From: Pelagomonas calceolata
Taxonomy: Eukaryota
Length of the DNA stretch: 64,000 nt
Direction of reading: 5' to 3'
Assembly: GCA_918797485.1 (NCBI GenBank)
Contig: CAKKNE010000001.1
Span: 930,001-994,000, forward strand
The stretch's first letter is position 1. The number at the start of each line of letters is the position of its first letter. Shown piece after piece: positions 1-64,000 of the stretch. The position numbers and the translations under genes were made by a program. The notes beneath the pieces were generated by a model. The model had not been told where the DNA came from, searched no databases, and saw only the letters and a list, made by a program, of their open reading frames with translations.

Positions 1-1
1 A

Positions 2-778
2 GGTAGCAAAACTCAAGTCCCCATCATCGAGCACGCGGACGTCCGGCGCCAGCTCCTCGCGCAGAAGGCGCTGAGCGAGGGCGCGCTGCACTTATGTTTT
101 TTTGCCGCGTCACTGGTAGATGACTCGAAGACAAATGAGGAGGCCGCCACGTTGTTGGAGGTATTGATCCCGGTCGTCAAGGCCTGGCCCTCGGAGTTTG
201 CATTGGAGGCGAACAAGTGGGCCATCCAGGTGCTCGGCGGCTACGGGTATACGCGCGACTACCCGGTCGAAAGATTATATAGAGACAACCGGCTGAACAT
301 GATTCACGAGGGAACAAATGGGATCCAGGCCCTCGATTTATTAGGGCGCAAAGCTGTGATGAAGGACGGCGCGGCCACGAGAGCGCTCGCGACGGCGATG
401 ATGAGAGATGTCCATATGAACGCAGACATCTTGCCGGATCTAGCCGCGGATCTGGGTGAAGCCGTCGAGCGCTACGGCGCGACGACGGCTCTCCTTGGAA
501 AGGAGCTATCTCAGAATCCGGCGCGGGCGCTGGCGAATGCGCACGAGTATTTGAATATGGTCGGCCACACGGTCGTGGCCTGGCTCTGGCTCCGCGAGGC
601 GGCGGCCGCGCAGAAGGCGCTGCCCTCCGCGACGGGCGCGGACGTGCCCTTCTACGAGGGCAAAATCGCGACGGCGCGCTACTTCTTCAGGCACGAGCTC
701 GTCAAAACAAAGGCGCAGGCGGATCTTCTGGCATCGCTCGAGACGTCGGCGCTCGACGTTCGGCCGGGGCACTTTTAG
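2..778 (+). CDS. Acyl-CoA dehydrogenase, C-terminal part (5' partial)
   Basis: Frame is open from the window edge (PIIEHADVRRQLL); motifs QVLGGYGYTRDYPVE, RLNMIHEGTNGIQALDLLGRK, FYEGKIATARYF. Confidence 0.93.
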   Translation, partial: GSKTQVPIIEHADVRRQLLAQKALSEGALHLCFFAASLVDDSKTNEEAATLLEVLIPVVKAWPSEFALEANKWAIQVLGGYGYTRDYPVERLYRDNRLNMIHEGTNGIQALDLLGRKAVMKDGAATRALATAMMRDVHMNADILPDLAADLGEAVERYGATTALLGKELSQNPARALANAHEYLNMVGHTVVAWLWLREAAAAQKALPSATGADVPFYEGKIATARYFFRHELVKTKAQADLLASLETSALDVRPGHF

Positions 779-889
779 GGTATCTTTATTAACGGTTTGT
801 TGGTGGTCTTTCTTTGTGTTAGACCTACCGAGCTAGTGATTTCCTCGGCGGCGGGACTCCTGTTACGGGTGCTATTTCCTCGCACGACT

Positions 890-915
890 CTAGCGCAGTA
901 AAGACACTAGCAAGC
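890..915. promoter_or_regulatory. Conserved CTAG...CTAG upstream element (reverse orientation)
   Basis: ctagcgcagtaaagacactagcaagc; reverse complement of the consensus seen in about 11 intergenic copies. Confidence 0.55.
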
Positions 916-1007
916 AAAAATGTCGTGTCTTTTTGGCCGCCGATTGAGCCGATAGAGATCTTTAGAAGCAAGGCAAGACACGTCGTGACGCAGCAAAGTC
1001 ACGTGTC

Positions 1008-2666
1008 TTGCGTAACGAGCCCTTTCTACGCGCTAACGCAGCGCTGCTCGACGTCTTGCAAGCGGTCGCCTCCGCATACGGACAGCGCCGTCGCGCTGAC
1101 GCCGGCGACGCGGCCGCAGCGATGCGCGACACCCCCCGCGCGCGCAAGCTCCAAGAGCTCATCAAACTTCTATATGGCGACATAAGAGAAAAGGAGCTCC
1201 CGCGCATCCTGTTCCTCTCGTCATTACTATGCTGCATCATCGGCGGTTTTTGGTTATTGGATTCGTTGAAGGACACGGTGCTGGCGACGACGGTCGGTTT
1301 AAGGTACCAGCCCAAGGCGAAATTGATATCCGTCGTGGTCACGCTGTTTGTGGTCAGCGGCTACACGACGCTGGTAAGACGAATACGGCACAAGCCCACG
1401 TTGTTTTATTTAATTGGAGGCGCCTACACGTTGATCTTTATTGTGATCGGCGGGTTGCTGGCGCACGAGACGATCGGCATGCGAAATACGACGCCGGACC
1501 CCCGTCGATTGGTGGGGTGGTTCTCGTATTTCGCCGTGGAGTCCTACGGGTCGTTGATGGTCGCGCTGTTCTGGGCCTTCACGAACGCGTCCGTCGATGC
1601 GGACACGGCGGAAAGTTCGTATGGGTTGGTCGTGGCCTTCGCACAACTCGGAGCCGTCGGCGGCTCGGCTCTGGCGACGCAGGCACGCAGATTACACATC
1701 TCCTTCTTGTATGTGCTCGGGGGCTGCTCCTGCGCGTTAGTGTGCGGCATGGTGGCGTTATTTGAGTACTACTTCGCCGAGGAGCCTCAAACAGAGGCGC
1801 GGCGCGTCGCGTCGGCCGTCGACGAGGATGATGATGAGGAAGAGGAACCACCACCACCACCCGTAGAGAAGAAGGCGGGGCTCTTCGACGGCCTCGACTT
1901 GGTATTGAGGCACTCCTACGTGTTTAATTTACTGATGATCTCGACGCTGTATGAAATCGTGCTCACGGTTTTGGACTTTGAGATGAAAATTGTGGGACGA
2001 GCTAGATATGGGGCCGACGGCCGCGGCGCCGAAGAATTCGCGCGGCTGATGGGGCAGTTCGGCATTTTAGTGAACTCCGTCTCGTTTCTGTTTTCGTTGG
2101 TACTGTTTTCGTACGTCGTGCGGTCGCTGGGCGTGCGCTCGACCTTACTGGTCTTTCCGGTATTATGTTTAGTTGCTACCTTGTTAGCGTACGGCTTCCC
2201 GTCGCTGTGGACGCTGTTTATCGCCACGGCGCTACTCAAAGCCCTGACGTATTCGCTCAACGAGCCTGCCCTAGAAATGTTGTATCTCCCGACAAGCAAC
2301 GACATCAAGTTCAAGGCCAAGGCCTGGATTGATGTGGTTGGGGCGCGGACCGCCAAGGCCCTCGGTAGCGCGATCAACGACGCCGTCCAGGGGAACCCCG
2401 GCCTGCGGACGTCGCTGCCGCAGTACGGGAACGTGCCTACGTTCGTCGTATCTCTGGCATTGTTCGGCGTCGCATTGAATATGGGCCGGCGCTACGACAC
2501 CATAAAGGAGAGCGGCACGATCGTCGGCGAGGAGGACGCCACGCCGAGCGGCGGCTACGAGCTCGTCTCGACGGCGCCGCGGAACGAAGGGCCCTGGCGG
2601 CGGAATTTGGAGCGCTTGGACTCGCTCGACGTCGACGACGACGAGGAGCTGGAAGATCCGCGATAG
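1008..2666 (+). CDS. TLC/NTT-family ATP/ADP (nucleotide) transporter
   Basis: Many TM helices; WLLDSLKD, ESYGSLMVALFWAFTN, EMLYLPTSNDIKFKAKAWIDVVGAR. Confidence 0.88.
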   Translation: MRNEPFLRANAALLDVLQAVASAYGQRRRADAGDAAAAMRDTPRARKLQELIKLLYGDIREKELPRILFLSSLLCCIIGGFWLLDSLKDTVLATTVGLRYQPKAKLISVVVTLFVVSGYTTLVRRIRHKPTLFYLIGGAYTLIFIVIGGLLAHETIGMRNTTPDPRRLVGWFSYFAVESYGSLMVALFWAFTNASVDADTAESSYGLVVAFAQLGAVGGSALATQARRLHISFLYVLGGCSCALVCGMVALFEYYFAEEPQTEARRVASAVDEDDDEEEEPPPPPVEKKAGLFDGLDLVLRHSYVFNLLMISTLYEIVLTVLDFEMKIVGRARYGADGRGAEEFARLMGQFGILVNSVSFLFSLVLFSYVVRSLGVRSTLLVFPVLCLVATLLAYGFPSLWTLFIATALLKALTYSLNEPALEMLYLPTSNDIKFKAKAWIDVVGARTAKALGSAINDAVQGNPGLRTSLPQYGNVPTFVVSLALFGVALNMGRRYDTIKESGTIVGEEDATPSGGYELVSTAPRNEGPWRRNLERLDSLDVDDDEELEDPR

Positions 2667-2681
2667 TATAGTGTAATTGTG

Positions 2682-3715
2682 TTAACCAGACCTCTTCACC
2701 CGCGCGACCAGCGCCGCGGCCGCATCCTCCACACTCGTCGCGAAGGGCCGGACGACCTCGTCGAGCGCGTTCGTATCGCGCAAAACCGCGGCGCCGTGGC
2801 GCGAGCCTGACGAAACCACAACGCGCCAACCCGCCGTGCCGTTGCCCGCGGCGTTCACGCGGTCGCAGGCGGCCCTTCCGAGAGCGATGCGGTCGCGCGG
2901 CGACTTGTGGTGCCCGATGCCGTCGTCGTGGAGCAGGCGCACGGGGCCCCACAACGGTTCCGCGTGCGAGTACGTCGGTCGCAGGTTCCAATTGGCGGGC
3001 AACCAGCCCAGCGTCCAGGGCCGGACGCGCTTCGAAGCGCAGCTCCGGGCGAGCAGTGAGTCGCAGGGCGCTTGATCCGTGCCCACGGAGTTGTTGCGGA
3101 GCCGGCGCCGCTTGCCGCGCCACATCTCGACGTAGCGCTTCGCCCAGTCTTGGAAGAAAGCATTGGCGTGGCCGCCGCGGCGCACGAGAATGGACCCAGT
3201 TTGAGCTCTAAATCGTTCGAGCGGCGAAAAGCGAACGCCCGGGCAGCTCCCGCCGCTCTCGCCGGTCGGTGCATCGTGACACGTCGTGCGGCAGGCGAGG
3301 CACGCATCCGAATTCGTGGCACACGACGCCACACAGCGCTCGCGGAGGCAGTCCCGCACGGCTTTTCGCATCTGACCGGAGGCCCGTTTCCGATCCGCAC
3401 CAAACCCCCGGTCCGCGAAGTAGTTCGTCATGCGCACGTCAACGCTGGGTGAAGCGCGCCCGAGCGCCAGCAGCTCGGACGCGATGCGCGGCGCGGGGCC
3501 GCAGAAATACGTGTCGTCGTCCACGTACAAGGTAATGGCGAAGGGCGGCTCGCGCGTCGCCCACGTGACAAGCCTGCCCAGTTTGATCGAGGCGCGGTGG
3601 CGCCACTGTGCGGGGAGCATGCTGACGTCGACGCGGCGCGGCGCGGCCACGTAGTGATCGAGCGTCGCCGGAGACCCGTGCTGCTTCGCGAGCTTTTTCA
3701 GGGCGCGCCGCGCTA
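2682..3715 (-). CDS. Putative glycosyltransferase-like protein, apparently 5'-truncated
   Basis: TLYVDDDTYFC (DxD), QTGSILV, GTDQ, WLPANWN; the ORF's Met lies inside TPR-derived sequence on the other strand. Confidence 0.5.
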
Positions 3716-4069
3716 GAGACCCTCCGAGCTGCCAACAACTATGCATCGTTGCTCATTCATCTAAAACGCTTCGAAGAAGCCAGATCGTTGATGCGCAGAA
3801 CGGTGCCCATGGCGCGACGCGTTCTAGGAGACAGTCATGATCTCACGCTCAGAATGAGGAAAATTTACGCGGGGGCGCTCTGCAATGACGAAGGCGCCAC
3901 GCTCGACTATCTCCGCGAGGCTGTGACGACACTTGAGGATACGGAACGGATTGCGCGGCGCGTGTTCGGCGGCGCGCACCCGCTCACAACGGCCATTGAA
4001 ATCGATCTGCAACACGCCCGAGCGGCGCTCCGCGCCCGCGAGACGCCTCTGGCAGAAGAGGGAAAGTAG
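3716..4069 (+). pseudogene. C-terminal fragment of a TPR-like repeat protein family
   Basis: ETLRAANNYASLL..KRFEEARSL..RRVLGDSHDLTL..RRVFGGAHPLT; no N-terminus or promoter space. Confidence 0.6.
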
Positions 4070-4083
4070 ATTCATAAAACAAG

Positions 4084-5278
4084 TTACTTCGTCTTCCGCC
4101 GCTTCGCCGACGAGGCCCCTCCGAGGTCGCGGTCGAGCGCCGACACGTAGCTCGCGTCCGTCCGCGGCACCGCGGTCTCGGCCGCGGCCATGGCGCTCTG
4201 GAGGCCGTGCCACGCGCCGAGCACGCGGCCGACGCGCCCCGCCGTCGCCACGCCGGCCCCCTCGAAGACCTTGTCGAGGTTGCCCAGCTTCCGCGCGCAG
4301 TCGTCCGCCCGGTCCAACAGCGCCAAGGGCAACCCAATATCGACATGACCGAGGTACTCGCGGCAGTTCTGGATGAAGTAGCCGAAGTCCTCCCACCGCG
4401 CCGCCTCCTCGCACAGACTGTCGTCGTCGAACATCGAGTCCATGCGCTCCTCGGCGTTGTCTAACGTTTTCCTGATGGACACGGCGAGCTCCGATTCGAC
4501 GTGGAAGGCGCCCTTGGCCACGACGGCGTCGACCTATATAGACATGTTACACAATATACATATGAGTATAATACCTCGTCAAAGTCTTTGCCCAATTTTT
4601 CAAACAAACATAGCTGCAATTGAAACCCGACGTTGGGATAAATACAAGCTCGTTTAGCAGCAACCAGAGAAAATCTGTAGTCGCATGGCACAGTGAGTAC
4701 ACATAACATAAACATAAAAAAAACACATAAACGCGCGCGTCTCTGTACGACAACCCGTCCTTGACCATGAGTGCGGCGATGACCACCGTCGCACTTCGGG
4801 AAATACCTCTTCCACAATGAACAATGACATTTTCTCCCTTCTTCAAGCCTTGAAGCACAAAGTCCACACCTCTCCTCAGATGCTCAAAGACCTAGTTGCG
4901 GCAAGCGAAGCGGTGAGCCACATTGGTACAAGGAAGGACGATAAATCAGACGAGTTGCGTCGGCGTGTCGCGCGCGTCGAGGAAGAGCACTTGCACGTTT
5001 CCCCGGAACCAGTCTTTCAGGCTTTCCGAGACGTTGCCTCCATCAGTGGGATCCACTTCATAGGGCATGATCGTGACAATTCTCTGAATTTTTTCGACCT
5101 TGACCCAGGCGAGGTCTCGGACATTGGCTTCGCTGCCGAGCCACAAGCCTTCAGTTATTAACGAAGCGTCATCTTGAAACGTCGGCAGGAAGCGCTCGTC
5201 TTCGGCCTGGGTCTCGATCCACTCGTTCGTGGACGACGACGGGCCGAGGTAGGGCGCTTGTTGTACTGCTGCGGCCAT
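4084..5278 (-). CDS. Dual-specificity protein phosphatase; 3 introns (4892-4951, 4675-4736 GC-AG, 4534-4574)
   Basis: LWLGS, VHCGRGISRSATVVIA (HCx5R), YPNVGFQLQL; splicing joins four ORFs in frame. Confidence 0.88.
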
Positions 5279-5766
5279 TTTGGCGGAGCACCTTGTTCAG
5301 AGGCCGCGGGGCGCCGCGCGCTGCGGGTGAACCGTCAGCGGGCGAGTTCTCGAGCTTTTGAGCTCGCAGCGCCCGTCTGGGAAGCCGCGGCGGCGTCGTA
5401 TGGCGACGCTTTGCGAGTCCGCTGGGCTTTTTTGGAGGTCCCGGGTTTTGTTCGCAGGCATCCATCCGCGCGGAGGCCGCGGAGGCCTCCCTCAACAGAG
5501 CTCCAAGCAGCAGAGGGGCAGTCGGCGCCAAGGACCCGCCAAGCCCTTGTTTACCCTGCTTCGGTCCTGGGCCCCCTGCGCGGCGCGAATTGCACGGCCA
5601 AATTCGGCTGCTTCGACTGCCAAAGCCGAAGTGCCGTAGGCCTGGGAGCCCCACAGAATCGGCGCGGCAGCCTCGGCGGCTCCGCACGGCAAGCGCACAA
5701 GCGAGAGCAGCCCTACCTACAGCAGGGAGGCTGCCCGCGGCGCGCGAGCGAGCGAGCTCCGAAACC

Positions 5767-7572
5767 ATGGACGAGACGACGACCCCGGCGCGCTTCGACG
5801 CCGAGGCCGCGGCGCCGGCGCGGCGCGGCGACGAGCAGATGCTGCTGGGCCGGCGGCGCGGCCGGGCCGCCGCGCGTTTTATTGTTGGAGGCGCCGTCGT
5901 CTTGAATCTCGTGGGCTTCGTCGCGTTCCGCGGCGGGCGACCACAGCCCCTCGCGTCGACGGCGCTCGACGCGGTGCAAATCCCGCGGCGCGTCGTGCGC
6001 ATCGACGACTACGACGGCAAGGCGAGGAAAGCATATCTGGAAAAGCACTATTCAAACACGGACGTTCTCGAGGCGTACGGGGAGGCGCCGCGCCGCGCGA
6101 TGCGCGAGGATTTGTTTCGCATGGCCTACGTCGCGCGCGAGGGCGGCTTTTCCTATGGTCGAAATGTGAAGGGCACCACGACGCTGCCGACGCGCCACGC
6201 GGCGGTCTTTCCCCGTGTACGTGATGGCGATAAGTGGCGGATCGGCAATTATGCCTTCGGGGCCGTGCCCGGGCACCAATTCGTGGTGGCTGCCTTGCGC
6301 GAGGCGTCCCGGAGGACGCTTGCCAGAACCGTGGAGACGTCCGCCGACGCGCGCGCCGCGACGGGGCCGGCGATGCTGCGGGACGTCTACAAAGCGGGCC
6401 GGTCTCGGGGTTTGTACGGCGACGTCGCTTTGCTGGGCGGCGCCAAGAAGCCGCGCGCGGCCCGCAAGGCCTTCGGGCCGCGCGTGAAGAAGGACGAGGT
6501 CATCATCATCATCACGGACGAGGACGACGCCTCGAGTGGCGACGACGGCGCTACTGATGATGGCGGCGATGACTCCGCTACCTACTACGACGATGCGGGC
6601 GACGACGCGGGCGATGACGCCTATTACGCTGCGGCAGACGACGCGGGCGATGACGCCTATTACGCTGCGGCAGACGACGCGGGTGATGACGCCTATTACG
6701 CTGCGGCAGACGACGCGGGTGATGACGCCTATTACGCTGCGGCAGACGACGCGGGCGATGACGCCTATTACTATGCGGCGGCGGGCGACGATGCCCCTGC
6801 CTACTACTATTACACGGCCGCGGATGATAGCACGTACGGCTACGGGGACGACTCAGCGTACGCATACGGGTACGACGATGCCGCGACCTACGGCTATGGG
6901 TACTCTGACGATGGCGGGGCCTACGGATACTCCGACGATTCGTACGGCTACGCAGGCGACGACGGCGACGATAGCTCGTACGGCGACGACGGCGACGACG
7001 GATCGTACGCTGACGACGGCGACGATAGCTCGTACGGCGACGACGGCGACGACAGCTCGTACGCCGCTGACGACGGTGACGACAGCTCGTACGCCGCTGA
7101 CGACGGCGACGACAGCTCTTACGGCGACGACGGCGACGATAGCTCGTACGCTGACGACGGCGACGATAGCTCTTACGGCGACGACGACGACGACAGCTCG
7201 TACGCCGTCGACGACGGTGACGACAGCTCGTACGGCGACGACGACGGCTCGGGAGACACGTACTCCGGAGACGACGACGACGACGATGCAACAGTCGCGG
7301 CCGCCGACGACGACGACTCCTCGACCGACGACGTCGTCGCGACCGCGGGCTTCTCGTGGGGCTCGCTCTTCACGGACCCCTGGAACTTCATCAAGGACAA
7401 CTGGCTGCTGCTCGTCGTGTCGCTCGCGTTCTCGCTCTGCACGTGCTGCTGCGTCCTGTACGTCTGCGGCGGCGGCGGCGGCGGCGGGGGCGGTGGGCCG
7501 CCGCCGCGGTCCGCGCCGCGGAAGCCCATGGCCGGCGGCTCCGGGCGGACGAGCGGCGTCGGGCCGTTCTAG
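5767..7572 (+). CDS. Membrane protein with degenerate GT32-like domain and Asp/Gly/Tyr-rich repeats
   Basis: N-terminal TM; DLFRMAYVAREGGF, NYAFGAVPGHQF, TGP motifs; acidic repeats; C-terminal TM with Cys cluster. Confidence 0.7.
   Translation: MDETTTPARFDAEAAAPARRGDEQMLLGRRRGRAAARFIVGGAVVLNLVGFVAFRGGRPQPLASTALDAVQIPRRVVRIDDYDGKARKAYLEKHYSNTDVLEAYGEAPRRAMREDLFRMAYVAREGGFSYGRNVKGTTTLPTRHAAVFPRVRDGDKWRIGNYAFGAVPGHQFVVAALREASRRTLARTVETSADARAATGPAMLRDVYKAGRSRGLYGDVALLGGAKKPRAARKAFGPRVKKDEVIIIITDEDDASSGDDGATDDGGDDSATYYDDAGDDAGDDAYYAAADDAGDDAYYAAADDAGDDAYYAAADDAGDDAYYAAADDAGDDAYYYAAAGDDAPAYYYYTAADDSTYGYGDDSAYAYGYDDAATYGYGYSDDGGAYGYSDDSYGYAGDDGDDSSYGDDGDDGSYADDGDDSSYGDDGDDSSYAADDGDDSSYAADDGDDSSYGDDGDDSSYADDGDDSSYGDDDDDSSYAVDDGDDSSYGDDDGSGDTYSGDDDDDDATVAAADDDDSSTDDVVATAGFSWGSLFTDPWNFIKDNWLLLVVSLAFSLCTCCCVLYVCGGGGGGGGGGPPPRSAPRKPMAGGSGRTSGVGPF
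6601..6770 (+). repeat. 36-bp coding tandem repeat (DDAGDDAYYAAA x ~4.7)
   Basis: gacgacgcgggYgatgacgcctattacgctgcggca repeated. Confidence 0.95.
6958..7245 (+). repeat. 27-30-bp coding tandem repeat (DDGDDSSY[G/A] x ~10)
   Basis: gacgacggcgacgaYagctcKtacg units. Confidence 0.9.
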
Positions 7573-7707
7573 TCTTGAGTAATTTCGGAATCTGTAGCTT
7601 CTCTGTAGCTTCTCTTTAGCGTGTAACTTGTTGGGGGTGGGGCTGGGAGTGGTGTGTATTAAGTCTGTGTTTTTAGTCTTGAAATTTTACTCGGTCGCGC
7701 GCCAGAG

Positions 7708-8313
7708 TCACTGTTGCGCATCTTCCTGGGCCTGCTCCCCCGTCACCTTCTCGACCGTCTGCCCCTCCATGAGCTTCTCTATCGCGCCTTCGGGGTCCTT
7801 GCAGAGGGCCGCGCGAGCTGACGCATCCGCATCTTTGAGCGCCGAGGAGAATAGCTTCACCGCTTTTTCCCAAGCTCTCAAATCAGACAGCCGCGCCTCG
7901 GCCACGGCCGCGGCGCATTCGGCCTGCATCCTTCGATCAACTAATCTCTCCATTTTTTCTTCAGTCTCCTTCAGGGCGCGCTTCATTCTATCCAACTCAT
8001 CATCCAGGGAGACATTTTCGCTGATGCCAAGGTTATACATCGTAAGCAACTGCTGATTCAGTGTGCCCAGGATTAATCTCCCCCTTTTTTCTTCAAACTC
8101 CTCCAGCGCGCGCTTCATTTTATTACTCGCTCGCATCTCGGCGAGATTGTCGCTCTGTAACGTCATACGCTCTATGATCTGCTCCTCGCGCTCGCTGAGC
8201 CCCTCGCCGGCCGCGTCGCCCGCCCGCGCCGCCTTCGATTCGTAAAAGACGGCCGCGACGAGGAGCGTGACGAGCGCGACGAGCGCACAAATGACGAGGT
8301 CTGAGACTTCCAT
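7708..8313 (-). CDS. Hypothetical protein with N-terminal TM and coiled coil
   Basis: 201-aa ORF, hydrophobic N-terminus, charged helical body. Confidence 0.7.
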   Translation of the reverse strand: MEVSDLVICALVALVTLLVAAVFYESKAARAGDAAGEGLSEREEQIIERMTLQSDNLAEMRASNKMKRALEEFEEKRGRLILGTLNQQLLTMYNLGISENVSLDDELDRMKRALKETEEKMERLVDRRMQAECAAAVAEARLSDLRAWEKAVKLFSSALKDADASARAALCKDPEGAIEKLMEGQTVEKVTGEQAQEDAQQ

Positions 8314-8483
8314 TGTCAGCTCTAGAGGTGAGCGCTGTTCCAGTACTTAGTAACTGTTACAGCTGGTTTTCGTGAGCAAACAGAGGAGCGCGCGTGCAAT
8401 CGCTCTTAGTTCGGCTCTGAGAGGGTCTGGAGACGCGCGCCGGTCCTCGCCTCGTGTCGTAAATCGCGCGCGGCGAAACGTCA

Positions 8484-8616
8484 GCTAGCGGCATGTAATA
8501 CACTAGCAGGACTCCTGCATCGGGGAGCTTATTCTCCATCGATGCGGGCGCGTCGATGGCGTATGGGGGAGCTCCGTTAAAATTATATGGTTCCTAGTGT
8601 CTTACATACCGCTAGC
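8484..8616. promoter_or_regulatory. Two inverted copies of the CTAG element in a divergent intergenic region
   Basis: 8484-8507 gctagcggcatgtaatacactagc and 8594-8616 ctagtgtcttacataccgctagc. Confidence 0.6.
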
Positions 8617-8726
8617 TAGCCAAAATAGCCATCGACGTAAAAATGAGGCTAGGGCTCGCGCTGATTGGCGCAGAAGCTATTACGCTCGCGCATTGATGCT
8701 ACAACCAAGCCTCGCTGCGAAAAACC

Positions 8727-9734
8727 ATGGCTAGCGGCTTAAAAATCATACTGCTCTGCACACTCTGCTGCTCAGCAGCTCTCAGCTTCGTCGCACCGAC
8801 GCCAGCGCTGCGCGGAACAACGCCGTCGATGCGACCATCGATGCGCCGAGTCAAACCTGCACAAGTTTTCCCACCCATTTGGCCATATGTCGGCTGCGAC
8901 GGCTGCGTCGGGGCGGGAGCGGCGGGCCTCTTCGTCGCGCTGGTCAGCACGGGCTTCGGTCTGCCCGTGTCCGAAGATGTGTTGCTGGTGTCGCTCGGCT
9001 CACGCCTCGGCGCCATGCGGCCGGCGACCCGCGCCGCGCACTGCGTCGCCGCGGTCGCGGGGTGCGCCCTCGCGGATGTTGCGACGGTCTCCCTCGGCTG
9101 CGCTTTGCGCGAGAACGAAGAGTCGCTGCGGGAACAGGCGCCCGGCTTCCTCGGCCGCCTGCTCCGCTCAATCGGCAGGCAGCTCGACAAGGAAACGCGG
9201 CGCGACGGTGCAAGATTATTCCGAGACCTGGAAGAGCGCCTCCGCGGCGCCGTCGACGGCCTGAAGCGGCTCGTTTCTGGTACTCCACCGCCGCCGCCGC
9301 CCCGCGACTGGATGAAAATGTTCGTGATGCGGCTGCGACGGCTCACGTGCAATACGCGGACGGCCCTCGCGCGCGCGGGCCAGGCGATCCAGGCCCTCAT
9401 GCCGCTGCGCAATGAAGACAGAGACGAGGGCCCGGCGGCGCTCGGCGCCCGGCTCCGCGCGTCGAGTGGACAGCGGTGGCCCCTCGCCCTCCTCGCCGGC
9501 CTCCGCGGGCCCGTCGACCGGCGGAAGTACGCTTTAGGCGCCGCCGCGGCCTGCGTGACCATGACGTTGCCCGCTCAACTCGCCCTCGGCGCTATCATCG
9601 GACCGTCGCGGCGAGGCATCGTGGCGCTCCATGTAGCCGTGGCCTGGGCCCAGCTGTGCCGGCAGGGCCCGCTCTGGGCGGCGATCGTCGTTGCCGTGAA
9701 GGACGAGGTGGGGGCGCGGCGGCGGCGTCTGTGA
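8727..9734 (+). CDS. DedA/SNARE-associated-like membrane protein, probably plastid-targeted
   Basis: Signal peptide + ALSF cleavage-like motif; GFGLPVSEDVLLV, LADVATVSLG. Confidence 0.6.
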   Translation: MASGLKIILLCTLCCSAALSFVAPTPALRGTTPSMRPSMRRVKPAQVFPPIWPYVGCDGCVGAGAAGLFVALVSTGFGLPVSEDVLLVSLGSRLGAMRPATRAAHCVAAVAGCALADVATVSLGCALRENEESLREQAPGFLGRLLRSIGRQLDKETRRDGARLFRDLEERLRGAVDGLKRLVSGTPPPPPPRDWMKMFVMRLRRLTCNTRTALARAGQAIQALMPLRNEDRDEGPAALGARLRASSGQRWPLALLAGLRGPVDRRKYALGAAAACVTMTLPAQLALGAIIGPSRRGIVALHVAVAWAQLCRQGPLWAAIVVAVKDEVGARRRRL

Positions 9735-9934
9735 TGTTAATTGACTTGTAGTTTCTCTTGGCACGTACTAGTAGATGATGCGAGAGGAACTCGTTTTTCT
9801 GGTGCGCGGCGTGCGCGGCTACTTTGGTGGTATTCATTGGACTTACTTCAGCTCGATCAAGCAGAGGGGAAGGGAAATGAGGAAGGGGCGGTCTTCTCCG
9901 CCGGCGCAAATTGGGTATGTACAGGCGCGCTCAC

Positions 9935-11767
9935 TTAGAGCAGCGCGGCGACCACCGCGATGAGAACGGCCCCGGACGCCGCCGCGCGCGTCGACGCGGC
10001 GTCGGCGTCCTTGCACGAGCAACTTCCGTCGCACGATCCGTCACAGTCACTGTTGCATTCCTCATCACAGCCCATGTTGCAGTTTTGGTCGCAGTCGTAG
10101 TTACAGCCGTAATCGTAGTCGTCGCAGTAATTTCCCTCGGAGTCTTCGTCGCAGTCTTCGTTACAACTGTCATCGCAACCCTCATTGCATTGGTCGCACG
10201 AGCCGTCGCAATTACTGTCGCACTGATACTCCTCGGTGGAGAGGCAGCCGTCCGCATCCGTCCAGGAGATCGCGATCTTCTGGCCGTCTTCGCAGTGGCT
10301 GCTCACCGCGCAGCCAAAATACTTGGTCGTCGCCGCGGTCGTCGGCGCCGCCACGTCCACGGTCTGCACCGACGTCGATGCCTTCTCCACGGCGCCGGCG
10401 AAGTTGCACGAATTGTAGTCGGCCTCGCTGGCAAACTCCCAGACGTCGTGGTTGTCGGTCCACGTGAACGTTACAGTGGTTCCAGCGGCAACAGTCAACG
10501 TGTTGGCGCTGGCCGACGGGTGCATGGCCTCCCAATTAACATCCGCCGTGGTGGCGCGGCGGCGCGTCGCGCCGGACACGAATGCGTACTCGTCGCACGC
10601 GCCCGCGTCGAGCACGGCGGGCTGCGAGCCCAGCGACTTCGGGGACTCAAACGTGGCTCGCACGGCATCGACAAACCGGTCGTCGTCCGCCAGAGCTTGG
10701 GCCAGGTCCTCGTCGCCGCCCAGCGCGTCGACGAGTGCCTTCGCGAGCGCATCGCGCTGCTGGTAGGCGTCGCGGCCGGGCACCGCCTGGCCGTTGTCGA
10801 AGCCTAGGGTCCACGTCGGGAACGCGCGGCGCCACGGCACGGCGCTCGCGTCGCCCGCGGCCTCGAGGGTCTTCAGGGCGCGTTTGGCTCGCGCGCGCCG
10901 CGTCGGCGGGGCCTTCTGGCCGCGAAATACTGAAAAGAGGCGCCGGTTCGCCCAGCCGCTCTCGGCGCCAAACAGCCCCGGGCGGTCGAGCAGCTCGTCG
11001 AAGACCCGGCGCCAGGTCACGCGCTTCAGGCCGACCGTGAGGTGGGCGCTGTCGTCGGTCGCGACGGCCGAGTGGGCGACGCCCTTCGGGAGGTATAGCG
11101 AGTCGCCGGGCGCGAGCACGTAGGTCTCGCAAGACAGCTCCGGCTCGTCGCGGAGCTCCTGCTCGAACTGCGAGCAGCCGTGGGAGCCGCGCTCCGCCTC
11201 CAGCAGCTCCGCGCGGAAGGCGGTGGAGGCGAACGGAGCCTTGTCATTCGACGGCGCGCAGACCTGCCACTCCTTCGACCCGCTGAGCTGGGCCACCAGG
11301 ACGTCCGTCGTGTCCGTGTGCGGCGGGAGGGCCTTGCCGCCGCTGCCGGTGACGTAGACGTGCATCGACGCCGCGGTCTTGAAGCGGTCGGCCACGTCGT
11401 GCCAGGCGCCGACCAGAGGGGCAGCCGCCGGCTCGGCGAGCGCGGCGTCGCTCAGCTTTTCGTACTTGACCACGAACGAGCCGCCGTCCTCGAGGTGGTG
11501 CGCGCAGCCCTCGTGGGAGCTGGGCATTTTCACCTTGTCGCCCGTGGGCGACCTAGCATCCGTGGCCGAGGCTGCGGCGTAGATGGACTGCGGCGTCGCG
11601 AGGTCCGCGAGCGCGGCCAGGTACGCGGCGTCGTCGGGCTGCGCCGCGGCGGGAATGAACAGGGGCTCATGGTCGAAAGCTTCATCAAACTCGGCCGGCA
11701 GCTGGGAGAAGAGCTTGCGCTGGGCATTTGCTGTGGTCAGCGCGACGGCGAGGAGCGTGCGGCGCAT
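9935..11767 (-). CDS. Secreted JmjC/cupin_4 oxygenase fused to cupredoxin domain and Cys-rich repeats
   Basis: Signal peptide; PHTDTTDVLVAQLSGSKEW, PGDSLYLPKGVAH; HDVW..YFGCAVSSHCEDGQK; CDxxC repeats; hydrophobic C-terminus. Confidence 0.82.
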   Translation of the reverse strand: MRRTLLAVALTTANAQRKLFSQLPAEFDEAFDHEPLFIPAAAQPDDAAYLAALADLATPQSIYAAASATDARSPTGDKVKMPSSHEGCAHHLEDGGSFVVKYEKLSDAALAEPAAAPLVGAWHDVADRFKTAASMHVYVTGSGGKALPPHTDTTDVLVAQLSGSKEWQVCAPSNDKAPFASTAFRAELLEAERGSHGCSQFEQELRDEPELSCETYVLAPGDSLYLPKGVAHSAVATDDSAHLTVGLKRVTWRRVFDELLDRPGLFGAESGWANRRLFSVFRGQKAPPTRRARAKRALKTLEAAGDASAVPWRRAFPTWTLGFDNGQAVPGRDAYQQRDALAKALVDALGGDEDLAQALADDDRFVDAVRATFESPKSLGSQPAVLDAGACDEYAFVSGATRRRATTADVNWEAMHPSASANTLTVAAGTTVTFTWTDNHDVWEFASEADYNSCNFAGAVEKASTSVQTVDVAAPTTAATTKYFGCAVSSHCEDGQKIAISWTDADGCLSTEEYQCDSNCDGSCDQCNEGCDDSCNEDCDEDSEGNYCDDYDYGCNYDCDQNCNMGCDEECNSDCDGSCDGSCSCKDADAASTRAAASGAVLIAVVAALL

Positions 11768-12026
11768 GGTATAATTTTTGGTTCTTTGTTAAGGCTGCCC
11801 CGACAGCACATTGGTGCAACTCGAATCGAGCGCGTGCGGGGCGCGCCGTCGGGCGCGGTCGAATGGAATATACGCTTCAGTAATCCTCCGACGACGAGGA
11901 TTCGTTCTCCTAGGGAAGGCGCCCCGTCGCGACGACGACCGCATCTGACGACCGCGGCCGCCGTGGCGCGGAGGAACTACAACTTGCAGCTTGATCGACG
12001 CTTAAGTAAGTCACCACACTAGTAAG

Positions 12027-13070
12027 TTACACGACGGCGTCGGCCGCCGCCAGGACGTCGCCGGCATCCAAGCGCCCCGAGTGGTCGCTATCCAAGTGAT
12101 CGAACGCCTGTACGCACGGCCGGATGTCGTCCTTGTCAATTTTGTCGAGTTTGAGAAGCATCGAGAGGACGAATTCGGTTTTCGAGCAGCTCGTCGCCGA
12201 GTCACACAAGCCTTGAGAGTGGGCGTACCGCAGAATTTCGGCGAACTCCTCTCCATCGAGGTGGTCGCCGTACTGCTCGAGGACCTTCTTCTCCAGTCGT
12301 TTCCGGCGCGCCTCGAGGGGCAGGCCCGCGATGTCTCCTAATGATTTCGCCATCAACACCGTGCCCACGAGCAGGAAAACACAAGCAAAGGCCTTGCCCG
12401 CGAACGTTTCGGGCGCGACGTCGCCATATCCCACCGTCGTCACCGAGACGCAGCACCAGTAGAACGCTGTCAATAGAGAAACGTGTTCCAGGCGCTCGAA
12501 GATGAGCGTGCCTCCGAGCAGTACCAGCACCAATTGGGCTGCCGAGACCACACACTTCGCCTGGGCCGGCGACAGGGCTTTCTTGCCTAGTAAACTGGGC
12601 CTCCTCCGGACCGTTTCTGTTGTTTGCTGCCTGCTTAGTCGTTCAGCTAGCTCGTCTTCTCTATCTAAAATCGCCGATAGGACGACGCCGACGGCAGCAC
12701 CAATAATACCCACACCCAGCAACACAAACAGCGCCGTAAACAACTTGTCCTGCGACGTGTCGACTAATTTGTAGTCGCCGTTGACGTCTCCGTACCCTAC
12801 TGTTGTTATAGTTACGACCGTGAAGTAGAGCGCATCAATAAGTGTGAACTTCTCCGGCGCGGCCAGGTACGAGTAGTACAGCACCCCAAGCACGAAGTAG
12901 GCTAATACCAATAGCGCGGCGTAGCACTGCGGGCTCCTGTCCGACGCGTCGAGGTCGCTGATGCTGATGGAGTGGAAATGATTGAGCTGCGGCCTTGTGG
13001 GCGTCGGCGGATCAGCGGGTGGTTGCGCGTTGTCGAGGAGGGCGTTGCGCTCCGGGCGGCGGGCGAACAT
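12027..13070 (-). CDS. Two-pore potassium channel (TPK-like) with EF-hand
   Basis: Two TTVGYGD pore loops, 4 TMs, C-terminal FDHLDSDHSGRLD. Confidence 0.93.
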   Translation of the reverse strand: MFARRPERNALLDNAQPPADPPTPTRPQLNHFHSISISDLDASDRSPQCYAALLVLAYFVLGVLYYSYLAAPEKFTLIDALYFTVVTITTVGYGDVNGDYKLVDTSQDKLFTALFVLLGVGIIGAAVGVVLSAILDREDELAERLSRQQTTETVRRRPSLLGKKALSPAQAKCVVSAAQLVLVLLGGTLIFERLEHVSLLTAFYWCCVSVTTVGYGDVAPETFAGKAFACVFLLVGTVLMAKSLGDIAGLPLEARRKRLEKKVLEQYGDHLDGEEFAEILRYAHSQGLCDSATSCSKTEFVLSMLLKLDKIDKDDIRPCVQAFDHLDSDHSGRLDAGDVLAAADAVV

Positions 13071-13360
13071 TTTGCGTGGCTGAGACCAGGAGCGGCTGCT
13101 GGGCTGTGTTTCTCTGCGCGAGACGGCGTTTCGAGCCGTTTCTTTGCTCTGCCGATGAGTTTGATGGTCCCTGGTGCCAGCGGAGACGAGCAGTCGTTGC
13201 GGAGAGTCTCAGCGCGCCGAATTGGCAGCTTTAGCGGAGATGGCTGTGGAGAGCAGACCTCCATCTGAGAGAGCAGAGCTCCCGCATAAATTGACCCCTG
13301 CCATCCAAATTTCTCACGGGCGCCAAACAAGCATATCTGAAGCTGTCGGCATCGGCAAAA

Positions 13361-14071
13361 ATGCGCACGCATGCGTTGACGCTGTCTACAGCCCTCTGCT
13401 CTCTCTGCAGCACTGCTGCCGTGCGCACGTCTCACGCGCCGACGGCATGTGGCGAGCGCCAGGCGAGCCGCCGGCACTGGCTGCACACAGCCGCGTTCGG
13501 CGCAGGACTCGGCACCGCGGTGCCCGCTCGCGCACTGGACGCGCTCCCCGCGACCGTGCGGAAATACACCGCCTTGGCGCCGCTCGGCTCCGCAACTGCA
13601 ACTCTGGGTGGCGCGAAACGCATCTGTCTGAGCGAGGTGCTGCCCGAGTGCCTGCCGCTGCTCGCCAAGACGTTGGCGAGGGATATCGAAAAGGGTGCTA
13701 CGGGCAAAGGAGGCTATCCCATCAGCGGCGACCTGACCCCGGAAATATTCAGGGACGATTGTCGGTTCGTGGACCCGACGAACGACGTCACGTCCCTAGC
13801 AAAGTACCGCAAAGCGCTCACGATCCTCTTCGATCCAAATGAGTCCAGTGTCACCCTGGTGAAGGGTCCTATCATCGACGAAGCCAAGCGCACGATCTCG
13901 GCGACGGTCCGAAGCGTCGGCACGCTGCAGCTGCCCTGGCGGCCGAAGATCGAGCCCTGGGAGTCGTACTTGGTCTGGAAGATTGATGGAGATGGATTAA
14001 TAGAACAGCAGTCCCAGACGTGGAACGTCACCGCCACATCCGCTCTCAAACAAACTTTTAGTATAAGATAA
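13361..14071 (+). CDS. DUF2358/NTF2-like protein
   Basis: ISGDLTPEIFRDDCRFVDPT, GTLQLPWRP. Confidence 0.7.
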   Translation: MRTHALTLSTALCSLCSTAAVRTSHAPTACGERQASRRHWLHTAAFGAGLGTAVPARALDALPATVRKYTALAPLGSATATLGGAKRICLSEVLPECLPLLAKTLARDIEKGATGKGGYPISGDLTPEIFRDDCRFVDPTNDVTSLAKYRKALTILFDPNESSVTLVKGPIIDEAKRTISATVRSVGTLQLPWRPKIEPWESYLVWKIDGDGLIEQQSQTWNVTATSALKQTFSIR

Positions 14072-14074
14072 CCT

Positions 14075-14527
14075 TTATGCCGACCACACCCCGTACTGTT
14101 TGAGGGCACCGTCGCGCGTGCCCGTCCCGAAGCCCACGATGGGCCGCGTCGGTTTGGTAGAATTCACCTGCTTGCCCGTCGCGCCGGGGAGCCAGTACTT
14201 GGGGCCCGGGCTTCGAGAGGGCTCCAATTTGAACCGGTCGAACTGGGCGAACGTGGCGTTGCCGCCGCTTTTCATGTGCGGCCAGCTCACCTTCTGCGGG
14301 CCCAAACAGGACAGGTTGCAGAACCGGAAATCACAGCCTCCCTTCTCGTAGATTACTGCTGTTTTTCCTGTTGGTCTGGGTACGGCGGCTTGCAGAGGCC
14401 CAAAGTACTTCTTACTTTGTTCATATTTGCCCTTCGGCTTCGTGAGCGTGAAGTTCGCTCCACTTACAGTGGAAGCGGACGTGAGGTTGGGGACGGACGT
14501 TTGTATCAAGCTGCCGCGGGTGGTCAT
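14075..14527 (-). CDS. SHIPPO/ODF3-like flagellar protein
   Basis: SPGPKY motif, GKQVNSTKP, FGTGTRD. Confidence 0.5.
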   Translation of the reverse strand: MTTRGSLIQTSVPNLTSASTVSGANFTLTKPKGKYEQSKKYFGPLQAAVPRPTGKTAVIYEKGGCDFRFCNLSCLGPQKVSWPHMKSGGNATFAQFDRFKLEPSRSPGPKYWLPGATGKQVNSTKPTRPIVGFGTGTRDGALKQYGVWSA

Positions 14528-15157
14528 AGCGCCTCGCTTTGCTCGCGGCGACGGCGCGGGGCTCAACAGCGCCTCTGTGTCTGAGGCCGCGTTGTGCCTT
14601 CGCAGGGCCAGCGGCGGCAGCGGGGCAGCGCAGGACCTGGGCTCGAGGTTGTTGTGATGGCGTGCGACCGGCGTATGGGTCTGCAGGTGGCCGGGGAGGG
14701 CCGAACGATGGCCTTTGCACGTAGCGCTGATGAGAGGCTTTTGAGCCTCTCTGGCCGGGGAGGGGGGTTAAAAAAATGCAATCGAAGCGAGAGGAGGACC
14801 CAGGGAACGGTAGCGAGGGCTCCGAGAGGTAGAAATGAAGGGTTGGGCTTGGGGCTCCCCGCACTGTTTGGCATTGCGTCGGGCGGCGGACGGCACAGAT
14901 TCCCCACGCGGGGCAGGCGCGCACGGTGCGTCGCCGCGTCGGACGCGTTTTTGCCAAGCGCAGCAGGCGGGCCATCCATAACTTGCGCCGCAATCAATCC
15001 AGGGGCAGCCACCAAGACCAAAACTGCTGTTCCACAGCTACCGCGAAGCGCAAGCTACGCCGCCGCGGGACTGCCAACCGGGTAGTCTAACCCCGCGGCG
15101 ACCGCACGCAAAAGCATCAAGCTCAACTTCGGCCGCGCTGCTGTTCCACAACACACA

Positions 15158-18100
15158 ATGGACCCGGCCCACGTCGACGCCCTGATCGGCAGCGCCACGG
15201 AGACGGAAGACGACGAGGAGGAGCTGGTGGTCGTCGAAGAGCGCACCGACAGCGGCTCCCCGACAAGTGGCGAGTACGAAGAGTACGAGGAGTTCGAGGA
15301 GGTCTCGGCGTCGAGCGAGGGGGCTGCGGCGCCTGAACAACTGGAGGCGGACTTCGGCGAGATGCGCGGGAAGCTGGCCGCGCTGCGAGCTCGGATGGAG
15401 GCGAAGCCTCCACCCCGACCGGCCTCGGACGCGTCGCTGGACCAGGCGGCGTCGCCCACCTTCCAGGCGGCGGCGCCGTCGGACCAGCCCTCGTCCCCGA
15501 CACCGGAGGACTCTCATGACACCCACCTCTCGGCCGCGAAAACGCTACCGCGGCGCTACGCCGTCAAGGCGCCCGGCGCGTTGATCAGAGCGGGCGTGGA
15601 CATGGCCTCGGCCAAAGTGAGGCAATTGGCGCCCCACGACATGATCGTGGTCGAGGAAGTGAGCGTCGCTCCGGAGGGCGTGCCGCGCTGTAGGATTTCA
15701 ATGCCCGTGGCAGGCTGGCTCAGTTGCAAGTGCGTGCAAGGTGGCGAGGCGCTAGCTGTCATTGCCATGAGGCCGCCGACGCCGCCTGGAGTGGAAGAAA
15801 CCAAGACGTCAAGGCGGGACCCGCTGCGCGACAAGCGCGCCGACCCCCAAAGTCCGCCGAACGTGCCGCCGCCTCCCAAAAGTCCACCTCCAACATTGGA
15901 CATCTCGCCCGCCACAAGCCCGGAGACGCCCCAGAAGATGGAGGCCCTCCAGGAGGCTGCCGAGAAAATTGTGGAGGAGAATCAAGAAGAAAGAAGGGCG
16001 AAAGCCCGCGAGGACATCCTCGCCTTCTACGCTAGACACAACGCCGAGAAGGTGCCCGGCGCGGATAAGCTCATCGAGAAGTACAAGGAGCAGGGCGTCC
16101 ACGAGCCCGAGTTATTAGACGCGATTGTCAAAAAATATACCAGAGAGGGCCGCCTCGTGCCCGAGGAGGAGCCGTCGGCGCCGCTGTCGCCGGACCTCAA
16201 GAGCCCTTCCCTCAAGGTGCCGGTCACGCCAGCAGAAGCCGCGCGTATGAGAGCTGTGGTCTTACCGAAGGACGAAATAAGCGTGGCGCCCTCTCCTTCT
16301 CGGAGCCCGATGAGCCGCCGGAAACACGTATTTCCCTCGCCAACAGTCGCGCGGAAGCTCGACGCCGAACCGCGGGAGATCAACAAACCGGCCGACGCGA
16401 AGGCGCCGACGTACGAAAGGAAACCTTTGGGGGAGGACAGTCCGTTGAGGCGAGCCTGGGCCAAGGGCCTGACGCCGTCGTCGCCGGCGGCGGTCCCGAA
16501 GAAGGACGCCGTGAATGCTTCTCCCATCGTAGACCGTGTTCCCCTGAAGCAGGACCGCGGGGCCGATCCTGAGGCCTTGTTAGACGCGGTCTTCGGCGGC
16601 GGCGATGATGACGGCGGCGCGACGCCGGCGCGGTCCGAGCCCCCGCGGACGCCGGTGTCCTCGGTGTTGCTGAGGAGCGCCAAATCGCCGGAGCACCCTT
16701 TGTCTGCCGGTAAAGGCGGCGTCGAGGCGGGCGGCGGCCCGCCGGGCTCGCCCTGGTCGCCCGGCGCGGCCGCGGCGCCGGCGGTGGCGGCAGCGGTCGC
16801 GGTGGCGGCGCCGGCCGCGTCCGGCGAGGCCGCGGCGCCCGCCGCGGCCGCGGCCACCACGCCGGCCGCACAACCGGCCGAGACCGCCCGGACGCCGACG
16901 TCGCAAGCGTCGTCGGAACAAAAGGCGGCGCCGGCCGCGGTCGCACCGCCGGCCGCACAACCGGCCGAGACCGCCCGGACGCCGACGTCGCAAGCGTCGT
17001 CGGAACAGAAGCCGTCCTCGTCAAAGTCCAAGGACACGCCGTCGGCGGCGTCGGCGACCGACAGCGCGGTACTCCCAGCCGACGCGGCCGCGGCCATAGC
17101 AAGGGCCAGGGCCGAGGCGAACGCGCCGCAGCAGCCCTTCGCATCAGCACCGATACCCCCGGCGCCGACGCCACTAGGTGACGAAGCCTTGCGGGCGGCC
17201 TTTGAGAGTGCGGACGCGAATAGCAACGGCGAGGTGTCCATCATCGAGGCCATCAAAGCCCTACGGGCCAACGCGGACTTTGCGCGAGCTTTAGGCTTGG
17301 AGCCGCAGCACGTCAAGCAGGAGGATGGATCTAGAGACAAGTTCATAAGGGCCTTCGGGGCCTTCGACGGCGACGGAGACAAGCGGCTGACCTTCTCGGA
17401 ATTTAGAGCAGGTTACCGCGCGCTTGTGGAACAACGGGAGAACGAAGAAAAACAGCACCGCCGCAGCGACTCGCAGGAGCGGTTTGCCAATAGATTGAAA
17501 TTCTGGGGCGGGTCTCCTGGAAGTTCTCCTTCACCGTCACCAGTACCAGCATTAGCGATCGAAGCAGCGCGACCGTCGCGCCTGACGTTCCCGACGTCGG
17601 ACAGCCCGGCCTCGCATCGTCGTGAAGAGTCTTTTGGGGATGACGTCGCGTTCCTCGCGCGCGTTGCTGGAAGTAGGCGGTCGTCGGAACGGTCCGACCC
17701 GCCCGCTTCTCGCCGGTCGTCGGAGCGGTCCGACCCGGCCCCGGCGCCCGTCGAGCCCGACTCCGACGACGAGTCCTCTGGAAGTTCGGCGGTCATCGAG
17801 CTGCCCGTGCACCGGCCGCAAGCTTCTACCACTTCTCCTACGGTGATTCCCAAGCTCTCATTTGTAAAACCGGCAACCCCAGAGCTGCCACCACCGCCAC
17901 CACCACCTCCAGAAGAACCAACGAGGGACACGACGCCCGTCGCGCGGCACGATTCTGGACCCGTCTTCGAACCGATCGACGCCGTGTCGCCGTTGTCCGC
18001 GGCGTCGCCCTTTAGATTGAATCGGCGGCCGCGCTTCTGGGACAAATCACCTGATGTGAAGCGACCGAAGCCGCAGAAGCCCAAGAAGGTTTTACTCGAA

Positions 18101-18460
18101 AAGAGGACGAACTACATGCGGTTCGGAGCCACAAAACTCGACAAAAAGTCCAAAAGGCCCTCGCCGACCATACCCTTATCGCCGGCCACGCGCAAATCCA
18201 AAAAACAGAACCTAGATTACTTCGACGAGACGGCGGCGGCGCGCTGTTACACGGAGGGGCTGCGCATGGCCGAGGACGCCCGTGATTTATTTGAAAGGTT
18301 GATTGCCGACGACCCCGCGTCTCCTCCTCAATCGCCCGCTTCCACGCGGTCGGAAGCTTTTTCAATGAAGTCTCCGGTGAAGACGGCGCCGGCCTGGAAG
18401 ATGGGCTATACGAACACGGCGCACGAGCTCCGGCCGAAGTTTAGAGGTGGCGCGGTTTGA
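15158..18460 (+). CDS. Large Pro/Ser/Ala-rich protein with SH3-like segment and EF-hand pair
   Basis: 1100-aa ORF; IRAGVDMAS..RCRISMPVAGWLS; DANSNGEVSIIE and DGDGDKRLTFSEF. Confidence 0.8.
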   Translation: MDPAHVDALIGSATETEDDEEELVVVEERTDSGSPTSGEYEEYEEFEEVSASSEGAAAPEQLEADFGEMRGKLAALRARMEAKPPPRPASDASLDQAASPTFQAAAPSDQPSSPTPEDSHDTHLSAAKTLPRRYAVKAPGALIRAGVDMASAKVRQLAPHDMIVVEEVSVAPEGVPRCRISMPVAGWLSCKCVQGGEALAVIAMRPPTPPGVEETKTSRRDPLRDKRADPQSPPNVPPPPKSPPPTLDISPATSPETPQKMEALQEAAEKIVEENQEERRAKAREDILAFYARHNAEKVPGADKLIEKYKEQGVHEPELLDAIVKKYTREGRLVPEEEPSAPLSPDLKSPSLKVPVTPAEAARMRAVVLPKDEISVAPSPSRSPMSRRKHVFPSPTVARKLDAEPREINKPADAKAPTYERKPLGEDSPLRRAWAKGLTPSSPAAVPKKDAVNASPIVDRVPLKQDRGADPEALLDAVFGGGDDDGGATPARSEPPRTPVSSVLLRSAKSPEHPLSAGKGGVEAGGGPPGSPWSPGAAAAPAVAAAVAVAAPAASGEAAAPAAAAATTPAAQPAETARTPTSQASSEQKAAPAAVAPPAAQPAETARTPTSQASSEQKPSSSKSKDTPSAASATDSAVLPADAAAAIARARAEANAPQQPFASAPIPPAPTPLGDEALRAAFESADANSNGEVSIIEAIKALRANADFARALGLEPQHVKQEDGSRDKFIRAFGAFDGDGDKRLTFSEFRAGYRALVEQRENEEKQHRRSDSQERFANRLKFWGGSPGSSPSPSPVPALAIEAARPSRLTFPTSDSPASHRREESFGDDVAFLARVAGSRRSSERSDPPASRRSSERSDPAPAPVEPDSDDESSGSSAVIELPVHRPQASTTSPTVIPKLSFVKPATPELPPPPPPPPEEPTRDTTPVARHDSGPVFEPIDAVSPLSAASPFRLNRRPRFWDKSPDVKRPKPQKPKKVLLEKRTNYMRFGATKLDKKSKRPSPTIPLSPATRKSKKQNLDYFDETAAARCYTEGLRMAEDARDLFERLIADDPASPPQSPASTRSEAFSMKSPVKTAPAWKMGYTNTAHELRPKFRGGAV
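16861..17007 (+). repeat. 60-bp direct repeat within CDS (PAAQPAETARTPTSQASSEQ x2)
   Basis: Matching copies at 16861-16920 and 16948-17007. Confidence 0.9.
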
Positions 18461-18496
18461 CGACCTGTAAGTAGTAGTTTACAACGCACGGCACGG

Positions 18497-19324
18497 ATGG
18501 ATCCGATTCATTTTGTAGGCGTGCGCCGCTATCGACGCGCAAAGGCTCTCAAACCTGTGGCTCAGGCTAGTTACGTCGCAGGGTCCCCCTTACCCTGCCC
18601 TCGAGCGGCGCTTCTTTCGAACGGAACCTTTGTGGCACCCTTCCCGGCAGGAGATTTTGTCGAAACCATCGATGTTCCGGGCTCGATTGCCTCTTTCGGT
18701 TTCTTCAAGGGAGACTGGGCCGTCATGCGATTCTATGGCCCGCTCGAGTTCGACGAAGAGTCGCGCAATGTCTCTTTTACTTTTAGGCGGACCGAGCTGT
18801 TCGGCGGCGCCATCGCCTGGAATTACCCTGACGATATGAACCTTCCTGACATCTCTTTCCCACTTATTGACTGTGACGGTCAAGTAGCGCTGTTCAAAGG
18901 CCCGAAAGAAACGTTCGTGCTGTTGGAGCGGGCTGAGGCGCCCTTGACGAGCTGGAAATATCGTGGCCTCCCCGCTGACAGCGAAGACGGCAAGTGGTAC
19001 TCGCAAGACCGCAAGGGATCGATCCAAGGCAATGTCGCGGGCCTGGGCTTGGCCTTGGCCGGCGGCTCCGCGGCCCTCGTTTTAGGTTTGCAGGTAGGCT
19101 TGGTCGCGACTCTCGCCGCAATCGCCTTGGTGGGCCTTGTCCTCCTTCCCAACCTTGGCGATGTTGGTTCTCTTCTAGGATACTCCCCGGGCACGACGTC
19201 CGCCTGGACCAGAGATGAAGGGTGGACCGTGACCTATCCAAATGGGACGGTTTCCAAACAGGAAGGTGACGGGTGGACCACAAGCATTGGAGGCGCTGAA
19301 TCCAAAGACGACGAAGATGACTAG
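18497..19324 (+). CDS. Hypothetical membrane protein
   Basis: 275-aa ORF with C-terminal hydrophobic helices; start uncertain. Confidence 0.55.
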   Translation: MDPIHFVGVRRYRRAKALKPVAQASYVAGSPLPCPRAALLSNGTFVAPFPAGDFVETIDVPGSIASFGFFKGDWAVMRFYGPLEFDEESRNVSFTFRRTELFGGAIAWNYPDDMNLPDISFPLIDCDGQVALFKGPKETFVLLERAEAPLTSWKYRGLPADSEDGKWYSQDRKGSIQGNVAGLGLALAGGSAALVLGLQVGLVATLAAIALVGLVLLPNLGDVGSLLGYSPGTTSAWTRDEGWTVTYPNGTVSKQEGDGWTTSIGGAESKDDEDD

Positions 19325-19442
19325 ACGCAGCCCGCGCGCGCCTCGCCGCAAGTCCCCGACGGGTCCCCTGGAGACCCCCCGCCACCCGCGCATTCGTTAA
19401 GGTTACAAGCTTCTTACTCTATATAGGAACAAACAATCTAGT

Positions 19443-21440
19443 TCAAAGTTGGTCGTCGATCGTCTTCAGCGCGTCCAATAGCGCGCCCTCGGGCCCGACC
19501 ATGGCCACCACGTGGTCCGTCGCCTCGTCACTCAAACCGCCCAAAGCCAGTAACGCCCGGAAGCCCTCGACGGCTCTTTCGTAAAGAACCTTGGCCGCCT
19601 TCCAGTCGCCGTTCTGATCACATTGCGCGCCCCGTTTGGACAGAGACGTACAGACGCCCATCGCCACGTCGCGAGAAGAAGGTAAATCAACAGCAGTAGC
19701 CCCGAGCATGTCTCGGCACGACGCGGCTCGTTCCACGATCGACTGGCGCGCGTCCTCCACTAGACTCAAAAGTTCGGCGGCCTTCGCTTCATTTTTATGA
19801 GGTACTAAGGCAGTAGCGACTCTCTTCAAACCTCGCAACGCTTCGCCATATAAGACCACGGCCTTGCCGGCCTCGCACTCGTCCTCACCAGATTTGACGC
19901 CGTCGGCCAAGCGAGATAGCGCGAAAGCCGCAAAAACTTGGACTCGATGGGCTTGGAGCGAAGTCGGATCGTCGACGACCACATAGCCTTGTAAGGTTAA
20001 TTCGTCGAGCGATCGTCCGTCGACGGTGGACGAGCGCTTCCGAGGAGAAGCTGCTGGAGGTGACGGCGTCTTCACCGGTGTGGGTGGCTCCGTCGGGTCC
20101 GACATGGATCGCATGCGTCCGAGCGACGCCTTCGCTGGCGAGTTCTGCGAGGCGAAAGGAGGGGGAGGAGGCCCTTTCCGCGCGGGCGTCGACGGCGTGG
20201 ACCTGTGCGGAAGTCAAAAGTTTTACGGCGCAGTGACGAATGGTTGATTCCACGCGGGCGCGGACCGCGGCGGCGTGGGCATTGACGGCTTCTTGAGAGA
20301 TGTCGGCGACCGCGGCGGCCGGCCCTCTATCTTCCGAGGCGTCGCGCGCGGCGACGACGAGGAGGACGAGACGAGGGCCGCGAACGGGGCCGAGGGCGAC
20401 TTGGGGGTCATGAAGGGCGGCGGTCTAGAAGCTAAGAGTGAAGACGCCGCGGCCGCGTTCGCCGCTCTCAGTATCGGAGACGCCAGCTTCTCGGGAGGTG
20501 AGGAAGATACTTCCGCGACCGGCGCCAGCGCAAAGGGGTCGCCCACGACTTGTGTAAGAGCACACCCGTTCACGAAGGGATCCCGAAAGAAGTCCTCGAA
20601 GGCGCACCGCTTCAAAGGGTCCCGCCGCAGCAGCTTCTGGAGGACATCCAGGCATTCTCTGGACACAGTCACGTCTTTTGGCAGCCGCAAGGCCTTCCGT
20701 CGGATGTTCCTCAGTAGATCCCGGTGGTCTCGCCCCGTGTAGGGCGGCCGGCCGGCGACCATCTCGAAGAGGACCGTGCCCGCGGACCAGAGGTCGGCTT
20801 TTGCATCATACCTCTTCAGAGCTAGGATTTCGGGAGCCATGTACAAGGGGCTTCCACAAAGGGTCTCCGCGAGTTTAGACGGTCCTAATTGCCGCGCAAA
20901 GCCGAAGTCGCCGATTTTTAACACACCTTGATCTGACGCCTCCGTCAACAGCAAGTTTTGTGGCTTGAGGTCCCGGTGGACCAAAGACCGGCTCCACAAA
21001 CATTCTAAACCAGCCGCGAGGTGGCCGATCCACTTTTGGGCCGTGCTTTCTTGCAGTCTACCTTTGCTCCGGATATATTTTTGCAGGTCGCCTCCGGCCA
21101 GAAACTCGAGCACGACATAAATACGCTCCGGTCGCGGCACCGCATCGACGAACGCCACCAAATTGGGATGTTTGACACTGCCAAGGATCTTGATCTCATC
21201 ATCCAAGTTGGCTCGCAGCTTTTTCGTGAGTCGGCTTCGATCGACGGCCTTGATCGCTACTGACTGGTTGTCCTTCGTGGCGAGCCAGACCGTGGCGAAG
21301 GAGCCCGTGCCGATCTGGCGCTCGACGGCGTAGCCCGGGCCGAGGTCCGTCGGCGGGCCGCCCTGCTGACTCTGAGTAGGTGGCGTGGCTGCAGGCGCTT
21401 TTTTGGCGGCTGGAGCCGCTGTTTTCGGCGCCTCAGCCAT
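19443..21440 (-). CDS. ATG1: ATG1/ULK-family Ser/Thr kinase; 63-bp introner-derived intron 20203-20265
   Basis: IGTGSFATVW, HRDLKPQNLLL, DFGFAR, LAETLCGSPLYMAPEIL; helical MIT-like C-terminus joined in frame after splicing. Confidence 0.85.
20203..20257 (-). mobile_element. Degenerate mini-introner (55 bp); TSD gcgtggac/gcgcggac
   Basis: Ends ctgtgcggaagtcaa ... ttgattccacgcgg; TSD copies at 20195-20202 and 20258-20265; shares aagttttacggcg with the 36162 copy. Confidence 0.8.
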
Positions 21441-21810
21441 GCCAGATAACAATACGGGTGTCAGCAGCACATGCAGCCGGTCAGAGAAGTGATATTGACG
21501 GCGTAGCAGCCAAACGAATGTAAAATATTGTGGCTCAGCTGTAAAACCCGAGAGAAATTTGCTCCACGAGCGCCGCCTGCCGCGTACGCGCTGTTGGTGC
21601 ATTCATACATTGTCTCGAGACAGCTGATCATCTCTTACAGCGACTGCGGGCGTTTTTCCAGCGCTCGTGCGCGTGCAAGGAGTAACAACACCTCTGCAGC
21701 CAAACACTGCTTTCCTCTCGCAGCGCTCGCACGCATCGCCGCGTCTCGACCGCTCGTAGGGCTGCGCTGCAACGCCGCCGCCGCGATACGCCAGTCGCCG
21801 CGTCGACCAG

Positions 21811-23018
21811 ATGGCGTCCGTGGATAGCAACGACCTCTTCCCCGTGCGCACGATCAACTTTTTGGGCCGCGACGTGCCGACGCTCGGCCAGAACGAGTTC
21901 GGCCCCTGCGCGCTCTTAGGTGTCGTGAACGCGTTGCTGCTGCGCGGGACCCTGAAGATAAGTTCCGACCACGGCGCGCTGACGCTGCAGGACGTGCTCG
22001 CGCGCCTCGCGGATCGGATGATGGAGGCGAACCAGCGCGCCCAGGAGAGCTCGGACGAGGCGTCGCTGAACGTGCGCGCCGCGTTAGATGGGGCCGTGAC
22101 GCGCCTGCCGACGCTGGCGGAAGGGCTTGATGTCAATGTAAAGTTCAACGGCGGTTTTGAGTTCACGAGCGATCTGGCCATCTTCGATTTACTAGATGTG
22201 AGATTGGTCCACGGCTGGCGGGTGGATGGAGAGAACGATCCCGAGACGGCCGAAGCATTGGGTTCCCGGAGCTACAACGAGTGCATCCAGGAGGTTGTAC
22301 AGTTGCGGACGGACGAGCTCGAGGGCGCCGCGAAGCAACGGGCGGAGCTCGTGAGCGCGTTCCTCGAGCGCACCAAAACCCAACTCACCTACGCCGGCCT
22401 CGCGGAGATCCATTCCACGTTACGCGAGAACGAGGTCGGCGTGTTGTATAGAAACCTGCACTTTTCGACGGTGTTCAAGCGCGACGGCGTGCTCTATGCT
22501 CTAGTGACGGACATCGGCTGTCGGCGGCCGGCGTCCTTCTTTACTCGGGCATCGCGGCGATGGCGTGCCCTCACGCGACCCCCCGCGCAGACCGCCAGCA
22601 GAAGAACATCATCTGGGAGCGCCTCGACGACGTCGGCGGCGACACGGACTTCTGCGACGCGACGTTCAAACCCGCGGCGCCGACGAGCAGCGAGGACCCC
22701 GACCATTTGTTAGCGTTGCAGCTCGCGCGCGACGACGAGGCCGCGCGCGAGCGGGCGTCGGCGCCGCTACCGACCGCGGCCGCGACGGAGGTGACGCCGG
22801 CCAGCGCGCCAGGCGCGGCCACGGCGGACGCCGACGCGGCCCTCGCGCGGCAACTCCAGCGCGCGGAGGCGGACGCTGACGCTGCTTTGGCCAGACAGCT
22901 CCAGGCCGAGGAGGACGCGGCCGCGCGGAGCCGGCCGCCGCCGCCGCCGGCCGCCGCCCAGGCGCGGCCGCGGCGTCGACCGCCGAAGAAGTCGTCGTCG
23001 CAATGCGTCGTGGCGTAA
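21811..23018 (+). CDS. MINDY1/2-family deubiquitinase; intron 22520-22590
   Basis: QNEFGPCALLGVVNALLL, LVHGW, YRNLHFST; spliced LVTDIGY..IIWERL; MIU-like DAALARQLQ; CaaX end. Confidence 0.9.
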
Positions 23019-23118
23019 TCGTACTACTGTGTAGAGTATATGTTGTTGGTCCCCGGGCCGGGGGTGAAAGTCCGATTGCCAAAAAAACCACGCGAATCAC
23101 GCATCAAAGAAGCGTATC

Positions 23119-24059
23119 ATGCCTCTTTGCAACGTACAGAGAGAAGTCGGTCGACCCGGCCTCAGACTCCTGAGCGCTCATCTCAGCCAGCCAATCTACC
23201 TGGGACATCCGATCCACAAGGGCAACGGCGCGTCCTGCGGCTACGGGCTCGCGAACGCGTTGCTGTTCCTGTTCTTGTTGAATGCGGGCTTCTTCGCGAT
23301 GATCAACGCCGTCATTCCTTTAGTTATTATGAACGTGATTATTCTCGCTGTTGGTTTGTCGATCGTGCGCAACGCGTTGTGGGTCACAAATGCTAGATCC
23401 TACCCGGCGATGATGCTCGGGTTGATGTGCGTCCTCGCGAACTGGACGTTGAGCGGGGGCTACAACGAGAACGCGGCCTTCGTCGAGAAGACGCGGGGGC
23501 TGTGGAACCTCGCGGCGGGCGGCGGCATCATGAACGCGTTGATCATCACGGCGATCTTTAGTGATTTGATCGACCACCGCTACTGGCGCGCGGCGGCCTT
23601 CTGCTTCGTCGCGATCTGGCTGTCCATGTTCGGCACGGACCCGGCGTTTGATATGAACCTTGAACGTGACGCGGTCGCGGCGATGGCGTCGACGTGGCCG
23701 CACGAGCGTCGTTCCGCGCAGGAGTCATGCACTCGAACAACCTGCAGGGTCATAGTATCGGTGCCGACGGGCGCGCGACGAGAGGCGAAGTCACGTGGGC
23801 GGAACGGGCCCCGGGCAACGAGGGCTGGCGCTTCGCCATCGCCTACTCCGTGGTCTGTGCGGGCCTGATCGCGTCGCACTTCCTCCAGAAGGCCGGCCTC
23901 ACGGACCCGGTCATCGAGGACAAGCACGCCGCGGCCCTCGAAAAAACCATCTCCAAGGCCTCGGACGCGTCGAACTCGGGCAAGGACTTCTCGTTTGGCT
24001 CCGACGAGGTCCCGCCCGAGGTCAAGGACATGTCCACGGGCCACGCCATCTCGGCCTAG
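23119..24059 (+). pseudogene. C-terminal half of an NCS2/AzgA-like nucleobase permease; GC-AG intron 23633-23721
   Basis: PIYLGHPIHKGNGA..GY; spliced LSMFGVMHS; N-terminal half absent. Confidence 0.6.
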
Positions 24060-24227
24060 AGGCGGCGCAAGCTGTACATACTCCTCCCACGTCAAGTCAC
24101 ATGCTGCACATAGTCCCCGCGTCGACGTTCGCGTCCGCGTAATGAAAACTCTTATCGTAGCTATCTGGCGCCGCGTCGCGTCGATGGCGTTGGGGTGCGC
24201 CTCGACGCCGTGGCGAGCCCTCGGCCT

Positions 24228-24249
24228 GCTTGCTAGTGTCTCAAGCTAG
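24228..24249. promoter_or_regulatory. Conserved CTAG element
   Basis: gcttgctagtgtctcaagctag upstream of the KDSR-like gene. Confidence 0.5.
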
Positions 24250-24433
24250 GTCCTTTTCCATTAATTCGGCAGCCTCGATCCTGTGCTATATCTCGGGGCC
24301 ATTAGCAAAAGGGCGACCGTGACTTAGCGTGTGTAGACTCGCAGCCAACAGGTACATTCAGCCGCGAGCCTGCTGCCAGCCGACGCCGCGCTGCGGAGTA
24401 ATCGATCAAGCTCTCCGAGCAGCCAAAAGCATA

Positions 24434-25939
24434 ATGCGCAACGTAGCAGTACTCGCCCTATGCGCCATCGCCGCGGCCGCGGCCGAGCCGGCGACTGCCG
24501 CGCGGAAGAAGCCCGCCGCCGCGCCGGCAAAGCAGACCAGCCCAGCCACGGCGCCGAAGCCCGCCGACAAGCCCAAGGAGGCGCCGAAGAAGCGCTGGGG
24601 CAAGTCTAAGGAGGAGGCCCCGAAGCCGTGGTACGAGTCGATACCGCAGTGGGCTCAAGTAATCCTCGCGGTCCTCGCCGCGGAGTTTCTTTACTGCTCC
24701 TTTATCGGAGGAAGGAGCTGGCTGCCCAAATCAAAGGGCTGCCACGTCATCATCACGGGCGGTTCTGAGGGATTGGGCAAGGCGTTAGCGCACAAACTCG
24801 TCGCGAGAGGACACTTCGTCTCGCTGATCGCGCGCACAAGATCCAAGCTCGACGCCGCCGTCCTCGAGATCAACGAGGCCAGCAAAACTAAAAAATGCAT
24901 CGGCGTCGTCGGCGACGTCACGTCCTCAAGCTCCATCGAATCCGCTTTGCAAGCCGCGGAACGCGCGCAAAAATTGCCCGCGGACGCGGTGGTCTGCAAC
25001 GCCGGCTCGGCGCAACCCAAGCTCTTCCTGGAGACGGAGGGAGATACGTTCAAGCGACAGATGGACCTGAACTACATGGGTGTGGTTCGCACGGTACGGG
25101 CGGCTCTACCGGGCCTGCTGGAGCGGGACTCTGGAGCTTTAGTATTGGTGTCGTCTGGTCTAGCATTAACAGGCTACGCCGGCTACGCGGCCTACGCGCC
25201 CACGAAGTGGGCCGTGCGCGGTCTAGCCGAAGTTTTACGCTCGGAACTCGCGGCGACGCGCGTCTCGGTCCACTTGGCTTTGCCGCCGGGCATGGCGACG
25301 CCCGGCTTCGACAAGGAGAACGCCGAAAAACCTAGAGTGACGAGGGCGATCGAAGCCGGCGAGCCGACGCACCAGCCCGAGAGCGTGGCGGCCGCTTTAC
25401 TATCTTCTTTACAGCGGGGCCACTACGCGTGCGCTTGCGGCGATTTTGGGCTTGGGTTACTCGTAAGGGCTGGAAGCGGTCTGGCGCCGCGGACGACGTT
25501 TTGGAGGGATTTGGTCTTGTTGCCTTTTATCGCTATAATAGGAGCGTTCTACCGGAGGATGTGGGACTTCACGGTTCGCAGAGACGCATCCAGAGAAGAC
25601 GCCGTCGAGAAGGAGTACCCCGTGCTGAACGAGGCCCTCAAGTCCACGGAAGCGACGTTCAACGACGCCCTGCAGGCGGCCGACGACACGCTCAAACGGC
25701 TCACTTCTGACGAAGCGCCGGCGCCGGCGCCGGGCATGATGGAGCGTTTACTCGGTAAGAAGGAGGAACCGCCGGCACCCGGGCTCCTGGATTCGATCAT
25801 GGGCGAAGCGCCGGCGCCGGCGCCGGCGCCGGGCCTCAAGGAGCGCGTCTTCGGCGCGCCGGCGCCGGCGCCCGCGCCCGGCTTGCTGGACTCGATCATC
25901 GGCGACGCCGCGCCGGCGCCGGCGCCCGCGAAGAAGTAG
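24434..25939 (+). CDS. KDSR: 3-ketodihydrosphingosine reductase (SDR)
   Basis: HVIITGGSEGLG, CNAG, GYAAYAPTKWAVRGL, PPGMATPGFDKEN. Confidence 0.85.
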   Translation: MRNVAVLALCAIAAAAAEPATAARKKPAAAPAKQTSPATAPKPADKPKEAPKKRWGKSKEEAPKPWYESIPQWAQVILAVLAAEFLYCSFIGGRSWLPKSKGCHVIITGGSEGLGKALAHKLVARGHFVSLIARTRSKLDAAVLEINEASKTKKCIGVVGDVTSSSSIESALQAAERAQKLPADAVVCNAGSAQPKLFLETEGDTFKRQMDLNYMGVVRTVRAALPGLLERDSGALVLVSSGLALTGYAGYAAYAPTKWAVRGLAEVLRSELAATRVSVHLALPPGMATPGFDKENAEKPRVTRAIEAGEPTHQPESVAAALLSSLQRGHYACACGDFGLGLLVRAGSGLAPRTTFWRDLVLLPFIAIIGAFYRRMWDFTVRRDASREDAVEKEYPVLNEALKSTEATFNDALQAADDTLKRLTSDEAPAPAPGMMERLLGKKEEPPAPGLLDSIMGEAPAPAPAPGLKERVFGAPAPAPAPGLLDSIIGDAAPAPAPAKK

Positions 25940-26011
25940 GTCCTTTTCCCGCGCCCAATTTTCCCGCCGGGCTAAGACTAGTTCGGTGCATTTCTTTTTC
26001 TGTCCACGTGT

Positions 26012-26084
26012 ACGCCGTCGCGGCGATGGCGTGGTGGTGGGGGCCTGCAGTCTACCCCACCGGACGCCGTCGCGGCGATGGCGT
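26012..26084. repeat. Two copies of a 21-bp near-palindrome acgccgtcgcggcgatggcgt
   Basis: Copies at 26012-26032 and 26064-26084. Confidence 0.85.
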
Positions 26085-26302
26085 CGTAACATATCCCCTC
26101 GACGTCCCGGGGGAGAGATTAGTACTTGTCGTTTCGTGCGTCTCAGCTAGTAGGCTTCGGCACGCTAGGTTTTAAGTTTTGCGGTCCGGCGCTGGAGAGG
26201 CCAACGCTTCTCTGTGCGTGCTCAGGCGCGCTCCATCAACGAGCCACACATCAGATCAGCAAAGTATGCCTCAGGGGCAGCACCGATAGCGGAAGGGCAG
26301 CC

Positions 26303-28084
26303 ATGGGACGGCGCCTCGCGTGCGCCCTACTACTCACGACAGCGGGAGCCAGGGAGCGCTTCAGCCCCTGCCCGAACTCCTGCTCGGGCCACGGGTTGTG
26401 TGATGCGTGGCACGTCTGCCACTGCGCGGACACGTATCAAGGTGCCGACTGTTCGCAAAGGACGTGTCCGTACGGGCCCGCGTGGGCCGATCACCCCGAA
26501 CAAATTACGGGGGACGGCGTGGGCCACCAGCCGGCGGAGTGCTCTAGAAGAGGTAATTGTGATCGGTTGGGGGGTACTTGTGTCTGCGGTGTCGGCTTCG
26601 AGGGCGCGGCGTGTGAGAGACGGGCTTGTGGCCCGTTATTGTGCACCGGAAGAGGTGTTTGTCGATCACTCAAAGATCGGGCGTTGCGGAGAGATCTAGG
26701 CGACTCAAGATCATCCCTGAGCCACTTCCACAGCGCCGACCCGCCCTTCTCCGCCCCGGTGCAAACCTACAACGCGTGGGACGCGACCATGATGCACGGC
26801 TGCGATTGTGACACGGGCTTCTGGGGGCCGAACTGCGAGTTCGTGGAATGTCCTCGCGGCGACGATCCGTATACCTCTGGTTCTAGAGTGGTCCAACAGA
26901 TGCTCGTGTGCATGGGTGATGGTGGGTCTGTAGCTCTGTCGTTTCGCGGAGCGACGACCAGACCGCTGGCGTGGGACTCTTCGTCCGCGACGGTGCGCGC
27001 GGCGTTGTTGGAGCTGCCTACTCTACGAGGTGGGGCGGGCGATGAAGCCTTCGGGGACCAGCGGGAGATGTTACCAAGACCATTGAACGCCCAATTGACC
27101 GGCCGCGCCGTCTCCGTGTTATATGACAACGCAGCGACCACTTTATGCGCCGCGTCGGGCGTCACGGCAATCATCCAGTTCAACCAGGACTTCGGAGATA
27201 TTCCGTTGTTGGTGCCCGACGCGACGGAGTTGACGCATTCGTCAATCATCATCTCACCCTCGTTAGCGGTAGCGTTAAAACAGACGTCGGACAAGGAGGA
27301 CGCCGTCTGCTCGAACCGCGGGCTCTGCGACCCGTTATCCGGCAGATGCGCGTGCGACGGCGAGTTCTGGGGGTCCTCCGACGGCTACGGCATGCGCGGG
27401 TCGCGCGGCGACTGTGGCGTCGCCGTGAACCTCGCGTCGATCACGGGCTGCCCGGGCGACATCCCGTGCAACGGCCACGGCGTCTGCGACGAAGAGACCT
27501 TTGCGTGCGGCTGCGAGGAGGGCTGGCGCGCCGCGGACTGCTCGGAGCGGACGTGCCCGTACGGGCCGGCGTGGTACGCGTACCCGACGGCGACGGACGT
27601 GGCCCACGTGACGCGCGAGGAGTGCTCGGGCATGGGGACATGTGATCGAACATTAGGAGTCTGCTTCTGCCAGGATGGGTTTAGCGGGGCCGCGTGCGAC
27701 GTGCTGGCGTGTCCCGGCGAGACGGCGCCGTGCTCGGGCCACGGCCAGTGCCTCACGATGCAGCAACTAGCCCAGGCGAACGGCTTTACCTATAGAAGCA
27801 CGCCGGACGACCCCTACACGTGGGACGCCGACGCGGTCCGGGGCTGCCGCTGCGACGAGGGTTACCGGGGCTACGACTGCTCGCTGCGCTTCTGCCCCTT
27901 CGGCGACGACCCGCTCACGACCGCCGTCGTCGACTCGAAGGAATGTAGTGGAAGGGGCCTCTGCGACGAGATGACGGGGACGTGTGTCTGCATGGAGGGT
28001 TTTGGGTCGTCGGACGGCAAGGGCAAGAAGGGCACCATCCAGGACTGCGGCTACAAGCTGCCCCTGTCGGCGCCCGTAATTTAG
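26303..28084 (+). CDS. EGF-like/tenascin-repeat secreted protein (mastigoneme/SIG-like)
   Basis: Signal peptide; CPNSCSGHG, RTCPYGPAW, ECSRRGNCD, CPxGDDP repeats. Confidence 0.82.
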   Translation: MGRRLACALLLTTAGARERFSPCPNSCSGHGLCDAWHVCHCADTYQGADCSQRTCPYGPAWADHPEQITGDGVGHQPAECSRRGNCDRLGGTCVCGVGFEGAACERRACGPLLCTGRGVCRSLKDRALRRDLGDSRSSLSHFHSADPPFSAPVQTYNAWDATMMHGCDCDTGFWGPNCEFVECPRGDDPYTSGSRVVQQMLVCMGDGGSVALSFRGATTRPLAWDSSSATVRAALLELPTLRGGAGDEAFGDQREMLPRPLNAQLTGRAVSVLYDNAATTLCAASGVTAIIQFNQDFGDIPLLVPDATELTHSSIIISPSLAVALKQTSDKEDAVCSNRGLCDPLSGRCACDGEFWGSSDGYGMRGSRGDCGVAVNLASITGCPGDIPCNGHGVCDEETFACGCEEGWRAADCSERTCPYGPAWYAYPTATDVAHVTREECSGMGTCDRTLGVCFCQDGFSGAACDVLACPGETAPCSGHGQCLTMQQLAQANGFTYRSTPDDPYTWDADAVRGCRCDEGYRGYDCSLRFCPFGDDPLTTAVVDSKECSGRGLCDEMTGTCVCMEGFGSSDGKGKKGTIQDCGYKLPLSAPVI

Positions 28085-28094
28085 TCGTGGCTAC

Positions 28095-29171
28095 TTAGTT
28101 ACCCCGCCGTCTTGGGGGACCGCGCGGCCGTTTCGTAGGCATGACCTCGTCGTCCGAGGAGGACGTGTCGGGCGGTCTGGAAGGTCTGGGCGCGCGGTCT
28201 GAGAGCGTGACGTACCCGCGTTTTTTTCTCGTAGGCATGACCTCGTCGTCGGACTCGTCCACCTCTCTCACGGGCGCGGGCGCCGGTGCCGGGAGCGCGT
28301 CGGGCACAAGGTCGCGCAGCGCGGCCGCCTCCAGCTTCGACCACTTGGTCTCCAAGGCGCCGACCGACCGCCCGGTACCGAGCCGCTCGGCGACGAGGCT
28401 CCAGTTGTCACCTAGCTCGGCGACGAGGCTTCGCAATCTTCCCTCCTCTTCGCGCGTCCAGCGGGACGGGCGCGTCGACGCCGGCGCCGCGGGCGCGGGC
28501 GAGGCGGCCGTCGACGCCGGCGCCGGCGCAGCTTGGGGCGCCGCCGGAACTTGTGGGGCGGCATCTGGCGCTTTAAGGCCTTTTGTGCGCGGCGGCGGCG
28601 GTTTGAGTCGCGCCGGGGGCAGAGCCGCCGCGGCGGGCGCGAGCGCCTGCACTTGCGGCGCGGGCGCGACCGCCGGCGCCGTGAGATGCGGCGCGCGCGT
28701 CTGGGCCATCTGCTGCGCGATCACGGCGGTAGAGGGCGCCGGAGGCAGGTCGAGATAATAACCGAGGCCCCACGGGCCGAGCTTGAAGACGTAGCCCGGG
28801 ATGCTACCGTAGAACGCCCCGGCCGGCATGAAAACAGGGTTCACGGCCGACGCCTGCGCCGGCACGGGCGCCGGTACGGGCGGCGGGCTCGCGCCCAATA
28901 ACGTCGGGTTGAGGCTCGCCGGCGGGCCCGGCGCCGGCCGCGCGTAGTACAGCTGTTCCGGCAACGCGGTCCGGCATCGCAAACAAGGCTGGCCTAACTT
29001 TGTGCCTAGGGCGACGGGGGCGACAACTTCGCGTTTACGCCTTGCGCGCCCGTTGACGTGACCGGACGACACGTTGCCTTCGCGTATCGCCTCGGCGTTC
29101 AGGCGTGTTGTCCCGCGTGATGCCGCAGCTGCACAGGTAAATGCCAGCCTTTGCCTCCGCCGCCGCATCAC
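28095..29171 (-). CDS. Pro/Ala-rich protein with Myb/SANT domain
   Basis: RWTREEEGRLRSLVAELGDNWSLVAERLGTGRS..TKWSKL. Confidence 0.7.
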   Translation of the reverse strand: MMRRRRQRLAFTCAAAASRGTTRLNAEAIREGNVSSGHVNGRARRKREVVAPVALGTKLGQPCLRCRTALPEQLYYARPAPGPPASLNPTLLGASPPPVPAPVPAQASAVNPVFMPAGAFYGSIPGYVFKLGPWGLGYYLDLPPAPSTAVIAQQMAQTRAPHLTAPAVAPAPQVQALAPAAAALPPARLKPPPPRTKGLKAPDAAPQVPAAPQAAPAPASTAASPAPAAPASTRPSRWTREEEGRLRSLVAELGDNWSLVAERLGTGRSVGALETKWSKLEAAALRDLVPDALPAPAPAPVREVDESDDEVMPTRKKRGYVTLSDRAPRPSRPPDTSSSDDEVMPTKRPRGPPRRRGN

Positions 29172-29329
29172 GCACCCGTCATAGGCGCCATTCGAGCGCC
29201 TCAGGAAGGCTCAAGAGCAATGCGAGGCCAAGAGTACGCGTCCTGGCTATCCGCGTCGCGGCCGGGCGCGGGTGGCGGAGTTGACGCCGTCGAGGCGAGA
29301 ACGAAGAACGACAGAGAAACCACTATCAT

Positions 29330-31750
29330 TCAAGTTACCTCCTCCCCCCGCCACCCGTTCGGCGCCAACACTTTGATCGCCCGTTCACATTGCTTCTGGC
29401 AATGCTCATCACTCATGAAATTCCCGACGGCCTCCTGGACCTTCTCGTAGGCGCCCTGCTCCGCGGCCAACAAAGCCGCGAACTCGCACCGGTAGCAGTA
29501 GTTGTAGAGGCAGTCGCACGCCGCCGAGCAGACCGTCGCGCTTTCATCACAAAAGGCGAGGACTACTAAACAAGATTTGATCGCCTCCTCCGCGAAGTCC
29601 TCCCGCCGTTTCGGGTCCGCCGCGAAGACCCCAAACAGCCGGCACCCGTTCATCGCCGTGTCCCGCGCCCACCGCGTGGCCGTGTGCACCGTTATTTTTT
29701 CTTGGCCGTCGACTGTCGTTATGAGATGCTCCTTCGATTCCTTCTTGAGGTTGTTCAACGCGTTCACGACGAGCCGCTGCCACTCCTCCTTTAAGATCAC
29801 CTCTCGTGTCGCGTAATTTTGGGCGAGCTGGACCAAGGCCCCCGTAGCCGCCGCAACTAATGGCTCATTTTTCGGATACCTTGTTAACGTCTTCAAGGTC
29901 TGCAGCACACACGCGGAAGCTTCTTTCGTCGCCAGGCCCATCTCGCTCTCCCGCAACTCCATCTTCGCGATGCTCATCAGACAGAAGTACAACACCGTCG
30001 GTCTTTTGAGATTTTTCTGCATCAATTTCACGACCTCCGTCGGGCCTTGGGCGCCAGCACCCCTACTAAGCATGTAGGGCTCGACCATGACCTGCGCGGA
30101 GCATCTCCCGTAAGAAACCACCCAGCGCCTTCTCTGACCGAGACGAACGGGACGCCGCGCACGCGCCTTCTTCAGGACCATCCCATCAAAACACTGGACC
30201 CAGTCGCCCAGTTTCCACTCGCTGCACTCGATCTCGTCGTTGTCCAAGAACAAGGGTACTTTCTGGTCCACCGAGTGGTGGTTCCGCAACCCTTTCGAGT
30301 CGGGCAGCTTGTTGATCGCGAACCGACACGTCTTGCCCCGGCCCGTCCGCGCGCAGAAAGGGCCTTTGAGCATCAAGGCGGGCTCCATGGGCACGCGCCA
30401 GGCATACCGATCTACTTCGTCGTCATTTTGTGGTGAGACGATTTCACTGTGGTCGTCGTACATGGCTAGGTCTGCCGATTGGTCGGGGCAGTCCTTGTCG
30501 TATGGAATTAAGCCTCGTCGTCTCCTCGTGCCTAGGAGGACGGCGGGGCGGTGCCACTGTGTTGCGTTGACCGTGAGGGCGCTTCTTAACCTCTCATTCT
30601 CGATTTGAGGGCAGAGCGCGCTTACAAGATATATCTCCTTCTCATCACATCTGGTCTCACCTTCCACCAATTCATAGGCGTAGAACGCCGTCTCCTCGTC
30701 GAGTTTTTTCACATACAGTGAAATGGCCCTCTCGCAGGCTCGGGCCCAGGCCTGGCCTCGCCGGACCGCGGCCTGGACGATCAAGGCGGCGCGCTCCTCT
30801 TCATACTCAACCATTTGCGTGGACGGCGTCCTAGGGCGCCTTTCGGGCGGCGCCGCGACGATGGACGAGCTCTCGTAGGGCCTCACCCACAAGACCTGCC
30901 TATAGTCGGCCTCGAAGACGGCTCCATCCTCAGCAATGGCGTAGACGCACTCGCCCGTGGCCTCGTCGTAGGCGTAGGGCTCCTGGCGCACGGTGTCGAA
31001 GTAGCCGGTGTAGGCGTCGGGGCACCTTGGACCGAGCTCGACTTGCTGCGGCTCCTCCGAGTACGTCGAGAGCCGCTGCTCCGTCGAGGCTTCAAGCTGC
31101 GGCTCTTCTCTAGCATATTCGGAGGGGTCGGCGGTGTACGCCGCACTATAAACGCTCGCGTCGCCGCCGAACGCAGAGGGCTCCTCGGCGACGGGCGCGG
31201 TGTAGATCGTTTCGTGGCCGTAGCCTTCCGTGTATTGGCCCTCCTCGGGGATCGCTTCCGTGTAGACGGACTGGTCGTAGTGCTCGTAGCCAGACTGGTC
31301 GCCACCTTCGTACTGACTGGCGTGGTATTGCGTGCCGTCGTCGTACGTGTATTGGGTGCCGTCATCATACCCCGAGGCATACTGCGACTGGTCATAGTGG
31401 CTCTGCTCGTAGGCCGCCGTGTCGTAATTTGTCGAATCCCACTGAGATGTATCCCAGCCGCCCTGCGCGTTGCTCCACCGCCCCGCATCATAGGGCTTCT
31501 CGTCCGCGTACTTCGCCTCCTCGGCGGCCTTGGCCTCGGCGGCCGCCGCTAGACGTTCCTGGCGCTCCTTGATGCGTTTTTCTTGCCGCTGGACGTAGTT
31601 CAGTTTTGGCTCGTCCGACTTCTCTTCACCTTTCGCTTCTGCTACGGGCGGCGCTACTTTCTCCTTGAGCTTCGCGAAGAGCTCGTCGCTGGCCTTGCTG
31701 TCGGCGGGAGCCGGCGCCGCTGCTCGTTCCGCCTTGGCCTCGGCTCCCAT
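29330..31750 (-). CDS. IQ-like motif and armadillo-like repeat protein; probable in-frame GC-AG intron 30092-30166
   Basis: AALIVQAAVRRGQA; helical C-terminus; AAG|GCGCGT...CGCAG|GTC. Confidence 0.7.
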   Translation of the reverse strand: MGAEAKAERAAAPAPADSKASDELFAKLKEKVAPPVAEAKGEEKSDEPKLNYVQRQEKRIKERQERLAAAAEAKAAEEAKYADEKPYDAGRWSNAQGGWDTSQWDSTNYDTAAYEQSHYDQSQYASGYDDGTQYTYDDGTQYHASQYEGGDQSGYEHYDQSVYTEAIPEEGQYTEGYGHETIYTAPVAEEPSAFGGDASVYSAAYTADPSEYAREEPQLEASTEQRLSTYSEEPQQVELGPRCPDAYTGYFDTVRQEPYAYDEATGECVYAIAEDGAVFEADYRQVLWVRPYESSSIVAAPPERRPRTPSTQMVEYEEERAALIVQAAVRRGQAWARACERAISLYVKKLDEETAFYAYELVEGETRCDEKEIYLVSALCPQIENERLRSALTVNATQWHRPAVLLGTRRRRGLIPYDKDCPDQSADLAMYDDHSEIVSPQNDDEVDRYAWRVPMEPALMLKGPFCARTGRGKTCRFAINKLPDSKGLRNHHSVDQKVPLFLDNDEIECSEWKLGDWVQCFDGMVLKKARARRPVRLGQRRRWVVSYGRCSAQVMVEPYMLSRGAGAQGPTEVVKLMQKNLKRPTVLYFCLMSIAKMELRESEMGLATKEASACVLQTLKTLTRYPKNEPLVAAATGALVQLAQNYATREVILKEEWQRLVVNALNNLKKESKEHLITTVDGQEKITVHTATRWARDTAMNGCRLFGVFAADPKRREDFAEEAIKSCLVVLAFCDESATVCSAACDCLYNYCYRCEFAALLAAEQGAYEKVQEAVGNFMSDEHCQKQCERAIKVLAPNGWRGEEVT

Positions 31751-31903
31751 TGGTCTTGTTATGGGGTCATCGTCGTCGCATAGCTGGTTTGTGGCTTCGA
31801 TCGCTGCCCACGACGATGAGGAGTCCTACGGCCCAGTCCTTTGCTCGGAAGCTGAGGAACTGAGCGCAGCAGGGGCTGCCCTTTGCCAACGCCGGCCTGC
31901 TTG

Positions 31904-31925
31904 TTGCTAGTGTCTTACTGCTAGC
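31904..31925. promoter_or_regulatory. Conserved CTAG element
   Basis: ttgctagtgtcttactgctagc. Confidence 0.55.
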
Positions 31926-31965
31926 CCACGCGGGATTTTCCTACGCACACTTACACACAAAAAAA

Positions 31966-33000
31966 TCAGGAGGACGGCGGCCCGGGGCACCCCGACGCCG
32001 CCGTCCAGAGCGGCGCGGCGAAGCCGTGGATCGCCGGCGCCGCGCCCATTGATGCACTGGCCGCGAAGGGCACCTGGACGTAGGCGCCGCGGCAGACCTC
32101 CCCGACGAGGAAGGCGAGCGCGTGGCCTTCGAGGCGCGCGGACGCGAAGCGCTTCACTAAATCCGCGGCGCCGGCGCCGTTCAGCGCGGCTTTAATCGCT
32201 GGATCCGCGGCAACGTCGACGGCGTCGCGCTTCGCCACCGCCGCGTAGCTCCCTCCAACAGATTCGGGCCGTTCCAAATGTAGATCGATGTTCACGGACC
32301 CGGCGCGCACGCCGGCGCGGAACAAGGCACACCCCAGGCGGCACTCGGCGCAGTGCGTCTGGTGGCAGTCCGTTGTTTGTGAATGCCGCGCGGGCCACTC
32401 GCTTCCGAAAAAATACGCGTCGGCGGCTTTACGACCCATGAGCGCCCAGCCGTCGTCGACGCAGACGCCCCGCGTCTCCGCGTCTCGGACGACGCCGCGG
32501 GAGCAGGCGCCCTCACCCCCGCCGATGGCCGGCGCCCAGGCCACGTTTTTTGCAAGGGGCCACTCGCCATACGGTGGTAAATGCGTCCGGTACGTCGCGT
32601 CCGGTCGGAGGCGCAACACCCAGGTGTAGTTCCTCCTTAAAAACCGCTCCCGCGCCACGATGGCCCCGTGGCACACGGAGAGCGACTCCTCGATGCCGCG
32701 CGAACGCAGCGCCACGTCGTAGACCGGCCGCCACAGCGTTCGAGCCTCCTCCTTTATATGAGTGTCGCTCGCCTGGCCAGCTCGCACGCCCGCGCGCCCC
32801 GCCGTCGCATCATCGAGAACAAAGAAGACGTCCGCCTCGGAAACAATCGGCCAGATCATATGCGACCAGATGTTGCGGTGCACCCTATCGATAGCGTGGA
32901 AGGCGCGCGCGAGGCCCGTGACGCAGACGGCGACGGGCTTCTGGGGCGGCGCCTTGGCGGCGTGGGCTGCCGCCAGCACCATCAGGTAGTGGTGGCGCAT
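31966..33000 (-). CDS. Secreted hypothetical protein, possibly glycosyltransferase-like
   Basis: Signal peptide; VAVCVTGLAR, YTWVLRLRPD. Confidence 0.6.
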   Translation of the reverse strand: MRHHYLMVLAAAHAAKAPPQKPVAVCVTGLARAFHAIDRVHRNIWSHMIWPIVSEADVFFVLDDATAGRAGVRAGQASDTHIKEEARTLWRPVYDVALRSRGIEESLSVCHGAIVARERFLRRNYTWVLRLRPDATYRTHLPPYGEWPLAKNVAWAPAIGGGEGACSRGVVRDAETRGVCVDDGWALMGRKAADAYFFGSEWPARHSQTTDCHQTHCAECRLGCALFRAGVRAGSVNIDLHLERPESVGGSYAAVAKRDAVDVAADPAIKAALNGAGAADLVKRFASARLEGHALAFLVGEVCRGAYVQVPFAASASMGAAPAIHGFAAPLWTAASGCPGPPSS

Positions 33001-33403
33001 GCTTGCGCCGGCGGGCGCGAAGGGCTGCCCTCCTCACCCTTTCTGCACCGCTACCGGCCGTTTGGCGAACGCTGCGGTTGACTGCGCCGCTCTAGGCGCA
33101 GCTCAGCAAGCTGAATTCAACAGTGCGAGGCGCTCTGCTTGGAGCAATTCGGCTGCCCATTGAACAGGCCCGGGGCAGCTGCCCGAAGCGCATCGCTGCG
33201 CGGGGATCGCTATCGCCCCGACCGCGCATCGCTGCGCATTGAACGCCCCGCGGCGAGAGCGCGCGCCGCGGAGGTGTGGTAGCAGTGCCAGAGCAACACC
33301 GCCAGCCTCCCGTGCTGCGCCGCGAGGGAGCGGCGGGCCGTCGGACGGTGAGCCGCCCGGACGTCGACGAGGCCCCGATACGCCATCGGCGCGCGCGACA
33401 AGG

Positions 33404-33841
33404 ATGGACGCCTCGGGCCTCTCCGTCGCGTCGGCGGCGACGGCCGACGCCATGGAGAGCGATTTGGACGTGAGCGGCCACAACTTGACTGCGGCCATCG
33501 CACCGCCGAGCGCCACCGTCCCGCCCCAGCAGACGCTCGAAGATCTCGAGGCGAAGCGCAAGAAGCGCCTCGAGCTGAACCGCAAGGCGGCCCAGGAATC
33601 TAGACGAAGGAAGAAGATGAAGGTCGAGGAGCTGCAGCGAAACGTCGCGGCGCTCACGCGAGAGAACGAGCAACTCCAAGCCGAGCACGACCGCCTCACG
33701 GAAGAATTGCGACGGGACGACCCCGAGACGAGCGGCGAGGTCGACGCCTTCCAGGCCCAGAACGCGGCGCTGCGCTTAGCGATTTACGAGGAAATTGAAC
33801 GGCTGGTCGGCGCGATGCCGCCTTCAGCAGCTGGAGAGTAG
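33404..33841 (+). CDS. bZIP transcription factor
   Basis: KRKKRLELNRKAAQESRRRKK followed by a leucine heptad. Confidence 0.9.
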   Translation: MDASGLSVASAATADAMESDLDVSGHNLTAAIAPPSATVPPQQTLEDLEAKRKKRLELNRKAAQESRRRKKMKVEELQRNVAALTRENEQLQAEHDRLTEELRRDDPETSGEVDAFQAQNAALRLAIYEEIERLVGAMPPSAAGE

Positions 33842-33911
33842 CGCCGACTCTTGTACATACGCCCCTACCCCGCTGTTCTACTGCTCCGTAAGCTCGACTT
33901 ATGTCTAATCA

Positions 33912-34496
33912 CTAGTTCCCCATGATGAGGATCATCCACGCGAGGAACGCGTAGAAGCCGAAGACGGGGTAGATGGCCAGCGCGCGCCGCTTCGCCTCGA
34001 TGATCTCGCTGAAGAAGACGACTGACACGCGCGTCGACCAGGCGAAGCACGTCCCTACGACCGCGAGTCGCAGGAGGAAACTTCTCGTGAGCGCGTGGAG
34101 CAATAAACAGGCGAACGCGCCGCAGTCCAGGGGAAAGATCGAGTAGCCCAGCACACACACGCTCTGGAAGAAGCTGATGCGGCCGCCGAGCAGTTGCGCG
34201 TTTAGCGTGACGATCGCGGCGCCCGCCCAGACGACGACGAACACCGCGGCGAAGACCAGTGCGCGCTGCGACTCCGGCGCGCCCGCTGACAGGGCTATTG
34301 ATAACGTCAAACACACGGCCAGCGGCCCCCACAGGTCCCACTCCTTCAGGCGGTCCAATACCCCATGCTGCGACGCGCGCGGGAGCAGGACCAGTTTCAG
34401 TTTCGCGCCGACTTCCCGCAGATCCCTCCGGATCGTTTCGGAGACGGGTTCGTCCAGCGTCGTCTCGACGGGGGACCAGTCGTCCATACCGGCCAT
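33912..34496 (-). CDS. YIPF6: Yip1-domain protein
   Basis: TLDEPVSETIRRDL, LKEWDLWGPL, ISFFQSVCVLGY, RRALAIYP. Confidence 0.9.
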   Translation of the reverse strand: MAGMDDWSPVETTLDEPVSETIRRDLREVGAKLKLVLLPRASQHGVLDRLKEWDLWGPLAVCLTLSIALSAGAPESQRALVFAAVFVVVWAGAAIVTLNAQLLGGRISFFQSVCVLGYSIFPLDCGAFACLLLHALTRSFLLRLAVVGTCFAWSTRVSVVFFSEIIEAKRRALAIYPVFGFYAFLAWMILIMGN

Positions 34497-34719
34497 CGTT
34501 TACGGTCGCCGCGGCGTGCTGCGATGGCGTGCCGCGTTTACGGCCGCTGCGACGTGCTGCAATGGCGTGCCGCGGCTGCCAAATGTCTTTGGGAGGTCGG
34601 CGCTTTTCGATGGCCGGGAGCTGGGCAAGGTAGCAGCGCAACTATAGCTGAGGACACAAACGGTTAATTATCCTCGCGTGGTGTGCTGCTCGGCGGTTTA
34701 TCCTCGACACTTTTTTTGG

Positions 34720-34745
34720 GCTTGCTAGTGTCTTACAATGCTAGC
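34720..34745. promoter_or_regulatory. Conserved CTAG element
   Basis: gcttgctagtgtcttacaatgctagc in a divergent intergenic region. Confidence 0.55.
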
Positions 34746-35144
34746 TAACGCATCTCCGAGCTTTGCGAGTGTCGCAAGCGAGGTCGCTATCTCTGCGGCG
34801 GGGCGGTTCAGTGGACTTGCTCCGATACTCACGTCGGCCTGCAACCGATAACAACCTCCATCTGATCCTTTGAGGCTGAAGTTTCAAGGAGGAAACCTTA
34901 GAGATATGACGTCGCCGCCGGTACGCGAAGGCCCGCACGAGAAAGGATATATGAGCGCTCTAGCCCAGCATGTCAAGCTCTACGGCTCGGTACGGCCCCA
35001 GCGCACAAAAAAAAATTGCACCAGTGGACTCACGCCGCGCGCCGCAGGTCGACGAAACAACCCTCCACCTCGTCGCCTTCCCGCCGGGCATGACGACGAA
35101 GCCCCACGACTCGGCGCGCGTTATGGAGGAGCTCGCGCCCGCGT

Positions 35145-35963
35145 ATGGCCTGCGCTACGCGGCCCTGCCTCCGCCGCGAAAGTGGTGCCTCGATCGAGGG
35201 CTCCATCGTACTGATCACCGGCGCGAACCGCGGAATCGGCAAAGCACTCGTGGACGCGTTCCTCAAGCATGGAGCGAAGAAGATTTATGCCGCCGTGCGA
35301 GACATTACACGCTACCGCGCCTTCTCAAACGAAGAAAACGACGAGACGATCATCCCAGTGTATATCGATCTGTCGAAACCGGACTCGATCGCGGCGGCAG
35401 CTGAGCTTTCTCAGGACGTGACAATTGTGATCAACAACGCGGGCGTCCTGTCGAAGACCTCCGCGCTCGACGGGAACGCCGTCGAGGCGCTGAAGAGCGA
35501 CATGGACGTGAACGTCTACGGTCTGATGGCCATGGCGCAGGCCTACGCACCGATCCTGAAGACGAACGTCGCGCGCGGATCGAAAACTGCCTTCGTCCAG
35601 CTCAACTCGGTGGCGTCCTTCGGCCCGGCCTTCCGGTGCTCCGGAAAGGATTTCGCGACGTATTCCGCGACCAAGGCGGCCGCCTACTCGATCACGCGGG
35701 CGTTGGCCCAAGAACTCGCGCCGCACGACGTGCGCGTCCTGTCGGTCCACCCGGGACCGGTCCGCACGGAGATGTTGCCGGAGCGGCTCCACGCGCTAGC
35801 CGAGGCGCCGTCCGCCGTCGCGGAGGAAGTGATCCGGGCGCTGGCGGACGGGACGCCCCTGCACGTCTTCCCCGACCCCCACTCCAAGCAGCTCGCGACG
35901 ATCATGCGGCCGTTCCTCACCAAGGTCGTCGAGGGCGGCGACGTCTACAACCAGGGTAAGTAG
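35145..35963 (+). CDS. Short-chain dehydrogenase/reductase
   Basis: LITGANRGIG, INNAG, YSATKAA, SVHPGPVRTEM; start uncertain. Confidence 0.88.
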   Translation: MACATRPCLRRESGASIEGSIVLITGANRGIGKALVDAFLKHGAKKIYAAVRDITRYRAFSNEENDETIIPVYIDLSKPDSIAAAAELSQDVTIVINNAGVLSKTSALDGNAVEALKSDMDVNVYGLMAMAQAYAPILKTNVARGSKTAFVQLNSVASFGPAFRCSGKDFATYSATKAAAYSITRALAQELAPHDVRVLSVHPGPVRTEMLPERLHALAEAPSAVAEEVIRALADGTPLHVFPDPHSKQLATIMRPFLTKVVEGGDVYNQGK

Positions 35964-35968
35964 GACTA

Positions 35969-37538
35969 TTAGACAAAACCTCCTCCCTCACCGAACCACC
36001 CCGCTGCGCCGAGGCCACTCCGGTCGCCGCGTGCGATGGACGTCTGGCGCTCCGCCGATGGCACAGAAGTCTGCGCCGCGCTCCGGTTGTCCGGCGCGAC
36101 GCGCGGTGGTAATGCCACATCATCCCACGCCAGGTCGGCAAACACGGGCGCGTGATCGGACCTGTGTGGAAATCAACCAGTGGCGTCGGGTGCACCGACA
36201 ATTCTTCACTAAGTCATTTCTCGGCGATGCCGCGGCCGTCCTGGCTTGGTCGAGCGGTGAGGAACCGGCATCGCCACGCCATCGAGCAGGCGTCGCGTCG
36301 ATGGCGTGGAGGTCGACGCGATGATTCAGAACGAACGCGCCGTAAAACTTTGATTTCCACACAGGATCGGACAACGCCGACGGCACGCAGTCGTACGCTT
36401 TACAGGAGACGGCGTCGCCCCTCCATATAACCCGGTCGCACCACGCCGGCCGCCTATTTTGTTTATACCGCAAGGCGTCCTCGTCGTTCCTGATTAACTT
36501 ATAGGTCGGCGGGAACGCTAGATCCGCCTCCCTAAACCCCTCGAAGGCGTCTCCACTATCAATGGCATCGATTAATTGATCCCGCGACCGCAGCGTGTCC
36601 CAGTCCTCTTTCTCGATAGCATCGACGACGTCCCGCCAAATGTCCTCTTTGGGCGTCGCCGCCTTCTCCGGGCTACCCCCCGCTACCAGTTTTTCGGCGC
36701 CGGCCGTCGCGCCCGCGCCGACGGCCGCGCCACCCGCCACCGCCGCGCCGACGCCAACGACAGCCACACCCACGCCCGTCGCCACGGCCGCGGCGCCGCC
36801 CACCACCGCGCCCGCTACGACCGAGGCTCGCCTCGCGAAGGAAGGCGAGGGCGGCGGCGGCGCGTCGCCCTCATCTCCAAGCCGGTAGTTCAAATCGCCC
36901 TGCCAGATGACGACGTCCGCGTCTAGTACACCAAAACCCTCCGAGGGCACGGGGCCTATCAGCTGCCACAGTCTTGAGCCTCTTATAGCGTCGCCTAACG
37001 CCGAATGTTCCTCGGGAACACACCTCGTATTCACAATTTGCGCGTACTCGGCGTTCCTCGCCGCTACTTGATCCAAATCGGAAGCCATGTGCGCGTGGAC
37101 GACGTGGAAATATGTGGATTTGCACGGCGTCATTCGCATCACGACCGCACCTTTATTGCCGAGTGCGCCTCCTAGACTTCCGGTGGCGATGGTCGATACG
37201 TCCACACCTACCAAAGTATCGGGCTTGGCGAAGACGAAGAGGGCCACGCCCACGAGGCCGCCGGACGTGATCTCGGTGTAGGCATCACCCAACGCGTTTC
37301 GGCATTTGACGCGCCAGCTTTCTACCCTTCTCGTGCGGAAGACGCTGTCCGTTTTTATGGAATCTCTGAGTACCGTTCCTGGGTCCAGATCGACGACCTC
37401 CACCAGTCCACAGCAGACGACGTCCGCGTCCGTGGCGGTGAGTTGTGCCAGTATGCTATCGAGCCGCTCGGCGTCTTTCGCTTCTAAATGTTCTACATCT
37501 AGGCCGCAGACATTCCAGGTGAAGGTGCGGAGCTTCAT
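35969..37538 (-). CDS. Inositol polyphosphate 5-phosphatase; 211-bp introner intron 36162-36372
   Basis: TWNV, GNKGAV, WQGDLNYR, FPPTYK, PAWCDRVIW; splicing restores catalytic SDHAPV. Confidence 0.92.
36162..36364 (-). mobile_element. Introner element (203 bp), perfect 15-bp TIR, 8-bp TSD GATCGGAC
   Basis: ctgtgtggaaatcaa 36162-36176 / ttgatttccacacag 36350-36364; TSD copies at 36154-36161 and 36365-36372. Confidence 0.95.
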
Positions 37539-37760
37539 TTCTTTTGTGTTTTTGCTATCTCGTAGCTCCGCCTCGCAGTGGAATGGGCGTTTTCCTGTGC
37601 AGCACAAAAAGCCTCTCTGAAGGCTGCGAGGCTGGGGAGCGTCGGACGCCCGTTGCTTTGGCGGATGGTCGAGCAAGCGTCGACAGCGTATATTTTAGGC
37701 AGAGCTCGATGGCTATATGGCTTTGGGCTTGTCTTTTAGAGCCGCGTCCGGCCCGCCTGG

Positions 37761-37789
37761 GCTTGCTAGTGTCTTTACATGCCGCTAGC
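37761..37789. promoter_or_regulatory. Conserved CTAG element
   Basis: gcttgctagtgtctttacatgccgctagc in a divergent intergenic region. Confidence 0.55.
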
Positions 37790-38103
37790 TCGAGCCGAAC
37801 GATACAAAGCTTTTCTATGGTCTGTTTGAGCTCTCACGACAACTAAAGGAGATCGTGAGGAGGTTTGGTTCGGAGCCTCGAAAACATGGTCAAGCTCTGC
37901 GGTCACTGCTTGAGTGCTTGATATCGCCCGTGCTACGGGCGTTTTCGCGACGATTTTCCGCACCTAAAGGACGCCGCGACCGACAGAAGTATCGCTAAAA
38001 CGCGATCTGTGACACCAAGCCTTCACTTTTGGAATCACACTGAGCTCAGGGCGATATGGATCCGGAAGGCCGCGGGAGGCCCGGGAGACGGCCAGCGACG
38101 ACA

Positions 38104-39756
38104 ATGCTGGCGCTGTTCTTCCTATTCAGGGCTGCCGCGGGCCTGGCCCCGGCGCCCAGCACCACCTCGCGCACCTATCTGGGCTCCCTGAGCACTCCCG
38201 CCACAGCTGACGCCGAGGCCGCCGAGGCGCGCACCGCGCCCGCCGAGGCCGCCGCCGCCCCCGCGCGGCGGCGCCGGCCCCTGGGCCGCGCCGCCGAGGC
38301 GCTGCGCGAGAAACGCGCGGCCGAGGCGCCGTATCTTGACGGTCTCGATAGGCGGCAGTGGCTCACCACGACCTTCGCGCGCGAGCGCGGCGAGGCGGGC
38401 CGCTACCTCGCGACGCTGAACGAGCGCGGCGCGGCGAACAAGCTCGACGAGCTGCGGAGCCGCGAGGCGGCGACCACCGATTATTACTTGGAAGGCTTGG
38501 ATCGACGTGGCTGGACGGCGACGGCGTTCAGCCAAGAACTCGCGCGGCGCGAGCGCGAGCGGCGACGGGAATCGTTGACGGTGGCGCGGAAGCCCTCTGT
38601 CGTCTCTCTTGTCGAGGATGCGCCGCCGGTACTCGCCCCTGCCGTGGAGATCTACGCGAGCGACCTGCCCGCGACTGTAGATGTGGCTAGCATCGAGGCC
38701 GCCGCGAGCGCGATCGAGCTCGTCGCCATCACCGACCAAATGAATGATGCGGTAAGTGAGGTCCTGGAAGAGGCCGCCCTCTCGATACCAGAAGACGAGG
38801 AGTCAAGCTTGGCCTGGAAGGGCGCCATGCTCTTCGTGACGGTCGCGTGGGCCACGAACTTCGCCGTGACCGCCTATGCTTGTGCCGACATCTCGGCGAG
38901 TACCAGTTTAGGTGCGTCCGAGGCGGCTGCCGTCTTTGTGGTGTTGCGGTTCGCGGCGGCGGCTCTCTCGACATTACCTTGGTTAATTGCTTCCTCTACC
39001 AAGGAAGCCGCGATAGCCGGCGCGAAAGTAGGTGCGTTGTACGCTGTCGGTTATGGTGCCCAAGCGGCGGCCTTGGCCCACGGCTTTCCCGCGGCGAACG
39101 CGGCGTTCGTCTGTTCCCTACAATGTGTCGCAGTAGCTCTACTAGCCAAAGGGCAAACGCCTCCTCGGACAATAGTAGGGCTGATCCTAGCGATCTCGGG
39201 CGTCGCGTGCTTGGAGTTGTTGGGTGCCAACGGCGGAGACTTCGACCCCGTCGGTTTAGCATTAGCGTTGGGCCAGCCGTTAGCTTTTGGGGCCTCGTAC
39301 GTCGAGCTCGAGCGGGCGACGCGGGATCACCCCGACGACGCCTTGGCGATGACGGCGCTGCAATGTTTAGCTATCTTCGGTGCGGGTGTGGGGGCCTTGG
39401 CGGCCATGGAGGGTTTCGATGGTGCTTTGAGTGATGTGCTGGCCACCGTAAATCACTTGGACGCGCCTTTAGCAGCTTCCGTAGCATGGACTGGAGTGAT
39501 CAGTACATCATTTACGATCTGGCTGTGCACGGAGGCGTTCAAGCACCTGCCTTCAGTCGATGCGTCGTTGATCTTGACGTCGGAGCCGCTCTGGGCGGCG
39601 CTCGTGGCCGCGGCTCTGTTAGGCGAGCGGTTCTCGGCCGGCGACGCGTTAGGTGGATTGCTCATCGTGCTCGCCGTGGCGGTGAACGACGAGCTCATCC
39701 GCGTGCCAGGCCGCATGTGCCTCGCGCCGCACTGCGTCGTCGAGGAAGACGAGTGA
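38104..39756 (+). CDS. EamA/DMT-family transporter with N-terminal extension
   Basis: About 10 TMs; WATNF, LRFAAAAL, ANAAFVCSL, ASLILTSEPLWAAL; signal/transit-like N-terminus. Confidence 0.85.
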   Translation: MLALFFLFRAAAGLAPAPSTTSRTYLGSLSTPATADAEAAEARTAPAEAAAAPARRRRPLGRAAEALREKRAAEAPYLDGLDRRQWLTTTFARERGEAGRYLATLNERGAANKLDELRSREAATTDYYLEGLDRRGWTATAFSQELARRERERRRESLTVARKPSVVSLVEDAPPVLAPAVEIYASDLPATVDVASIEAAASAIELVAITDQMNDAVSEVLEEAALSIPEDEESSLAWKGAMLFVTVAWATNFAVTAYACADISASTSLGASEAAAVFVVLRFAAAALSTLPWLIASSTKEAAIAGAKVGALYAVGYGAQAAALAHGFPAANAAFVCSLQCVAVALLAKGQTPPRTIVGLILAISGVACLELLGANGGDFDPVGLALALGQPLAFGASYVELERATRDHPDDALAMTALQCLAIFGAGVGALAAMEGFDGALSDVLATVNHLDAPLAASVAWTGVISTSFTIWLCTEAFKHLPSVDASLILTSEPLWAALVAAALLGERFSAGDALGGLLIVLAVAVNDELIRVPGRMCLAPHCVVEEDE

Positions 39757-39910
39757 GGTTCCGTTCCGTGAGCCGCCCTCCGCGGCTTGATTCCATTCGT
39801 GCCGGCGCCCGCAAGGGCGCGGCTTCGTGTACCGTAATGTGCGTTTTTACGATATAGCTTTCGCCGGGGGCCTACGACTGCGAGATAGATGTTGTTACAC
39901 AGAGCGAGGA

Positions 39911-41730
39911 TCACTCGACGCGCGTCGCCGTCCGCCGGAGCTCCGCGAAGAGGTCGACGACCGGGGCCGCGGCGACAGGCTTCGGCGGTTTCTGCTTGGC
40001 GGCCTTGATCGCGTCGAGGAGACCTACAGGAGGCCCGGCGGAAGGCCCGTGCAGCCTTGCGACCATGGCGGCGCGCGAGCCGTCGCCGCCCGACAGCCGC
40101 CGCGGCGCGGGCCGCGCGACGCGCTCGCCCCAGGCGTCGCCCTCCGTTGGGACCTCCCGCGCCTTCCGCGCCTCGGCCACGGCGGCGAGCTCGGACGCGC
40201 GGTCCACCGCCTCGTCGTTTTTCGCGACGGCCGCAGCCGGCTCGTACGACGTCGCGTCAAACGGGAGCGCCGCGGCGTCGGCCCAGGCTTGAGGTCCAGC
40301 CGCACCGGACGCGGCGGCGGCGACCAACTTGTCTCGAATGGCCTCGGCCCACTCCTGTTTCTTTCCGTCGCCGTCGTTTTCCCACGCCGCCGGGAGCGAG
40401 GCGTATACGGCGCGCAGCTCGTCCAGGCTCAGGCCGCGCGCGTCGTAGGCGCCGCGTAAGTCCGCGACGTGCATTTTTGCGATCGTAGACGGCGCCATTC
40501 GCACGAGCCACAGGGCCCGGACTCGTAGCACGCGCGCCGCGAGCTTCGGGGGCAAACCCTGCTCGACCAGCCGCTCGACCGTCCAGCCGTGCCTCACGTC
40601 CGGCGGTACCGCCGCGCGGACCGTCGCGAGCGCCGTGGCATTCGCGTCGGCGTTCGCGGCGTCCCAGGCCGTCCGCCGCGCGGCCTGCTCCGCCACGTAC
40701 TCCGGGTGGCCGCGGACGACGGCGTCCCAGCGCTCGACTTCCACTTCGACGGACGCGTCTCCCGCGACGAGCTGCGCCACGGCATTCTTCAGGCACCGCC
40801 GCGCCTCGGCGAGCGTCATGGGTGCTGCTTCCTTGGCGTCGTCGGGGACGACGCCGCGGCACCGCTTTAGTACAGCCACGACGGCCTCGACCTCAGCTAC
40901 ATCCAAAGGGACGTCGCCGTTCCGCGCTTTCTTCAGCCACGCCGTCGCCGCCTTCTCGGCCTTCGACGACGGGCTGTTCGACGCGCGCAGCGGCGACAAC
41001 GCGTCGTCTTCTTTTTTACCGGTGAGCCCCGCCTCGATCTTCCTCGACAGCGCCTCATCATTCTCAACCCAGGCCGGCCGCGCCGCGCCGCACCAGCCGC
41101 CGCCGAGCATCTCCTTTCGTACGTCCGCGGCCCGCCTCTCCTGCGCCTCGCGCTTCTTCTGGCCGGCGCGCGCGGCGAGCTCCGCGGCGCGATTCAGCCG
41201 CGGTCGCACGGGCGCCCTAGCACGCGCAATGCTGGCGCGCCGCTTGAGGGCCTCGGCCTTCGACGGTTTTGCTTTCCCGATCGCGACGGACTGGCGGCGC
41301 GCGCGCGACGCGTTCGTGTCTCTTGGTTTGAGGGCGCGCTTCGTTCTACGAGCGTGGGCCTGCGTGCGGTCATGTGAGTTATCGCGGCGACGGCGTGGCG
41401 GAGACACCGGTCACGCGCAGTATGTTTCCCGACGCGCCGCAGGCAGCGCGTCAGCGTCAGGGCGGCGCGGCGCTCGCGGCGCGCCGCGAGCGTTTCTAGC
41501 CTCGCCGCGAGTTGCCGGAGGCGCGCCGGCGGGGGGTGAGCGTACGCGCAGTGCGTGACGGCCGCTTCTAGCAAGGTGAGTGCCGTGGCGCCGTCGACTT
41601 CTAAGAAGGTGAGGGCGTCCTGCTGCGGCGGCGGCGTCTGCTGTCGCAATGGCGGCGCGTCGTACACGGTTTCGTCGACGACGTCTTCCGCGATGGTAAA
41701 AGGGAGGCTCGCTGGAGTAGGCGCGAGCAT
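39911..41730 (-). CDS. Hypothetical coiled-coil protein; GC-AG intron 41360-41418
   Basis: Two ORFs joined by ACT|GCGCGT...CGCAG|GCC; LSLDELRAVYASLP..WENDGDGKKQEW. Confidence 0.65.
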
Positions 41731-42138
41731 CCTCGATACGTCAGACGGCCTGGGTCCGCCAGCGGGTCCGGAGGGCCGGGAAAATGCGCCGCGCAAGTTG
41801 CTCGGCGCGGAGGGCCGTATCGCAGCGTCTGGACCGTCCGGCGAGCGGCTGCGTCGTACACAGGCCCCCGCAGCTTCGTTTTACTGCTGAGGCGGTCCAC
41901 TGAGCCACAGGCGCCGTAACGGCGCAGCTTGGCCGTGTTTTTGGCGCAACGTGCTCGAGTTATCTAGCGTATAGAAACACACTAGCGCCGGAGCGCGTAC
42001 CTTGAGCTAACAATAATAGCGCGCGTAGCTGCGGCCCGCGCCCGCCGCCAATGAAAGGACACCCGTATTCCTCCTCACCACCACAAGACACACCTACCAC
42101 GAGACGCCATCGCCGCGAGACCCCACGATACAAGTCGA

Positions 42139-44482
42139 CTACGACTCCTTACTCGACGATGGCGACCGCTCGAAGACGCGCATCCAGAGCCCGTGCTCCG
42201 TGTGGATCGTCGCGCCCGTGCGCATGCCCACGTCGGCGACGGGCAGGCCCCCGAGCCCCGTCTTCGGCTGGATCGATTCCGGATTTTTCAGCGCGAACTC
42301 GAAGTCGAGCTCGTGGATGATCGACGTCAGCATCACGGTAGCCTCCAAAATAGCGAACTGGTCCCCGACACACCTTCTGTTGCCCGCACCGAAGGGCAGA
42401 TACGCGTAATCGGCACTCTGCTCCGTCGGATACAGGGCTTGCGAGGGAATTTTGGCCGGGTCGAAGCCCCGCCAGCCCGCCGGCGCGTCGGGCCCCGGCT
42501 CCTTCTTGCGCTCCCACCTAGAAGGGTCAAAAGACTCAGGATCGTCCCACAGCTTCGGGTCCTTGTGCAGCGACCACGTGCTCATGAAAATGTCCGACCC
42601 TCGAGCTGGAGTTACTTTTGGGCTATCGGGGAACGGTCTAGGTAGTTCATCCGAATCCAAAGCTCGTCTGATGAGTAACGGAGGCTGGGGGTAGAGCCTC
42701 AGACCCTCCGCTAAACAGAGACGTATGAAGGGCACGTCCAGTACATCTTCGTACACTGATCCAGTCCTGTTCTCCGCCGCGCGCTTCGCGAACACGGCAT
42801 CGGCCTCCTCCCGAGCTCTTTGTAAATGATGCTTCGAGCGACCAGAGGGATGGAACAACTCGTACAGCGTCCAGGTTAATAAAGCTGCAGTCGTCTCGTG
42901 GCCGGCGACGAGCATCGTCATCAGATCGTCCCGTAACTGCGTCGCCGAGGCCTCCTCGCCGCGCACCGTCACGAGGAAGCGTAATAATGATGTATGCTTG
43001 ACTTCATCCTCATCAGTAACTTCTTGGCCGGCCTCCCTATAAACTTCGTCTCCCATGCTCGCGATGTCGTCGAAGGCCTTGGTCACGAGCTCTTCCAGCT
43101 TCGTGTTGAGCAGGTCGAGGTCGTTGTTGAACTCCTGCTGCGACGGGAGGAGCTGCGCGCCGGGGATGAGCCAGTACGGGATGAACGCCGTCGTGCGATG
43201 CTCCGCTTCCACCAAACATCTATAAACAGCCCTTACTAATGGAGACTCCGACGACGCACTTTCAAAGTCGTAGTCGAAGACGGCCCGCCCAATAATATCC
43301 AAAGCTGCCGAACAGAACCGTTCCTCCATGTCGACCGCGCCCGCCTTTCTCGCCGGCGCGTCGTCCTCGTACTTCCAGGCCTTCCACGCGTCGACGGTCT
43401 CCGGTAAAGGTGCAGTGGGATCCACGGACCGCGCTCGTTTCCGCAAGTCCACTAGCAGGTCCTCCGTGCAGTCGTCGAAAAGGGCCAACGTACTTCGCAA
43501 CCACTGCTTGTGGAAGGCCGGCGAGATGACGCGCCGCCGCGCCTTCCAGACGTCGGGGTCCGCTGGGATTAATCCATTACCTAGGATCGGCGCCAAGATC
43601 TCGGCCAGGATGCCTTTGTCGAAGTTCTGGCTTCCATCTCGGAGCAGGTATCGCGCAATGCTCGGGTCGGCCACAACTATAAAAGAGCGAGGCCCGAAGG
43701 CCAGTTTGAACACGGGCCCGAGCTCCCTATGGTACTTCGTGAGGAGTAGGAAGAGGGGACCCCCTACCAAAGTTTGTAGGTCGCCGGCCGCGACACTCCC
43801 AAAGAACGTCTTGGGGCCCGCCCTCTCCAGAGCTCCCTGCCAGTCCCAGGACGCCACCTCGGCACCGTCCTCCGAATCATTGCCCAGGATGAACTGGAGC
43901 AGGTTGTTGAATAAAATACGAAACGAGTCCTGGAAGCCCGGTTTACTTCCAGGATAGCTAGACTCGGCGTAGGCGGCGTAGACACTCTCGGGCTCGACCT
44001 CAATAAATCTTCGCCAGAACTTCGGGCCGCCGTACATCTCGGGCACGTCCTCGAGCTTCCGCCTGCGTGGAACGAGACCGTCGCGAAACTGCCCTCGCGT
44101 GACGACGCGCGTCGATGGCGTAAGGAAGGTCATTGAAGCTCCCACGCCGAGTCACTGACCTCAGTTTTTCCATTTCCCAGTCGAAGCCCTCCTTTTCGCC
44201 CTCCTCCTCCCAGGCCGAGGACCATTCTTCCATTAACGCTTGTTTGTACTTGTCGGCTTTCGCTTCCTTGAGGGCCTCCTCGTCCGTTCCTAATACACTG
44301 AGGCGCGTGCGGCCGGCGCGGCCGAGCGGGCCGCAGCGCCGTCGCGCCGGGCGCAAGTGGGGCGGCGGCGCGCCGCCCGCGCCGCGCGCCGGCCGGAGGC
44401 CCGCGCGGCGCGGCGGCGGCGCCAGGGAGCCCGCGAGGGGCGCCAGGGCCGCGCACAACGCGAGGATAGAAGAGCTACGCAT
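42139..44482 (-). CDS. Cytochrome P450, CYP97-family carotenoid hydroxylase; intron 44063-44159
   Basis: FDKGILAEIL, AGHETTAA, EGLRLYPQPP, PFGAGNRRCVGDQFA; plastid-type presequence. Confidence 0.92.
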
Positions 44483-44836
44483 TTGTTCAAGACGGCGGCA
44501 AGGTCTGCGCGCGGCGCACGGCTGGCGCGTCGCGTGGCTTCCAGAGGCTGTCCCGCAGCTCCCCCGCCTCGTATCGCTGCTCGGCTCACGCCCACTGAGG
44601 CTCTCGACTGCTACTTGCGTCGCGTGCCCCTGGATTTTAGGCTACGTGAGAGGTACTAGCTCCTAGTATGTCTACGCTATCTCCTTGGAAGATCGCGGCT
44701 GCCGAAAAAAACACTGGCGACGGCCGTGTTTTTGGCTTACTTTGCCATCAAGCGGTCTAATATACCGCTAAGTAATCGAGGAGGCTGCAACACGTGTGAC
44801 GGTAGGGCAGCGAGCACACACTGCCCACCCACACAA

Positions 44837-45631
44837 ATGATGCCATCTTCGTGCTGCCGGGCCGCATGGGTTTTCGCGCTACTGGCTAGCGACAGCTCCG
44901 CTCTAAGTGCAGGGCCACCCACAAGCCGTGCACGCATCACTGCCTTGAGTGCAGGGCCACTCGCGCGCCGTCCGCGGCCGTGGCGCCGGAGGTTACTCAG
45001 TCAGCCGAGCGACGACGCCGCCCCGGCGAGGCCGAAGCGTTTCCGGCAGCTCCTCGTGCCAATCAGCGTGGGCGGCCTCGCGGCCGTCGAGCTCAGCACG
45101 AGCCTGTGGGAACTCGGTCATCATCACGGGCTGGCGATGCTGGCCCTGTCGCGGGGCGCGCACGCCGTGACTGATTTAACCCAGTCGGGCGCCGACGCGG
45201 TGGAGACCGTCGTCGAGGTCGTTTCCGAGGTCGGTGCGGAGGCCGCGGCGGCGGTACGGACGCACTCGACGCGCTTATCTCGGTTGTTCACGCCGAAGAG
45301 GATCCGCAACCTCTCGGTCGCGGCGCTGTTCGCCGCGGCCTGGGAGGTATACCAGGACCTGAGGCCGGGCGGCCATCACGGTATGGTCCTGTTGGCCGCT
45401 CACGATTTGGTTGATACGTCCACCCGCGCCTCGACGCGCGTCGCGCGGTTCCTGGGGTCGCGGTGGCTCAAGCTGACTATGGCGGTGGTCGCGCTCGGCT
45501 TCGCCGTCGTGGAGCTCGTCGAGGACTTCCTCCCGGGCGCGCACCACGGCGTGGCCGTGCTCGCGGCGGCGAACTGCGTGGCGGGCGTCGCGGAGCTGTC
45601 CGCTGCGCGGGAGCCGACGCCGCCGGCCTAA
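44837..45631 (+). CDS. Hypothetical membrane protein with three His-His-Gly repeats
   Basis: Signal/transit-like N-terminus; LGHHHGL, PGGHHGM, PGAHHGV each between hydrophobic helices. Confidence 0.65.
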   Translation: MMPSSCCRAAWVFALLASDSSALSAGPPTSRARITALSAGPLARRPRPWRRRLLSQPSDDAAPARPKRFRQLLVPISVGGLAAVELSTSLWELGHHHGLAMLALSRGAHAVTDLTQSGADAVETVVEVVSEVGAEAAAAVRTHSTRLSRLFTPKRIRNLSVAALFAAAWEVYQDLRPGGHHGMVLLAAHDLVDTSTRASTRVARFLGSRWLKLTMAVVALGFAVVELVEDFLPGAHHGVAVLAAANCVAGVAELSAAREPTPPA

Positions 45632-45898
45632 TAGTTTGTATACTAGTATATACTGCGCTACTGCGTCTTTTTCTGCGGTACAGTTCTGCGGCAGTCCGCG
45701 GAGCCAGTGTGTTGACACACTAGTTCGCTCTGCCATCAGATGATTGCCGCAATTCGCGGGGAGTCTACGGCGCAGCTGGGCGCAGCTGGGACAGACTGAG
45801 GGCCGGCAGCTGCCCGCACGCTCTGGAGGCAGCCCACAGCGCCACAATTCACCGTAGGAGGAGTTGACAGTGGACTGAAGGCAGGTGAGCGCAAACAA

Positions 45899-47113
45899 AT
45901 GGCAGCAATCGCAGCGGACGTGGACGTCGAGCGCTCGTTGCGCAGCAGTGCCACTGGCACGACGCGCAGCGCGGCGGACGGCGCCGGCCGCGTGCCGGTC
46001 ATCGACATGAGTCAATCGGACGCCGCCGAGGCGATGTGGGCCGCCGCCACGTCCGTCGGCTTCTTCACGGTCGTCAATCACGGCGTGCCGGACGAGCTGA
46101 TCGAGAACGCGTTCGCCTCGTCCAAGCAGTTCTTCGCGCGCGACCTCGACGCCAAGCAGCGCGAGAGCCCCTTCGCGCCCCAACTCAACAGCGGCTTCGA
46201 GTACTTTTCTCAAATAAGGCCGTCGACCGGCACGGCCGACCAGAAGGAAAGTCTGCAGATCACGGCGCGGGAAGGAGCCATGGACGGCCGCTGGCCCGCG
46301 GAGCCCGAAGCGCTCCAGCCCGTCGCGCGGGCGATGATGGAGGCGTCACAAAGACTCGCGGCGCGCATCTTGGACATGCTCGAGCCGCGCGCGTGTCCGA
46401 ACCTCGCGCCCGGCACTTTACAAAAGTCTCACACGCTCTGGGGCCAGGGGGGCCAGTGCACGCTGCGACTGCTCCACTACCCCCCGACGGCGCCGCCGGA
46501 AGTTGATAGCGGCCTGTGGCGCGCCGGGCCGCACACGGACTGGTGCTGCGTGACCCTGTTGTACCAGCTGCCCGGTCCGCGCGCGGCGTCCGGTCCAATT
46601 TACGGGGTGTCGCGTCGATGGCGTAAACGCGGTCGACTCACCGACCCACCACGCACAGGTCACGAGGGGCTTGAGTGCGCCGCGAACCCGCGGGCGGGCG
46701 CCGGCCAGAGCGGGTGGCTTAGGGTGGATCCGGTCGCGGGCGGCGTCGCCGTGAATATAGGGGATATGCTCTCGCGCTGGGCTGTGTGGAAGTCAAACAG
46801 TGAGTTAGGTCATCGTGAACCTCCACGCCATCGAACAGCTGCAGTTACGGGGACGACGTCGCGGCGACGGCTTGGGGCGCCCGAAATTTGATTTCCACGT
46901 AGGCGCTGGGCCGACGGCCGCGTCCTCTCGAACCTGCACCGCGTGCGCACGCCGACGGGGGCAGAGTGCGGGCGGCCGCGCCAGTCGATCGCCTTCTTCA
47001 TGCAGGCCGACAAGGAGGCGCTCATCGAGTCGTCGGGCGAGACGATCACCGCGGGCGACTACATCCTGGGACGAATCCGGTCGAACTTCGCGGCGAAGTT
47101 CGGAGATAAATAG
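45899..47113 (+). CDS. 2OG-Fe(II) dioxygenase (IPNS/DIOX-like); introns 46575-46658 and 46774-46902
   Basis: VPVIDM, GFFTVVNHGV, LRLLHYP, HTD; spliced NIGDMLSRWADGRVLSNLHRV..RQSIAFF. Confidence 0.92.
46782..46902 (-). mobile_element. Introner element (121 bp), inverted relative to the 53545 copy; TSD GCGCTGGG
   Basis: ctgtgtggaagtcaa...ttgatttccacgtag; TSD copies at 46774-46781 and 46903-46910; reverse complement matches the 53545 element. Confidence 0.92.
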
Positions 47114-47123
47114 ACTGTGAATA

Positions 47124-48200
47124 CTAGAGCTCCCTACGCCTCCTATCCCGCCGTTCTTCGCGCAACTCGACACGCCACAGCGACTTGTCCGCCGTGATCC
47201 ACGCGAAGCCGCCGCCGAAGGCCACATTCGACACCGACCGCCCCAGGTGCATTTTGGCCACGACATCTCCCGCGTCCAAATCGACCAGACAAACGCCGCC
47301 CGGGCACGACGCCACCAGCGTCTGCGAGGCCTCGTGGAACGCGAGACCATCCGAGCAGCCTTTTTTGACAAAGTCCCTGTGCACGATCTTCACTTGTGCA
47401 CCTCGTCGCAGGTAGCCGTCGCCGCGGAAGGGCCAGACCAGCCACCGTGCTTCGCCCGCCGGGCAGTCAGTTGAGTGGCCCTGGCAGCAGTCGCTCACGA
47501 CGAGGTGCGAGCCGTTCACGATACCGATGCCGTTCGGCCTCATCAAAGAACTATCGAGCACCTCCAGGTCCTTCGTCCGCAGGTCGTACCTATAAACGCC
47601 CGCAAATCCCAACTCCGACTTGTCGTCCGCGTATTGAGCGTCCGCCGGCCGGCGCTTCTCCAATAAAGCGTAGTAGGGGTCCGTGAAGTAGAGCGCGTCT
47701 GGTGTCGCGACGACGTCGTTCGGACCGTTCAGCCGCGCGCGCCCGTGTCTCTCTACAATGAGTTCCTCTTTCATGGAAGCGAGATCCAGGAACGCCAGCC
47801 TTCTCGCGCCGTGCTGGCAGACGGCTATTCTGTCGCCAACTCTAGCCATGCCGTTGCTCCCCGGCTCAAGCTGCTCAGTATCACATCCACCAGCAACGTC
47901 CACGGCGCAGCCGCCCGCGTGCTCTTTGAGTAACGTTACCGCGCCGCCTTTCCAGATGTGCAGTTTGCCCGTGATCGTGTCGCTGAAAATGAGCGCTTTC
48001 TCGTCCTCGAGCCACGTCGGCCCCTCCGGCCACGCAAAGCCTTCGGCGACGAGCTCCGGATAGTTGTCAGAGAAGATGGCGCGCCAGGCTTTTCTGTCTC
48101 CTACTAATCGCATCGCTTCCTCCGTCGTGAGTTCTTGGCCTGGGAGCGTGTCGAAGGCGTACGCGGCCGCGACGACGAGGCATGCTGCTCTTGGGACCAT
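47124..48200 (-). CDS. SMP-30/gluconolactonase-family protein
   Basis: WPEGPTW, LIFSD, GSNG, LNGPND, LYFTDP, RPNGI; signal peptide; RREL end. Confidence 0.9.
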   Translation of the reverse strand: MVPRAACLVVAAAYAFDTLPGQELTTEEAMRLVGDRKAWRAIFSDNYPELVAEGFAWPEGPTWLEDEKALIFSDTITGKLHIWKGGAVTLLKEHAGGCAVDVAGGCDTEQLEPGSNGMARVGDRIAVCQHGARRLAFLDLASMKEELIVERHGRARLNGPNDVVATPDALYFTDPYYALLEKRRPADAQYADDKSELGFAGVYRYDLRTKDLEVLDSSLMRPNGIGIVNGSHLVVSDCCQGHSTDCPAGEARWLVWPFRGDGYLRRGAQVKIVHRDFVKKGCSDGLAFHEASQTLVASCPGGVCLVDLDAGDVVAKMHLGRSVSNVAFGGGFAWITADKSLWRVELREERRDRRRREL

Positions 48201-48371
48201 TATTTATGCCGCGTCGATGGCGTGCTTGCCCTGCAGGCCAGCAATCACTGCTTCTACGCGTCGCACGATGCCGCAGCTACAGCAGCGCGATCAGTTATTG
48301 CCCGTCACGCAATGCGTGCCGGTTTTGCGCGAGTATACGAGGCTATTCCCGCAAAGGCCGCGGCGCAGACA

Positions 48372-48398
48372 GCTAGCGGCATGTAACACACTAGCAAG
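48372..48398. promoter_or_regulatory. Conserved CTAG element (reverse orientation)
   Basis: gctagcggcatgtaacacactagcaag. Confidence 0.55.
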
Positions 48399-48586
48399 AA
48401 GCACTGCCCGGGCTCTGACAGCCTCGAGCTGCCGCTCTGAAGTAAGGGCAGGCTTAGGAGTAAGCCATCGGTACCCTATCGCTGCGTGCAAGGCGCGCTG
48501 GACGAATTTGCCGCCCTACGGAGCGCTTGGACCGCAGAGCACCTGGATCCTCTGTTGAGAGCACCAGTTGCGCCTGCGCTAGAACC

Positions 48587-49516
48587 ATGGCCTGGACATT
48601 CGTTCTACTCGCAACAAGCGCCTCAGCACTCAGCGCGAACAAACCCCCGTCAATCTTGGCGATCGGCGAGACGCTCTACGACTCGCTGCCGCACGGCGTC
48701 TTTCTGGGAGGCGCGCCGTTAAATGTTGCTGTGCACGCGGCTCAATTAGGTGCCCACGCGGCCTACGCGTCGGCCGTTGGGGATGATGCCTTGGGACGGG
48801 ACGCCAAACGGCGCCTAGAAGCGTTGAGTGTGGATTGCGAACTCGTGCAAACAAGGCCCGGTCTAGAAACAGGATTCGTGAGCTGTGTCCTCGATGAAAA
48901 CGGCGACGCGACGTACGACATCGCCTACCCCGCGGCCTGGGACAGTGTTCATGCGGAGCCTTCTTTGCTGACGGCGGCGCGGTCCTTCGACTGCCTCGTT
49001 CATGGGTCCTTGGCGTTGCGAGGCGAGGAGACGGCTTCTACTTTGAGAAAGCTCGCGGCCGACGCGACGAGAAGGGTCTTCGACATCAATGTGCGGCCCC
49101 TGCCCGACGGGATTGAGGTGCGCGACCTCGTCGAACCGCTATTGCAGGGTTGTTATGTGGTCAAAATGAACGAGGACGAATTGCAATTGGTGCAGGCGTG
49201 GTTCGACCTGAAACCGGCGACGCTCGAGAAGTCATTACTTGAGTTAAATGAGGTCGTGGGGGCCGATCATCTCGTCGTGACGCGCGCGGAGCGGGGCGCG
49301 GCGCTGGTTGACGCGTCGGGTGCGTACTGCGAGAGCCCCGGGTTCGTGGTGGACGTCGTGGACACCGTCGGCTCGGGGGACTCGTTCACTGCTAGATTGG
49401 TCTACGGGCTGTTGAGCGGCGAGGCTGCTTCTGACGCGCTCGGCGCCGCGACCAGGCTCGGGTCCTGGGTCGCGTCGCAGGCCGGGGCGACGCCGCGACA
49501 CGAGTCGTTGGGGTAA
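48587..49516 (+). CDS. PfkB-family carbohydrate kinase (fructokinase-like)
   Basis: IGETLYD, GGAPLNVA, FDINVR, VKMNEDE, DTVGSGDSF. Confidence 0.92.
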   Translation: MAWTFVLLATSASALSANKPPSILAIGETLYDSLPHGVFLGGAPLNVAVHAAQLGAHAAYASAVGDDALGRDAKRRLEALSVDCELVQTRPGLETGFVSCVLDENGDATYDIAYPAAWDSVHAEPSLLTAARSFDCLVHGSLALRGEETASTLRKLAADATRRVFDINVRPLPDGIEVRDLVEPLLQGCYVVKMNEDELQLVQAWFDLKPATLEKSLLELNEVVGADHLVVTRAERGAALVDASGAYCESPGFVVDVVDTVGSGDSFTARLVYGLLSGEAASDALGAATRLGSWVASQAGATPRHESLG

Positions 49517-49537
49517 CACTAGATCACACACCACTAC

Positions 49538-52102
49538 TTAAGAAAAGCTCTCGGAAATCGCCGACGAGTCGTCCCCCTCCGCCTCGGGCGCCGACGGCAG
49601 AGAAGACCGCCGCAACATACATTGAGCGTGCTGCGCCAACGCCACGCCCAACATCATCTCCATTCCCTCCGACTCCTCGCGCAAGGACTTCAGCGCCGCC
49701 CGCATCAAGGCCAGGCGCCGCGAGTCGCCTAAATCATTTCCCTTGGCTTCGACGGCATCCCTCTTTTCGTTCGCCTCCTCGACGACAACACCTAGTTGGT
49801 CCGTCTTCGTCGCGACGCTCTTCTCGAGATCGTCTCGTTGTTGCTCGATCTCCGCCAATGTCGATCGTAACTGCATGAGCTGGTCCTTTTTTTCGGAGTG
49901 GCGCTGATCAAGGACGCCCTCGCCTCGTCTAAGCTCCTCACACGCTCGTGAAGCGTCCTGAGCGACGACCTTCGTATATGCATAGACCTGGTCCATGGCC
50001 TGCCTCTTCTCTACGTTCGCCTTCGTGAGCAGCACCCTCCTCCTCCAGCTATCCTTCGCTACTGTTTTACTTGCGAGTCGAGGCCCGACCCTCTCCAGTT
50101 CCACTTTCCAGTCATTGACCGACGTCCGCGCCTGTAAGATGGCCCGGTCCTCATTCTCGTCGACCTCGCAGAACTTGGAATCCTCGGCGACGACGTAGTC
50201 CTCCTCGAGCAGGTCGTCCTCGACGTACGAGCCGCAGTCCTCCTGGATACCATCCTCGTCACTTTCGTCGTTGGCGTCTTCCACCTTGTCGACCTGGGAG
50301 TAGTCCGGCGGCTCTATTTTAATTGATTCGATCGCTTTTCTTGATAGAAAGTCGAGCACTTGAGTTGTCGATGCGCCATGACCCTTGGCCAGATCCGGCG
50401 GTCTCGCTTGGCCGGTGAATCCGACGGCGTGACACCTATTTAGTACCTCAGTCGCTTGCTGCGACGGCGCGGCCTCGCCCACTTCCCTCGCGTCGCCACC
50501 CACCAGACTAATCAGGAACAAACACGCCGAGCAGCAGTCCGCCCACTGGACGACCGGGGGAAGGTTGACCCCCGCGCCACTCAACGCGAAGTGCGTCCTT
50601 AGTAATGGAGGCTCGTGGTTTTCTCTCCTTTTAGAAGCGTAGCCGAGCACATATAACCTCTCAACAATGCTCTCGGAGGCGCCCAGCACCTCGTGGAAGG
50701 GCTGGTCCTCCTGGAGACGGCGCCGCCTCCGGTTCCCTTCCGACGCGGCCTTGGCCACGTCGTCGTCGTCGTCGATGGCCGCCGCGCGCGCGCGGCCGGC
50801 AGACAGGGGCCGCCGGCCGCCCGACGTCTGGGGGCGCTCCTCCTCCACAAAATCGTGCGTCGCCGGGGGCGTCGCCGCGGGCCGTCGACTCCCAGCGGAC
50901 GACGGTGGTCGCTCGTCTGGCGGGCTCGTCCGCCGCCGCCCCGAGCTCGTGCCCGGTCTAGCGTCGGCCCAGTCGTCGTCGCGTCGCGCACCGGCGGACG
51001 GCGGCCGCGCCGCGTCCGGCCTTCGGCCGCCGCTCGTGCCGGGCCGGGCGTCGGCGAAGCCGTCGCCCGACGCCGGCCGGTCCGGCCGCGACCGCCCGCC
51101 GCGCGTGCTCGGCCGCTCCGCCTCGCCCGACCGTGGCCGCTCCGCTTGCCCGGGCCAGCCGTCGGCCAGCGTCGCCTCCTTGGACTCGTCCCGATAGTTC
51201 CCGGGGTACTTCGCCTCCTCCGCGTGCCGCTTGGCGTCCGCCCGCGCCGCCGCCGCCGCGGACATGGTCTCCCGCCGCATCTTATTTGCTATTGATGTGA
51301 CGTGGGCGACGTCCGGGCGGTCCTTCGCGTCCACACTCAACATACTGACACAGAGCTCCCGTAGAGTACTAGAGTAGTGTTCAGGGGGTGGCGCGTAGTC
51401 GCCCTTGCTGATCTTCTGGAATAAGGAGTACAGATCCAAGCCTTCGGCCTTGAACGGCGACTTCAGCACGGCCAACTCGTACAGGACACAGCCCAGACTC
51501 CAGACATCGCTCTTCCAGTCGTAGCCATCTCCCCTCAGCACTTCGGGGGACATGTACAGCGGCGTCCCGACCTTCGAGTGGGCCTCGAAGGTGTGCTCGG
51601 ACATCATCCTCCCTAGCCCTAAATCGCCGACCTTGACCGTGCCGTCGAGCGTCAGGAAGACGTTCGCCGGTTTGAGGTCCCGGTGCAGGATGCGCCGCGA
51701 GTGCATGTGCGTGATCGCGTCGCAGATCTGCGAGAAGTACTTCCAGATGACCCTTTCTTCAAACGGTTTTCCCCGTTCATTGGCCTTTCTCACTTGCCTC
51801 TTCAAATCGCCGGCCGCCGCCCACTCGAAGACGATGATCAACTCGTCGCCATCTATCGAGCTGTCGAGGTACTGCACGATGTTGTCGTGCTGCAGCGATT
51901 GTAACAATCTAACTTCCTTGAGGCACTTTTCGCGCGCCTTGTCGTCCATGCTGTCCACCGAAATCTTCTTGACGGCGACGATGCTATCGTCCGACAGGCG
52001 TTTGGCCCGGTGCACGACCGCGAACTTGCCCTTGCCGATCGGTTTTATCAGTTCATACTTGTTGTCCATGATCGTCTGGGGCTGGGGGGCTGGCTCGGCC
52101 AT
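49538..52102 (-). CDS. NEK (NIMA-related) kinase fused to an IFT57-like domain
   Basis: IGKGKFAVV, HRDLKPANVFL, GDLGLGR, VGTPLYMSPE; C-terminal WKVELERVGPRL..KDSWR and coiled coil. Confidence 0.85.
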   Translation of the reverse strand: MAEPAPQPQTIMDNKYELIKPIGKGKFAVVHRAKRLSDDSIVAVKKISVDSMDDKAREKCLKEVRLLQSLQHDNIVQYLDSSIDGDELIIVFEWAAAGDLKRQVRKANERGKPFEERVIWKYFSQICDAITHMHSRRILHRDLKPANVFLTLDGTVKVGDLGLGRMMSEHTFEAHSKVGTPLYMSPEVLRGDGYDWKSDVWSLGCVLYELAVLKSPFKAEGLDLYSLFQKISKGDYAPPPEHYSSTLRELCVSMLSVDAKDRPDVAHVTSIANKMRRETMSAAAAARADAKRHAEEAKYPGNYRDESKEATLADGWPGQAERPRSGEAERPSTRGGRSRPDRPASGDGFADARPGTSGGRRPDAARPPSAGARRDDDWADARPGTSSGRRRTSPPDERPPSSAGSRRPAATPPATHDFVEEERPQTSGGRRPLSAGRARAAAIDDDDDVAKAASEGNRRRRRLQEDQPFHEVLGASESIVERLYVLGYASKRRENHEPPLLRTHFALSGAGVNLPPVVQWADCCSACLFLISLVGGDAREVGEAAPSQQATEVLNRCHAVGFTGQARPPDLAKGHGASTTQVLDFLSRKAIESIKIEPPDYSQVDKVEDANDESDEDGIQEDCGSYVEDDLLEEDYVVAEDSKFCEVDENEDRAILQARTSVNDWKVELERVGPRLASKTVAKDSWRRRVLLTKANVEKRQAMDQVYAYTKVVAQDASRACEELRRGEGVLDQRHSEKKDQLMQLRSTLAEIEQQRDDLEKSVATKTDQLGVVVEEANEKRDAVEAKGNDLGDSRRLALMRAALKSLREESEGMEMMLGVALAQHAQCMLRRSSLPSAPEAEGDDSSAISESFS

Positions 52103-52574
52103 GGCTGGCTGCCCTCCTCGGTGAGCGCCGCCCGGCTGCCCGCTTGTGTTCGTTGCGAGCCGCTGCTCGTGTTCTACGTGTGCGGCATGCTAGCCTTCAT
52201 CGCGCGCGCTCTGGCGTCGTCTGGCGTCTGGCAAACCAAAATCACTGTGCACCTGATTTGAGATGTTTAGCGGCGCGCGAGGCCTCGCGGTCTGCGGGCG
52301 ATACTCGTGATCGTAAGTATGCGTCCATCAGACTCGCTGGGATTTGCTCCAAAAACTCTAGAGCTCGAATCTAGCGTGTCGCCTCGAGCTCATCAGCTGC
52401 TCGACGCGTGACGCAGCGCATCGATCGTGCATCGCCGGGTATCGATAGCGCATCGCACCGGCTGGTACTGCTCGGCGGCGTCGCAGATCGGAAACCGCTG
52501 GCATCTATATTGCGCAAATCACTGCAGTGGCCTCACGCAGCTGACGCCGTCGGCGCGCAGACAGCATCACAACG

Positions 52575-54384
52575 ATGCTCCGAACAGCCGGCCGCATTAT
52601 AACAAGACGCGTCGCGCCGGCCACGGGCGCCACTCTGGCCGTAGGCTCCGCGGCCTTTTACGCGAGCGACCCCAAAACCGCGTCTAGAACGTATGTTTTG
52701 TTGACGGAGATGGCGCCCGTGATTCTAGCGTATCGGTTCGTCGAGAAGAAGCAACAAATACGGCGATATCTAAACCACGAGAACCCGCGACTGGAAGATG
52801 CCGAGTGGGAGTCACTACATAACAAGTACGCCAAAAGTACGGTAGATACGATGCGGCGCATGTTAGGATCGTATGTCAAACTAGGACAGTTTTTGGCGTT
52901 GCGGCCGGACATTGTCCCACAAGTCTGGACCGATGAGTTACGAACGCTGGAATCTGCCGTGCCCGCGCAAAGTACGGAATTAGTCCACGAGACCATACAA
53001 AGAGCCTACGGGAAGAATGTGAGCGAAGTTTTCGCGACCTTTGACGACAAACCCGTCGGGAGCGCGTCCATCGGCCAGGTCCACAAAGCTACATTAAAAG
53101 ACGGCACTCGCGTGGCAGTAAAGGTCCAGTACGGTGCCGGCAACGAACAAGTGATGAGGAATGACATCAAACACGGCAAGGAGCTGTTTAAGTGGCTCGC
53201 TCCCGAACAAGTCGCCGTCCTCGACGAGGTCGAGGCGCAGTTCGCGACCGAGTTCGACTACCGCCGGGAGGCGTCCCATTTGTCAGCAGTCAGAAATAAT
53301 CTACGAAAGGCGGGTTTCCTGGGCAGTTGGTGGCGGAGAGGTGTCGTCGATATTCCAGAACCGATCAGCGAGATGTGCACGAAGGAAGTGCTGGTGATGA
53401 AATTTCTCGAGGGCGACAATTTGGTCGACGGCATCCGAGCACTCGGCGAGCGCGCGGCTCGTAGGCAAGGCCTCACGTTAGATGACTTGAAAAGAGATAT
53501 GTTGATAAATTTTGAGCGCGAGGGCTACCCGGAGCCGTACAGTACTGTGTGGAAATCAAATTTCGGGCGCCCACGCCATCGACGCGATGTCGTCCCCGTA
53601 ACTGCATCTGCTCGATGGCGTGGGGATTCTACGCCATCGACGCGACGTTGACCACGTAACTGCGGCAGCTCTATGGCGTGAGAACTCAACTGGTTGATTC
53701 CCACACAGGTACAGTGGGCCGTCCCCGTTCGTCATCGAGGCGTACCGCTACGCCGATCGCGTGAAGTGCTCGCTCGTGAACGTGGGCGTGCTTTTACGAA
53801 GAAGAGTGTTAGGTCACGACGTGGCGTACGCGGAACCGTTGCTGACGGATTTTAACCCCGCGCGCGTCATGTCGACGTTGTGTCGGGTGCACGGCCACGA
53901 GCTGTTGAAGGATGGTTTGTTTAATGGAGATCCTCATGCTGGTAACTTCCTACTGTTACGAGATGGGCGCATAGGCTGCATCGACTACGGCCAGGTGAAG
54001 AAGCTCACGACGGAAGAGCGCCACTGGCTCTGCAAAGTTTATTTGGCGTTGCGCGACGACGACGCGGATCGATTAAGAGCACTAGCGAAGGAGATCGGCA
54101 TGCGAACGAGGTACAACCTCGACTACACGCGGCAAAAAATGCTCACTTTCGCGCTCGATAGAGATGGAAGGGACGTCACTGACGGCCTGAATTTCCAGCA
54201 GTTCCTCGACAAGATGTTCGCGGCCGACCCGTGGGATGAAGTCGTGCCGGTGGTCATCATGCCTTCTCGCTTGTGCATGTTTCTGCGAGGTATTGGATTG
54301 ATGATGGACCACCCTTTATCATTGGTGAAGGAGTTCGCGCCGATCGCGGAAAGGGTGCTGCGCGAGGAGGGCGTCGATTTTTAG
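52575..54384 (+). CDS. ABC1/UbiB/ADCK atypical kinase; 172-bp introner intron 53537-53708
   Basis: YVKLGQFL, GSASIGQVH, VAVKVQ, EFDYRREA, FNGDPHAGN, IDYGQVK. Confidence 0.92.
53545..53708 (+). mobile_element. Introner element (164 bp); TSD GTACAGTA/GTACAGTG
   Basis: ctgtgtggaaatcaa...ttgattcccacacag; TSD copies at 53537-53544 and 53709-53716. Confidence 0.93.
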
Positions 54385-54395
54385 TGTATGTTAAC

Positions 54396-55127
54396 TTAGA
54401 TTACTTTCCCTTCCCCGCTCCTACCGGCTTCCTCGTCCGCGGCGTCGGCCGCGCTCATCGTGTCCTTGTCGTCGGATTTGTTCGGCGCGTCCGCCGGCAC
54501 GGCCGAGGGCGACACGATGATGCGAAACGAATTGTGCGGCGCGCCGTCCTTCTTCGCGTAGACGCACGCCTCGAGGCGATCCCCGAAGCCCATCTGCGAC
54601 AACGGCTCGACGACCTCCTGATCTAAGAAAGTAGCAGGGTCTGAATTGAAATCGGGCAACAAACAAAGAATACCACTATCTTCTTTTTCATCTTTAAATA
54701 GTTCAGCCAAAGCGGGCCACACCGTCTCCGACACTGCCACTTCATCAGAACCGCCACAAACTCTCGAGTGGGAAATGGCCAGCATCTTCCGGCCCTCTTC
54801 GATGAAGTCGTCAAATTCATCGCCGAGCGGCGCCGCTTCATCGGTGTAGTCGGCCATCATGGACTTCTTCATCAACTCGGTGTGCATGTAGTCGACGAGC
54901 GCGGAAATCTTCTTCTGGTCGTCGAGCGAGTTGTCCGGCAACGCGTCGCCAGCGTAACTCTTGAGCGCGCCGTCCGTCACACCGTCGTAGAACAGCTTGG
55001 CGGCGCTCCGGTCGGCCAGGAAGCTGTCGAGGGAGGCCTGCAGCCTGGTCCGCGGCCTCGCCGGCGTGGCGCGCGGCACGAGCGCGACGGCGCCGCCGAT
55101 GACCAGTAATGCGGTTGGTCGTCGCAT
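54396..55127 (-). CDS. Hypothetical protein, probably plastid-targeted
   Basis: Signal + transit-like N-terminus, acidic globular body. Confidence 0.65.
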   Translation of the reverse strand: MRRPTALLVIGGAVALVPRATPARPRTRLQASLDSFLADRSAAKLFYDGVTDGALKSYAGDALPDNSLDDQKKISALVDYMHTELMKKSMMADYTDEAAPLGDEFDDFIEEGRKMLAISHSRVCGGSDEVAVSETVWPALAELFKDEKEDSGILCLLPDFNSDPATFLDQEVVEPLSQMGFGDRLEACVYAKKDGAPHNSFRIIVSPSAVPADAPNKSDDKDTMSAADAADEEAGRSGEGKVI

Positions 55128-55281
55128 TTTGACGAGCAATGCTGGACGTATTGCGCGCCAGCACCCAGCCTTGCCAGCTTGCGTTTTTGGGAGCGCCAGT
55201 TGACTCGTCTCTTTTCGAGGCTAAACGTCTTCGAGAGACAAAACCATTCCTCTATTCGTATGAAACTCTAAATTTTTTAAA

Positions 55282-55299
55282 GCTAGTGTCTTAAGCTAG
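55282..55299. promoter_or_regulatory. Conserved CTAG element
   Basis: gctagtgtcttaagctag in a divergent intergenic region. Confidence 0.5.
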
Positions 55300-55443
55300 A
55301 GTTTCAAGCCTTCCACATCGACTCAAAAGCAGCTTGCCCGCCGCTCTCGCACGCCTGGTTACGCACTCCACGAGCTATCGATTGGAGCCATGCGCAGCGC
55401 TGCGACGACGCCGCACGATTCCACTCGTCCTGGCAGGAGCTCC

Positions 55444-56719
55444 ATGTTGCCCAGCCTGCTGCTCCTCGCGACGACGAGCGCCCTCGTCCTGCCGCCACGA
55501 GCAGCACCGACGCACACAAAACTCCGAGCAGCGGTCCTCGACCCCTTGAATGCGGAGGACCTCGGGGATAGTGCCACGGTCCCGGAGCTCGCCGAGGCCG
55601 TCGCGCACAAGGGCGCCGCGGACGTCACCGCGTTATCCTTACTGGAAGAGATCCGGGGCCTGAAGTTCTTTTCGCTCTACTCCATTGATCTACTCGCAAA
55701 TTGCGCGTATTTGGGCGGGGCGCCCGAAGAGTGCGAATTCGACGCATGTGAGGTCCTACCGGTCGACCCCGTGCCTCTGCACCTCATGGAGCGCGACCGG
55801 AAGGAGCGGGGTTTCGAATTGGATGCCTGGGCGCGCTTCGACCTGCCTTCTGAAGATTATTATGATTTGGAGGAGTATCCCGAGGGCTATACTGGTTATG
55901 ATGGGAGTAGCGTGTGGAAGTTTTTGTACGAGAACCTAACCTTCGGCAAGGAAGCGATCGAGGAAGAAAACGACCCGAACGGCTGGCACAACGTCTTCGA
56001 CAGAGCTGTCAGTGGGTTGCATGCGTCGATCGCGTGCCACGTCGTCGACGACTACTCGGGTCCGCGGGCCAGTGTCTGACGCGTCACCGCGACCGCCCGC
56101 GCTCCACGCCATCGCCGCAACCCATCCCCGCGCAGACGACGACGACGAGTGCGCCGCGGAATACAAGAGGCGTATTGCTTGCGATCCGGAACGACTGTCG
56201 AACCTGCGCTTCGCCTTCGCGATCGTATTAGCTGGAGTGAGGGAGTCGAAACAGGCGATGCAAAAAACCCGTTTTGACGAGGATGCGAAGATCGACGCGT
56301 CGACGCGGGAACTCGTCCAGGGCTTGTTTGACGACCACTCCTTCATGGACGGCGAGAACATCAAGCGGGTCGCGCCGTTACTGCGAGCCGCGGCAGCCCA
56401 AGCGTCGGAGTGCTCCGTGTTGACCAATGAGGACGACGACGAGTGGCTCGAGGAGACGGGCGTCTGGCAGGTGCGGCAGCGCTCTCGAGCGGTATTGCGC
56501 CTCTTCGACTGCGTGCAGTGCGGCGCGTGCCGCATCCACGGCAAGGTGGCTTGGTTCGGGGTCGCGACGGCTCTGAAACTCATCTACTCGGACGCGTCGA
56601 CGCGGCCACTCTGTCGGGTGGAAGTGGCGGCTCTGTTGACGACTCTCGCAAAGCTAGCAACAGCGGTACGCTTCGCGGAGGAGATGGAGGAGATATGTTG
56701 CGAGCAGGCGGCGGCGTAA
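55444..56719 (+). CDS. ERO1-like oxidoreductin; intron 56060-56135
   Basis: YYDLEEYPEGYTGYDG..VW, VSGLHASI, PERLSNL, FDCVQCGACRIHGKV. Confidence 0.85.
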
Positions 56720-56919
56720 GTGTTATTATGGTAGTTGTTTCCCGGTCGCCGCGACGGCGCGAGGGTGACGCCATCGCCGCGACAGCGCGTCGACTGACTG
56801 ACTACTAGCCGACGCGACTCTCGGAGGTAGTTCTCTCTTACGGTCCTAGCTTCCAGCAGGCTCAACAACAGGCCAACGTGACCGGCATGGGGCTCGGCGA
56901 CGATGGCTTCGTGGTCGAC

Positions 56920-57459
56920 TCATCGCAGGCCGAGCGCCTGCCTCAACAGAGGCACGATGTCGCGCTCCTCGCAGGTCTCGACGACTTTGGCGGACGGCTG
57001 CATCTGTAAAACCTTGGCGCGGTAGTCGTCGAGGGACCATCCAGCTGTCTCAGCGTTGCCGCCGGGGATCGGCTTGCGTGCGGCGCTCCACCGACACGCC
57101 CCGGGCGCGAAAAACACAGCGTCGTACTTTTTTGAGGACCCGAGCAGCTCGAAGAACGCATCGTCCTGCGTCGCCGCCTCGATGGTCACGCCTCCCAACA
57201 AAGGCGGCAGCATCTGGCCCGCGCGTTCGGCCATGACGGGGTCGCAGCCGCGCACGAGGATCGTCTTCGAGGACGCGTCGTCGGCGTCAGTGCAGGTCGC
57301 CCCCTCGCCGATGTCGGCCATCATGCGGTCGCGCGCGGAGTTGCGCGCTTGTTCCGCTTGTGTGAGGGCCGCGTCGGCGGCGGCTTGCCCAGGGTCAGCC
57401 ATGGCTCGCACAGACAGACGGGACGATGTGATCGATGCCGCCGCGAGCAGGAGGAGCAT
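56920..57459 (-). CDS. Hypothetical protein
   Basis: Signal-like N-terminus; YDAVFFAPGACRW. Confidence 0.6.
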   Translation of the reverse strand: MLLLLAAASITSSRLSVRAMADPGQAAADAALTQAEQARNSARDRMMADIGEGATCTDADDASSKTILVRGCDPVMAERAGQMLPPLLGGVTIEAATQDDAFFELLGSSKKYDAVFFAPGACRWSAARKPIPGGNAETAGWSLDDYRAKVLQMQPSAKVVETCEERDIVPLLRQALGLR

Positions 57460-57917
57460 GCGCGGCGGGCGTAGCTGCCTCGATGCGTTCGACTGGCGGC
57501 AAGTCGGGCTGCCCGAGTCGTTGCTTGGCAGCACAGCGCCGGCTCCCCGTGAATGCTAGTATGTCTCGCAATGTTAGCATTATATGCTCTCCAGCGCAGC
57601 AGCGCTTCTCCCTGATTTTTCCACGCTCAGCGCCCCGTTGTGCACCGCATCGCAGGCAGAGGACTCAATCCTCTCGCTCTATCGCTCGGGCACGCTTGGA
57701 ACGAAGTTAAATCGTCGCCACGCGAGCAATCACCACAACAGCGCAGCGCACTGAGTTGGTTCGAACGCCGCGAGGGTCGAACTCCGTGCTGCCGCAGTCT
57801 CGCAGGGGTTACTTTACTCCGTCGCGGACGCACCTATACCAACGCGCCACCATCCTCGCGCTGCTCGCGGTCCGAGCCGCTGCCTGGCGCCCAACACCTG
57901 TCAGGACACAGATAAGA

Positions 57918-59188
57918 ATGGTCGAAGGCCACTCCGTCCACCGCGTGGCGGCGCGCCACCGCCAAAAACTCGTCGGCAAAAAGTTCGCGTGCACGTCCCC
58001 GAACGGCCGGTTCACAGAAGGAGCTGCCGCCATCAGCAACAAGCCCTTCCGCGCGATCGAGGCCGTCGGCAAGAACCTCTTCGCATGGTTCGGCAGCGGC
58101 GGCGCCGACGACGTCTGCGTGCACGTCCACTTTGGCATGGCGGGCAACTGGGCGGTCTTCGAGAGCGACGCCAACGGCAACGTGCACGAGCCGGCGACGA
58201 CGGCGACGACAAGACTCAGGATGGAAGGCGGCGGCGTCGTTTCCCACCTAAGTGCGATGACCGTGAAGCACGGCTCGCGCGCGGGGCTCTACGAGCCGAA
58301 GCGCGCGACGCTCGGCGAAGATCCGCTGCGCGAGGACGCCGACGTGCGCCTCCGAGTCAGAAGAGTCAAGTTCCTTTGTTTCGCCCGCGCGTGTGCCCCC
58401 GACGACGTCTCACACAGGTGGAGCGGCTCTGGCGCAAGGTCTCGAAGTCCAAGAAAAGCATCGGCGCCCTCATCATGGACCAGTCGTGCTTCTGTGGCCC
58501 GGGCAACATCTATCGCGCGGAGATTCTGTTCAAAGCTCGTATCCACCCCGACCAGCTGGGCAAGGACCTCTCGCGCGCCGAGTTCGACAAGGTGTGGCGC
58601 CACAGCGTGGAGCTGTTGCAGCGCGGCTTTCGGGAGGGCTCCATCCTCACGGTTGATCCTGCGGATGACGCGCGGTACGGCCCCGACCTCCGCCGCTACG
58701 TCTACAACAAGTCCCGTTGCCCCATTTGTCGCGGTCCCGTGATGTCGTGGGACATCCAGACGCGGACGGCCTACGCTTGCCTCGCCTGCCAGCCGCTGCG
58801 CACGGTCCAGGAGGCGCCACCGTCGCCGAAGAAGTCTAAGAAGCGCCCCGCCGCGTCGACGCCCACCAAGGCCAAGAAGGCGAAGCCGACGCCGGTCAAG
58901 CGCTTCCGCTCGCACTGTGTGGAGGACGCCGCCAGCGACATGTCCCCCGAGATGCTGACGGTCAAGGAGCTCAAGGCGAAGCTCAAGGCGCACGGAGCGC
59001 CCACGGACGGGCTCAAGTCGGTGCTCGTGGCGCGGCTGACGGCCCTGGTGGAGCCGACGATGCGCTCGGCCGAGGACGCGGCGGCCGACCGCGCGCGGGC
59101 GGGCGAGTCTCGCGCGGTCGAGCACGTCGCCGACCTCCACCCGACGCAAGCCGTGCGCGCGGCGCGGAAGGCGCGCGCGCGCAAGTGA
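57918..59188 (+). CDS. Fpg/Nei-family DNA glycosylase with zinc finger and SAP domain; intron 58344-58417
   Basis: MVEGHSVHR, GKNLF, HFGMAG, LIMDQ..GPGNIYRAEILF (H2TH), CPIC..CLACQ, SAP LTVKELKAKLK. Confidence 0.9.
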
Positions 59189-59301
59189 TGTGGGCCGCGC
59201 GCTGGTCATAACCTGGAGGTATTCATGCATAAAAATTCTTGCGAAACCTCGCGCTTAGGTAACCTACGCGTATATCTGAAACCTGCGCTTGCTTGCGCGC
59301 C

Positions 59302-59323
59302 CTAGCGGCCTGTAAGACACTAG
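59302..59323. promoter_or_regulatory. Conserved CTAG element (reverse orientation)
   Basis: ctagcggcctgtaagacactag about 65 bp upstream of the ATG at 59389. Confidence 0.55.
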
Positions 59324-59388
59324 GGATCCCTACCCAGAAGGAGATCACACGGAAGGGCAGCCATTTAGGCTGCCTCCGCGTGTGAGAG

Positions 59389-62300
59389 ATGAGCAATAGA
59401 CCACCCACTGACTTCTGCGTGGGCCTGGTGATCGGTCCCGCCGGCGGCGCGCGCAACACGTACCTGAAGGAAATGTTTGAGTACAAGTGGCGCCGGCCGC
59501 ACAACTGGGGCGCCGACGAGCCCGTCATTTCCGCGCTGGCGCGATTAGAACGGGGCGCGGCGGACGAGGAGGAGAAGGCGGTCCGGGCCACGCGGCGCCT
59601 CGCGGCCTGCGGTCTGAGCTCCGTACCGAGTTGGATGAGACCGTATGACTGCCTGTCCAACGGCGAGGCCGCCCGCGCGGACGTCGCCGCAGCAATCGCA
59701 ACACACGAGAGCAATAAAAATCGGTTCTGCGTGGTGAACGACTTCGCCTGCGTCGTGAATCGCGACGCCGCCATGAGCATGGCCTGCGCAATCGGCAAAT
59801 ATGCGCGACGGGAGCGCCTGACGGGACTCGTCCTGGCCACGGCGCATGAGGACTGCTGCGCGTATCTCCAGCCGGACTGGATACTGGATAGTGCGACGGG
59901 AGCAATGACGCGGCGGCCCGGCCCGGCGCGGAGCCCCGTGGTCACCTGGGAGTGCGACTGGAGCGGCTGCCCGATGAGCACGAACTGGAAGACGCCGCCG
60001 CCGGCCGAACGGCGCGGGACGCGCAACACCGACCTCGTGCGCGAGATCTCGAACACCTACGACGTCAGCCCCGAGGCCATCGAGAGGATCGTCCTCGGCG
60101 ACGGCGCGCTGCCCGACGCGGTCGCGACGAATGTGACGATGGGCCGCGTCGCAGAACTCGCGAGCCAGGCGTTTGACTTCGTGGCGTGCAGTGTCATCAG
60201 AGAGGTTGCCTTCAGCTACCGATGCGGTCGACACTCACCGCTCGATAACGACACAGGACTTCTATGGTGAATCGACGTTCGTGCCGCCCGACTTCCCGCG
60301 AAAGAGCCTCGCCCAGGACTGGGATATCGGAGTCGTCCATGGCCCGAGCGGCTCCGGCAAGACGACGGTGCTCCGGCAGCTGTTCGGCGGCGCCGAGGGT
60401 AAGGTCGCCACGGCCGCGCCGGATTGGAACACTACGCACGTCGTTTCAGCGGCGTTCAAGAAAAAGTTCGGCGCGGGCGACGCCTCCGCACGCCTCGACG
60501 CGTGCGCACTGTCGGCGGAGGAGCGCGCCATGCGGTTCTCGGAGCTCTCCGCGTGCGCCCGGGCGCGCGCTCAAGTCGCTTGGCTGTTGGCGGAAGACGC
60601 GGTGCTCGACGAGTTCACGTCTCTCGCGCCACGACCGCTGGCGTGGGACGTGGCGAGGGGAGTTTCAGGGTACGTGCGACAACACGCTTTGAAGCGCGTC
60701 GTCGTGGCCTCTGTTCACGAGGACGTCGTAGCGCACCTTCGGCCGAGCTGGCTGTTCCCGACCGCCGTCGCGACCTCGTGCTGGCACGACGATGGAAAGA
60801 AGCCCAAGCCGACGGGCGAAGTTCGCTACGGCTGCCTCGTGATGCTGAATAGCGATCGTATCGCGGCGGCCGCGCCGCCGCGCCGCAATCCCAACCTCTA
60901 CGAGCCGCCCCGGGTGACGCTCCAGATGCGACGGGCGCCGTACTATCACTACGCGCCGTTCGAGAAGCACCACTACCTCTGCGGCGGCGTCCAGGACGGG
61001 GCCTGGTGCTTCGAGGTGACTTTGCACGGGCGGCCCGTCGGCTTCCACGCGGTGCAGTCCGCGTTCGGCGAAGTTGGTGCCGGCGAGGGCACGACGGGTG
61101 CGAGCCGCGAACACCGCGTCGTAATCCTGCCGGACTTCCAGGGCATCGGGCTCGGCTGGCAGATGTCCGAAGTCGTGGCGGCGAGACATGCGGAGATGGG
61201 CCGACGCTTCATGAGCATCACCATGCACCACACGTTCGGCGGGGGGCGCGACCGATCGGAGCGGTGGCGTCCCAAGCCGAAAAATCACGCCGCGGACAAG
61301 TACGAGGCCTCGCACGACACGAGCCATCGTGCGCTACAGGCGGCTGGGACGTGGGCGCCGACGCCGCGCGATCGCCTCCGGCCCAGCTATCGTCATGAAT
61401 ATGTTGCAGAAGGCGCCGCGCGCGAGGCTTTCCTCCGGGCCCTGTCGACGAACATCCCGAAGCACAAGTGTAAAGGAGAAGGCTGCTCGCACTGCTGGAG
61501 CAACCGCGACATGGTGTGCCGCCGCATCAAGTGCCTGGACTCGAAGGGGAAAAAGCTGCCCAAAAAGGACCTGGAGGGCACGCCCTGGGGCACCCCGCCC
61601 GCGCGGCCGCTGGGCGTGGCGGCGCCGCCGACGGTCGACGTGTCCAAGCGCCGCGAATCACCGGCGCTGACGAAACGGCTCGAGAAGGTCGAGGTCGTCG
61701 GCGGGCGCGGGCCCAAGCGCCAGGCGGCCCAGCCGAAGGGGTCCACGAAGGCGAAGAAGGTCGCGGAAAAGGCGCGGGCGCGCGACACGGGAGGTCGCGA
61801 CTGGGCCTATGACAGGCGGAAGAAAGCCTGGATCGTGTGCGCGGCGGACGCGGCTGATTTCACCCTAGACCATGAGGCGGTCGGCGACGAGGTTCGCTGC
61901 GATGTTCATGGAGAAGCGTTGGACGGGGAGGTCCTGGGCGTCGCCGAGGGTCCGCCGTGGCGCTGCCGCATTAGATACGAGAGCGGTCTCCAGGAGGATC
62001 TAGACGAGAAGCAGTTTGGGATGGCGCGCAGGGCACACACCACGTGGCAGAACAAGCTCGCAAAAGGGGCCAAGCCGCCGCGCGCCGCGCCGAAGCGCAA
62101 GGCGCCCGCGAAGCCGGCCGCGAAGCGCCGCAAGCCGCGGTACGAGGACGACGACGACGAGGCTTTTACGGCGCCGGCGCCGGCGCGTACCGGTACCGGC
62201 GGGCGAAGGTCCGCGCGGGCCACGGCGACGAGGGGGAGCATGCGCGAGGCCTCCGACGACGAGGACTTCGAATTGGTCGATGTTGACGAACCCGCGCCCG

Positions 62301-62539
62301 CGCCCGCGCCGCCGCCGCCAAAACGGGCGCGGACAGCGCCCCAGCAAGAGTTCAAGAAGGGTGACCGAGTCGACGCCAAGTTCGGGTACCGGTGGTACCG
62401 GGCCACGGTCGACGAGGTGATCCGCGACGCCGCGGGAAAGATCACGAAGTACGAGATCCGCTGGCCGTCGAACGACGACTGCAACCGCATCGCGCGCGGG
62501 AACGTTCGCGCGCCCGTCGATGGGACCGAGGAGGGGTAA
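59389..62539 (+). CDS. Tandem ABC-like ATPase + Mom-like GNAT acetyltransferase + Tudor/Agenet-like domains; intron 60181-60256
   Basis: Degenerate ATPase 1 (GPAGGARNT, LSNGE, NDF); ATPase 2 (GPSGSGKTT, LDEFTS, HED); GNAT (HHYL, RVVILPDFQGIGLG); FKKGDRVDAKF..WYRATV..YEIRW. Confidence 0.8.
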
Positions 62540-62562
62540 GACGATTCTTAGGCACGCGTGGA

Positions 62563-64000
62563 TCACACCCTGACGAGGATGCAGGCGTCGAAGGGGACCC
62601 TAAAGTGTGCTTCGATGTTGTACGCGCGATCATCCTCGTCAAGGCCTTCAACTGTAAATTCCTCGCCGGCGAGTTCTTCCATGTCCTCGACCCAATCGAC
62701 GAATCTATCCGCCCCCGGTGCCCGCCGCTCGCAGAGCCTTCGGAACTCGTCGACATTGTCGATAATGCGTATCACGGATTGATTCGGAACGAGGTCTCCG
62801 CGCCACGCCGTCATGGGCGTACCAGCAGCAGCAACGACGCCGGAGGGACGGTCGACGGTGAGCAGCCGCACGACCTCGTTGCCTAAGCCCCGCTCACCGG
62901 CTCGCGCGACGAAGGACTTCACCTGTTCTCGAAGCTTAAACGCCTCTAGGAGCATGTCGCGGTCGGACGATGTCCCCTCCGCGCACTCGCACTCGGGAGA
63001 CGGCGCCGCCGCCGCGAGGTGCTCCTTCGCAGAATCGAGGCCGCCGGGCAGTTCCCCGACGAGCTTGAGGCGCGCCGACGCGAGGTGCCAGGCAGCGGCT
63101 GCGTTGCCGTCTACTAGGCCGTTCTCAATCGCGGAAGCGACTAGATTACGGCCGTCGGTATGGTCCGCCAGACGCGTGCCCATTCGTTGATTCGTGAGCG
63201 GCGACGACTTTTTCTGGCGCAGCCAACGCTCGATGTGTGCCCGCTCGTAGCACTTGCCGTCTTCCGCGATGACCGGCCGCACCACGAGGCTTTGAGAGAT
63301 TGGACAGGTCACCGATGCGAGGACGGCCTCCGCGAACGTGCCGTTCGTGCCGTTCGCCGCGCGGGGGCGCTTCTTGCCTCGCCGCTCGCCCCCCGTCTTA
63401 GCCTCGCGCCGCGGCGCGGGCGCGGGCGCCGGCGGCATCGGTGGCGCGGCAGGCATCGCAGGCACCGGCGGAAGAGCCACCCGCTGGGCGGCCTCGCGTG
63501 CCCATTGAGCAGCTCCACCGAGCCCGTTCTCGAGTCGCAGCTCCACCGTCCGCGCCACATTGAGCAGGTCGTCGTCGTTCCTGTCGCCCCGGGGGTAGAT
63601 ATTCATGTTCAGCGAGACGCGGAGGTCCTCGATCGGCCGCGTGTTGTGCGTCGCATCGACGAGCCTTACCTCGATGCACGTCGCGTCCGTCTCCTCGAGG
63701 CCCACAGCCACGTCGTTCCACGGTAGGAGGCTCAGGAGGTCGACCGTCGCGTTGGCCGGGTCCGAGCCCTTGACCCACCGCCGGACCTCGAGCTGGCAAA
63801 GGTTGAGGTCGTCGTTGGAAGTGTCCGTCGCGCTCGTCGTGAGGCACGCGGCGCAGGCGCAGCGGTGCGCGGTGTTCGCCAGGGAGTCGAAGGCCTCGGC
63901 CTCGTAGCGCACGATGCCGAAATCGCCGCTCCGCAGGTCGCGCGCGGCCTCGAGGAAGGCGTCGCGCGGCGCCGGGTCCCACCGGGAGAGCGGCAGCTCC
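62563..64000 (-). CDS. U-box domain protein (5' partial)
   Basis: CPISQSLVVRPVIAEDGKCYERAHIERWL..SPLTNQ; frame is open to the window edge. Confidence 0.85.
   Translation of the reverse strand, partial: ELPLSRWDPAPRDAFLEAARDLRSGDFGIVRYEAEAFDSLANTAHRCACAACLTTSATDTSNDDLNLCQLEVRRWVKGSDPANATVDLLSLLPWNDVAVGLEETDATCIEVRLVDATHNTRPIEDLRVSLNMNIYPRGDRNDDDLLNVARTVELRLENGLGGAAQWAREAAQRVALPPVPAMPAAPPMPPAPAPAPRREAKTGGERRGKKRPRAANGTNGTFAEAVLASVTCPISQSLVVRPVIAEDGKCYERAHIERWLRQKKSSPLTNQRMGTRLADHTDGRNLVASAIENGLVDGNAAAAWHLASARLKLVGELPGGLDSAKEHLAAAAPSPECECAEGTSSDRDMLLEAFKLREQVKSFVARAGERGLGNEVVRLLTVDRPSGVVAAAGTPMTAWRGDLVPNQSVIRIIDNVDEFRRLCERRAPGADRFVDWVEDMEELAGEEFTVEGLDEDDRAYNIEAHFRVPFDACILVRV

What the first reader, a model, noticed from the sequence alone, without database searches (positions are those of the whole stretch)
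8549..56785. ACGCCATCGACGCG motif shared by introners, ordinary introns and intergenic DNA
Exact copies (either strand) occur at 8549, 24177, 36294, 44108, 46611, 48210, 53573 and 53631. Variants occur in introns 22520-22590, 23633-23721, 41360-41418 and 56060-56135, in the 46782 introner, and at intergenic 26012/26064, ~42103 and ~56768. Many TIR-less introns therefore carry the introner's internal motif. Either they are eroded introners, or the motif is a selected CpG-dense linker or methylation signal supplied wherever coding sequence cannot provide one.
Basis: partly seen in the sequence, partly recalled or inferred. Interest (0 to 1): 0.7.

Follow-up and report, generated by a model that had tools for sequence, protein, structure and literature searches.

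The report
Intron-transposon box that outlives its carrier
A 14-letter DNA word sits inside this marine alga's intron-making transposons and also survives intact in many ordinary introns and gaps between genes where little or no transposon trace remains, so it is likely a protein-binding site that the transposons spread and the genome keeps.

Summary
In detail: all 8 exact copies are at the stated places (15 with up to 1 mismatch; 0.24 expected). The window is from a pelagophyte alga, likely Pelagomonas. The word is the internal box of two 203-bp introner types (15-bp TIRs, 8-bp TSD), found in 120 marine metagenome loci. Plain erosion does not explain the TIR-less copies. Outside intact elements (259 kb) the motif's 12-mers occur 24-25 times and other internal introner words 0-3 times, a 7-fold excess after dosage correction. 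24 of 27 perfect copies have flanks unlike the introner, and variation falls mainly on two positions. Unselected deleted introners keep the box more often than expected (13 of 15 against 6-8). 2 of 6 TIR-less introns show faint introner remnants. The box is richest in introns and near gene 3' ends, in both orientations within introns. A generic CpG-linker signal got little support from sequence. Best reading: a DNA-level, likely protein-bound site, seeded by introners and preferentially retained. No binding protein, methylation or nucleosome data could be tested. New variant of a known kind.

The parts
36162..36364 (-). Full-length (203 bp) type B introner: 15-bp TIRs, 8/8 TSD, one exact motif (36294-36307) and an inverted half-site (36276); intron 36162-36372 with the donor in the TSD
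53545..53708 (+). Type A introner, internally deleted (164 bp), TIRs, TSD 7/8, two exact motifs (53573, 53631) and an inverted half-site; intron 53537-53708 in an ABC1 kinase gene
46782..46902 (-). Type A introner derivative (121 bp), TSD 8/8, degenerate motif 46860-46873 and half-site 46825; lies antisense in intron 46774-46902 of a + strand 2OG-Fe(II) oxygenase gene
20203..20265 (-). Eroded introner intron (63 nt), TSD 7/8, 3' TIR 13/15, motif deleted; shows that the motif is not obligatory
   Evidence: RNA joint skipping 63 nt in 45 reads and 2 contig sets
22520..22590 (+). TIR-less intron in a MINDY deubiquitinase gene; C-variant motif at 22553, antisense
   Evidence: Pfam profile 3-238 then 241-264 across it; one RNA-guess contig runs into it unspliced
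23633..23721 (+). Putative TIR-less intron (GC donor); C-variant motif at 23676, antisense
   Evidence: frame change and splice signals; no homology or RNA proof
41360..41418 (-). Putative TIR-less intron (GC donor); motif with 2 changes at 41383, sense; faint type A remnant outside the motif
   Evidence: p=0.003 against shuffles
44063..44159 (-). TIR-less intron in a cytochrome P450 gene; exact motif at 44108, sense; faint type A remnant, 3' end 10/15 like the TIR
   Evidence: homologues continuous across the junction; p=0.01
46575..46658 (+). Putative TIR-less, in-frame 84-nt intron in the 2OG-Fe(II) oxygenase gene; exact motif at 46611, antisense
   Evidence: splice signals and a recalled family motif only
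56060..56135 (+). TIR-less intron in an ERO1 gene; motif with 2 changes at 56106, sense
   Evidence: Pfam profile 98-177 then 190-352 with a frame change
8549..8562 (-). Exact motif between two outward-facing promoter-like boxes of a divergent gene pair
24177..24190 (-). Exact motif about 120 nt after a stop codon in a tandem gap
26012..26084 (.). Two C-variant motifs (26019, 26071, - strand), each overlapped by an inverted half-site (26012, 26064), 52 nt apart, after a stop codon
42104..42117 (+). C-variant motif about 25 nt after the stop codon of the - strand P450 gene
48210..48223 (-). Exact motif 9 nt before a likely start codon (5' region)
56745..56781 (.). C-variant motif (56768, +) with an inverted degenerate partner in a convergent gap

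Best explanation
The 14-16 bp box (ACGCCRTCGMCGCG) is carried in two to four whole or half copies by the alga's TIR introners, and it is likely a strand-independent protein-binding DNA site that these elements would seed into new introns and gene 3' flanks and that is preferentially kept while the rest of the element erodes. Shown: it is the shared core of both 203-bp introner types; copies shrink by internal deletion; the box is kept more often than a random-deletion model predicts; outside elements it is the top non-coding word, with a sharp 5' edge and two main variable positions. Inferred: that most TIR-less copies were seeded by older introner insertions; that retention is due to selection or to protection by a bound protein; that a protein binds it at all. 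Whether the transposon captured a host site or the host adopted a transposase site is open.
For: Both types share the core though otherwise unlike. Outside intact elements (258,819 non-redundant nt) the 3 motif 12-mers occur 24-25 times; the 257 other internal words average 0.45 (max 3) and TIR words 5-6; outside/inside ratio 2.06 against 0.31 and 0.29. 24 of 27 TIR-distant perfect (A or C form) copies have flanks no closer to the introner than random DNA. The 33 single-change copies in non-coding DNA are uneven: 10 at position 6, 9 at position 10, none at 2-4 or 8-9 (chi-square p about 1e-5). ACGCCATC is the most over-represented non-coding 8-mer, 52 against 4.8 expected. 13 of 15 unselected deleted introners keep the box against 6.4-7.7 expected, P about 0.001. 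In 120 read-through copies of type B the motif and its inverted half vary 3.5% and 2.2% against 7.7% elsewhere. Density per 10 kb: short same-strand gaps 53, convergent 13, long same-strand 8, divergent 3.3; coding 1 A and 2 C forms in 182 kb. Orientation to the host gene is even: 32 sense and 33 antisense among 65 callable of 112 TIR elements, 3 and 3 in the six window introns. Seeding: 6 of 8 TIR-less introns that I called in the window carry it; 2 of the 6 keep faint type A remnants; intermediates exist (20203-20265, L070, L079).
Against: No binding protein, footprint, methylation or nucleosome data. 4 of 6 TIR-less introns show no introner remnant and none has a convincing TSD at the donor, so seeding is unproven for most. 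Some spliced or TIR-bounded relics lack the box (20203-20265, L057, and a third TIR family), so it is not required. Conservation within type B is only about twofold and one other window is as conserved. The deletion test has n=15, assumes evenly placed deletions, and neighbours of the query elements may be related. Sites cluster (31 of 77 within 100 nt of another), which also fits local duplication. The metagenome loci were chosen for TIR plus motif, mix populations, and were classed by my own rough coding model. No diverged orthologous pair covered a TIR-less 14-mer.
Confidence: 0.5

Rival explanations
1. The box is an old host cis-element that arises and is kept independently of introners; the introners merely captured it, and introns gain it on their own.
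For: Flanks of 24 of 27 copies are unrelated to introners; the C variant is common outside but rare inside elements; the genome has other long, strict non-coding boxes.
Against: A 14-mer is hard to create repeatedly by point change (inference); the extreme enrichment in short introns and the remnants in 2 of 6 introns are simpler under seeding.
Confidence: 0.2
2. The box is re-written by a mutational process (repair-templated insertion, slippage or conversion from the roughly thousand element copies) and survives where non-coding DNA tolerates it; no function.
For: Sharp 5' edge with a tapering 3' end; tandem arrays (L024) and inverted pairs; scarce in promoters and coding DNA.
Against: Does not explain why only this part of the element is copied, nor the recurrent A/C and A/G alternatives; no such process is shown here.
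Confidence: 0.13
3. All TIR-less copies are neutrally eroding introners.
For: Intermediates exist; deletion is the main decay route; about 4 of 25 outside words are explained this way; ILE decay into ordinary introns is reported in fungi (PMC3609843).
Against: 7-fold excess over TIR and other internal words; perfect core with random flanks; uneven change spectrum.
Confidence: 0.1
4. The box is a generic CpG-dense linker or methylation signal supplied wherever coding sequence cannot give one.
For: 4 CpG in 14 nt; the six introns have 0.155-0.20 CG per base against 0.141 in coding DNA; DNMT5 and linker methylation are reported for the related Aureococcus (PMC9998398 passages).
Against: One specific word is enriched, not CpG-rich words in general; no CG periodicity or raised CG flanks; most gaps lack it (16 of 108 3' ends); only weak or no CpG-decay signature in elements.
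Confidence: 0.07

Closest known systems
TIR/TSD introners of pelagophytes (956 putative IEs in Pelagomonas calceolata, PMC9481584; families surveyed in PMC9860276)
   Same: About 200-bp elements with TIRs, GT or GC donors, AG acceptor carried at the element end, donor taken from the TSD; depth suggests roughly 900 copies (a rough figure).
   Different: The passages read describe ends only, no internal motif and no motif outside elements. The published logo is a figure that I could not see, so identity with the published family is inferred, not checked.
MITE-amplified transcription factor sites in plants (E2F, bZIP60, PIF3, TCP; PMC5950925, abstract read)
   Same: A short non-autonomous TIR element carries several copies of a 10-16 bp word and spreads it.
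   Different: Here the carrier becomes a spliced intron, the word is scarce in promoters and rich in introns and 3' flanks, most perfect copies lie outside recognisable elements, and no factor is known.
Degenerating introner-like elements in fungi (PMC3609843, passages read)
   Same: Introners shorten and become like ordinary introns.
   Different: Fungal ILEs lack TIRs and TSDs (PMC9860276), and no retained internal box is described in the passages read.
Subterminal transposase-binding repeats of 8-bp-TSD DNA transposons such as hAT and P (recalled, no call)
   Same: Repeated short words on one arm, kept in deletion derivatives.
   Different: Would not by itself explain perfect copies far from any TIR; no autonomous element was looked for.

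Membership tests
TIR/TSD introner (for the three TIR elements) | Terminal inverted repeats | tested here: met
   13-15 of 15 at each end
TIR/TSD introner (for the three TIR elements) | Target site duplication | tested here: met
   8/8, 8/8, 7/8 in the window; 82 of 123 TIR pairs with 6 or more of 8, redundant and mis-paired ones included
TIR/TSD introner (for the three TIR elements) | Many dispersed near-identical copies, recent mobility | tested here: met
   120 loci; 1005 read-through proteins; present in L038 and absent in orthologous L107
TIR/TSD introner (for the three TIR elements) | Spliced out of mRNA | tested here: inconclusive
   Frames rejoin cleanly; RNA joint shown only for the relic 20203-20265; tables cut for the others
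Eroded introner (for the six TIR-less introns) | Residual TIR, TSD or internal similarity outside the motif | tested here: inconclusive
   2 of 6 with p of 0.003 and 0.01, 4 of 6 none; no TSD at the donor
Eroded introner (for the six TIR-less introns) | Absent from orthologues | tested here: inconclusive
   One intron only: P0003 (87% identical, 21-kb contig) is continuous across the 44063 junction, but may be a spliced model
MITE-borne transcription factor site | Over-represented word inside a MITE | tested here: met
MITE-borne transcription factor site | Bound by an identified factor | not testable with these tools
   no binding data
Splicing (branch-site) box | Fixed strand relative to the transcript | tested here: not met
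   32 sense, 33 antisense; 3 and 3 in window introns
Dnmt5-type methylated linker | Periodic CG clusters at nucleosome spacing | tested here: not met
   no periodicity in sequence; a weak test, since methylation can be periodic without a sequence signal
Dnmt5-type methylated linker | Dense 5mC between nucleosomes | not testable with these tools
   no methylome or nucleosome map available
Subterminal transposase site | Autonomous partner with the same ends and repeats | not tested
   no whole genome held

The most novel reading that the evidence does not exclude
Introners in this alga deliver a functional chromatin-organising site: each new intron is born with a binding box for a host (or domesticated transposase) protein, the box is kept by selection after the transposon has eroded, and a large share of the genome's 'ordinary' introns are old introners held in place by it, so the box dates and marks transposon-born introns.
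Probability: 0.25. Interest if true: 0.78.

Novelty: new variant of a known kind. Interest (0 to 1): 0.5.

Why it matters
Whether ordinary introns descend from old introner bursts, and why new introns persist, are open questions that are hard to test because eroded introners lose all likeness. A box that outlasts the element would be a tag for transposon-born introns and a candidate reason for their retention, in one of the most abundant oceanic picoeukaryote lineages. It is directly testable with the existing genome, nanopore signal and population metagenomes.

Tried and rejected
No whole genome is held, so genome-wide counts were replaced by the window plus 120 metagenome loci. TIR-plus-motif pattern: 0 hits in viral and prokaryote collections; hairpin pattern 0 in viral contigs. 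Rfam: no match in the window. CG autocorrelation showed only a detrending artefact. An EM motif fit drifted to GC-rich DNA and was discarded. A 3'-end polarity looked strong at first (0 of 11 sense in long same-strand gaps) but was not significant when counted per gene end (8 antisense-only, 4 sense-only, 4 both, of 108; p=0.39; tandem gaps 6 against 1): kept as a lead only. My first A/B sorting was faulty and was redone by alignment. Retention figures are biased by my search pattern and were not used; the unselected set was. From the 23 unselected elements I left out 4 full-length or near full-length ones, 3 of a third TIR family and 1 duplicate insertion before the count of 15. L067:201, counted among the 27, proved to be part of a longer TIR element. 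RNA lays were swamped by repeat reads. Orthologous loci were too few or too alike. Aureococcus models hint at an intron near the 44063 junction but do not fix its place. A likeness of the core to the YY1 site is recalled only and was not pursued. Earlier findings of this scan held nothing on this genome.

Full report
Observation. Six of the 7 one-mismatch sites share one change, A to C at position 10.

Organism. The window is 63.6% GC and gene-dense. A P450 gene has its closest named relatives in Aureococcus (70%) and Chrysophaeum (68%), with closer unnamed ones at 72-94%. This is a pelagophyte; Pelagomonas calceolata (63% GC, 956 putative introners with TIRs and GT/GC donors; passages of the preprint and of the PMC9481584 supplement) is the likely species, by inference.

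The carrier. Three elements have 15-bp TIRs and 8-bp TSDs (36162-36364, 46782-46902, 53545-53708), with the donor in the left TSD and the acceptor in the TIR end. A scan of marine metagenomes for TIR plus motif returned 120 loci, 232 kb. They hold two types, both 203 bp when whole: type A (79 distinct copies) with a duplicated 58-bp unit, hence two motifs and two inverted half-sites, and type B (38 copies) with one of each. Most copies are internally deleted. One insertion is present in L038 and absent in orthologous L107, and one has different deletions in L025 and L090. A read-through translation of type B finds 1005 database proteins. A 63-nt relic with decayed TIRs and no motif at 20203-20265 is spliced in RNA.

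Are the TIR-less copies just eroded introners? With intact elements masked, 258,819 non-redundant bases remain. The three motif 12-mers occur 24-25 times there; 257 other internal words average 0.45 (174 are absent) and TIR words 5-6. Relative to their dose in 19 unselected elements the ratios are 2.06, 0.31 and 0.29; the masking is somewhat biased against TIR words but not against other internal words. Of 27 perfect copies far from TIR ends, 3 have flanks like the introner and 24 do not. Among 33 single-change copies in non-coding DNA, 10 fall on position 6 and 9 on position 10, none on 2-4 or 8-9. Anchored on its inner part, the word starts sharply at position 1 and tapers over 2-3 bases at its 3' end. 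Neutral decay would spread changes evenly and leave flanks readable at this low divergence (inference). Yet some descent is visible: with the motif masked and gaps allowed, introns 41360-41418 (p=0.003) and 44063-44159 (p=0.01) resemble type A, while the other four do not; none has a TSD at the donor.

Is the box kept preferentially? Among 23 TIR elements found by chance in the loci and window, 15 are independent deleted A/B copies; 13 keep the box against 6.4-7.7 expected under evenly placed deletions (P about 0.001 or less). In 120 type B read-throughs not chosen for the motif, it and its inverted half vary 3.5% and 2.2% against 7.7% elsewhere, a modest effect. It is not obligatory: a third TIR family and some relics lack it.

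Where it lies. By my own coding model, ACGCCATC is the top non-coding 8-mer (52 against 4.8). Per 10 kb: short same-strand gaps 53 (12 sites in 2,260 nt, some being degenerate introners), convergent gaps 13 (12 in 9,020), long same-strand gaps 8 (11 in 14,053), divergent gaps 3.3 (8 in 23,909); coding DNA has 1 A and 2 C forms in 182 kb. Of 8 TIR-less introns that I called in the window, 6 carry it; that list is not exhaustive and was partly guided by the finding. Three of the six are backed by homology; one RNA-guess contig runs into 22520-22590 unspliced. Orientation to the host gene is even (32 against 33), so it is not a splicing box. 31 of 77 non-coding half-sites have a neighbour within 100 nt, in all three arrangements.

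The CpG-linker idea. DNMT5 and linker methylation are reported for Aureococcus (PMC9998398 passages; the primary papers by Huff and colleagues were not held and are recalled). I found no CG periodicity and no raised CG around the sites, only a weak CpG-decay signal in type A and none in type B, and the box at 16 of 108 gene ends. The six introns are CG-richer than coding DNA, which is mild support. Methylation was not testable.

Mechanism. Shown: carriage by introners, decay by deletion, biased retention, a bounded and position-specific word, strand independence. Inferred: seeding of most TIR-less copies by older insertions, selection or protection as the cause, and protein binding. I give this 0.5; an independent host site captured by the element 0.2; mutational re-writing 0.13; neutral erosion 0.1; generic CpG signal 0.07.

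Known and new. Introners here are known (PMC9481584 passages and supplement text; PMC9860276 passages, section 7 and a supplement search without a match to the TIR or motif strings, file cut when stored). Introner decay into ordinary introns is described in fungi (PMC3609843 passages) and MITE-spread factor sites in plants (PMC5950925 abstract). A full-text search for the motif gave one unrelated Drosophila paper (listing only); searches pairing Pelagomonas with introner or with motif and promoter showed no description of it. Figures, one scanned supplement and subscription papers were not visible, so a prior mention cannot be excluded. Verdict: real, a new variant of a known kind, interest 0.5.

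Noticed in passing
window 900, 8496, 8594, 24233, 31907, 34725, 37766, 48384, 55283, 59313: A strict 25-bp promoter-like box (CTAGTGTCTTAC, four variable bases, GCTAG). All 29 sites in window and loci are non-coding, 16 in divergent gaps facing a gene; high DNA depth over 48371-48398 suggests many genomic copies.
   Followed up: partly
window 11793, 15003, 26295, 31874, 33023, 33151, 52107, 52134, 57507, 59355: GGGCAGCC is an oriented 5' element: 33 of 40 non-coding sites have a same-strand gene downstream and none lies in a convergent gap.
   Followed up: partly
L016:2212-2272, L024:544-610, L044:142-200: A third, short introner family with related TIRs (one end reads like CAGTGCATAAATCAA) and 7-8/8 TSDs that lacks the motif.
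   Followed up: partly
L024:3136-3225: A tandem run of about five imperfect copies of the 14-mer, like a minisatellite.
   Followed up: no
window 36162-36364, 53545-53708 and loci: Both unrelated-looking introner types are exactly 203 bp when whole, which hints at a length constraint, perhaps one nucleosome repeat (inference). Type B folds far better than shuffles, z = -5.1, largely through its TIRs.
   Followed up: no
window 56048-56143: A 7/8 repeat lies 12 nt before the donor of intron 56060-56135 and at the next exon start, the spacing reported for Aureococcus sp. introners that add four codons (PMC9860276); it lies in GAC repeats and may be chance.
   Followed up: no
window 33380 and 48210: Two copies end 9-10 nt before a likely start codon.
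   Followed up: no
window 3700-4070: A TPR-containing C-terminal domain that is multi-copy: 74-82% DNA matches in three unrelated loci.
   Followed up: partly
window 36162-36364 in RNA reads: Introner sequence is abundant in poly(A) RNA reads on both strands (depth about 800-900 in that bin against 10-90 elsewhere), pooled from many copies: retained or UTR-borne introners are common.
   Followed up: no

Follow-up and report, generated by a model that had tools for sequence, protein, structure and literature searches.

Four short elements lying within four genes of Pelagomonas calceolata, all in one 64,000-nucleotide stretch of DNA (hereafter, the window), are in our view very probably non-autonomous cut-and-paste DNA transposons, or introners, that are removed from mRNA as spliceosomal introns. 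We put the probability of this reading at roughly 0.93, on the basis of transcript-derived proteins for two of the copies and, for one more, of RNA reads. The way in which such elements create introns is already known, and what we add to it is small: insertions that are present in some wild alleles and absent from others, one intron overlooked in a public gene model, signs that an intron with a GC donor is retained, a branch-point-like TTGAY and a shared internal motif.

Four elements with inverted ends and eight-base duplications

The four copies that a first-pass annotation had placed in the window are all there. Element c1 (36162-36364, minus strand, 203 bp) has two exact 15-bp terminal inverted repeats (TIRs) and a CAG acceptor at its sense-strand end; c2 (46782-46902, plus strand, 121 bp) has TAG as its terminal acceptor; c3 (53545-53708, plus strand, 164 bp) has a partial duplication inside; and c4 (20203-20257, minus strand, 55 bp) consists of little besides its ends. 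With up to three mismatches allowed, the TIR 15-mer has seven matches in the window against 0.64 expected, and none of 100 shuffles reached seven; the query was drawn from the same data, and the pairing of the ends together with the target-site duplications (TSDs) is a stronger test than this count. Indeed, the seven matches and an eighth end carrying a one-base deletion (20244-20257) make up exactly four inverted pairs, every one of them with a TSD agreeing at seven or more of its eight positions, for which the chance is about 6e-4 per pair.

The duplication is exact (8/8) for c1 (GATCGGAC/GATCGGAC, host on the minus strand) and for c2 (GCGCTGGG/GCGCTGGG, plus strand, with a GC donor). It is 7/8 for c3 (GTACAGTA/GTACAGTG, plus strand), where the intronic copy is off by one base, and likewise 7/8 for c4 (GCGTGGAC/GCGCGGAC, minus strand). 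At the four loci its sequence differs from one to the next. Both the TIR and the 8-bp TSD originally ascribed to all four copies are thus present on each, but exact duplications are confined to c1 and c2 and the exact 15-mer to three of the eight ends, which differ from it at zero to three positions. The notion of one introner family needs a similar correction: the TIR is common to all copies, but the interiors are only partly similar and there are two end-types, c1/c4 and c2/c3, the opposite end being alike in all four. Therefore, c1-c4 are a set of subfamilies and no single uniform family. Relative to their hosts, c1 and c3 share one orientation, opposite to that of c2 and c4. Read outward, both TIRs end in YAG, so that an acceptor is on offer in either orientation; the AG has been lost at a single end, the donor-side one of c4.

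When the window was searched generically for any 8-bp repeat with 12-bp inverted ends, dozens of GC-rich matches came up, which we judged by eye to be chance (the GC content of the window is 63.6%; 63% has been reported for P. calceolata). Of the four elements, this search recovered c1 and c3 only, and it disclosed no second TIR family in the window. Rfam had no matches in 36100-53800.

Sequencing depth is consistent with c1 belonging to a high-copy family of hundreds of copies or more. In run X1 the DNA depth reaches 505,066 in the bin of c1, compared with about 540-630 in unique bins, and in run X3 it is 12,066 against about 15-20, with many different flanks; this excess of several hundred times over the unique background is no copy count, as the depth of a repeat bin cannot be read as one. 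Most of the other copies of c1 are without one base, at 36182. The window itself appears to hold no transposase, in line with the first-pass annotation: a transposase domain was found in none of the 29 long ORFs scanned, out of 315 that are 100 aa or longer, which is why transposition itself is something that we infer.

Probable splicing of the elements from their host transcripts

The intron of c1 (36162-36372, minus strand, 211 nt, GT-AG) is made up of one TSD copy (36365-36372) and the element, the other TSD copy (36154-36161) being retained. Likewise, removal of the introns of c2 (46774-46902, plus strand, 129 nt, GC-AG) and c3 (53537-53708, plus strand, 172 nt, GT-AG) retains the TSD copies at 46903-46910 and 53709-53716, and that of the predicted c4 intron (20203-20265, minus strand, 63 nt, GT-AG) the copy at 20195-20202. 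All four introns are in phase 2. On the host sense strand the donor, GT for c1, c3 and c4 and GC for c2, comes from the upstream TSD and the acceptor, CAG or TAG, from the TIR in four of four copies, just as had been proposed.

The host of c1 is an inositol polyphosphate 5-phosphatase-like gene (PF22669; 35966-37535, minus strand, its ends computed from the length of protein P0330), that of c2 a 2OG-Fe(II) dioxygenase (PF14226 and PF03171; 45899-47114, plus strand) and that of c3 an ABC1/AarF atypical kinase (52575-54384, plus strand) with PF03109 on both sides of the insert. Element c4 lies in a Ser/Thr kinase (19443-21440, minus strand), which has a weak C-terminal MIT match and which we take to be ATG1/ULK-like. 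Element c1 interrupts the SDH motif of the 5-phosphatase, retained c2 leads to an in-frame stop ahead of the HRV motif of the dioxygenase, and c4 holds two in-frame stops, so that the kinase needs c4 removed to reach its C-terminal part. In-silico splicing restores SDHAPV (c1), RWADGRVLSNLHRV, the ABC1 frame (c3) and a 698-codon kinase frame (c4).

For two copies the spliced models agree fully with transcript-derived sequences. The 5-phosphatase model is identical to the MMETSP transcriptome protein P0330 at 452 of 452 residues, and the dioxygenase model to the MMETSP transcriptome protein P0134 at 333 of 333, bearing out the claim that splicing restores the protein exactly, with SDHAPV and RWADGRVLSNLHRV regained. 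For c3 the evidence comes from RNA reads. Its window-specific letters were seen in none of 71 cases at 53651, none of 66 at 53654 and none of 23 at 53672 in RNA runs X21 and X23 taken together; sense-mate RNA depth in the flanking bins is 12-22, and the c3-specific letters are present in both DNA runs. By a weak measure, the fraction of words of the c1 region that are present, RNA runs score 0.72-0.84 and DNA runs 0.91-0.93, a difference that agrees with splicing. No read spanning a predicted junction was seen among the 15 RNA joins listed, of 295, all of which come from other repeat copies. In the case of c4, a cluster look-up returned only second-exon proteins, called separately, and none of the 12 matches in a search of representatives runs across the site. 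Many RNA reads hold unspliced elements from other loci, so not every copy of the element is an intron. On the annotation side, a public genome-based model of the 5-phosphatase (P0332, 472 aa) runs on into c1 as if it were coding, with loss of the SDH motif.

The first-pass description of the introns as perfectly spliced is right as regards the sequence of the spliced product, but seemingly not as regards efficiency: on a rough reading, the GC-donor copy c2 appears to be partly retained. At 46792, 46811 and 46900, its window-specific letters turn up in 13 and 16, 10 and 7, and 6 and 10 RNA reads, respectively, all of them from the sense mate; the RNA depth of the exon upstream is about 33 in each run. 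These figures suggest that retention is very roughly 20-45%, which is an upper estimate because other copies may share those letters. Introners have been reported to be spliced on average more efficiently than other introns (PMC9860276), so a leaky c2 would be an exception. The 61 close dioxygenase proteins divide into 19 that read into c2, 9 that are contiguous at the site, 15 that are broken slightly upstream and 18 that stop short of it. The dioxygenase has a further, non-TIR intron of 84 nt (46575-46658), which we considered as a member of the TIR family and rejected, the 8-bp TSD being absent on inspection. This upstream intron is missing from 18 of the 19 wild proteins that read into c2. 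Three such proteins lie on contigs of 1276-1287 nt, close to the 1154 nt of the transcript plus 129, and these contigs look as transcripts retaining only c2 would; the c2-reading proteins on longer contigs may represent genomic alleles without the 84-nt intron.

Partial retention of c2, like the public model that runs straight across c1, is also what one would expect of plain MITE insertions that break genes, with the intact transcript proteins coming from insert-free strains or alleles. Empty alleles are indeed common in the wild, and the MMETSP and RNA-run strains, known here by their transcripts, may lack the inserts in their DNA. Nevertheless, we consider this explanation very improbable. 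Between the transcript proteins and the spliced models of the window identity is 100%, whereas other close proteins differ by several per cent, and RNA covers the genes on either side of the inserts. The decayed interiors show that the inserts are old, yet the frames past them are intact. Moreover, all six exonic targets known to us (the four in the window and two wild sites described below) begin with GY, against a background of 0.17; five of the six are in phase 2.

Filled and empty sites among wild alleles

Introners would be expected to be polymorphic and to leave a single TSD at empty sites, and this expectation of the first-pass annotation was borne out, both by an empty c2 site in the wild and by two sites that are filled in the wild and empty in the window. 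At the c2 site, metagenome contig L061 lacks exactly 129 nt and has one GCGCTGGG left. The contig is genomic, because it keeps the 84-nt intron unspliced and runs into the neighbouring gene. In a metagenome scan that yielded 13 related loci, L061 was the only close one (87%), and none carried the TIR pair. Wild alleles filled at c2 have longer and different interiors, which argues that c2 was inserted longer ago and has been losing sequence since.

At c2 the status of the site is thus seen in DNA; at c1 and c3 it is read from proteins and rests on gene predictions. Of 16 close proteins reaching the c1 site, 14 are contiguous, one of them being the transcript protein, and two are filled (the window's own model and P0304). 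One contiguous protein, P0331, is encoded on a contig of 24,657 bp, and an unspliced dioxygenase, P0122, is likewise on a contig of 24,657 bp; from these equal lengths we infer that P0331 represents a genomic empty allele of c1. The c3 site is reached by 11 of 25 close ABC1 proteins, two filled and nine contiguous. All nine contiguous proteins run into an insert with the same TIR 19 codons further, where the window has an empty target, GTGCTCGC (53766-53773, plus strand). A second empty target in the window, GCCGAGAC (19710-19717, minus strand), corresponds to a c1-type insert in the wild kinase protein P0396.

TIR matches in viral contigs (53, all single, none with the family-type subterminal sequence) were rejected as chance, among them that in contig L047, the sole one with a loose inverted partner, which is without a TSD. 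The one match in prokaryote genomes is right at the edge of a contig (L067) of a bacterial MAG, and a chimeric join is its most likely source.

The c2 and c3 sites are contiguous in more distant pelagophyte orthologs, Aureococcus included. This speaks against the idea that the introns are old and were lost in some alleles, or that they spread by an RNA route (reverse splicing), with the inverted ends serving RNA folding. The idea is not without foundation: the ends of c1 and c3 are able to pair in predicted RNA folds, an RNA-structure model has been proposed for the IEs of Micromonas (PMC4540971), and the scan of 29 window ORFs gave no transposase. However, such a history would yield neither locus-specific 8-bp duplications nor insertions in both orientations, and the intron exceeds the mobile unit, measured from TIR to TIR, by 8 nt. 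We regard this explanation, too, as very improbable.

A probable mechanism, related systems and possible intron turnover

If c1-c4 are transposon-derived introns, their origin was most likely as follows. A transposase encoded elsewhere would make an 8-bp staggered cut, and the target would be duplicated on insertion. Judging from the sequence, the symmetric TIR would supply a YAG acceptor whichever way the element lies, and a target starting with GT or GC on the sense strand would turn its upstream duplicate into a donor. Our guess is that GY at the targets is due to selection against other insertions rather than to target choice. The spliceosome would then excise the upstream duplicate together with the element, leaving the downstream duplicate to restore the codons exactly, a step supported by the transcript-derived proteins. 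The TTGAY in the TIR, whose A lies 12 nt before the end of the intron, may act as the branch point (n = 4): YAG and YTRAY (A at -12) are kept in all four acceptor-side TIRs, and in c1, c2 and c4 this is the sole YTRAY of the intron. Later, the interior and the intronic duplicate would decay and the acceptor end would be kept.

In Aureococcus anophagefferens, introners reportedly carry one splice site and recruit the other from the TSD, as Huff, Zilberman and Roy are said to have described in 2016. The fit to this mechanism, which had been pointed out at the outset, is consistent with every test that we ran. We found TIRs, a fixed-length TSD, a co-opted donor in four of four copies and many dispersed copies; exact restoration is seen for c1 and c2 in proteins and for c3 in the absence of its letters from RNA; and an empty site with a single TSD is seen in DNA for c2 and indicated at the protein level for c1 and c3. 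The scheme of carried and co-opted splice sites is the same in both genera, the comparison being one of mechanism and not of TIR sequence. The pattern in A. anophagefferens is reported to be an 8-nt cut from which introns arise whichever way the element lies (bioRxiv 10.1101/2020.10.14.339549; PMC7789003), and introners of the Aureococcus type are reported to insert into nucleosome linkers (PMC9860276). The introners of Micromonas are likewise described as MITE-like, with presence/absence polymorphism in nature (PMC11282704; Simmons et al. 2015, PMC4540971). They differ in having a 3-nt TSD, a carried donor and a co-opted acceptor, the reverse of what is seen in c1-c4 (PMC11282704). As for Pelagomonas, we found no account of introner presence/absence in the literature searched, subscription papers and picture-only supplements being outside its scope.

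Introners of P. calceolata have themselves been described in two papers. Guérin et al. (2022, PMC9481584) reported 956 putative IEs with intron lengths peaking near 210 bp, GT/GC donors, an AG acceptor and a conserved TIR. The c1 intron, at 211 nt, is close to that peak, and the donors, the acceptor and the presence of a TIR are the same; in the passages of that paper on IEs, the TIR sequence, a TSD analysis and presence/absence data are not given. Eleven P. calceolata families are tabulated by Gozashti et al. (2025, PMC12130899). One of these, fam2, has 340 copies, a length of 202 bp, a 13-bp TIR and gt (281) or gc (42) donors (sd07), and is labelled 'co-opt 5′ carry 3′' and TIR DNA / hAT. 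It agrees with c1 in length (202 vs 203 bp), in a TIR of similar length, in GT/GC donors and in mechanism, a likeness by description and not by alignment; the fam2 consensus sequence was not found in the 14 supplementary files searched. Elements c2-c4 are shorter than fam2 and may belong to other families on the list: fam24 (122 bp) and fam5 (155-160 bp) are similar to c2 and c3 both in size and in the label given to their mechanism. The available table entry for fam2 is without a TSD, whereas an 8-bp TSD is clear in c1-c4. The suggestion in the first-pass annotation that this family and its sites might be uncatalogued therefore probably does not hold for the family, which has likely been catalogued already.

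Transposons of the hAT superfamily have 8-bp TSDs and short TIRs, with (C/T)A(A/G)NG as the consensus of the TIR start. The 8-bp TSD and short TIRs of c1-c4 match this description, and the TSD suggests hAT; against it stands the TIR start CTGTG, which does not fit the consensus. No hAT transposase was found in the 29 window ORFs scanned. The hAT label of fam2 is reported to rest on a blastn match to hATv-2N1_EHux in RepBase (PMC12130899), and our search of the literature on hATv found nothing relevant.

Few sources of new spliceosomal introns have been demonstrated, introners being among them, and c1-c4 offer a clean example from an abundant ocean alga. Genome-based gene models can miss introner introns, as P0332 does by reading through c1, so catalogues of annotated introns probably undercount them. 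Public metagenomes contain both filled and empty alleles, which makes selection on new introns measurable, the cost of a GC donor included. A more far-reaching picture, which we put forward tentatively and consider rather doubtful, is that intron turnover in Pelagomonas is fast and still segregating, with at least five same-TIR sites differing between wild alleles in four neighbouring genes; that the TIR carries the whole 3′ splice signal (branch point, pyrimidines and YAG); that GC-donor insertions pay a real cost in retention; and that non-TIR introns and intergenic DNA likewise bear the internal motif G(T/G)CGATGGCGT, so that many introns of ordinary appearance may be introners in decay or sisters of introners. 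If such fast turnover were true, the birth, cost and ageing of introns would be measurable from ocean metagenomes.

Gene model of the 5-phosphatase

The public genome-based model of the 5-phosphatase gene, P0332 (window 36120-37535, minus strand), reads through the introner element c1, so that element-derived residues stand in place of the SDHAPV motif and the C-terminus. Unlike this model, the transcript-derived protein P0330 is spliced. On a separate note, about 35 bases of a bacterial MAG contig (L067, 2640-2675) match the element's end; they lie at the extreme terminus of that contig, and the match is most likely an assembly chimera.

Other possible differences between alleles of the dioxygenase and ABC1 genes

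Apart from the TIR element, the dioxygenase gene has an 84-nt intron at window 46575-46658 (GT-AG, in-frame, stop-free), which is without TIR and contains the repeated motif G(T/G)CGATGGCGT. Its counterpart in L061, the metagenome contig with the empty element site, lies at about 500-575 and differs in length from that of the window. Of 61 close proteins, 34 lack this intron and 16 have it, and it may itself be polymorphic. After GGVAV (window about 46751), 15 of the 61 proteins are interrupted; the window has no intron there. Further downstream, in the gap that separates the dioxygenase from the following gene, L061 has about 79 bases (about 915-990) that are extra relative to window 47125. 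This stretch also bears the G(T/G)CGATGGCGT motif, with a possible short duplication at its flanks.

Many wild ABC1 proteins are similarly interrupted after FDYRQE (window about 53268), a position without an intron in the window. The read-through peptides at both interruptions, GGVAV and FDYRQE, do not start with the TIR, and their likeness is to element-internal sequence. RNA reads of both strands coincide over the 3′ portion of ABC1 (window 53336-54600), an overlap probably due to the transcript of the convergent neighbour.

Repeated motifs in the window

A non-coding repeat motif with the core GCTAGTGT has nine copies in the window versus 0.78 expected, at about 904, 8500, 24232, 31906, 34724, 37765, 41979, 48388 and 55282. 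At least two of them separate divergently transcribed genes and fall in bins where the DNA depth is raised. The motif is probably a promoter element found genome-wide or a small repeat. At 6513-7339, tandem repeats of 27-36 nt lie within a long ORF, the encoded tail being Asp-rich and of low complexity.

The enrichment of G(T/G)CGATGGCGT amounts to 15 matches, both strands counted, against about 0.14 expected (window 8552, 22556, 23679, 24180, 26022, 26074, 36297, 42104, 44111, 46614, 48213, 53573, 53631, 56106 and 56768). Some of these sites fall within c1 and the ABC1 element c3; others lie between genes or in what appear to be introns lacking a TIR. It may represent a subterminal repeat bound by a transposase, a remnant left by earlier introners, or a DNA-binding site of the host.

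What the first reader, a model, noticed from the sequence alone, without database searches (positions are those of the whole stretch)
59389..62539. Candidate eukaryotic DNA hypermodification enzyme: ABC-ATPase x2 + Mom-like GNAT + Tudor readers
Seen in sequence: a degenerate and an intact soluble ABC-like ATPase domain with no TM segments, a GNAT with HHYL and RVVILPDFQGIGLG, a small Cys/His cluster, basic NLS-like tracts and two Tudor/Agenet-like domains (~61880 and ~62350). From memory, ABC-ATPase-GNAT fusions of this type occur in phages and bacteria and have been linked computationally to the phage Mu Mom adenine-modifying family. Inference: a horizontally acquired base-modifying enzyme coupled to histone-mark readers would write a non-canonical epigenetic DNA mark. 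The adjacent Nei glycosylase could be a partner or coincidental. I know of no experimental characterisation.
Basis: partly seen in the sequence, partly recalled or inferred. Interest (0 to 1): 0.85.

Follow-up and report, generated by a model that had tools for sequence, protein, structure and literature searches.

The report
Algal ATP-driven nucleobase acyltransferase candidate
A marine alga expresses one spliced gene that joins two ATP-binding modules, an acetyltransferase-type domain and two likely chromatin-reading domains; its likely job is to add an acetyl group to a base, probably cytosine in DNA, which would be an untested kind of epigenetic mark.

Summary
RNA reads splice the two ORFs into one 1024-aa protein: ABC-ABC-GNAT, a Cys/His cluster and two Tudor-like domains. 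It is under purifying selection (GNAT dN/dS 0.13). It belongs to the phage 'ABC ATPase + GNAT' family predicted, but never tested, to acylate DNA bases. Two corrections. (1) Both ATPase domains are half-degenerate in a complementary way, predicting one composite ATP site; the pattern recurs across 46 tandem proteins. (2) The GNAT is not a Mom. It keeps the acyl-CoA loop and lacks Mom's Ser/Asp/Tyr, but shares the His-Tyr pair and arginine of both Mom and TmcA/NAT10. Phage relatives carry a convergent ASCH gene (ac4C-eraser family) within 800 bp in 9 of 50 records. Best guess: an ATP-coupled, acetyl-CoA nucleobase acetyltransferase, likely making N4-acetylcytosine in DNA (0.4). RNA or protein targets remain open. 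It sits in a protist clade (pelagophytes, dinoflagellates, foraminifera), so it is no recent transfer. Nei is only a neighbour. The scan met this family before on other DNA, including a broken foraminiferal copy. New variant of a known kind; interest 0.6.

The parts
59389..60180 (+). Exon 1 (aa 1-264): NBD1 plus a helical linker
   Evidence: phrog_11143 E 3.5e-38
59407..59931 (+). ABC NBD1, signature donor: Walker A without Lys (GPAGGARNT, 59434-59460), GLSSVPSW motif and LSNGE signature intact (59611-59667), Walker B NDF without the catalytic Glu
   Evidence: dN/dS 0.29-0.31 against two orthologues
60181..60256 (+). 76-nt GT..AG intron, absent from three related genes
   Evidence: joints; L208, L209, L210 read through
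60257..62539 (+). Exon 2 (aa 265-1024)
60266..60868 (+). ABC NBD2, catalytic half: GPSGSGKT, VLDEF and H-loop intact; signature decayed to LSACA
60908..61411 (+). GNAT domain: H503-Y504 pair, beta4 R551, Q559-G-x-G-x-G acyl-CoA loop
61463..61495 (+). Small Cys/His cluster (H-x-C-x4-C-x-H-C), predicted metal site
   Evidence: the three Cys and inner His are kept in all 10 rows of the closest-relative alignment, the first His in 9 of 10; metal binding not tested
61847..62062 (+). Tudor-like domain 1 (four strands plus C-terminal helix), no evident aromatic cage; missing in the P0002/P0170 orthologue type
   Evidence: pLDDT 84-89; no Pfam hit for the window's copy; PTM_DIR17_Tudor E 0.16 for a relative; dN/dS 0.08 against L209
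62123..62332 (+). Low-complexity region with basic NLS-like tracts (KRRK 887-890, KRAR 953-956)
   Evidence: sequence; disordered in the model; localisation not tested
62345..62510 (+). Tudor/Agenet-like domain 2 with aromatic F973, W977/Y978, W1000 (partial cage by my recalled pattern)
   Evidence: pLDDT 88-94; Atlas named hits Tudor/Agenet 0.87, lead only; PDB 5zwx E 0.024; present in 8 of 10 rows (the other two are truncated)
57918..59188 (+). Neighbouring Fpg/Nei glycosylase with SAP domain (intron 58344-58417); separate transcript, not counted as part of the system

Best explanation
This is an expressed, conserved 1024-aa ABC-ABC-GNAT protein that likely works as an ATP-driven, acyl-CoA-dependent nucleobase N-acyltransferase on nuclear DNA, most likely writing N4-acetylcytosine. 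Predicted mechanism: the two NBDs fold head-to-tail as a covalent copy of the phage enzyme's presumed homodimer. Only one composite ATP site is predicted to be live (Walker A/B and H-loop of NBD2 with the LSNGE signature of NBD1). ATP turnover would open or flip the target base into the GNAT site, as the helicase does for TmcA/NAT10. There the His503-Tyr504 pair and Arg551 would activate the exocyclic amine for transfer from acetyl-CoA held by the QGxGxG loop. The Tudor-like domains and basic tracts would steer it to chromatin. Shown: gene structure, expression, folds, motif conservation, family, selection. Inferred: activity, donor, base, DNA versus RNA, targeting.
For: Family: hits include QAX98348.1, the exemplar of the predicted DNA-base acylation system. 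Chemistry: His-Tyr is kept in 150 and 151 of 152 and the Arg in 152 of 152 GNAT domains. They align with TmcA's His-Tyr and beta4 Arg and with Mom H58-Y59/R111, above 30 column-shuffled controls each. NAT10 H548/Y549 are essential and conserved in TmcA, and ATP is strictly required (PMC13433802 passages). Mom H58A, Y59A and R111 mutants lose most or all activity (PMC13219725 section 13). TmcA is Foldseek's first PDB row (E 1.7e-5, but rmsd 16.6 over 449 columns). Cytosine: an ASCH gene with an intact GxKxx[E/T]xR-type motif lies convergently within 800 bp in 9 of 50 phage records, against 0.33 expected by random placement. ASCH proteins remove ac4C (bioRxiv 10.64898/2026.02.27.708502 passages). 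DNA: among 56 phage loci, 14 have a ParB_N and 17 a terminase neighbour (ParB partly selected by the query). Among 42 others, 4 have a DNA methyltransferase and 2 a Mom-like neighbour. 5 of 60 long relatives carry PHD, SAP, Tudor or SBNO domains. One live ATP site: K+E+H intact in 13 of 46 first NBDs, 39 of 46 second NBDs and 59 of 62 single-NBD proteins; the GLxxVPxW motif is kept in 41 of 46 first and 3 of 46 second NBDs. Selection.
Against: No member of the family has been assayed in any paper I could search. Profile links to TmcA and Mom are weak (probabilities 34% and 12%; the TmcA profile is shallow and enterobacterial), and I had no profile control from ordinary protein GNATs. The closest GNAT folds by Z are ordinary acyl-CoA enzymes for small molecules and protein N-termini (1y9k, RimI, Naa50, Ard1). 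A GNAT-only profile finds NAT10 only at E 0.7 and ranks generic GNATs higher. The ASCH link is absent in the phage clade nearer the eukaryotic genes (1 of 46 records, not adjacent), and related phages are not independent. 53 of 60 long relatives show no extra Pfam domain, and 2 of 60 carry RNA-methyltransferase domains (SpoU, UPF0020). The Tudor assignments are all below threshold. Phage gene-context counts have no matched control. phiE255 pairs the gene with a formyltransferase, so the acyl group may vary.
Confidence: 0.4

Rival explanations
1. Same chemistry, RNA target: in eukaryotes the enzyme became a second NAT10-like ac4C writer on a structured RNA, with the ABC pair replacing the helicase and the Tudor-like domains binding methyl-arginine RNP proteins.
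For: TmcA-like His-Tyr, Arg and CoA loop. SpoU and UPF0020 RNA-methyltransferase fusions in 2 of 60 relatives. A neighbour annotated 'tRNA-methyltransferase' in a Gordonia phage. The cited ASCH assays were on tRNA and nucleosides. Soluble tandem ABCs (ABCE1, ABCF) act on ribosomes (established knowledge; among top rows).
Against: Phage neighbours are DNA packaging, replication and methylation genes, with no RNA-modification family among the 150 and 146 neighbours scanned. Chromatin/DNA-type fusions (5) outnumber RNA-type fusions (2).
Confidence: 0.2
2. ATP-regulated protein acetyltransferase: a histone or chromatin-protein lysine or N-terminal acetyltransferase recruited by Tudor/PHD-type readers.
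For: The top GNAT folds include RimI, Naa50, Naa10/Ard1 and NatC. Canonical acetyl-CoA loop. Reader-plus-writer layouts are typical of histone acetyltransferases (established knowledge). Phages use GNATs on host proteins (PMC7824862 passage).
Against: The invariant His-Tyr and Arg match the two known nucleobase-acylating GNAT families. Protein GNATs do not need an ATPase. The ASCH link points to an acylated cytosine.
Confidence: 0.2
3. One reading: a Mom-type enzyme that hypermodifies adenine N6 using aminoacyl-tRNA.
For: Shared His-Tyr and Arg. The phage gene can sit after the tail-fibre genes of a Mu-like phage, where Mu has gin-com-mom. Mom-type proteins appear in the viral fold search at ranks 14 and 32.
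Against: Mom's D149 and Y159 (11 of 11 Mom homologues) and S124 (Ser 9, Thr 2 of 11) have no counterpart; QGxGxG stands there instead. No hit to the Mom PHROG at E<=1, although that family (phrog_1384) finds true Moms at E<1e-30. One phage, AsFcp_1, carries both genes separately.
Confidence: 0.07
4. Non-catalytic or small-molecule role: a domesticated scaffold or a metabolite acetyltransferase whose base-modifying ancestry no longer applies.
For: The pelagophyte branch is long and has drifted at family-conserved positions (HP to HH at the beta5 motif; W to Y before the His-Tyr pair). The best GNAT fold is a small-molecule acetyltransferase.
Against: All putative catalytic residues are intact. 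The GNAT is the most constrained catalytic part (dN/dS 0.13 against 0.18-0.20 for the Nei gene). The one predicted ATP site is complete.
Confidence: 0.13

Closest known systems
Phage/prokaryotic 'GNAT coupled with an ABC ATPase' predicted DNA-base acylation system (Iyer, Zhang, Burroughs, Aravind 2013, as cited in PMC7824862; exemplar QAX98348.1; PHROG phrog_11143)
   Same: Homologous ABC NBD fused to the same GNAT (27% identity over 90% of the query, E 7e-20), with all invariant motifs kept.
   Different: Eukaryotic, spliced, two NBDs with complementary decay, added Cys/His cluster, basic tracts and Tudor-like domains; no ParB, terminase or ASCH neighbour among the adjacent genes.
TmcA / NAT10 / Kre33 RNA cytidine N4-acetyltransferases (PMC13433802)
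   Same: ATPase coupled to an acetyl-CoA GNAT; His-Tyr pair before the core strands and beta4 Arg in register; Foldseek's first PDB row.
   Different: The motor is an ABC pair, not a helicase; no tRNA-binding or N-terminal TmcA domains; PF13718 not among the listed matches; substrate unknown.
Phage Mu Mom (Gly-tRNA-dependent adenine N6 hypermodification; PMC13219725)
   Same: GNAT fold; H58-Y59 and R111 equivalents; DNA-metabolism and packaging contexts in phages.
   Different: Mom has no ATPase, has S124/D149/R151/Y159 and an HTH-like insertion, and lacks QGxGxG; this protein has the CoA loop and lacks those residues.
Soluble tandem ABC ATPases (ABCE1, ABCF/EttA, eEF3) and asymmetric ABC heterodimers
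   Same: Two NBDs in one chain, no TM segments, with a pattern that predicts one live and one dead composite site.
   Different: Arose by duplication inside the ABC-GNAT family (both NBDs match phrog_11143), short NBDs, fused to a GNAT.

Membership tests
Phage-type ABC ATPase + GNAT family (phrog_11143) | Sequence homology to the family exemplar across NBD and GNAT | tested here: met
Phage-type ABC ATPase + GNAT family (phrog_11143) | Invariant motifs (GxxGxGK, DEFTS, HHY, RxVxLPxxQGxGxG, W) | tested here: met
   (spread over two NBDs)
Phage-type ABC ATPase + GNAT family (phrog_11143) | Acylation of a DNA base (predicted, never shown) | not testable with these tools
   no assay found in searches
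Mom family | His-Tyr (H58-Y59) and beta4 Arg (R111) | tested here: met
Mom family | S124, D149, Y159 motifs in place of the CoA pyrophosphate loop | tested here: not met
   Mom homologues keep Ser/Thr, Asp and Tyr; this family has QGxGxG and SxTxH
Mom family | Match to the Mom profile (phrog_1384) | tested here: not met
   no hit at E<=1; the profile detects real Moms
Mom family | Structural match to the Mom crystal structure above other GNATs | tested here: inconclusive
   not among the listed rows; a 760-aa model was searched
Mom family | Gly-tRNA donor, 6-NcmdA product | not testable with these tools
   needs an assay
TmcA/NAT10 | Catalytic His-Tyr, beta4 Arg and acetyl-CoA loop | tested here: met
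   (weak profile alignment, E 4e-4)
TmcA/NAT10 | Helicase-type ATPase and tRNA-binding domain architecture | tested here: not met
   ABC fold and ABC motifs instead; works like, is not a member
TmcA/NAT10 | ac4C formation on RNA | not testable with these tools
   needs an assay
Tudor/Agenet readers | Tudor-type beta-barrel fold | tested here: inconclusive
   confident small beta domains; all profile and Atlas hits sub-threshold; not folded or searched alone
Tudor/Agenet readers | Aromatic cage and methyl-lysine/arginine binding | not testable with these tools
   domain 2 has three aromatic positions and domain 1 none, by a recalled pattern; binding needs peptide arrays
ABC transporter | Transmembrane domains or a neighbouring permease | tested here: not met
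   max hydropathy 0.91; neighbours are Nei and a U-box protein

The most novel reading that the evidence does not exclude
The phage ABC-GNAT family is the DNA counterpart of TmcA/NAT10 and writes N4-acetyl-deoxycytosine, with ASCH as its eraser or recycler. Protists took it up long ago, fused the dimer into a one-site ABC motor and coupled it to chromatin readers. That would make this a dedicated eukaryotic writer of an acylated DNA base, aimed by histone marks.
Probability: 0.2. Interest if true: 0.9.

Novelty: new variant of a known kind. Interest (0 to 1): 0.6.

Why it matters
If the best reading holds, abundant ocean protists (pelagophytes, dinoflagellates, foraminifera) carry an unrecognised base modification and its writer. 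N4-acetyldeoxycytosine has been reported in plant DNA (PMC8722123, search listing only), and a dedicated writer would make its origin and function testable. The work also turns a prediction cited since 2013 ('some acyl group on some DNA base') into a specific assay: acetyl-CoA donor, His-Tyr catalysis, one ATP site, cytosine N4, ASCH as eraser. The small single-NBD phage proteins are easy surrogates for that assay.

Tried and rejected
No whole genome is held for the window, so copy number rests on loose read ends and P. calceolata records. A single-sequence fold failed (pLDDT 34); the alignment-based model was used. The complex predictor was not available, so NBD1-NBD2 pairing was not modelled. 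Sequence searches of the PDB with the GNAT alone gave nothing specific: best E 0.28 for the single sequence, the further rows being chance hits at E>=1.2; best E 0.002 for the profile, to a generic GNAT, with NAT10 at 0.7 and Mom unlisted. Profile-versus-single-sequence comparisons with Mom and TmcA were not significant. Mom's crystal structure was not among the top 50 rows of three PDB fold searches, which does not exclude it. The first metagenome scan found nothing. ASCH was not linked in the 46 records of the other phage clade. Nei partnership rejected: Nei precedes two orthologues, but so does plain synteny (the U-box gene also follows in L208), the paralogue locus L210 shows no Nei in 5 kb upstream, and reads show separate transcripts. 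Recent transfer rejected: GC3 0.84 against 0.73-0.86 in 11 other long ORFs, and a broad protist clade. Assembly artefact or pseudogene rejected. The two key Aravind-group papers (PMC3763556, PMC7544218) are not held. They and their supplements may already list eukaryotic members or the ASCH link; from memory the 2013 abstract mentions stramenopile algae and ASCH domains. Literature searches found no description of the tandem eukaryotic form and no assay.

Full report
Gene structure. The window is a compact, GC-rich eukaryotic contig. The two ORFs of the finding are one gene. PolyA reads skip 60181-60256 (GT..AG) in 4 of 4 runs of one sample, 36 joint reads in all. Contigs of about 3.05 kb from three further studies cross the same joint, while the fourth run laid, a marine metatranscriptome, had no contig over it. 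The joined frame gives 1024 aa, and three related genes read through this point with no intron. Loose read ends at 61112/61159 and 62450/62495 translate to stretches of P0215, a protein named Pelagomonas calceolata by its source. I infer a pelagophyte host with a second, expressed paralogue that has more Tudor-like repeats.

Family. Both exons match PHROG phrog_11143. tblastn finds 49 phage records, and hit H3 is QAX98348.1. PMC7824862 (passages read) names that protein as the exemplar of a 'GNAT coupled with an ABC ATPase' predicted to acylate a DNA base, and lists it separately from the Mom family. The 2013 source paper and the 2020 ABC classification are not held. A full-library search gave 1215 representatives at E<=0.001, of which the best 150 were listed; I analysed 163 proteins plus the window's.

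Two half-dead ATPases. NBD1 reads GPAGGARNT / GLSSVPSW / LSNGE / VVNDF / ATAHED, and NBD2 reads GPSGSGKT / LSACA / VLDEF / ASVHED. In ABC dimers each ATP site pairs the Walker motifs of one NBD with the signature of the other (established knowledge), so this predicts one complete site and one dead site. The pattern is family-wide. Among 46 tandem proteins, Lys+Glu+His are intact in 13 first and 39 second NBDs, the GLxxVPxW motif in 41 and 3, and the signature in 45 and 36; 59 of 62 single-NBD proteins keep all three catalytic residues (Fisher p 6e-8, 1e-16 and 0.007, not corrected for kinship). Two proteins show the mirror order. The pairing itself was not modelled.

Spread and age. In a FastTree of the C-terminal NBD+GNAT unit (121 rows; fragments and six probably truncated proteins left out), 41 of 45 tandem proteins, including the window's, form one group with SH-like support 95. 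Named members of that group are Aureococcus anophagefferens, Pelagodinium beii, Polarella glacialis and Nonionella stella; most rows carry no name. The root and donor were not tested. Codon GC is host-like. dN/dS against two orthologues is 0.13-0.14 for the GNAT, 0.21-0.31 for the NBDs and 0.28-0.30 for Tudor-like domain 2; it is 0.08 for domain 1 (one orthologue) and 0.18-0.20 for the Nei gene. The gene is thus maintained, and any transfer from phages or bacteria is old.

Which base, which polymer. An earlier scan note suggested an ASCH partner, which I tested. In 50 of 65 non-redundant phage records of the ParB-linked clade, 14 hold an ASCH match (13 over the cut-off). Nine lie convergently within 800 bp downstream of the ABC-GNAT gene, all with the GxKxx[E/T]xR-type motif, against 0.33 expected by random placement. 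ASCH proteins remove ac4C (bioRxiv 10.64898/2026.02.27.708502, passages; supplements closed). Against this, only 1 of 46 records of the clade nearer the eukaryotic genes has an ASCH, and it is far away. For DNA: 14 of 56 loci have a ParB_N and 17 a terminase neighbour (150 of 171 same-strand ORFs scanned; ParB was partly selected by the query). Of 42 other loci, 4 have a DNA methyltransferase, 2 a Mom-like gene, 2 ParB and 4 a small terminase within two genes. These counts have no matched control. Among 60 long relatives, 5 carry PHD, SAP (two, below cut-off), PTM/DIR17 Tudor or Strawberry-notch domains, 2 carry RNA methyltransferase domains, and 53 show nothing extra; some fusions may be assembly artefacts.

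C-terminal domains and Nei. Two small beta-rich domains are predicted with confidence. Their nearest named matches are Tudor/Agenet-type, but every score is below threshold. Domain 1 is missing in one orthologue type. Reader function is therefore a guess. Nei precedes two orthologues but was not found in the 5 kb before the paralogue, and the U-box neighbour is also syntenic where it could be seen, so adjacency looks like plain gene order.

Verdict. A real, expressed, conserved gene; a eukaryotic tandem variant of a family that was predicted but, in the papers I could search, never assayed. The scan has met the family before, including a broken foraminiferal tandem copy. Odds: DNA base acylation 0.4, RNA 0.2, protein 0.2, Mom-type 0.07, other 0.13. 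Interest 0.6.

Noticed in passing
window 58344-58417 and 60181-60256: Both short introns (74 and 76 nt; Nei gene and this gene) are absent from the orthologous 27-kb contig L209, and the second also from L208 and L210, which suggests recent intron gain in this lineage.
   Followed up: partly
window 59302-59332: A 31-nt stretch just upstream of the gene is matched by abundant opposite-strand reads that continue into other sequence on both sides: a short dispersed repeat shared with another expressed locus.
   Followed up: no
P0215/P0216; locus L210: An expressed paralogue with the same degenerate NBD pattern and, by eye, about five Tudor-like repeats; the NCBI model P0216 stops at 1015 aa and lacks the last ones.
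   Followed up: partly
L209:7007: The closest orthologue changes frame just after the Cys/His cluster; assembly error or real truncation not resolved.
   Followed up: no
L003:4872-6604 (Burkholderia phage phiE255): The ABC-GNAT gene follows the tail-fibre genes, after a 54-codon ORF, and overlaps a formyltransferase gene, hinting at a formyl or two-step acyl modification in some phages.
   Followed up: no
L002:3860-5032 (phage pT24) and L089: The ABC and GNAT halves are annotated or found as separate reading frames in these phages.
   Followed up: no
L011:195-928 (Microbacterium phage MenE): A Mom-like gene lies between a ParB-like gene and a phage tRNA-Gly, which fits Mom's use of Gly-tRNA.
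   Followed up: no
P0034 and P0077: Two tandem proteins have the catalytic NBD first and the signature-donor NBD second, and fall outside the main tandem clade: a likely independent duplication with the mirror pattern.
   Followed up: partly
window 55300-56719: An ERO1-like oxidoreductin (name from recall, not searched) is spread over two overlapping frames, so an intron or a frameshift lies near 55940-56079.
   Followed up: no
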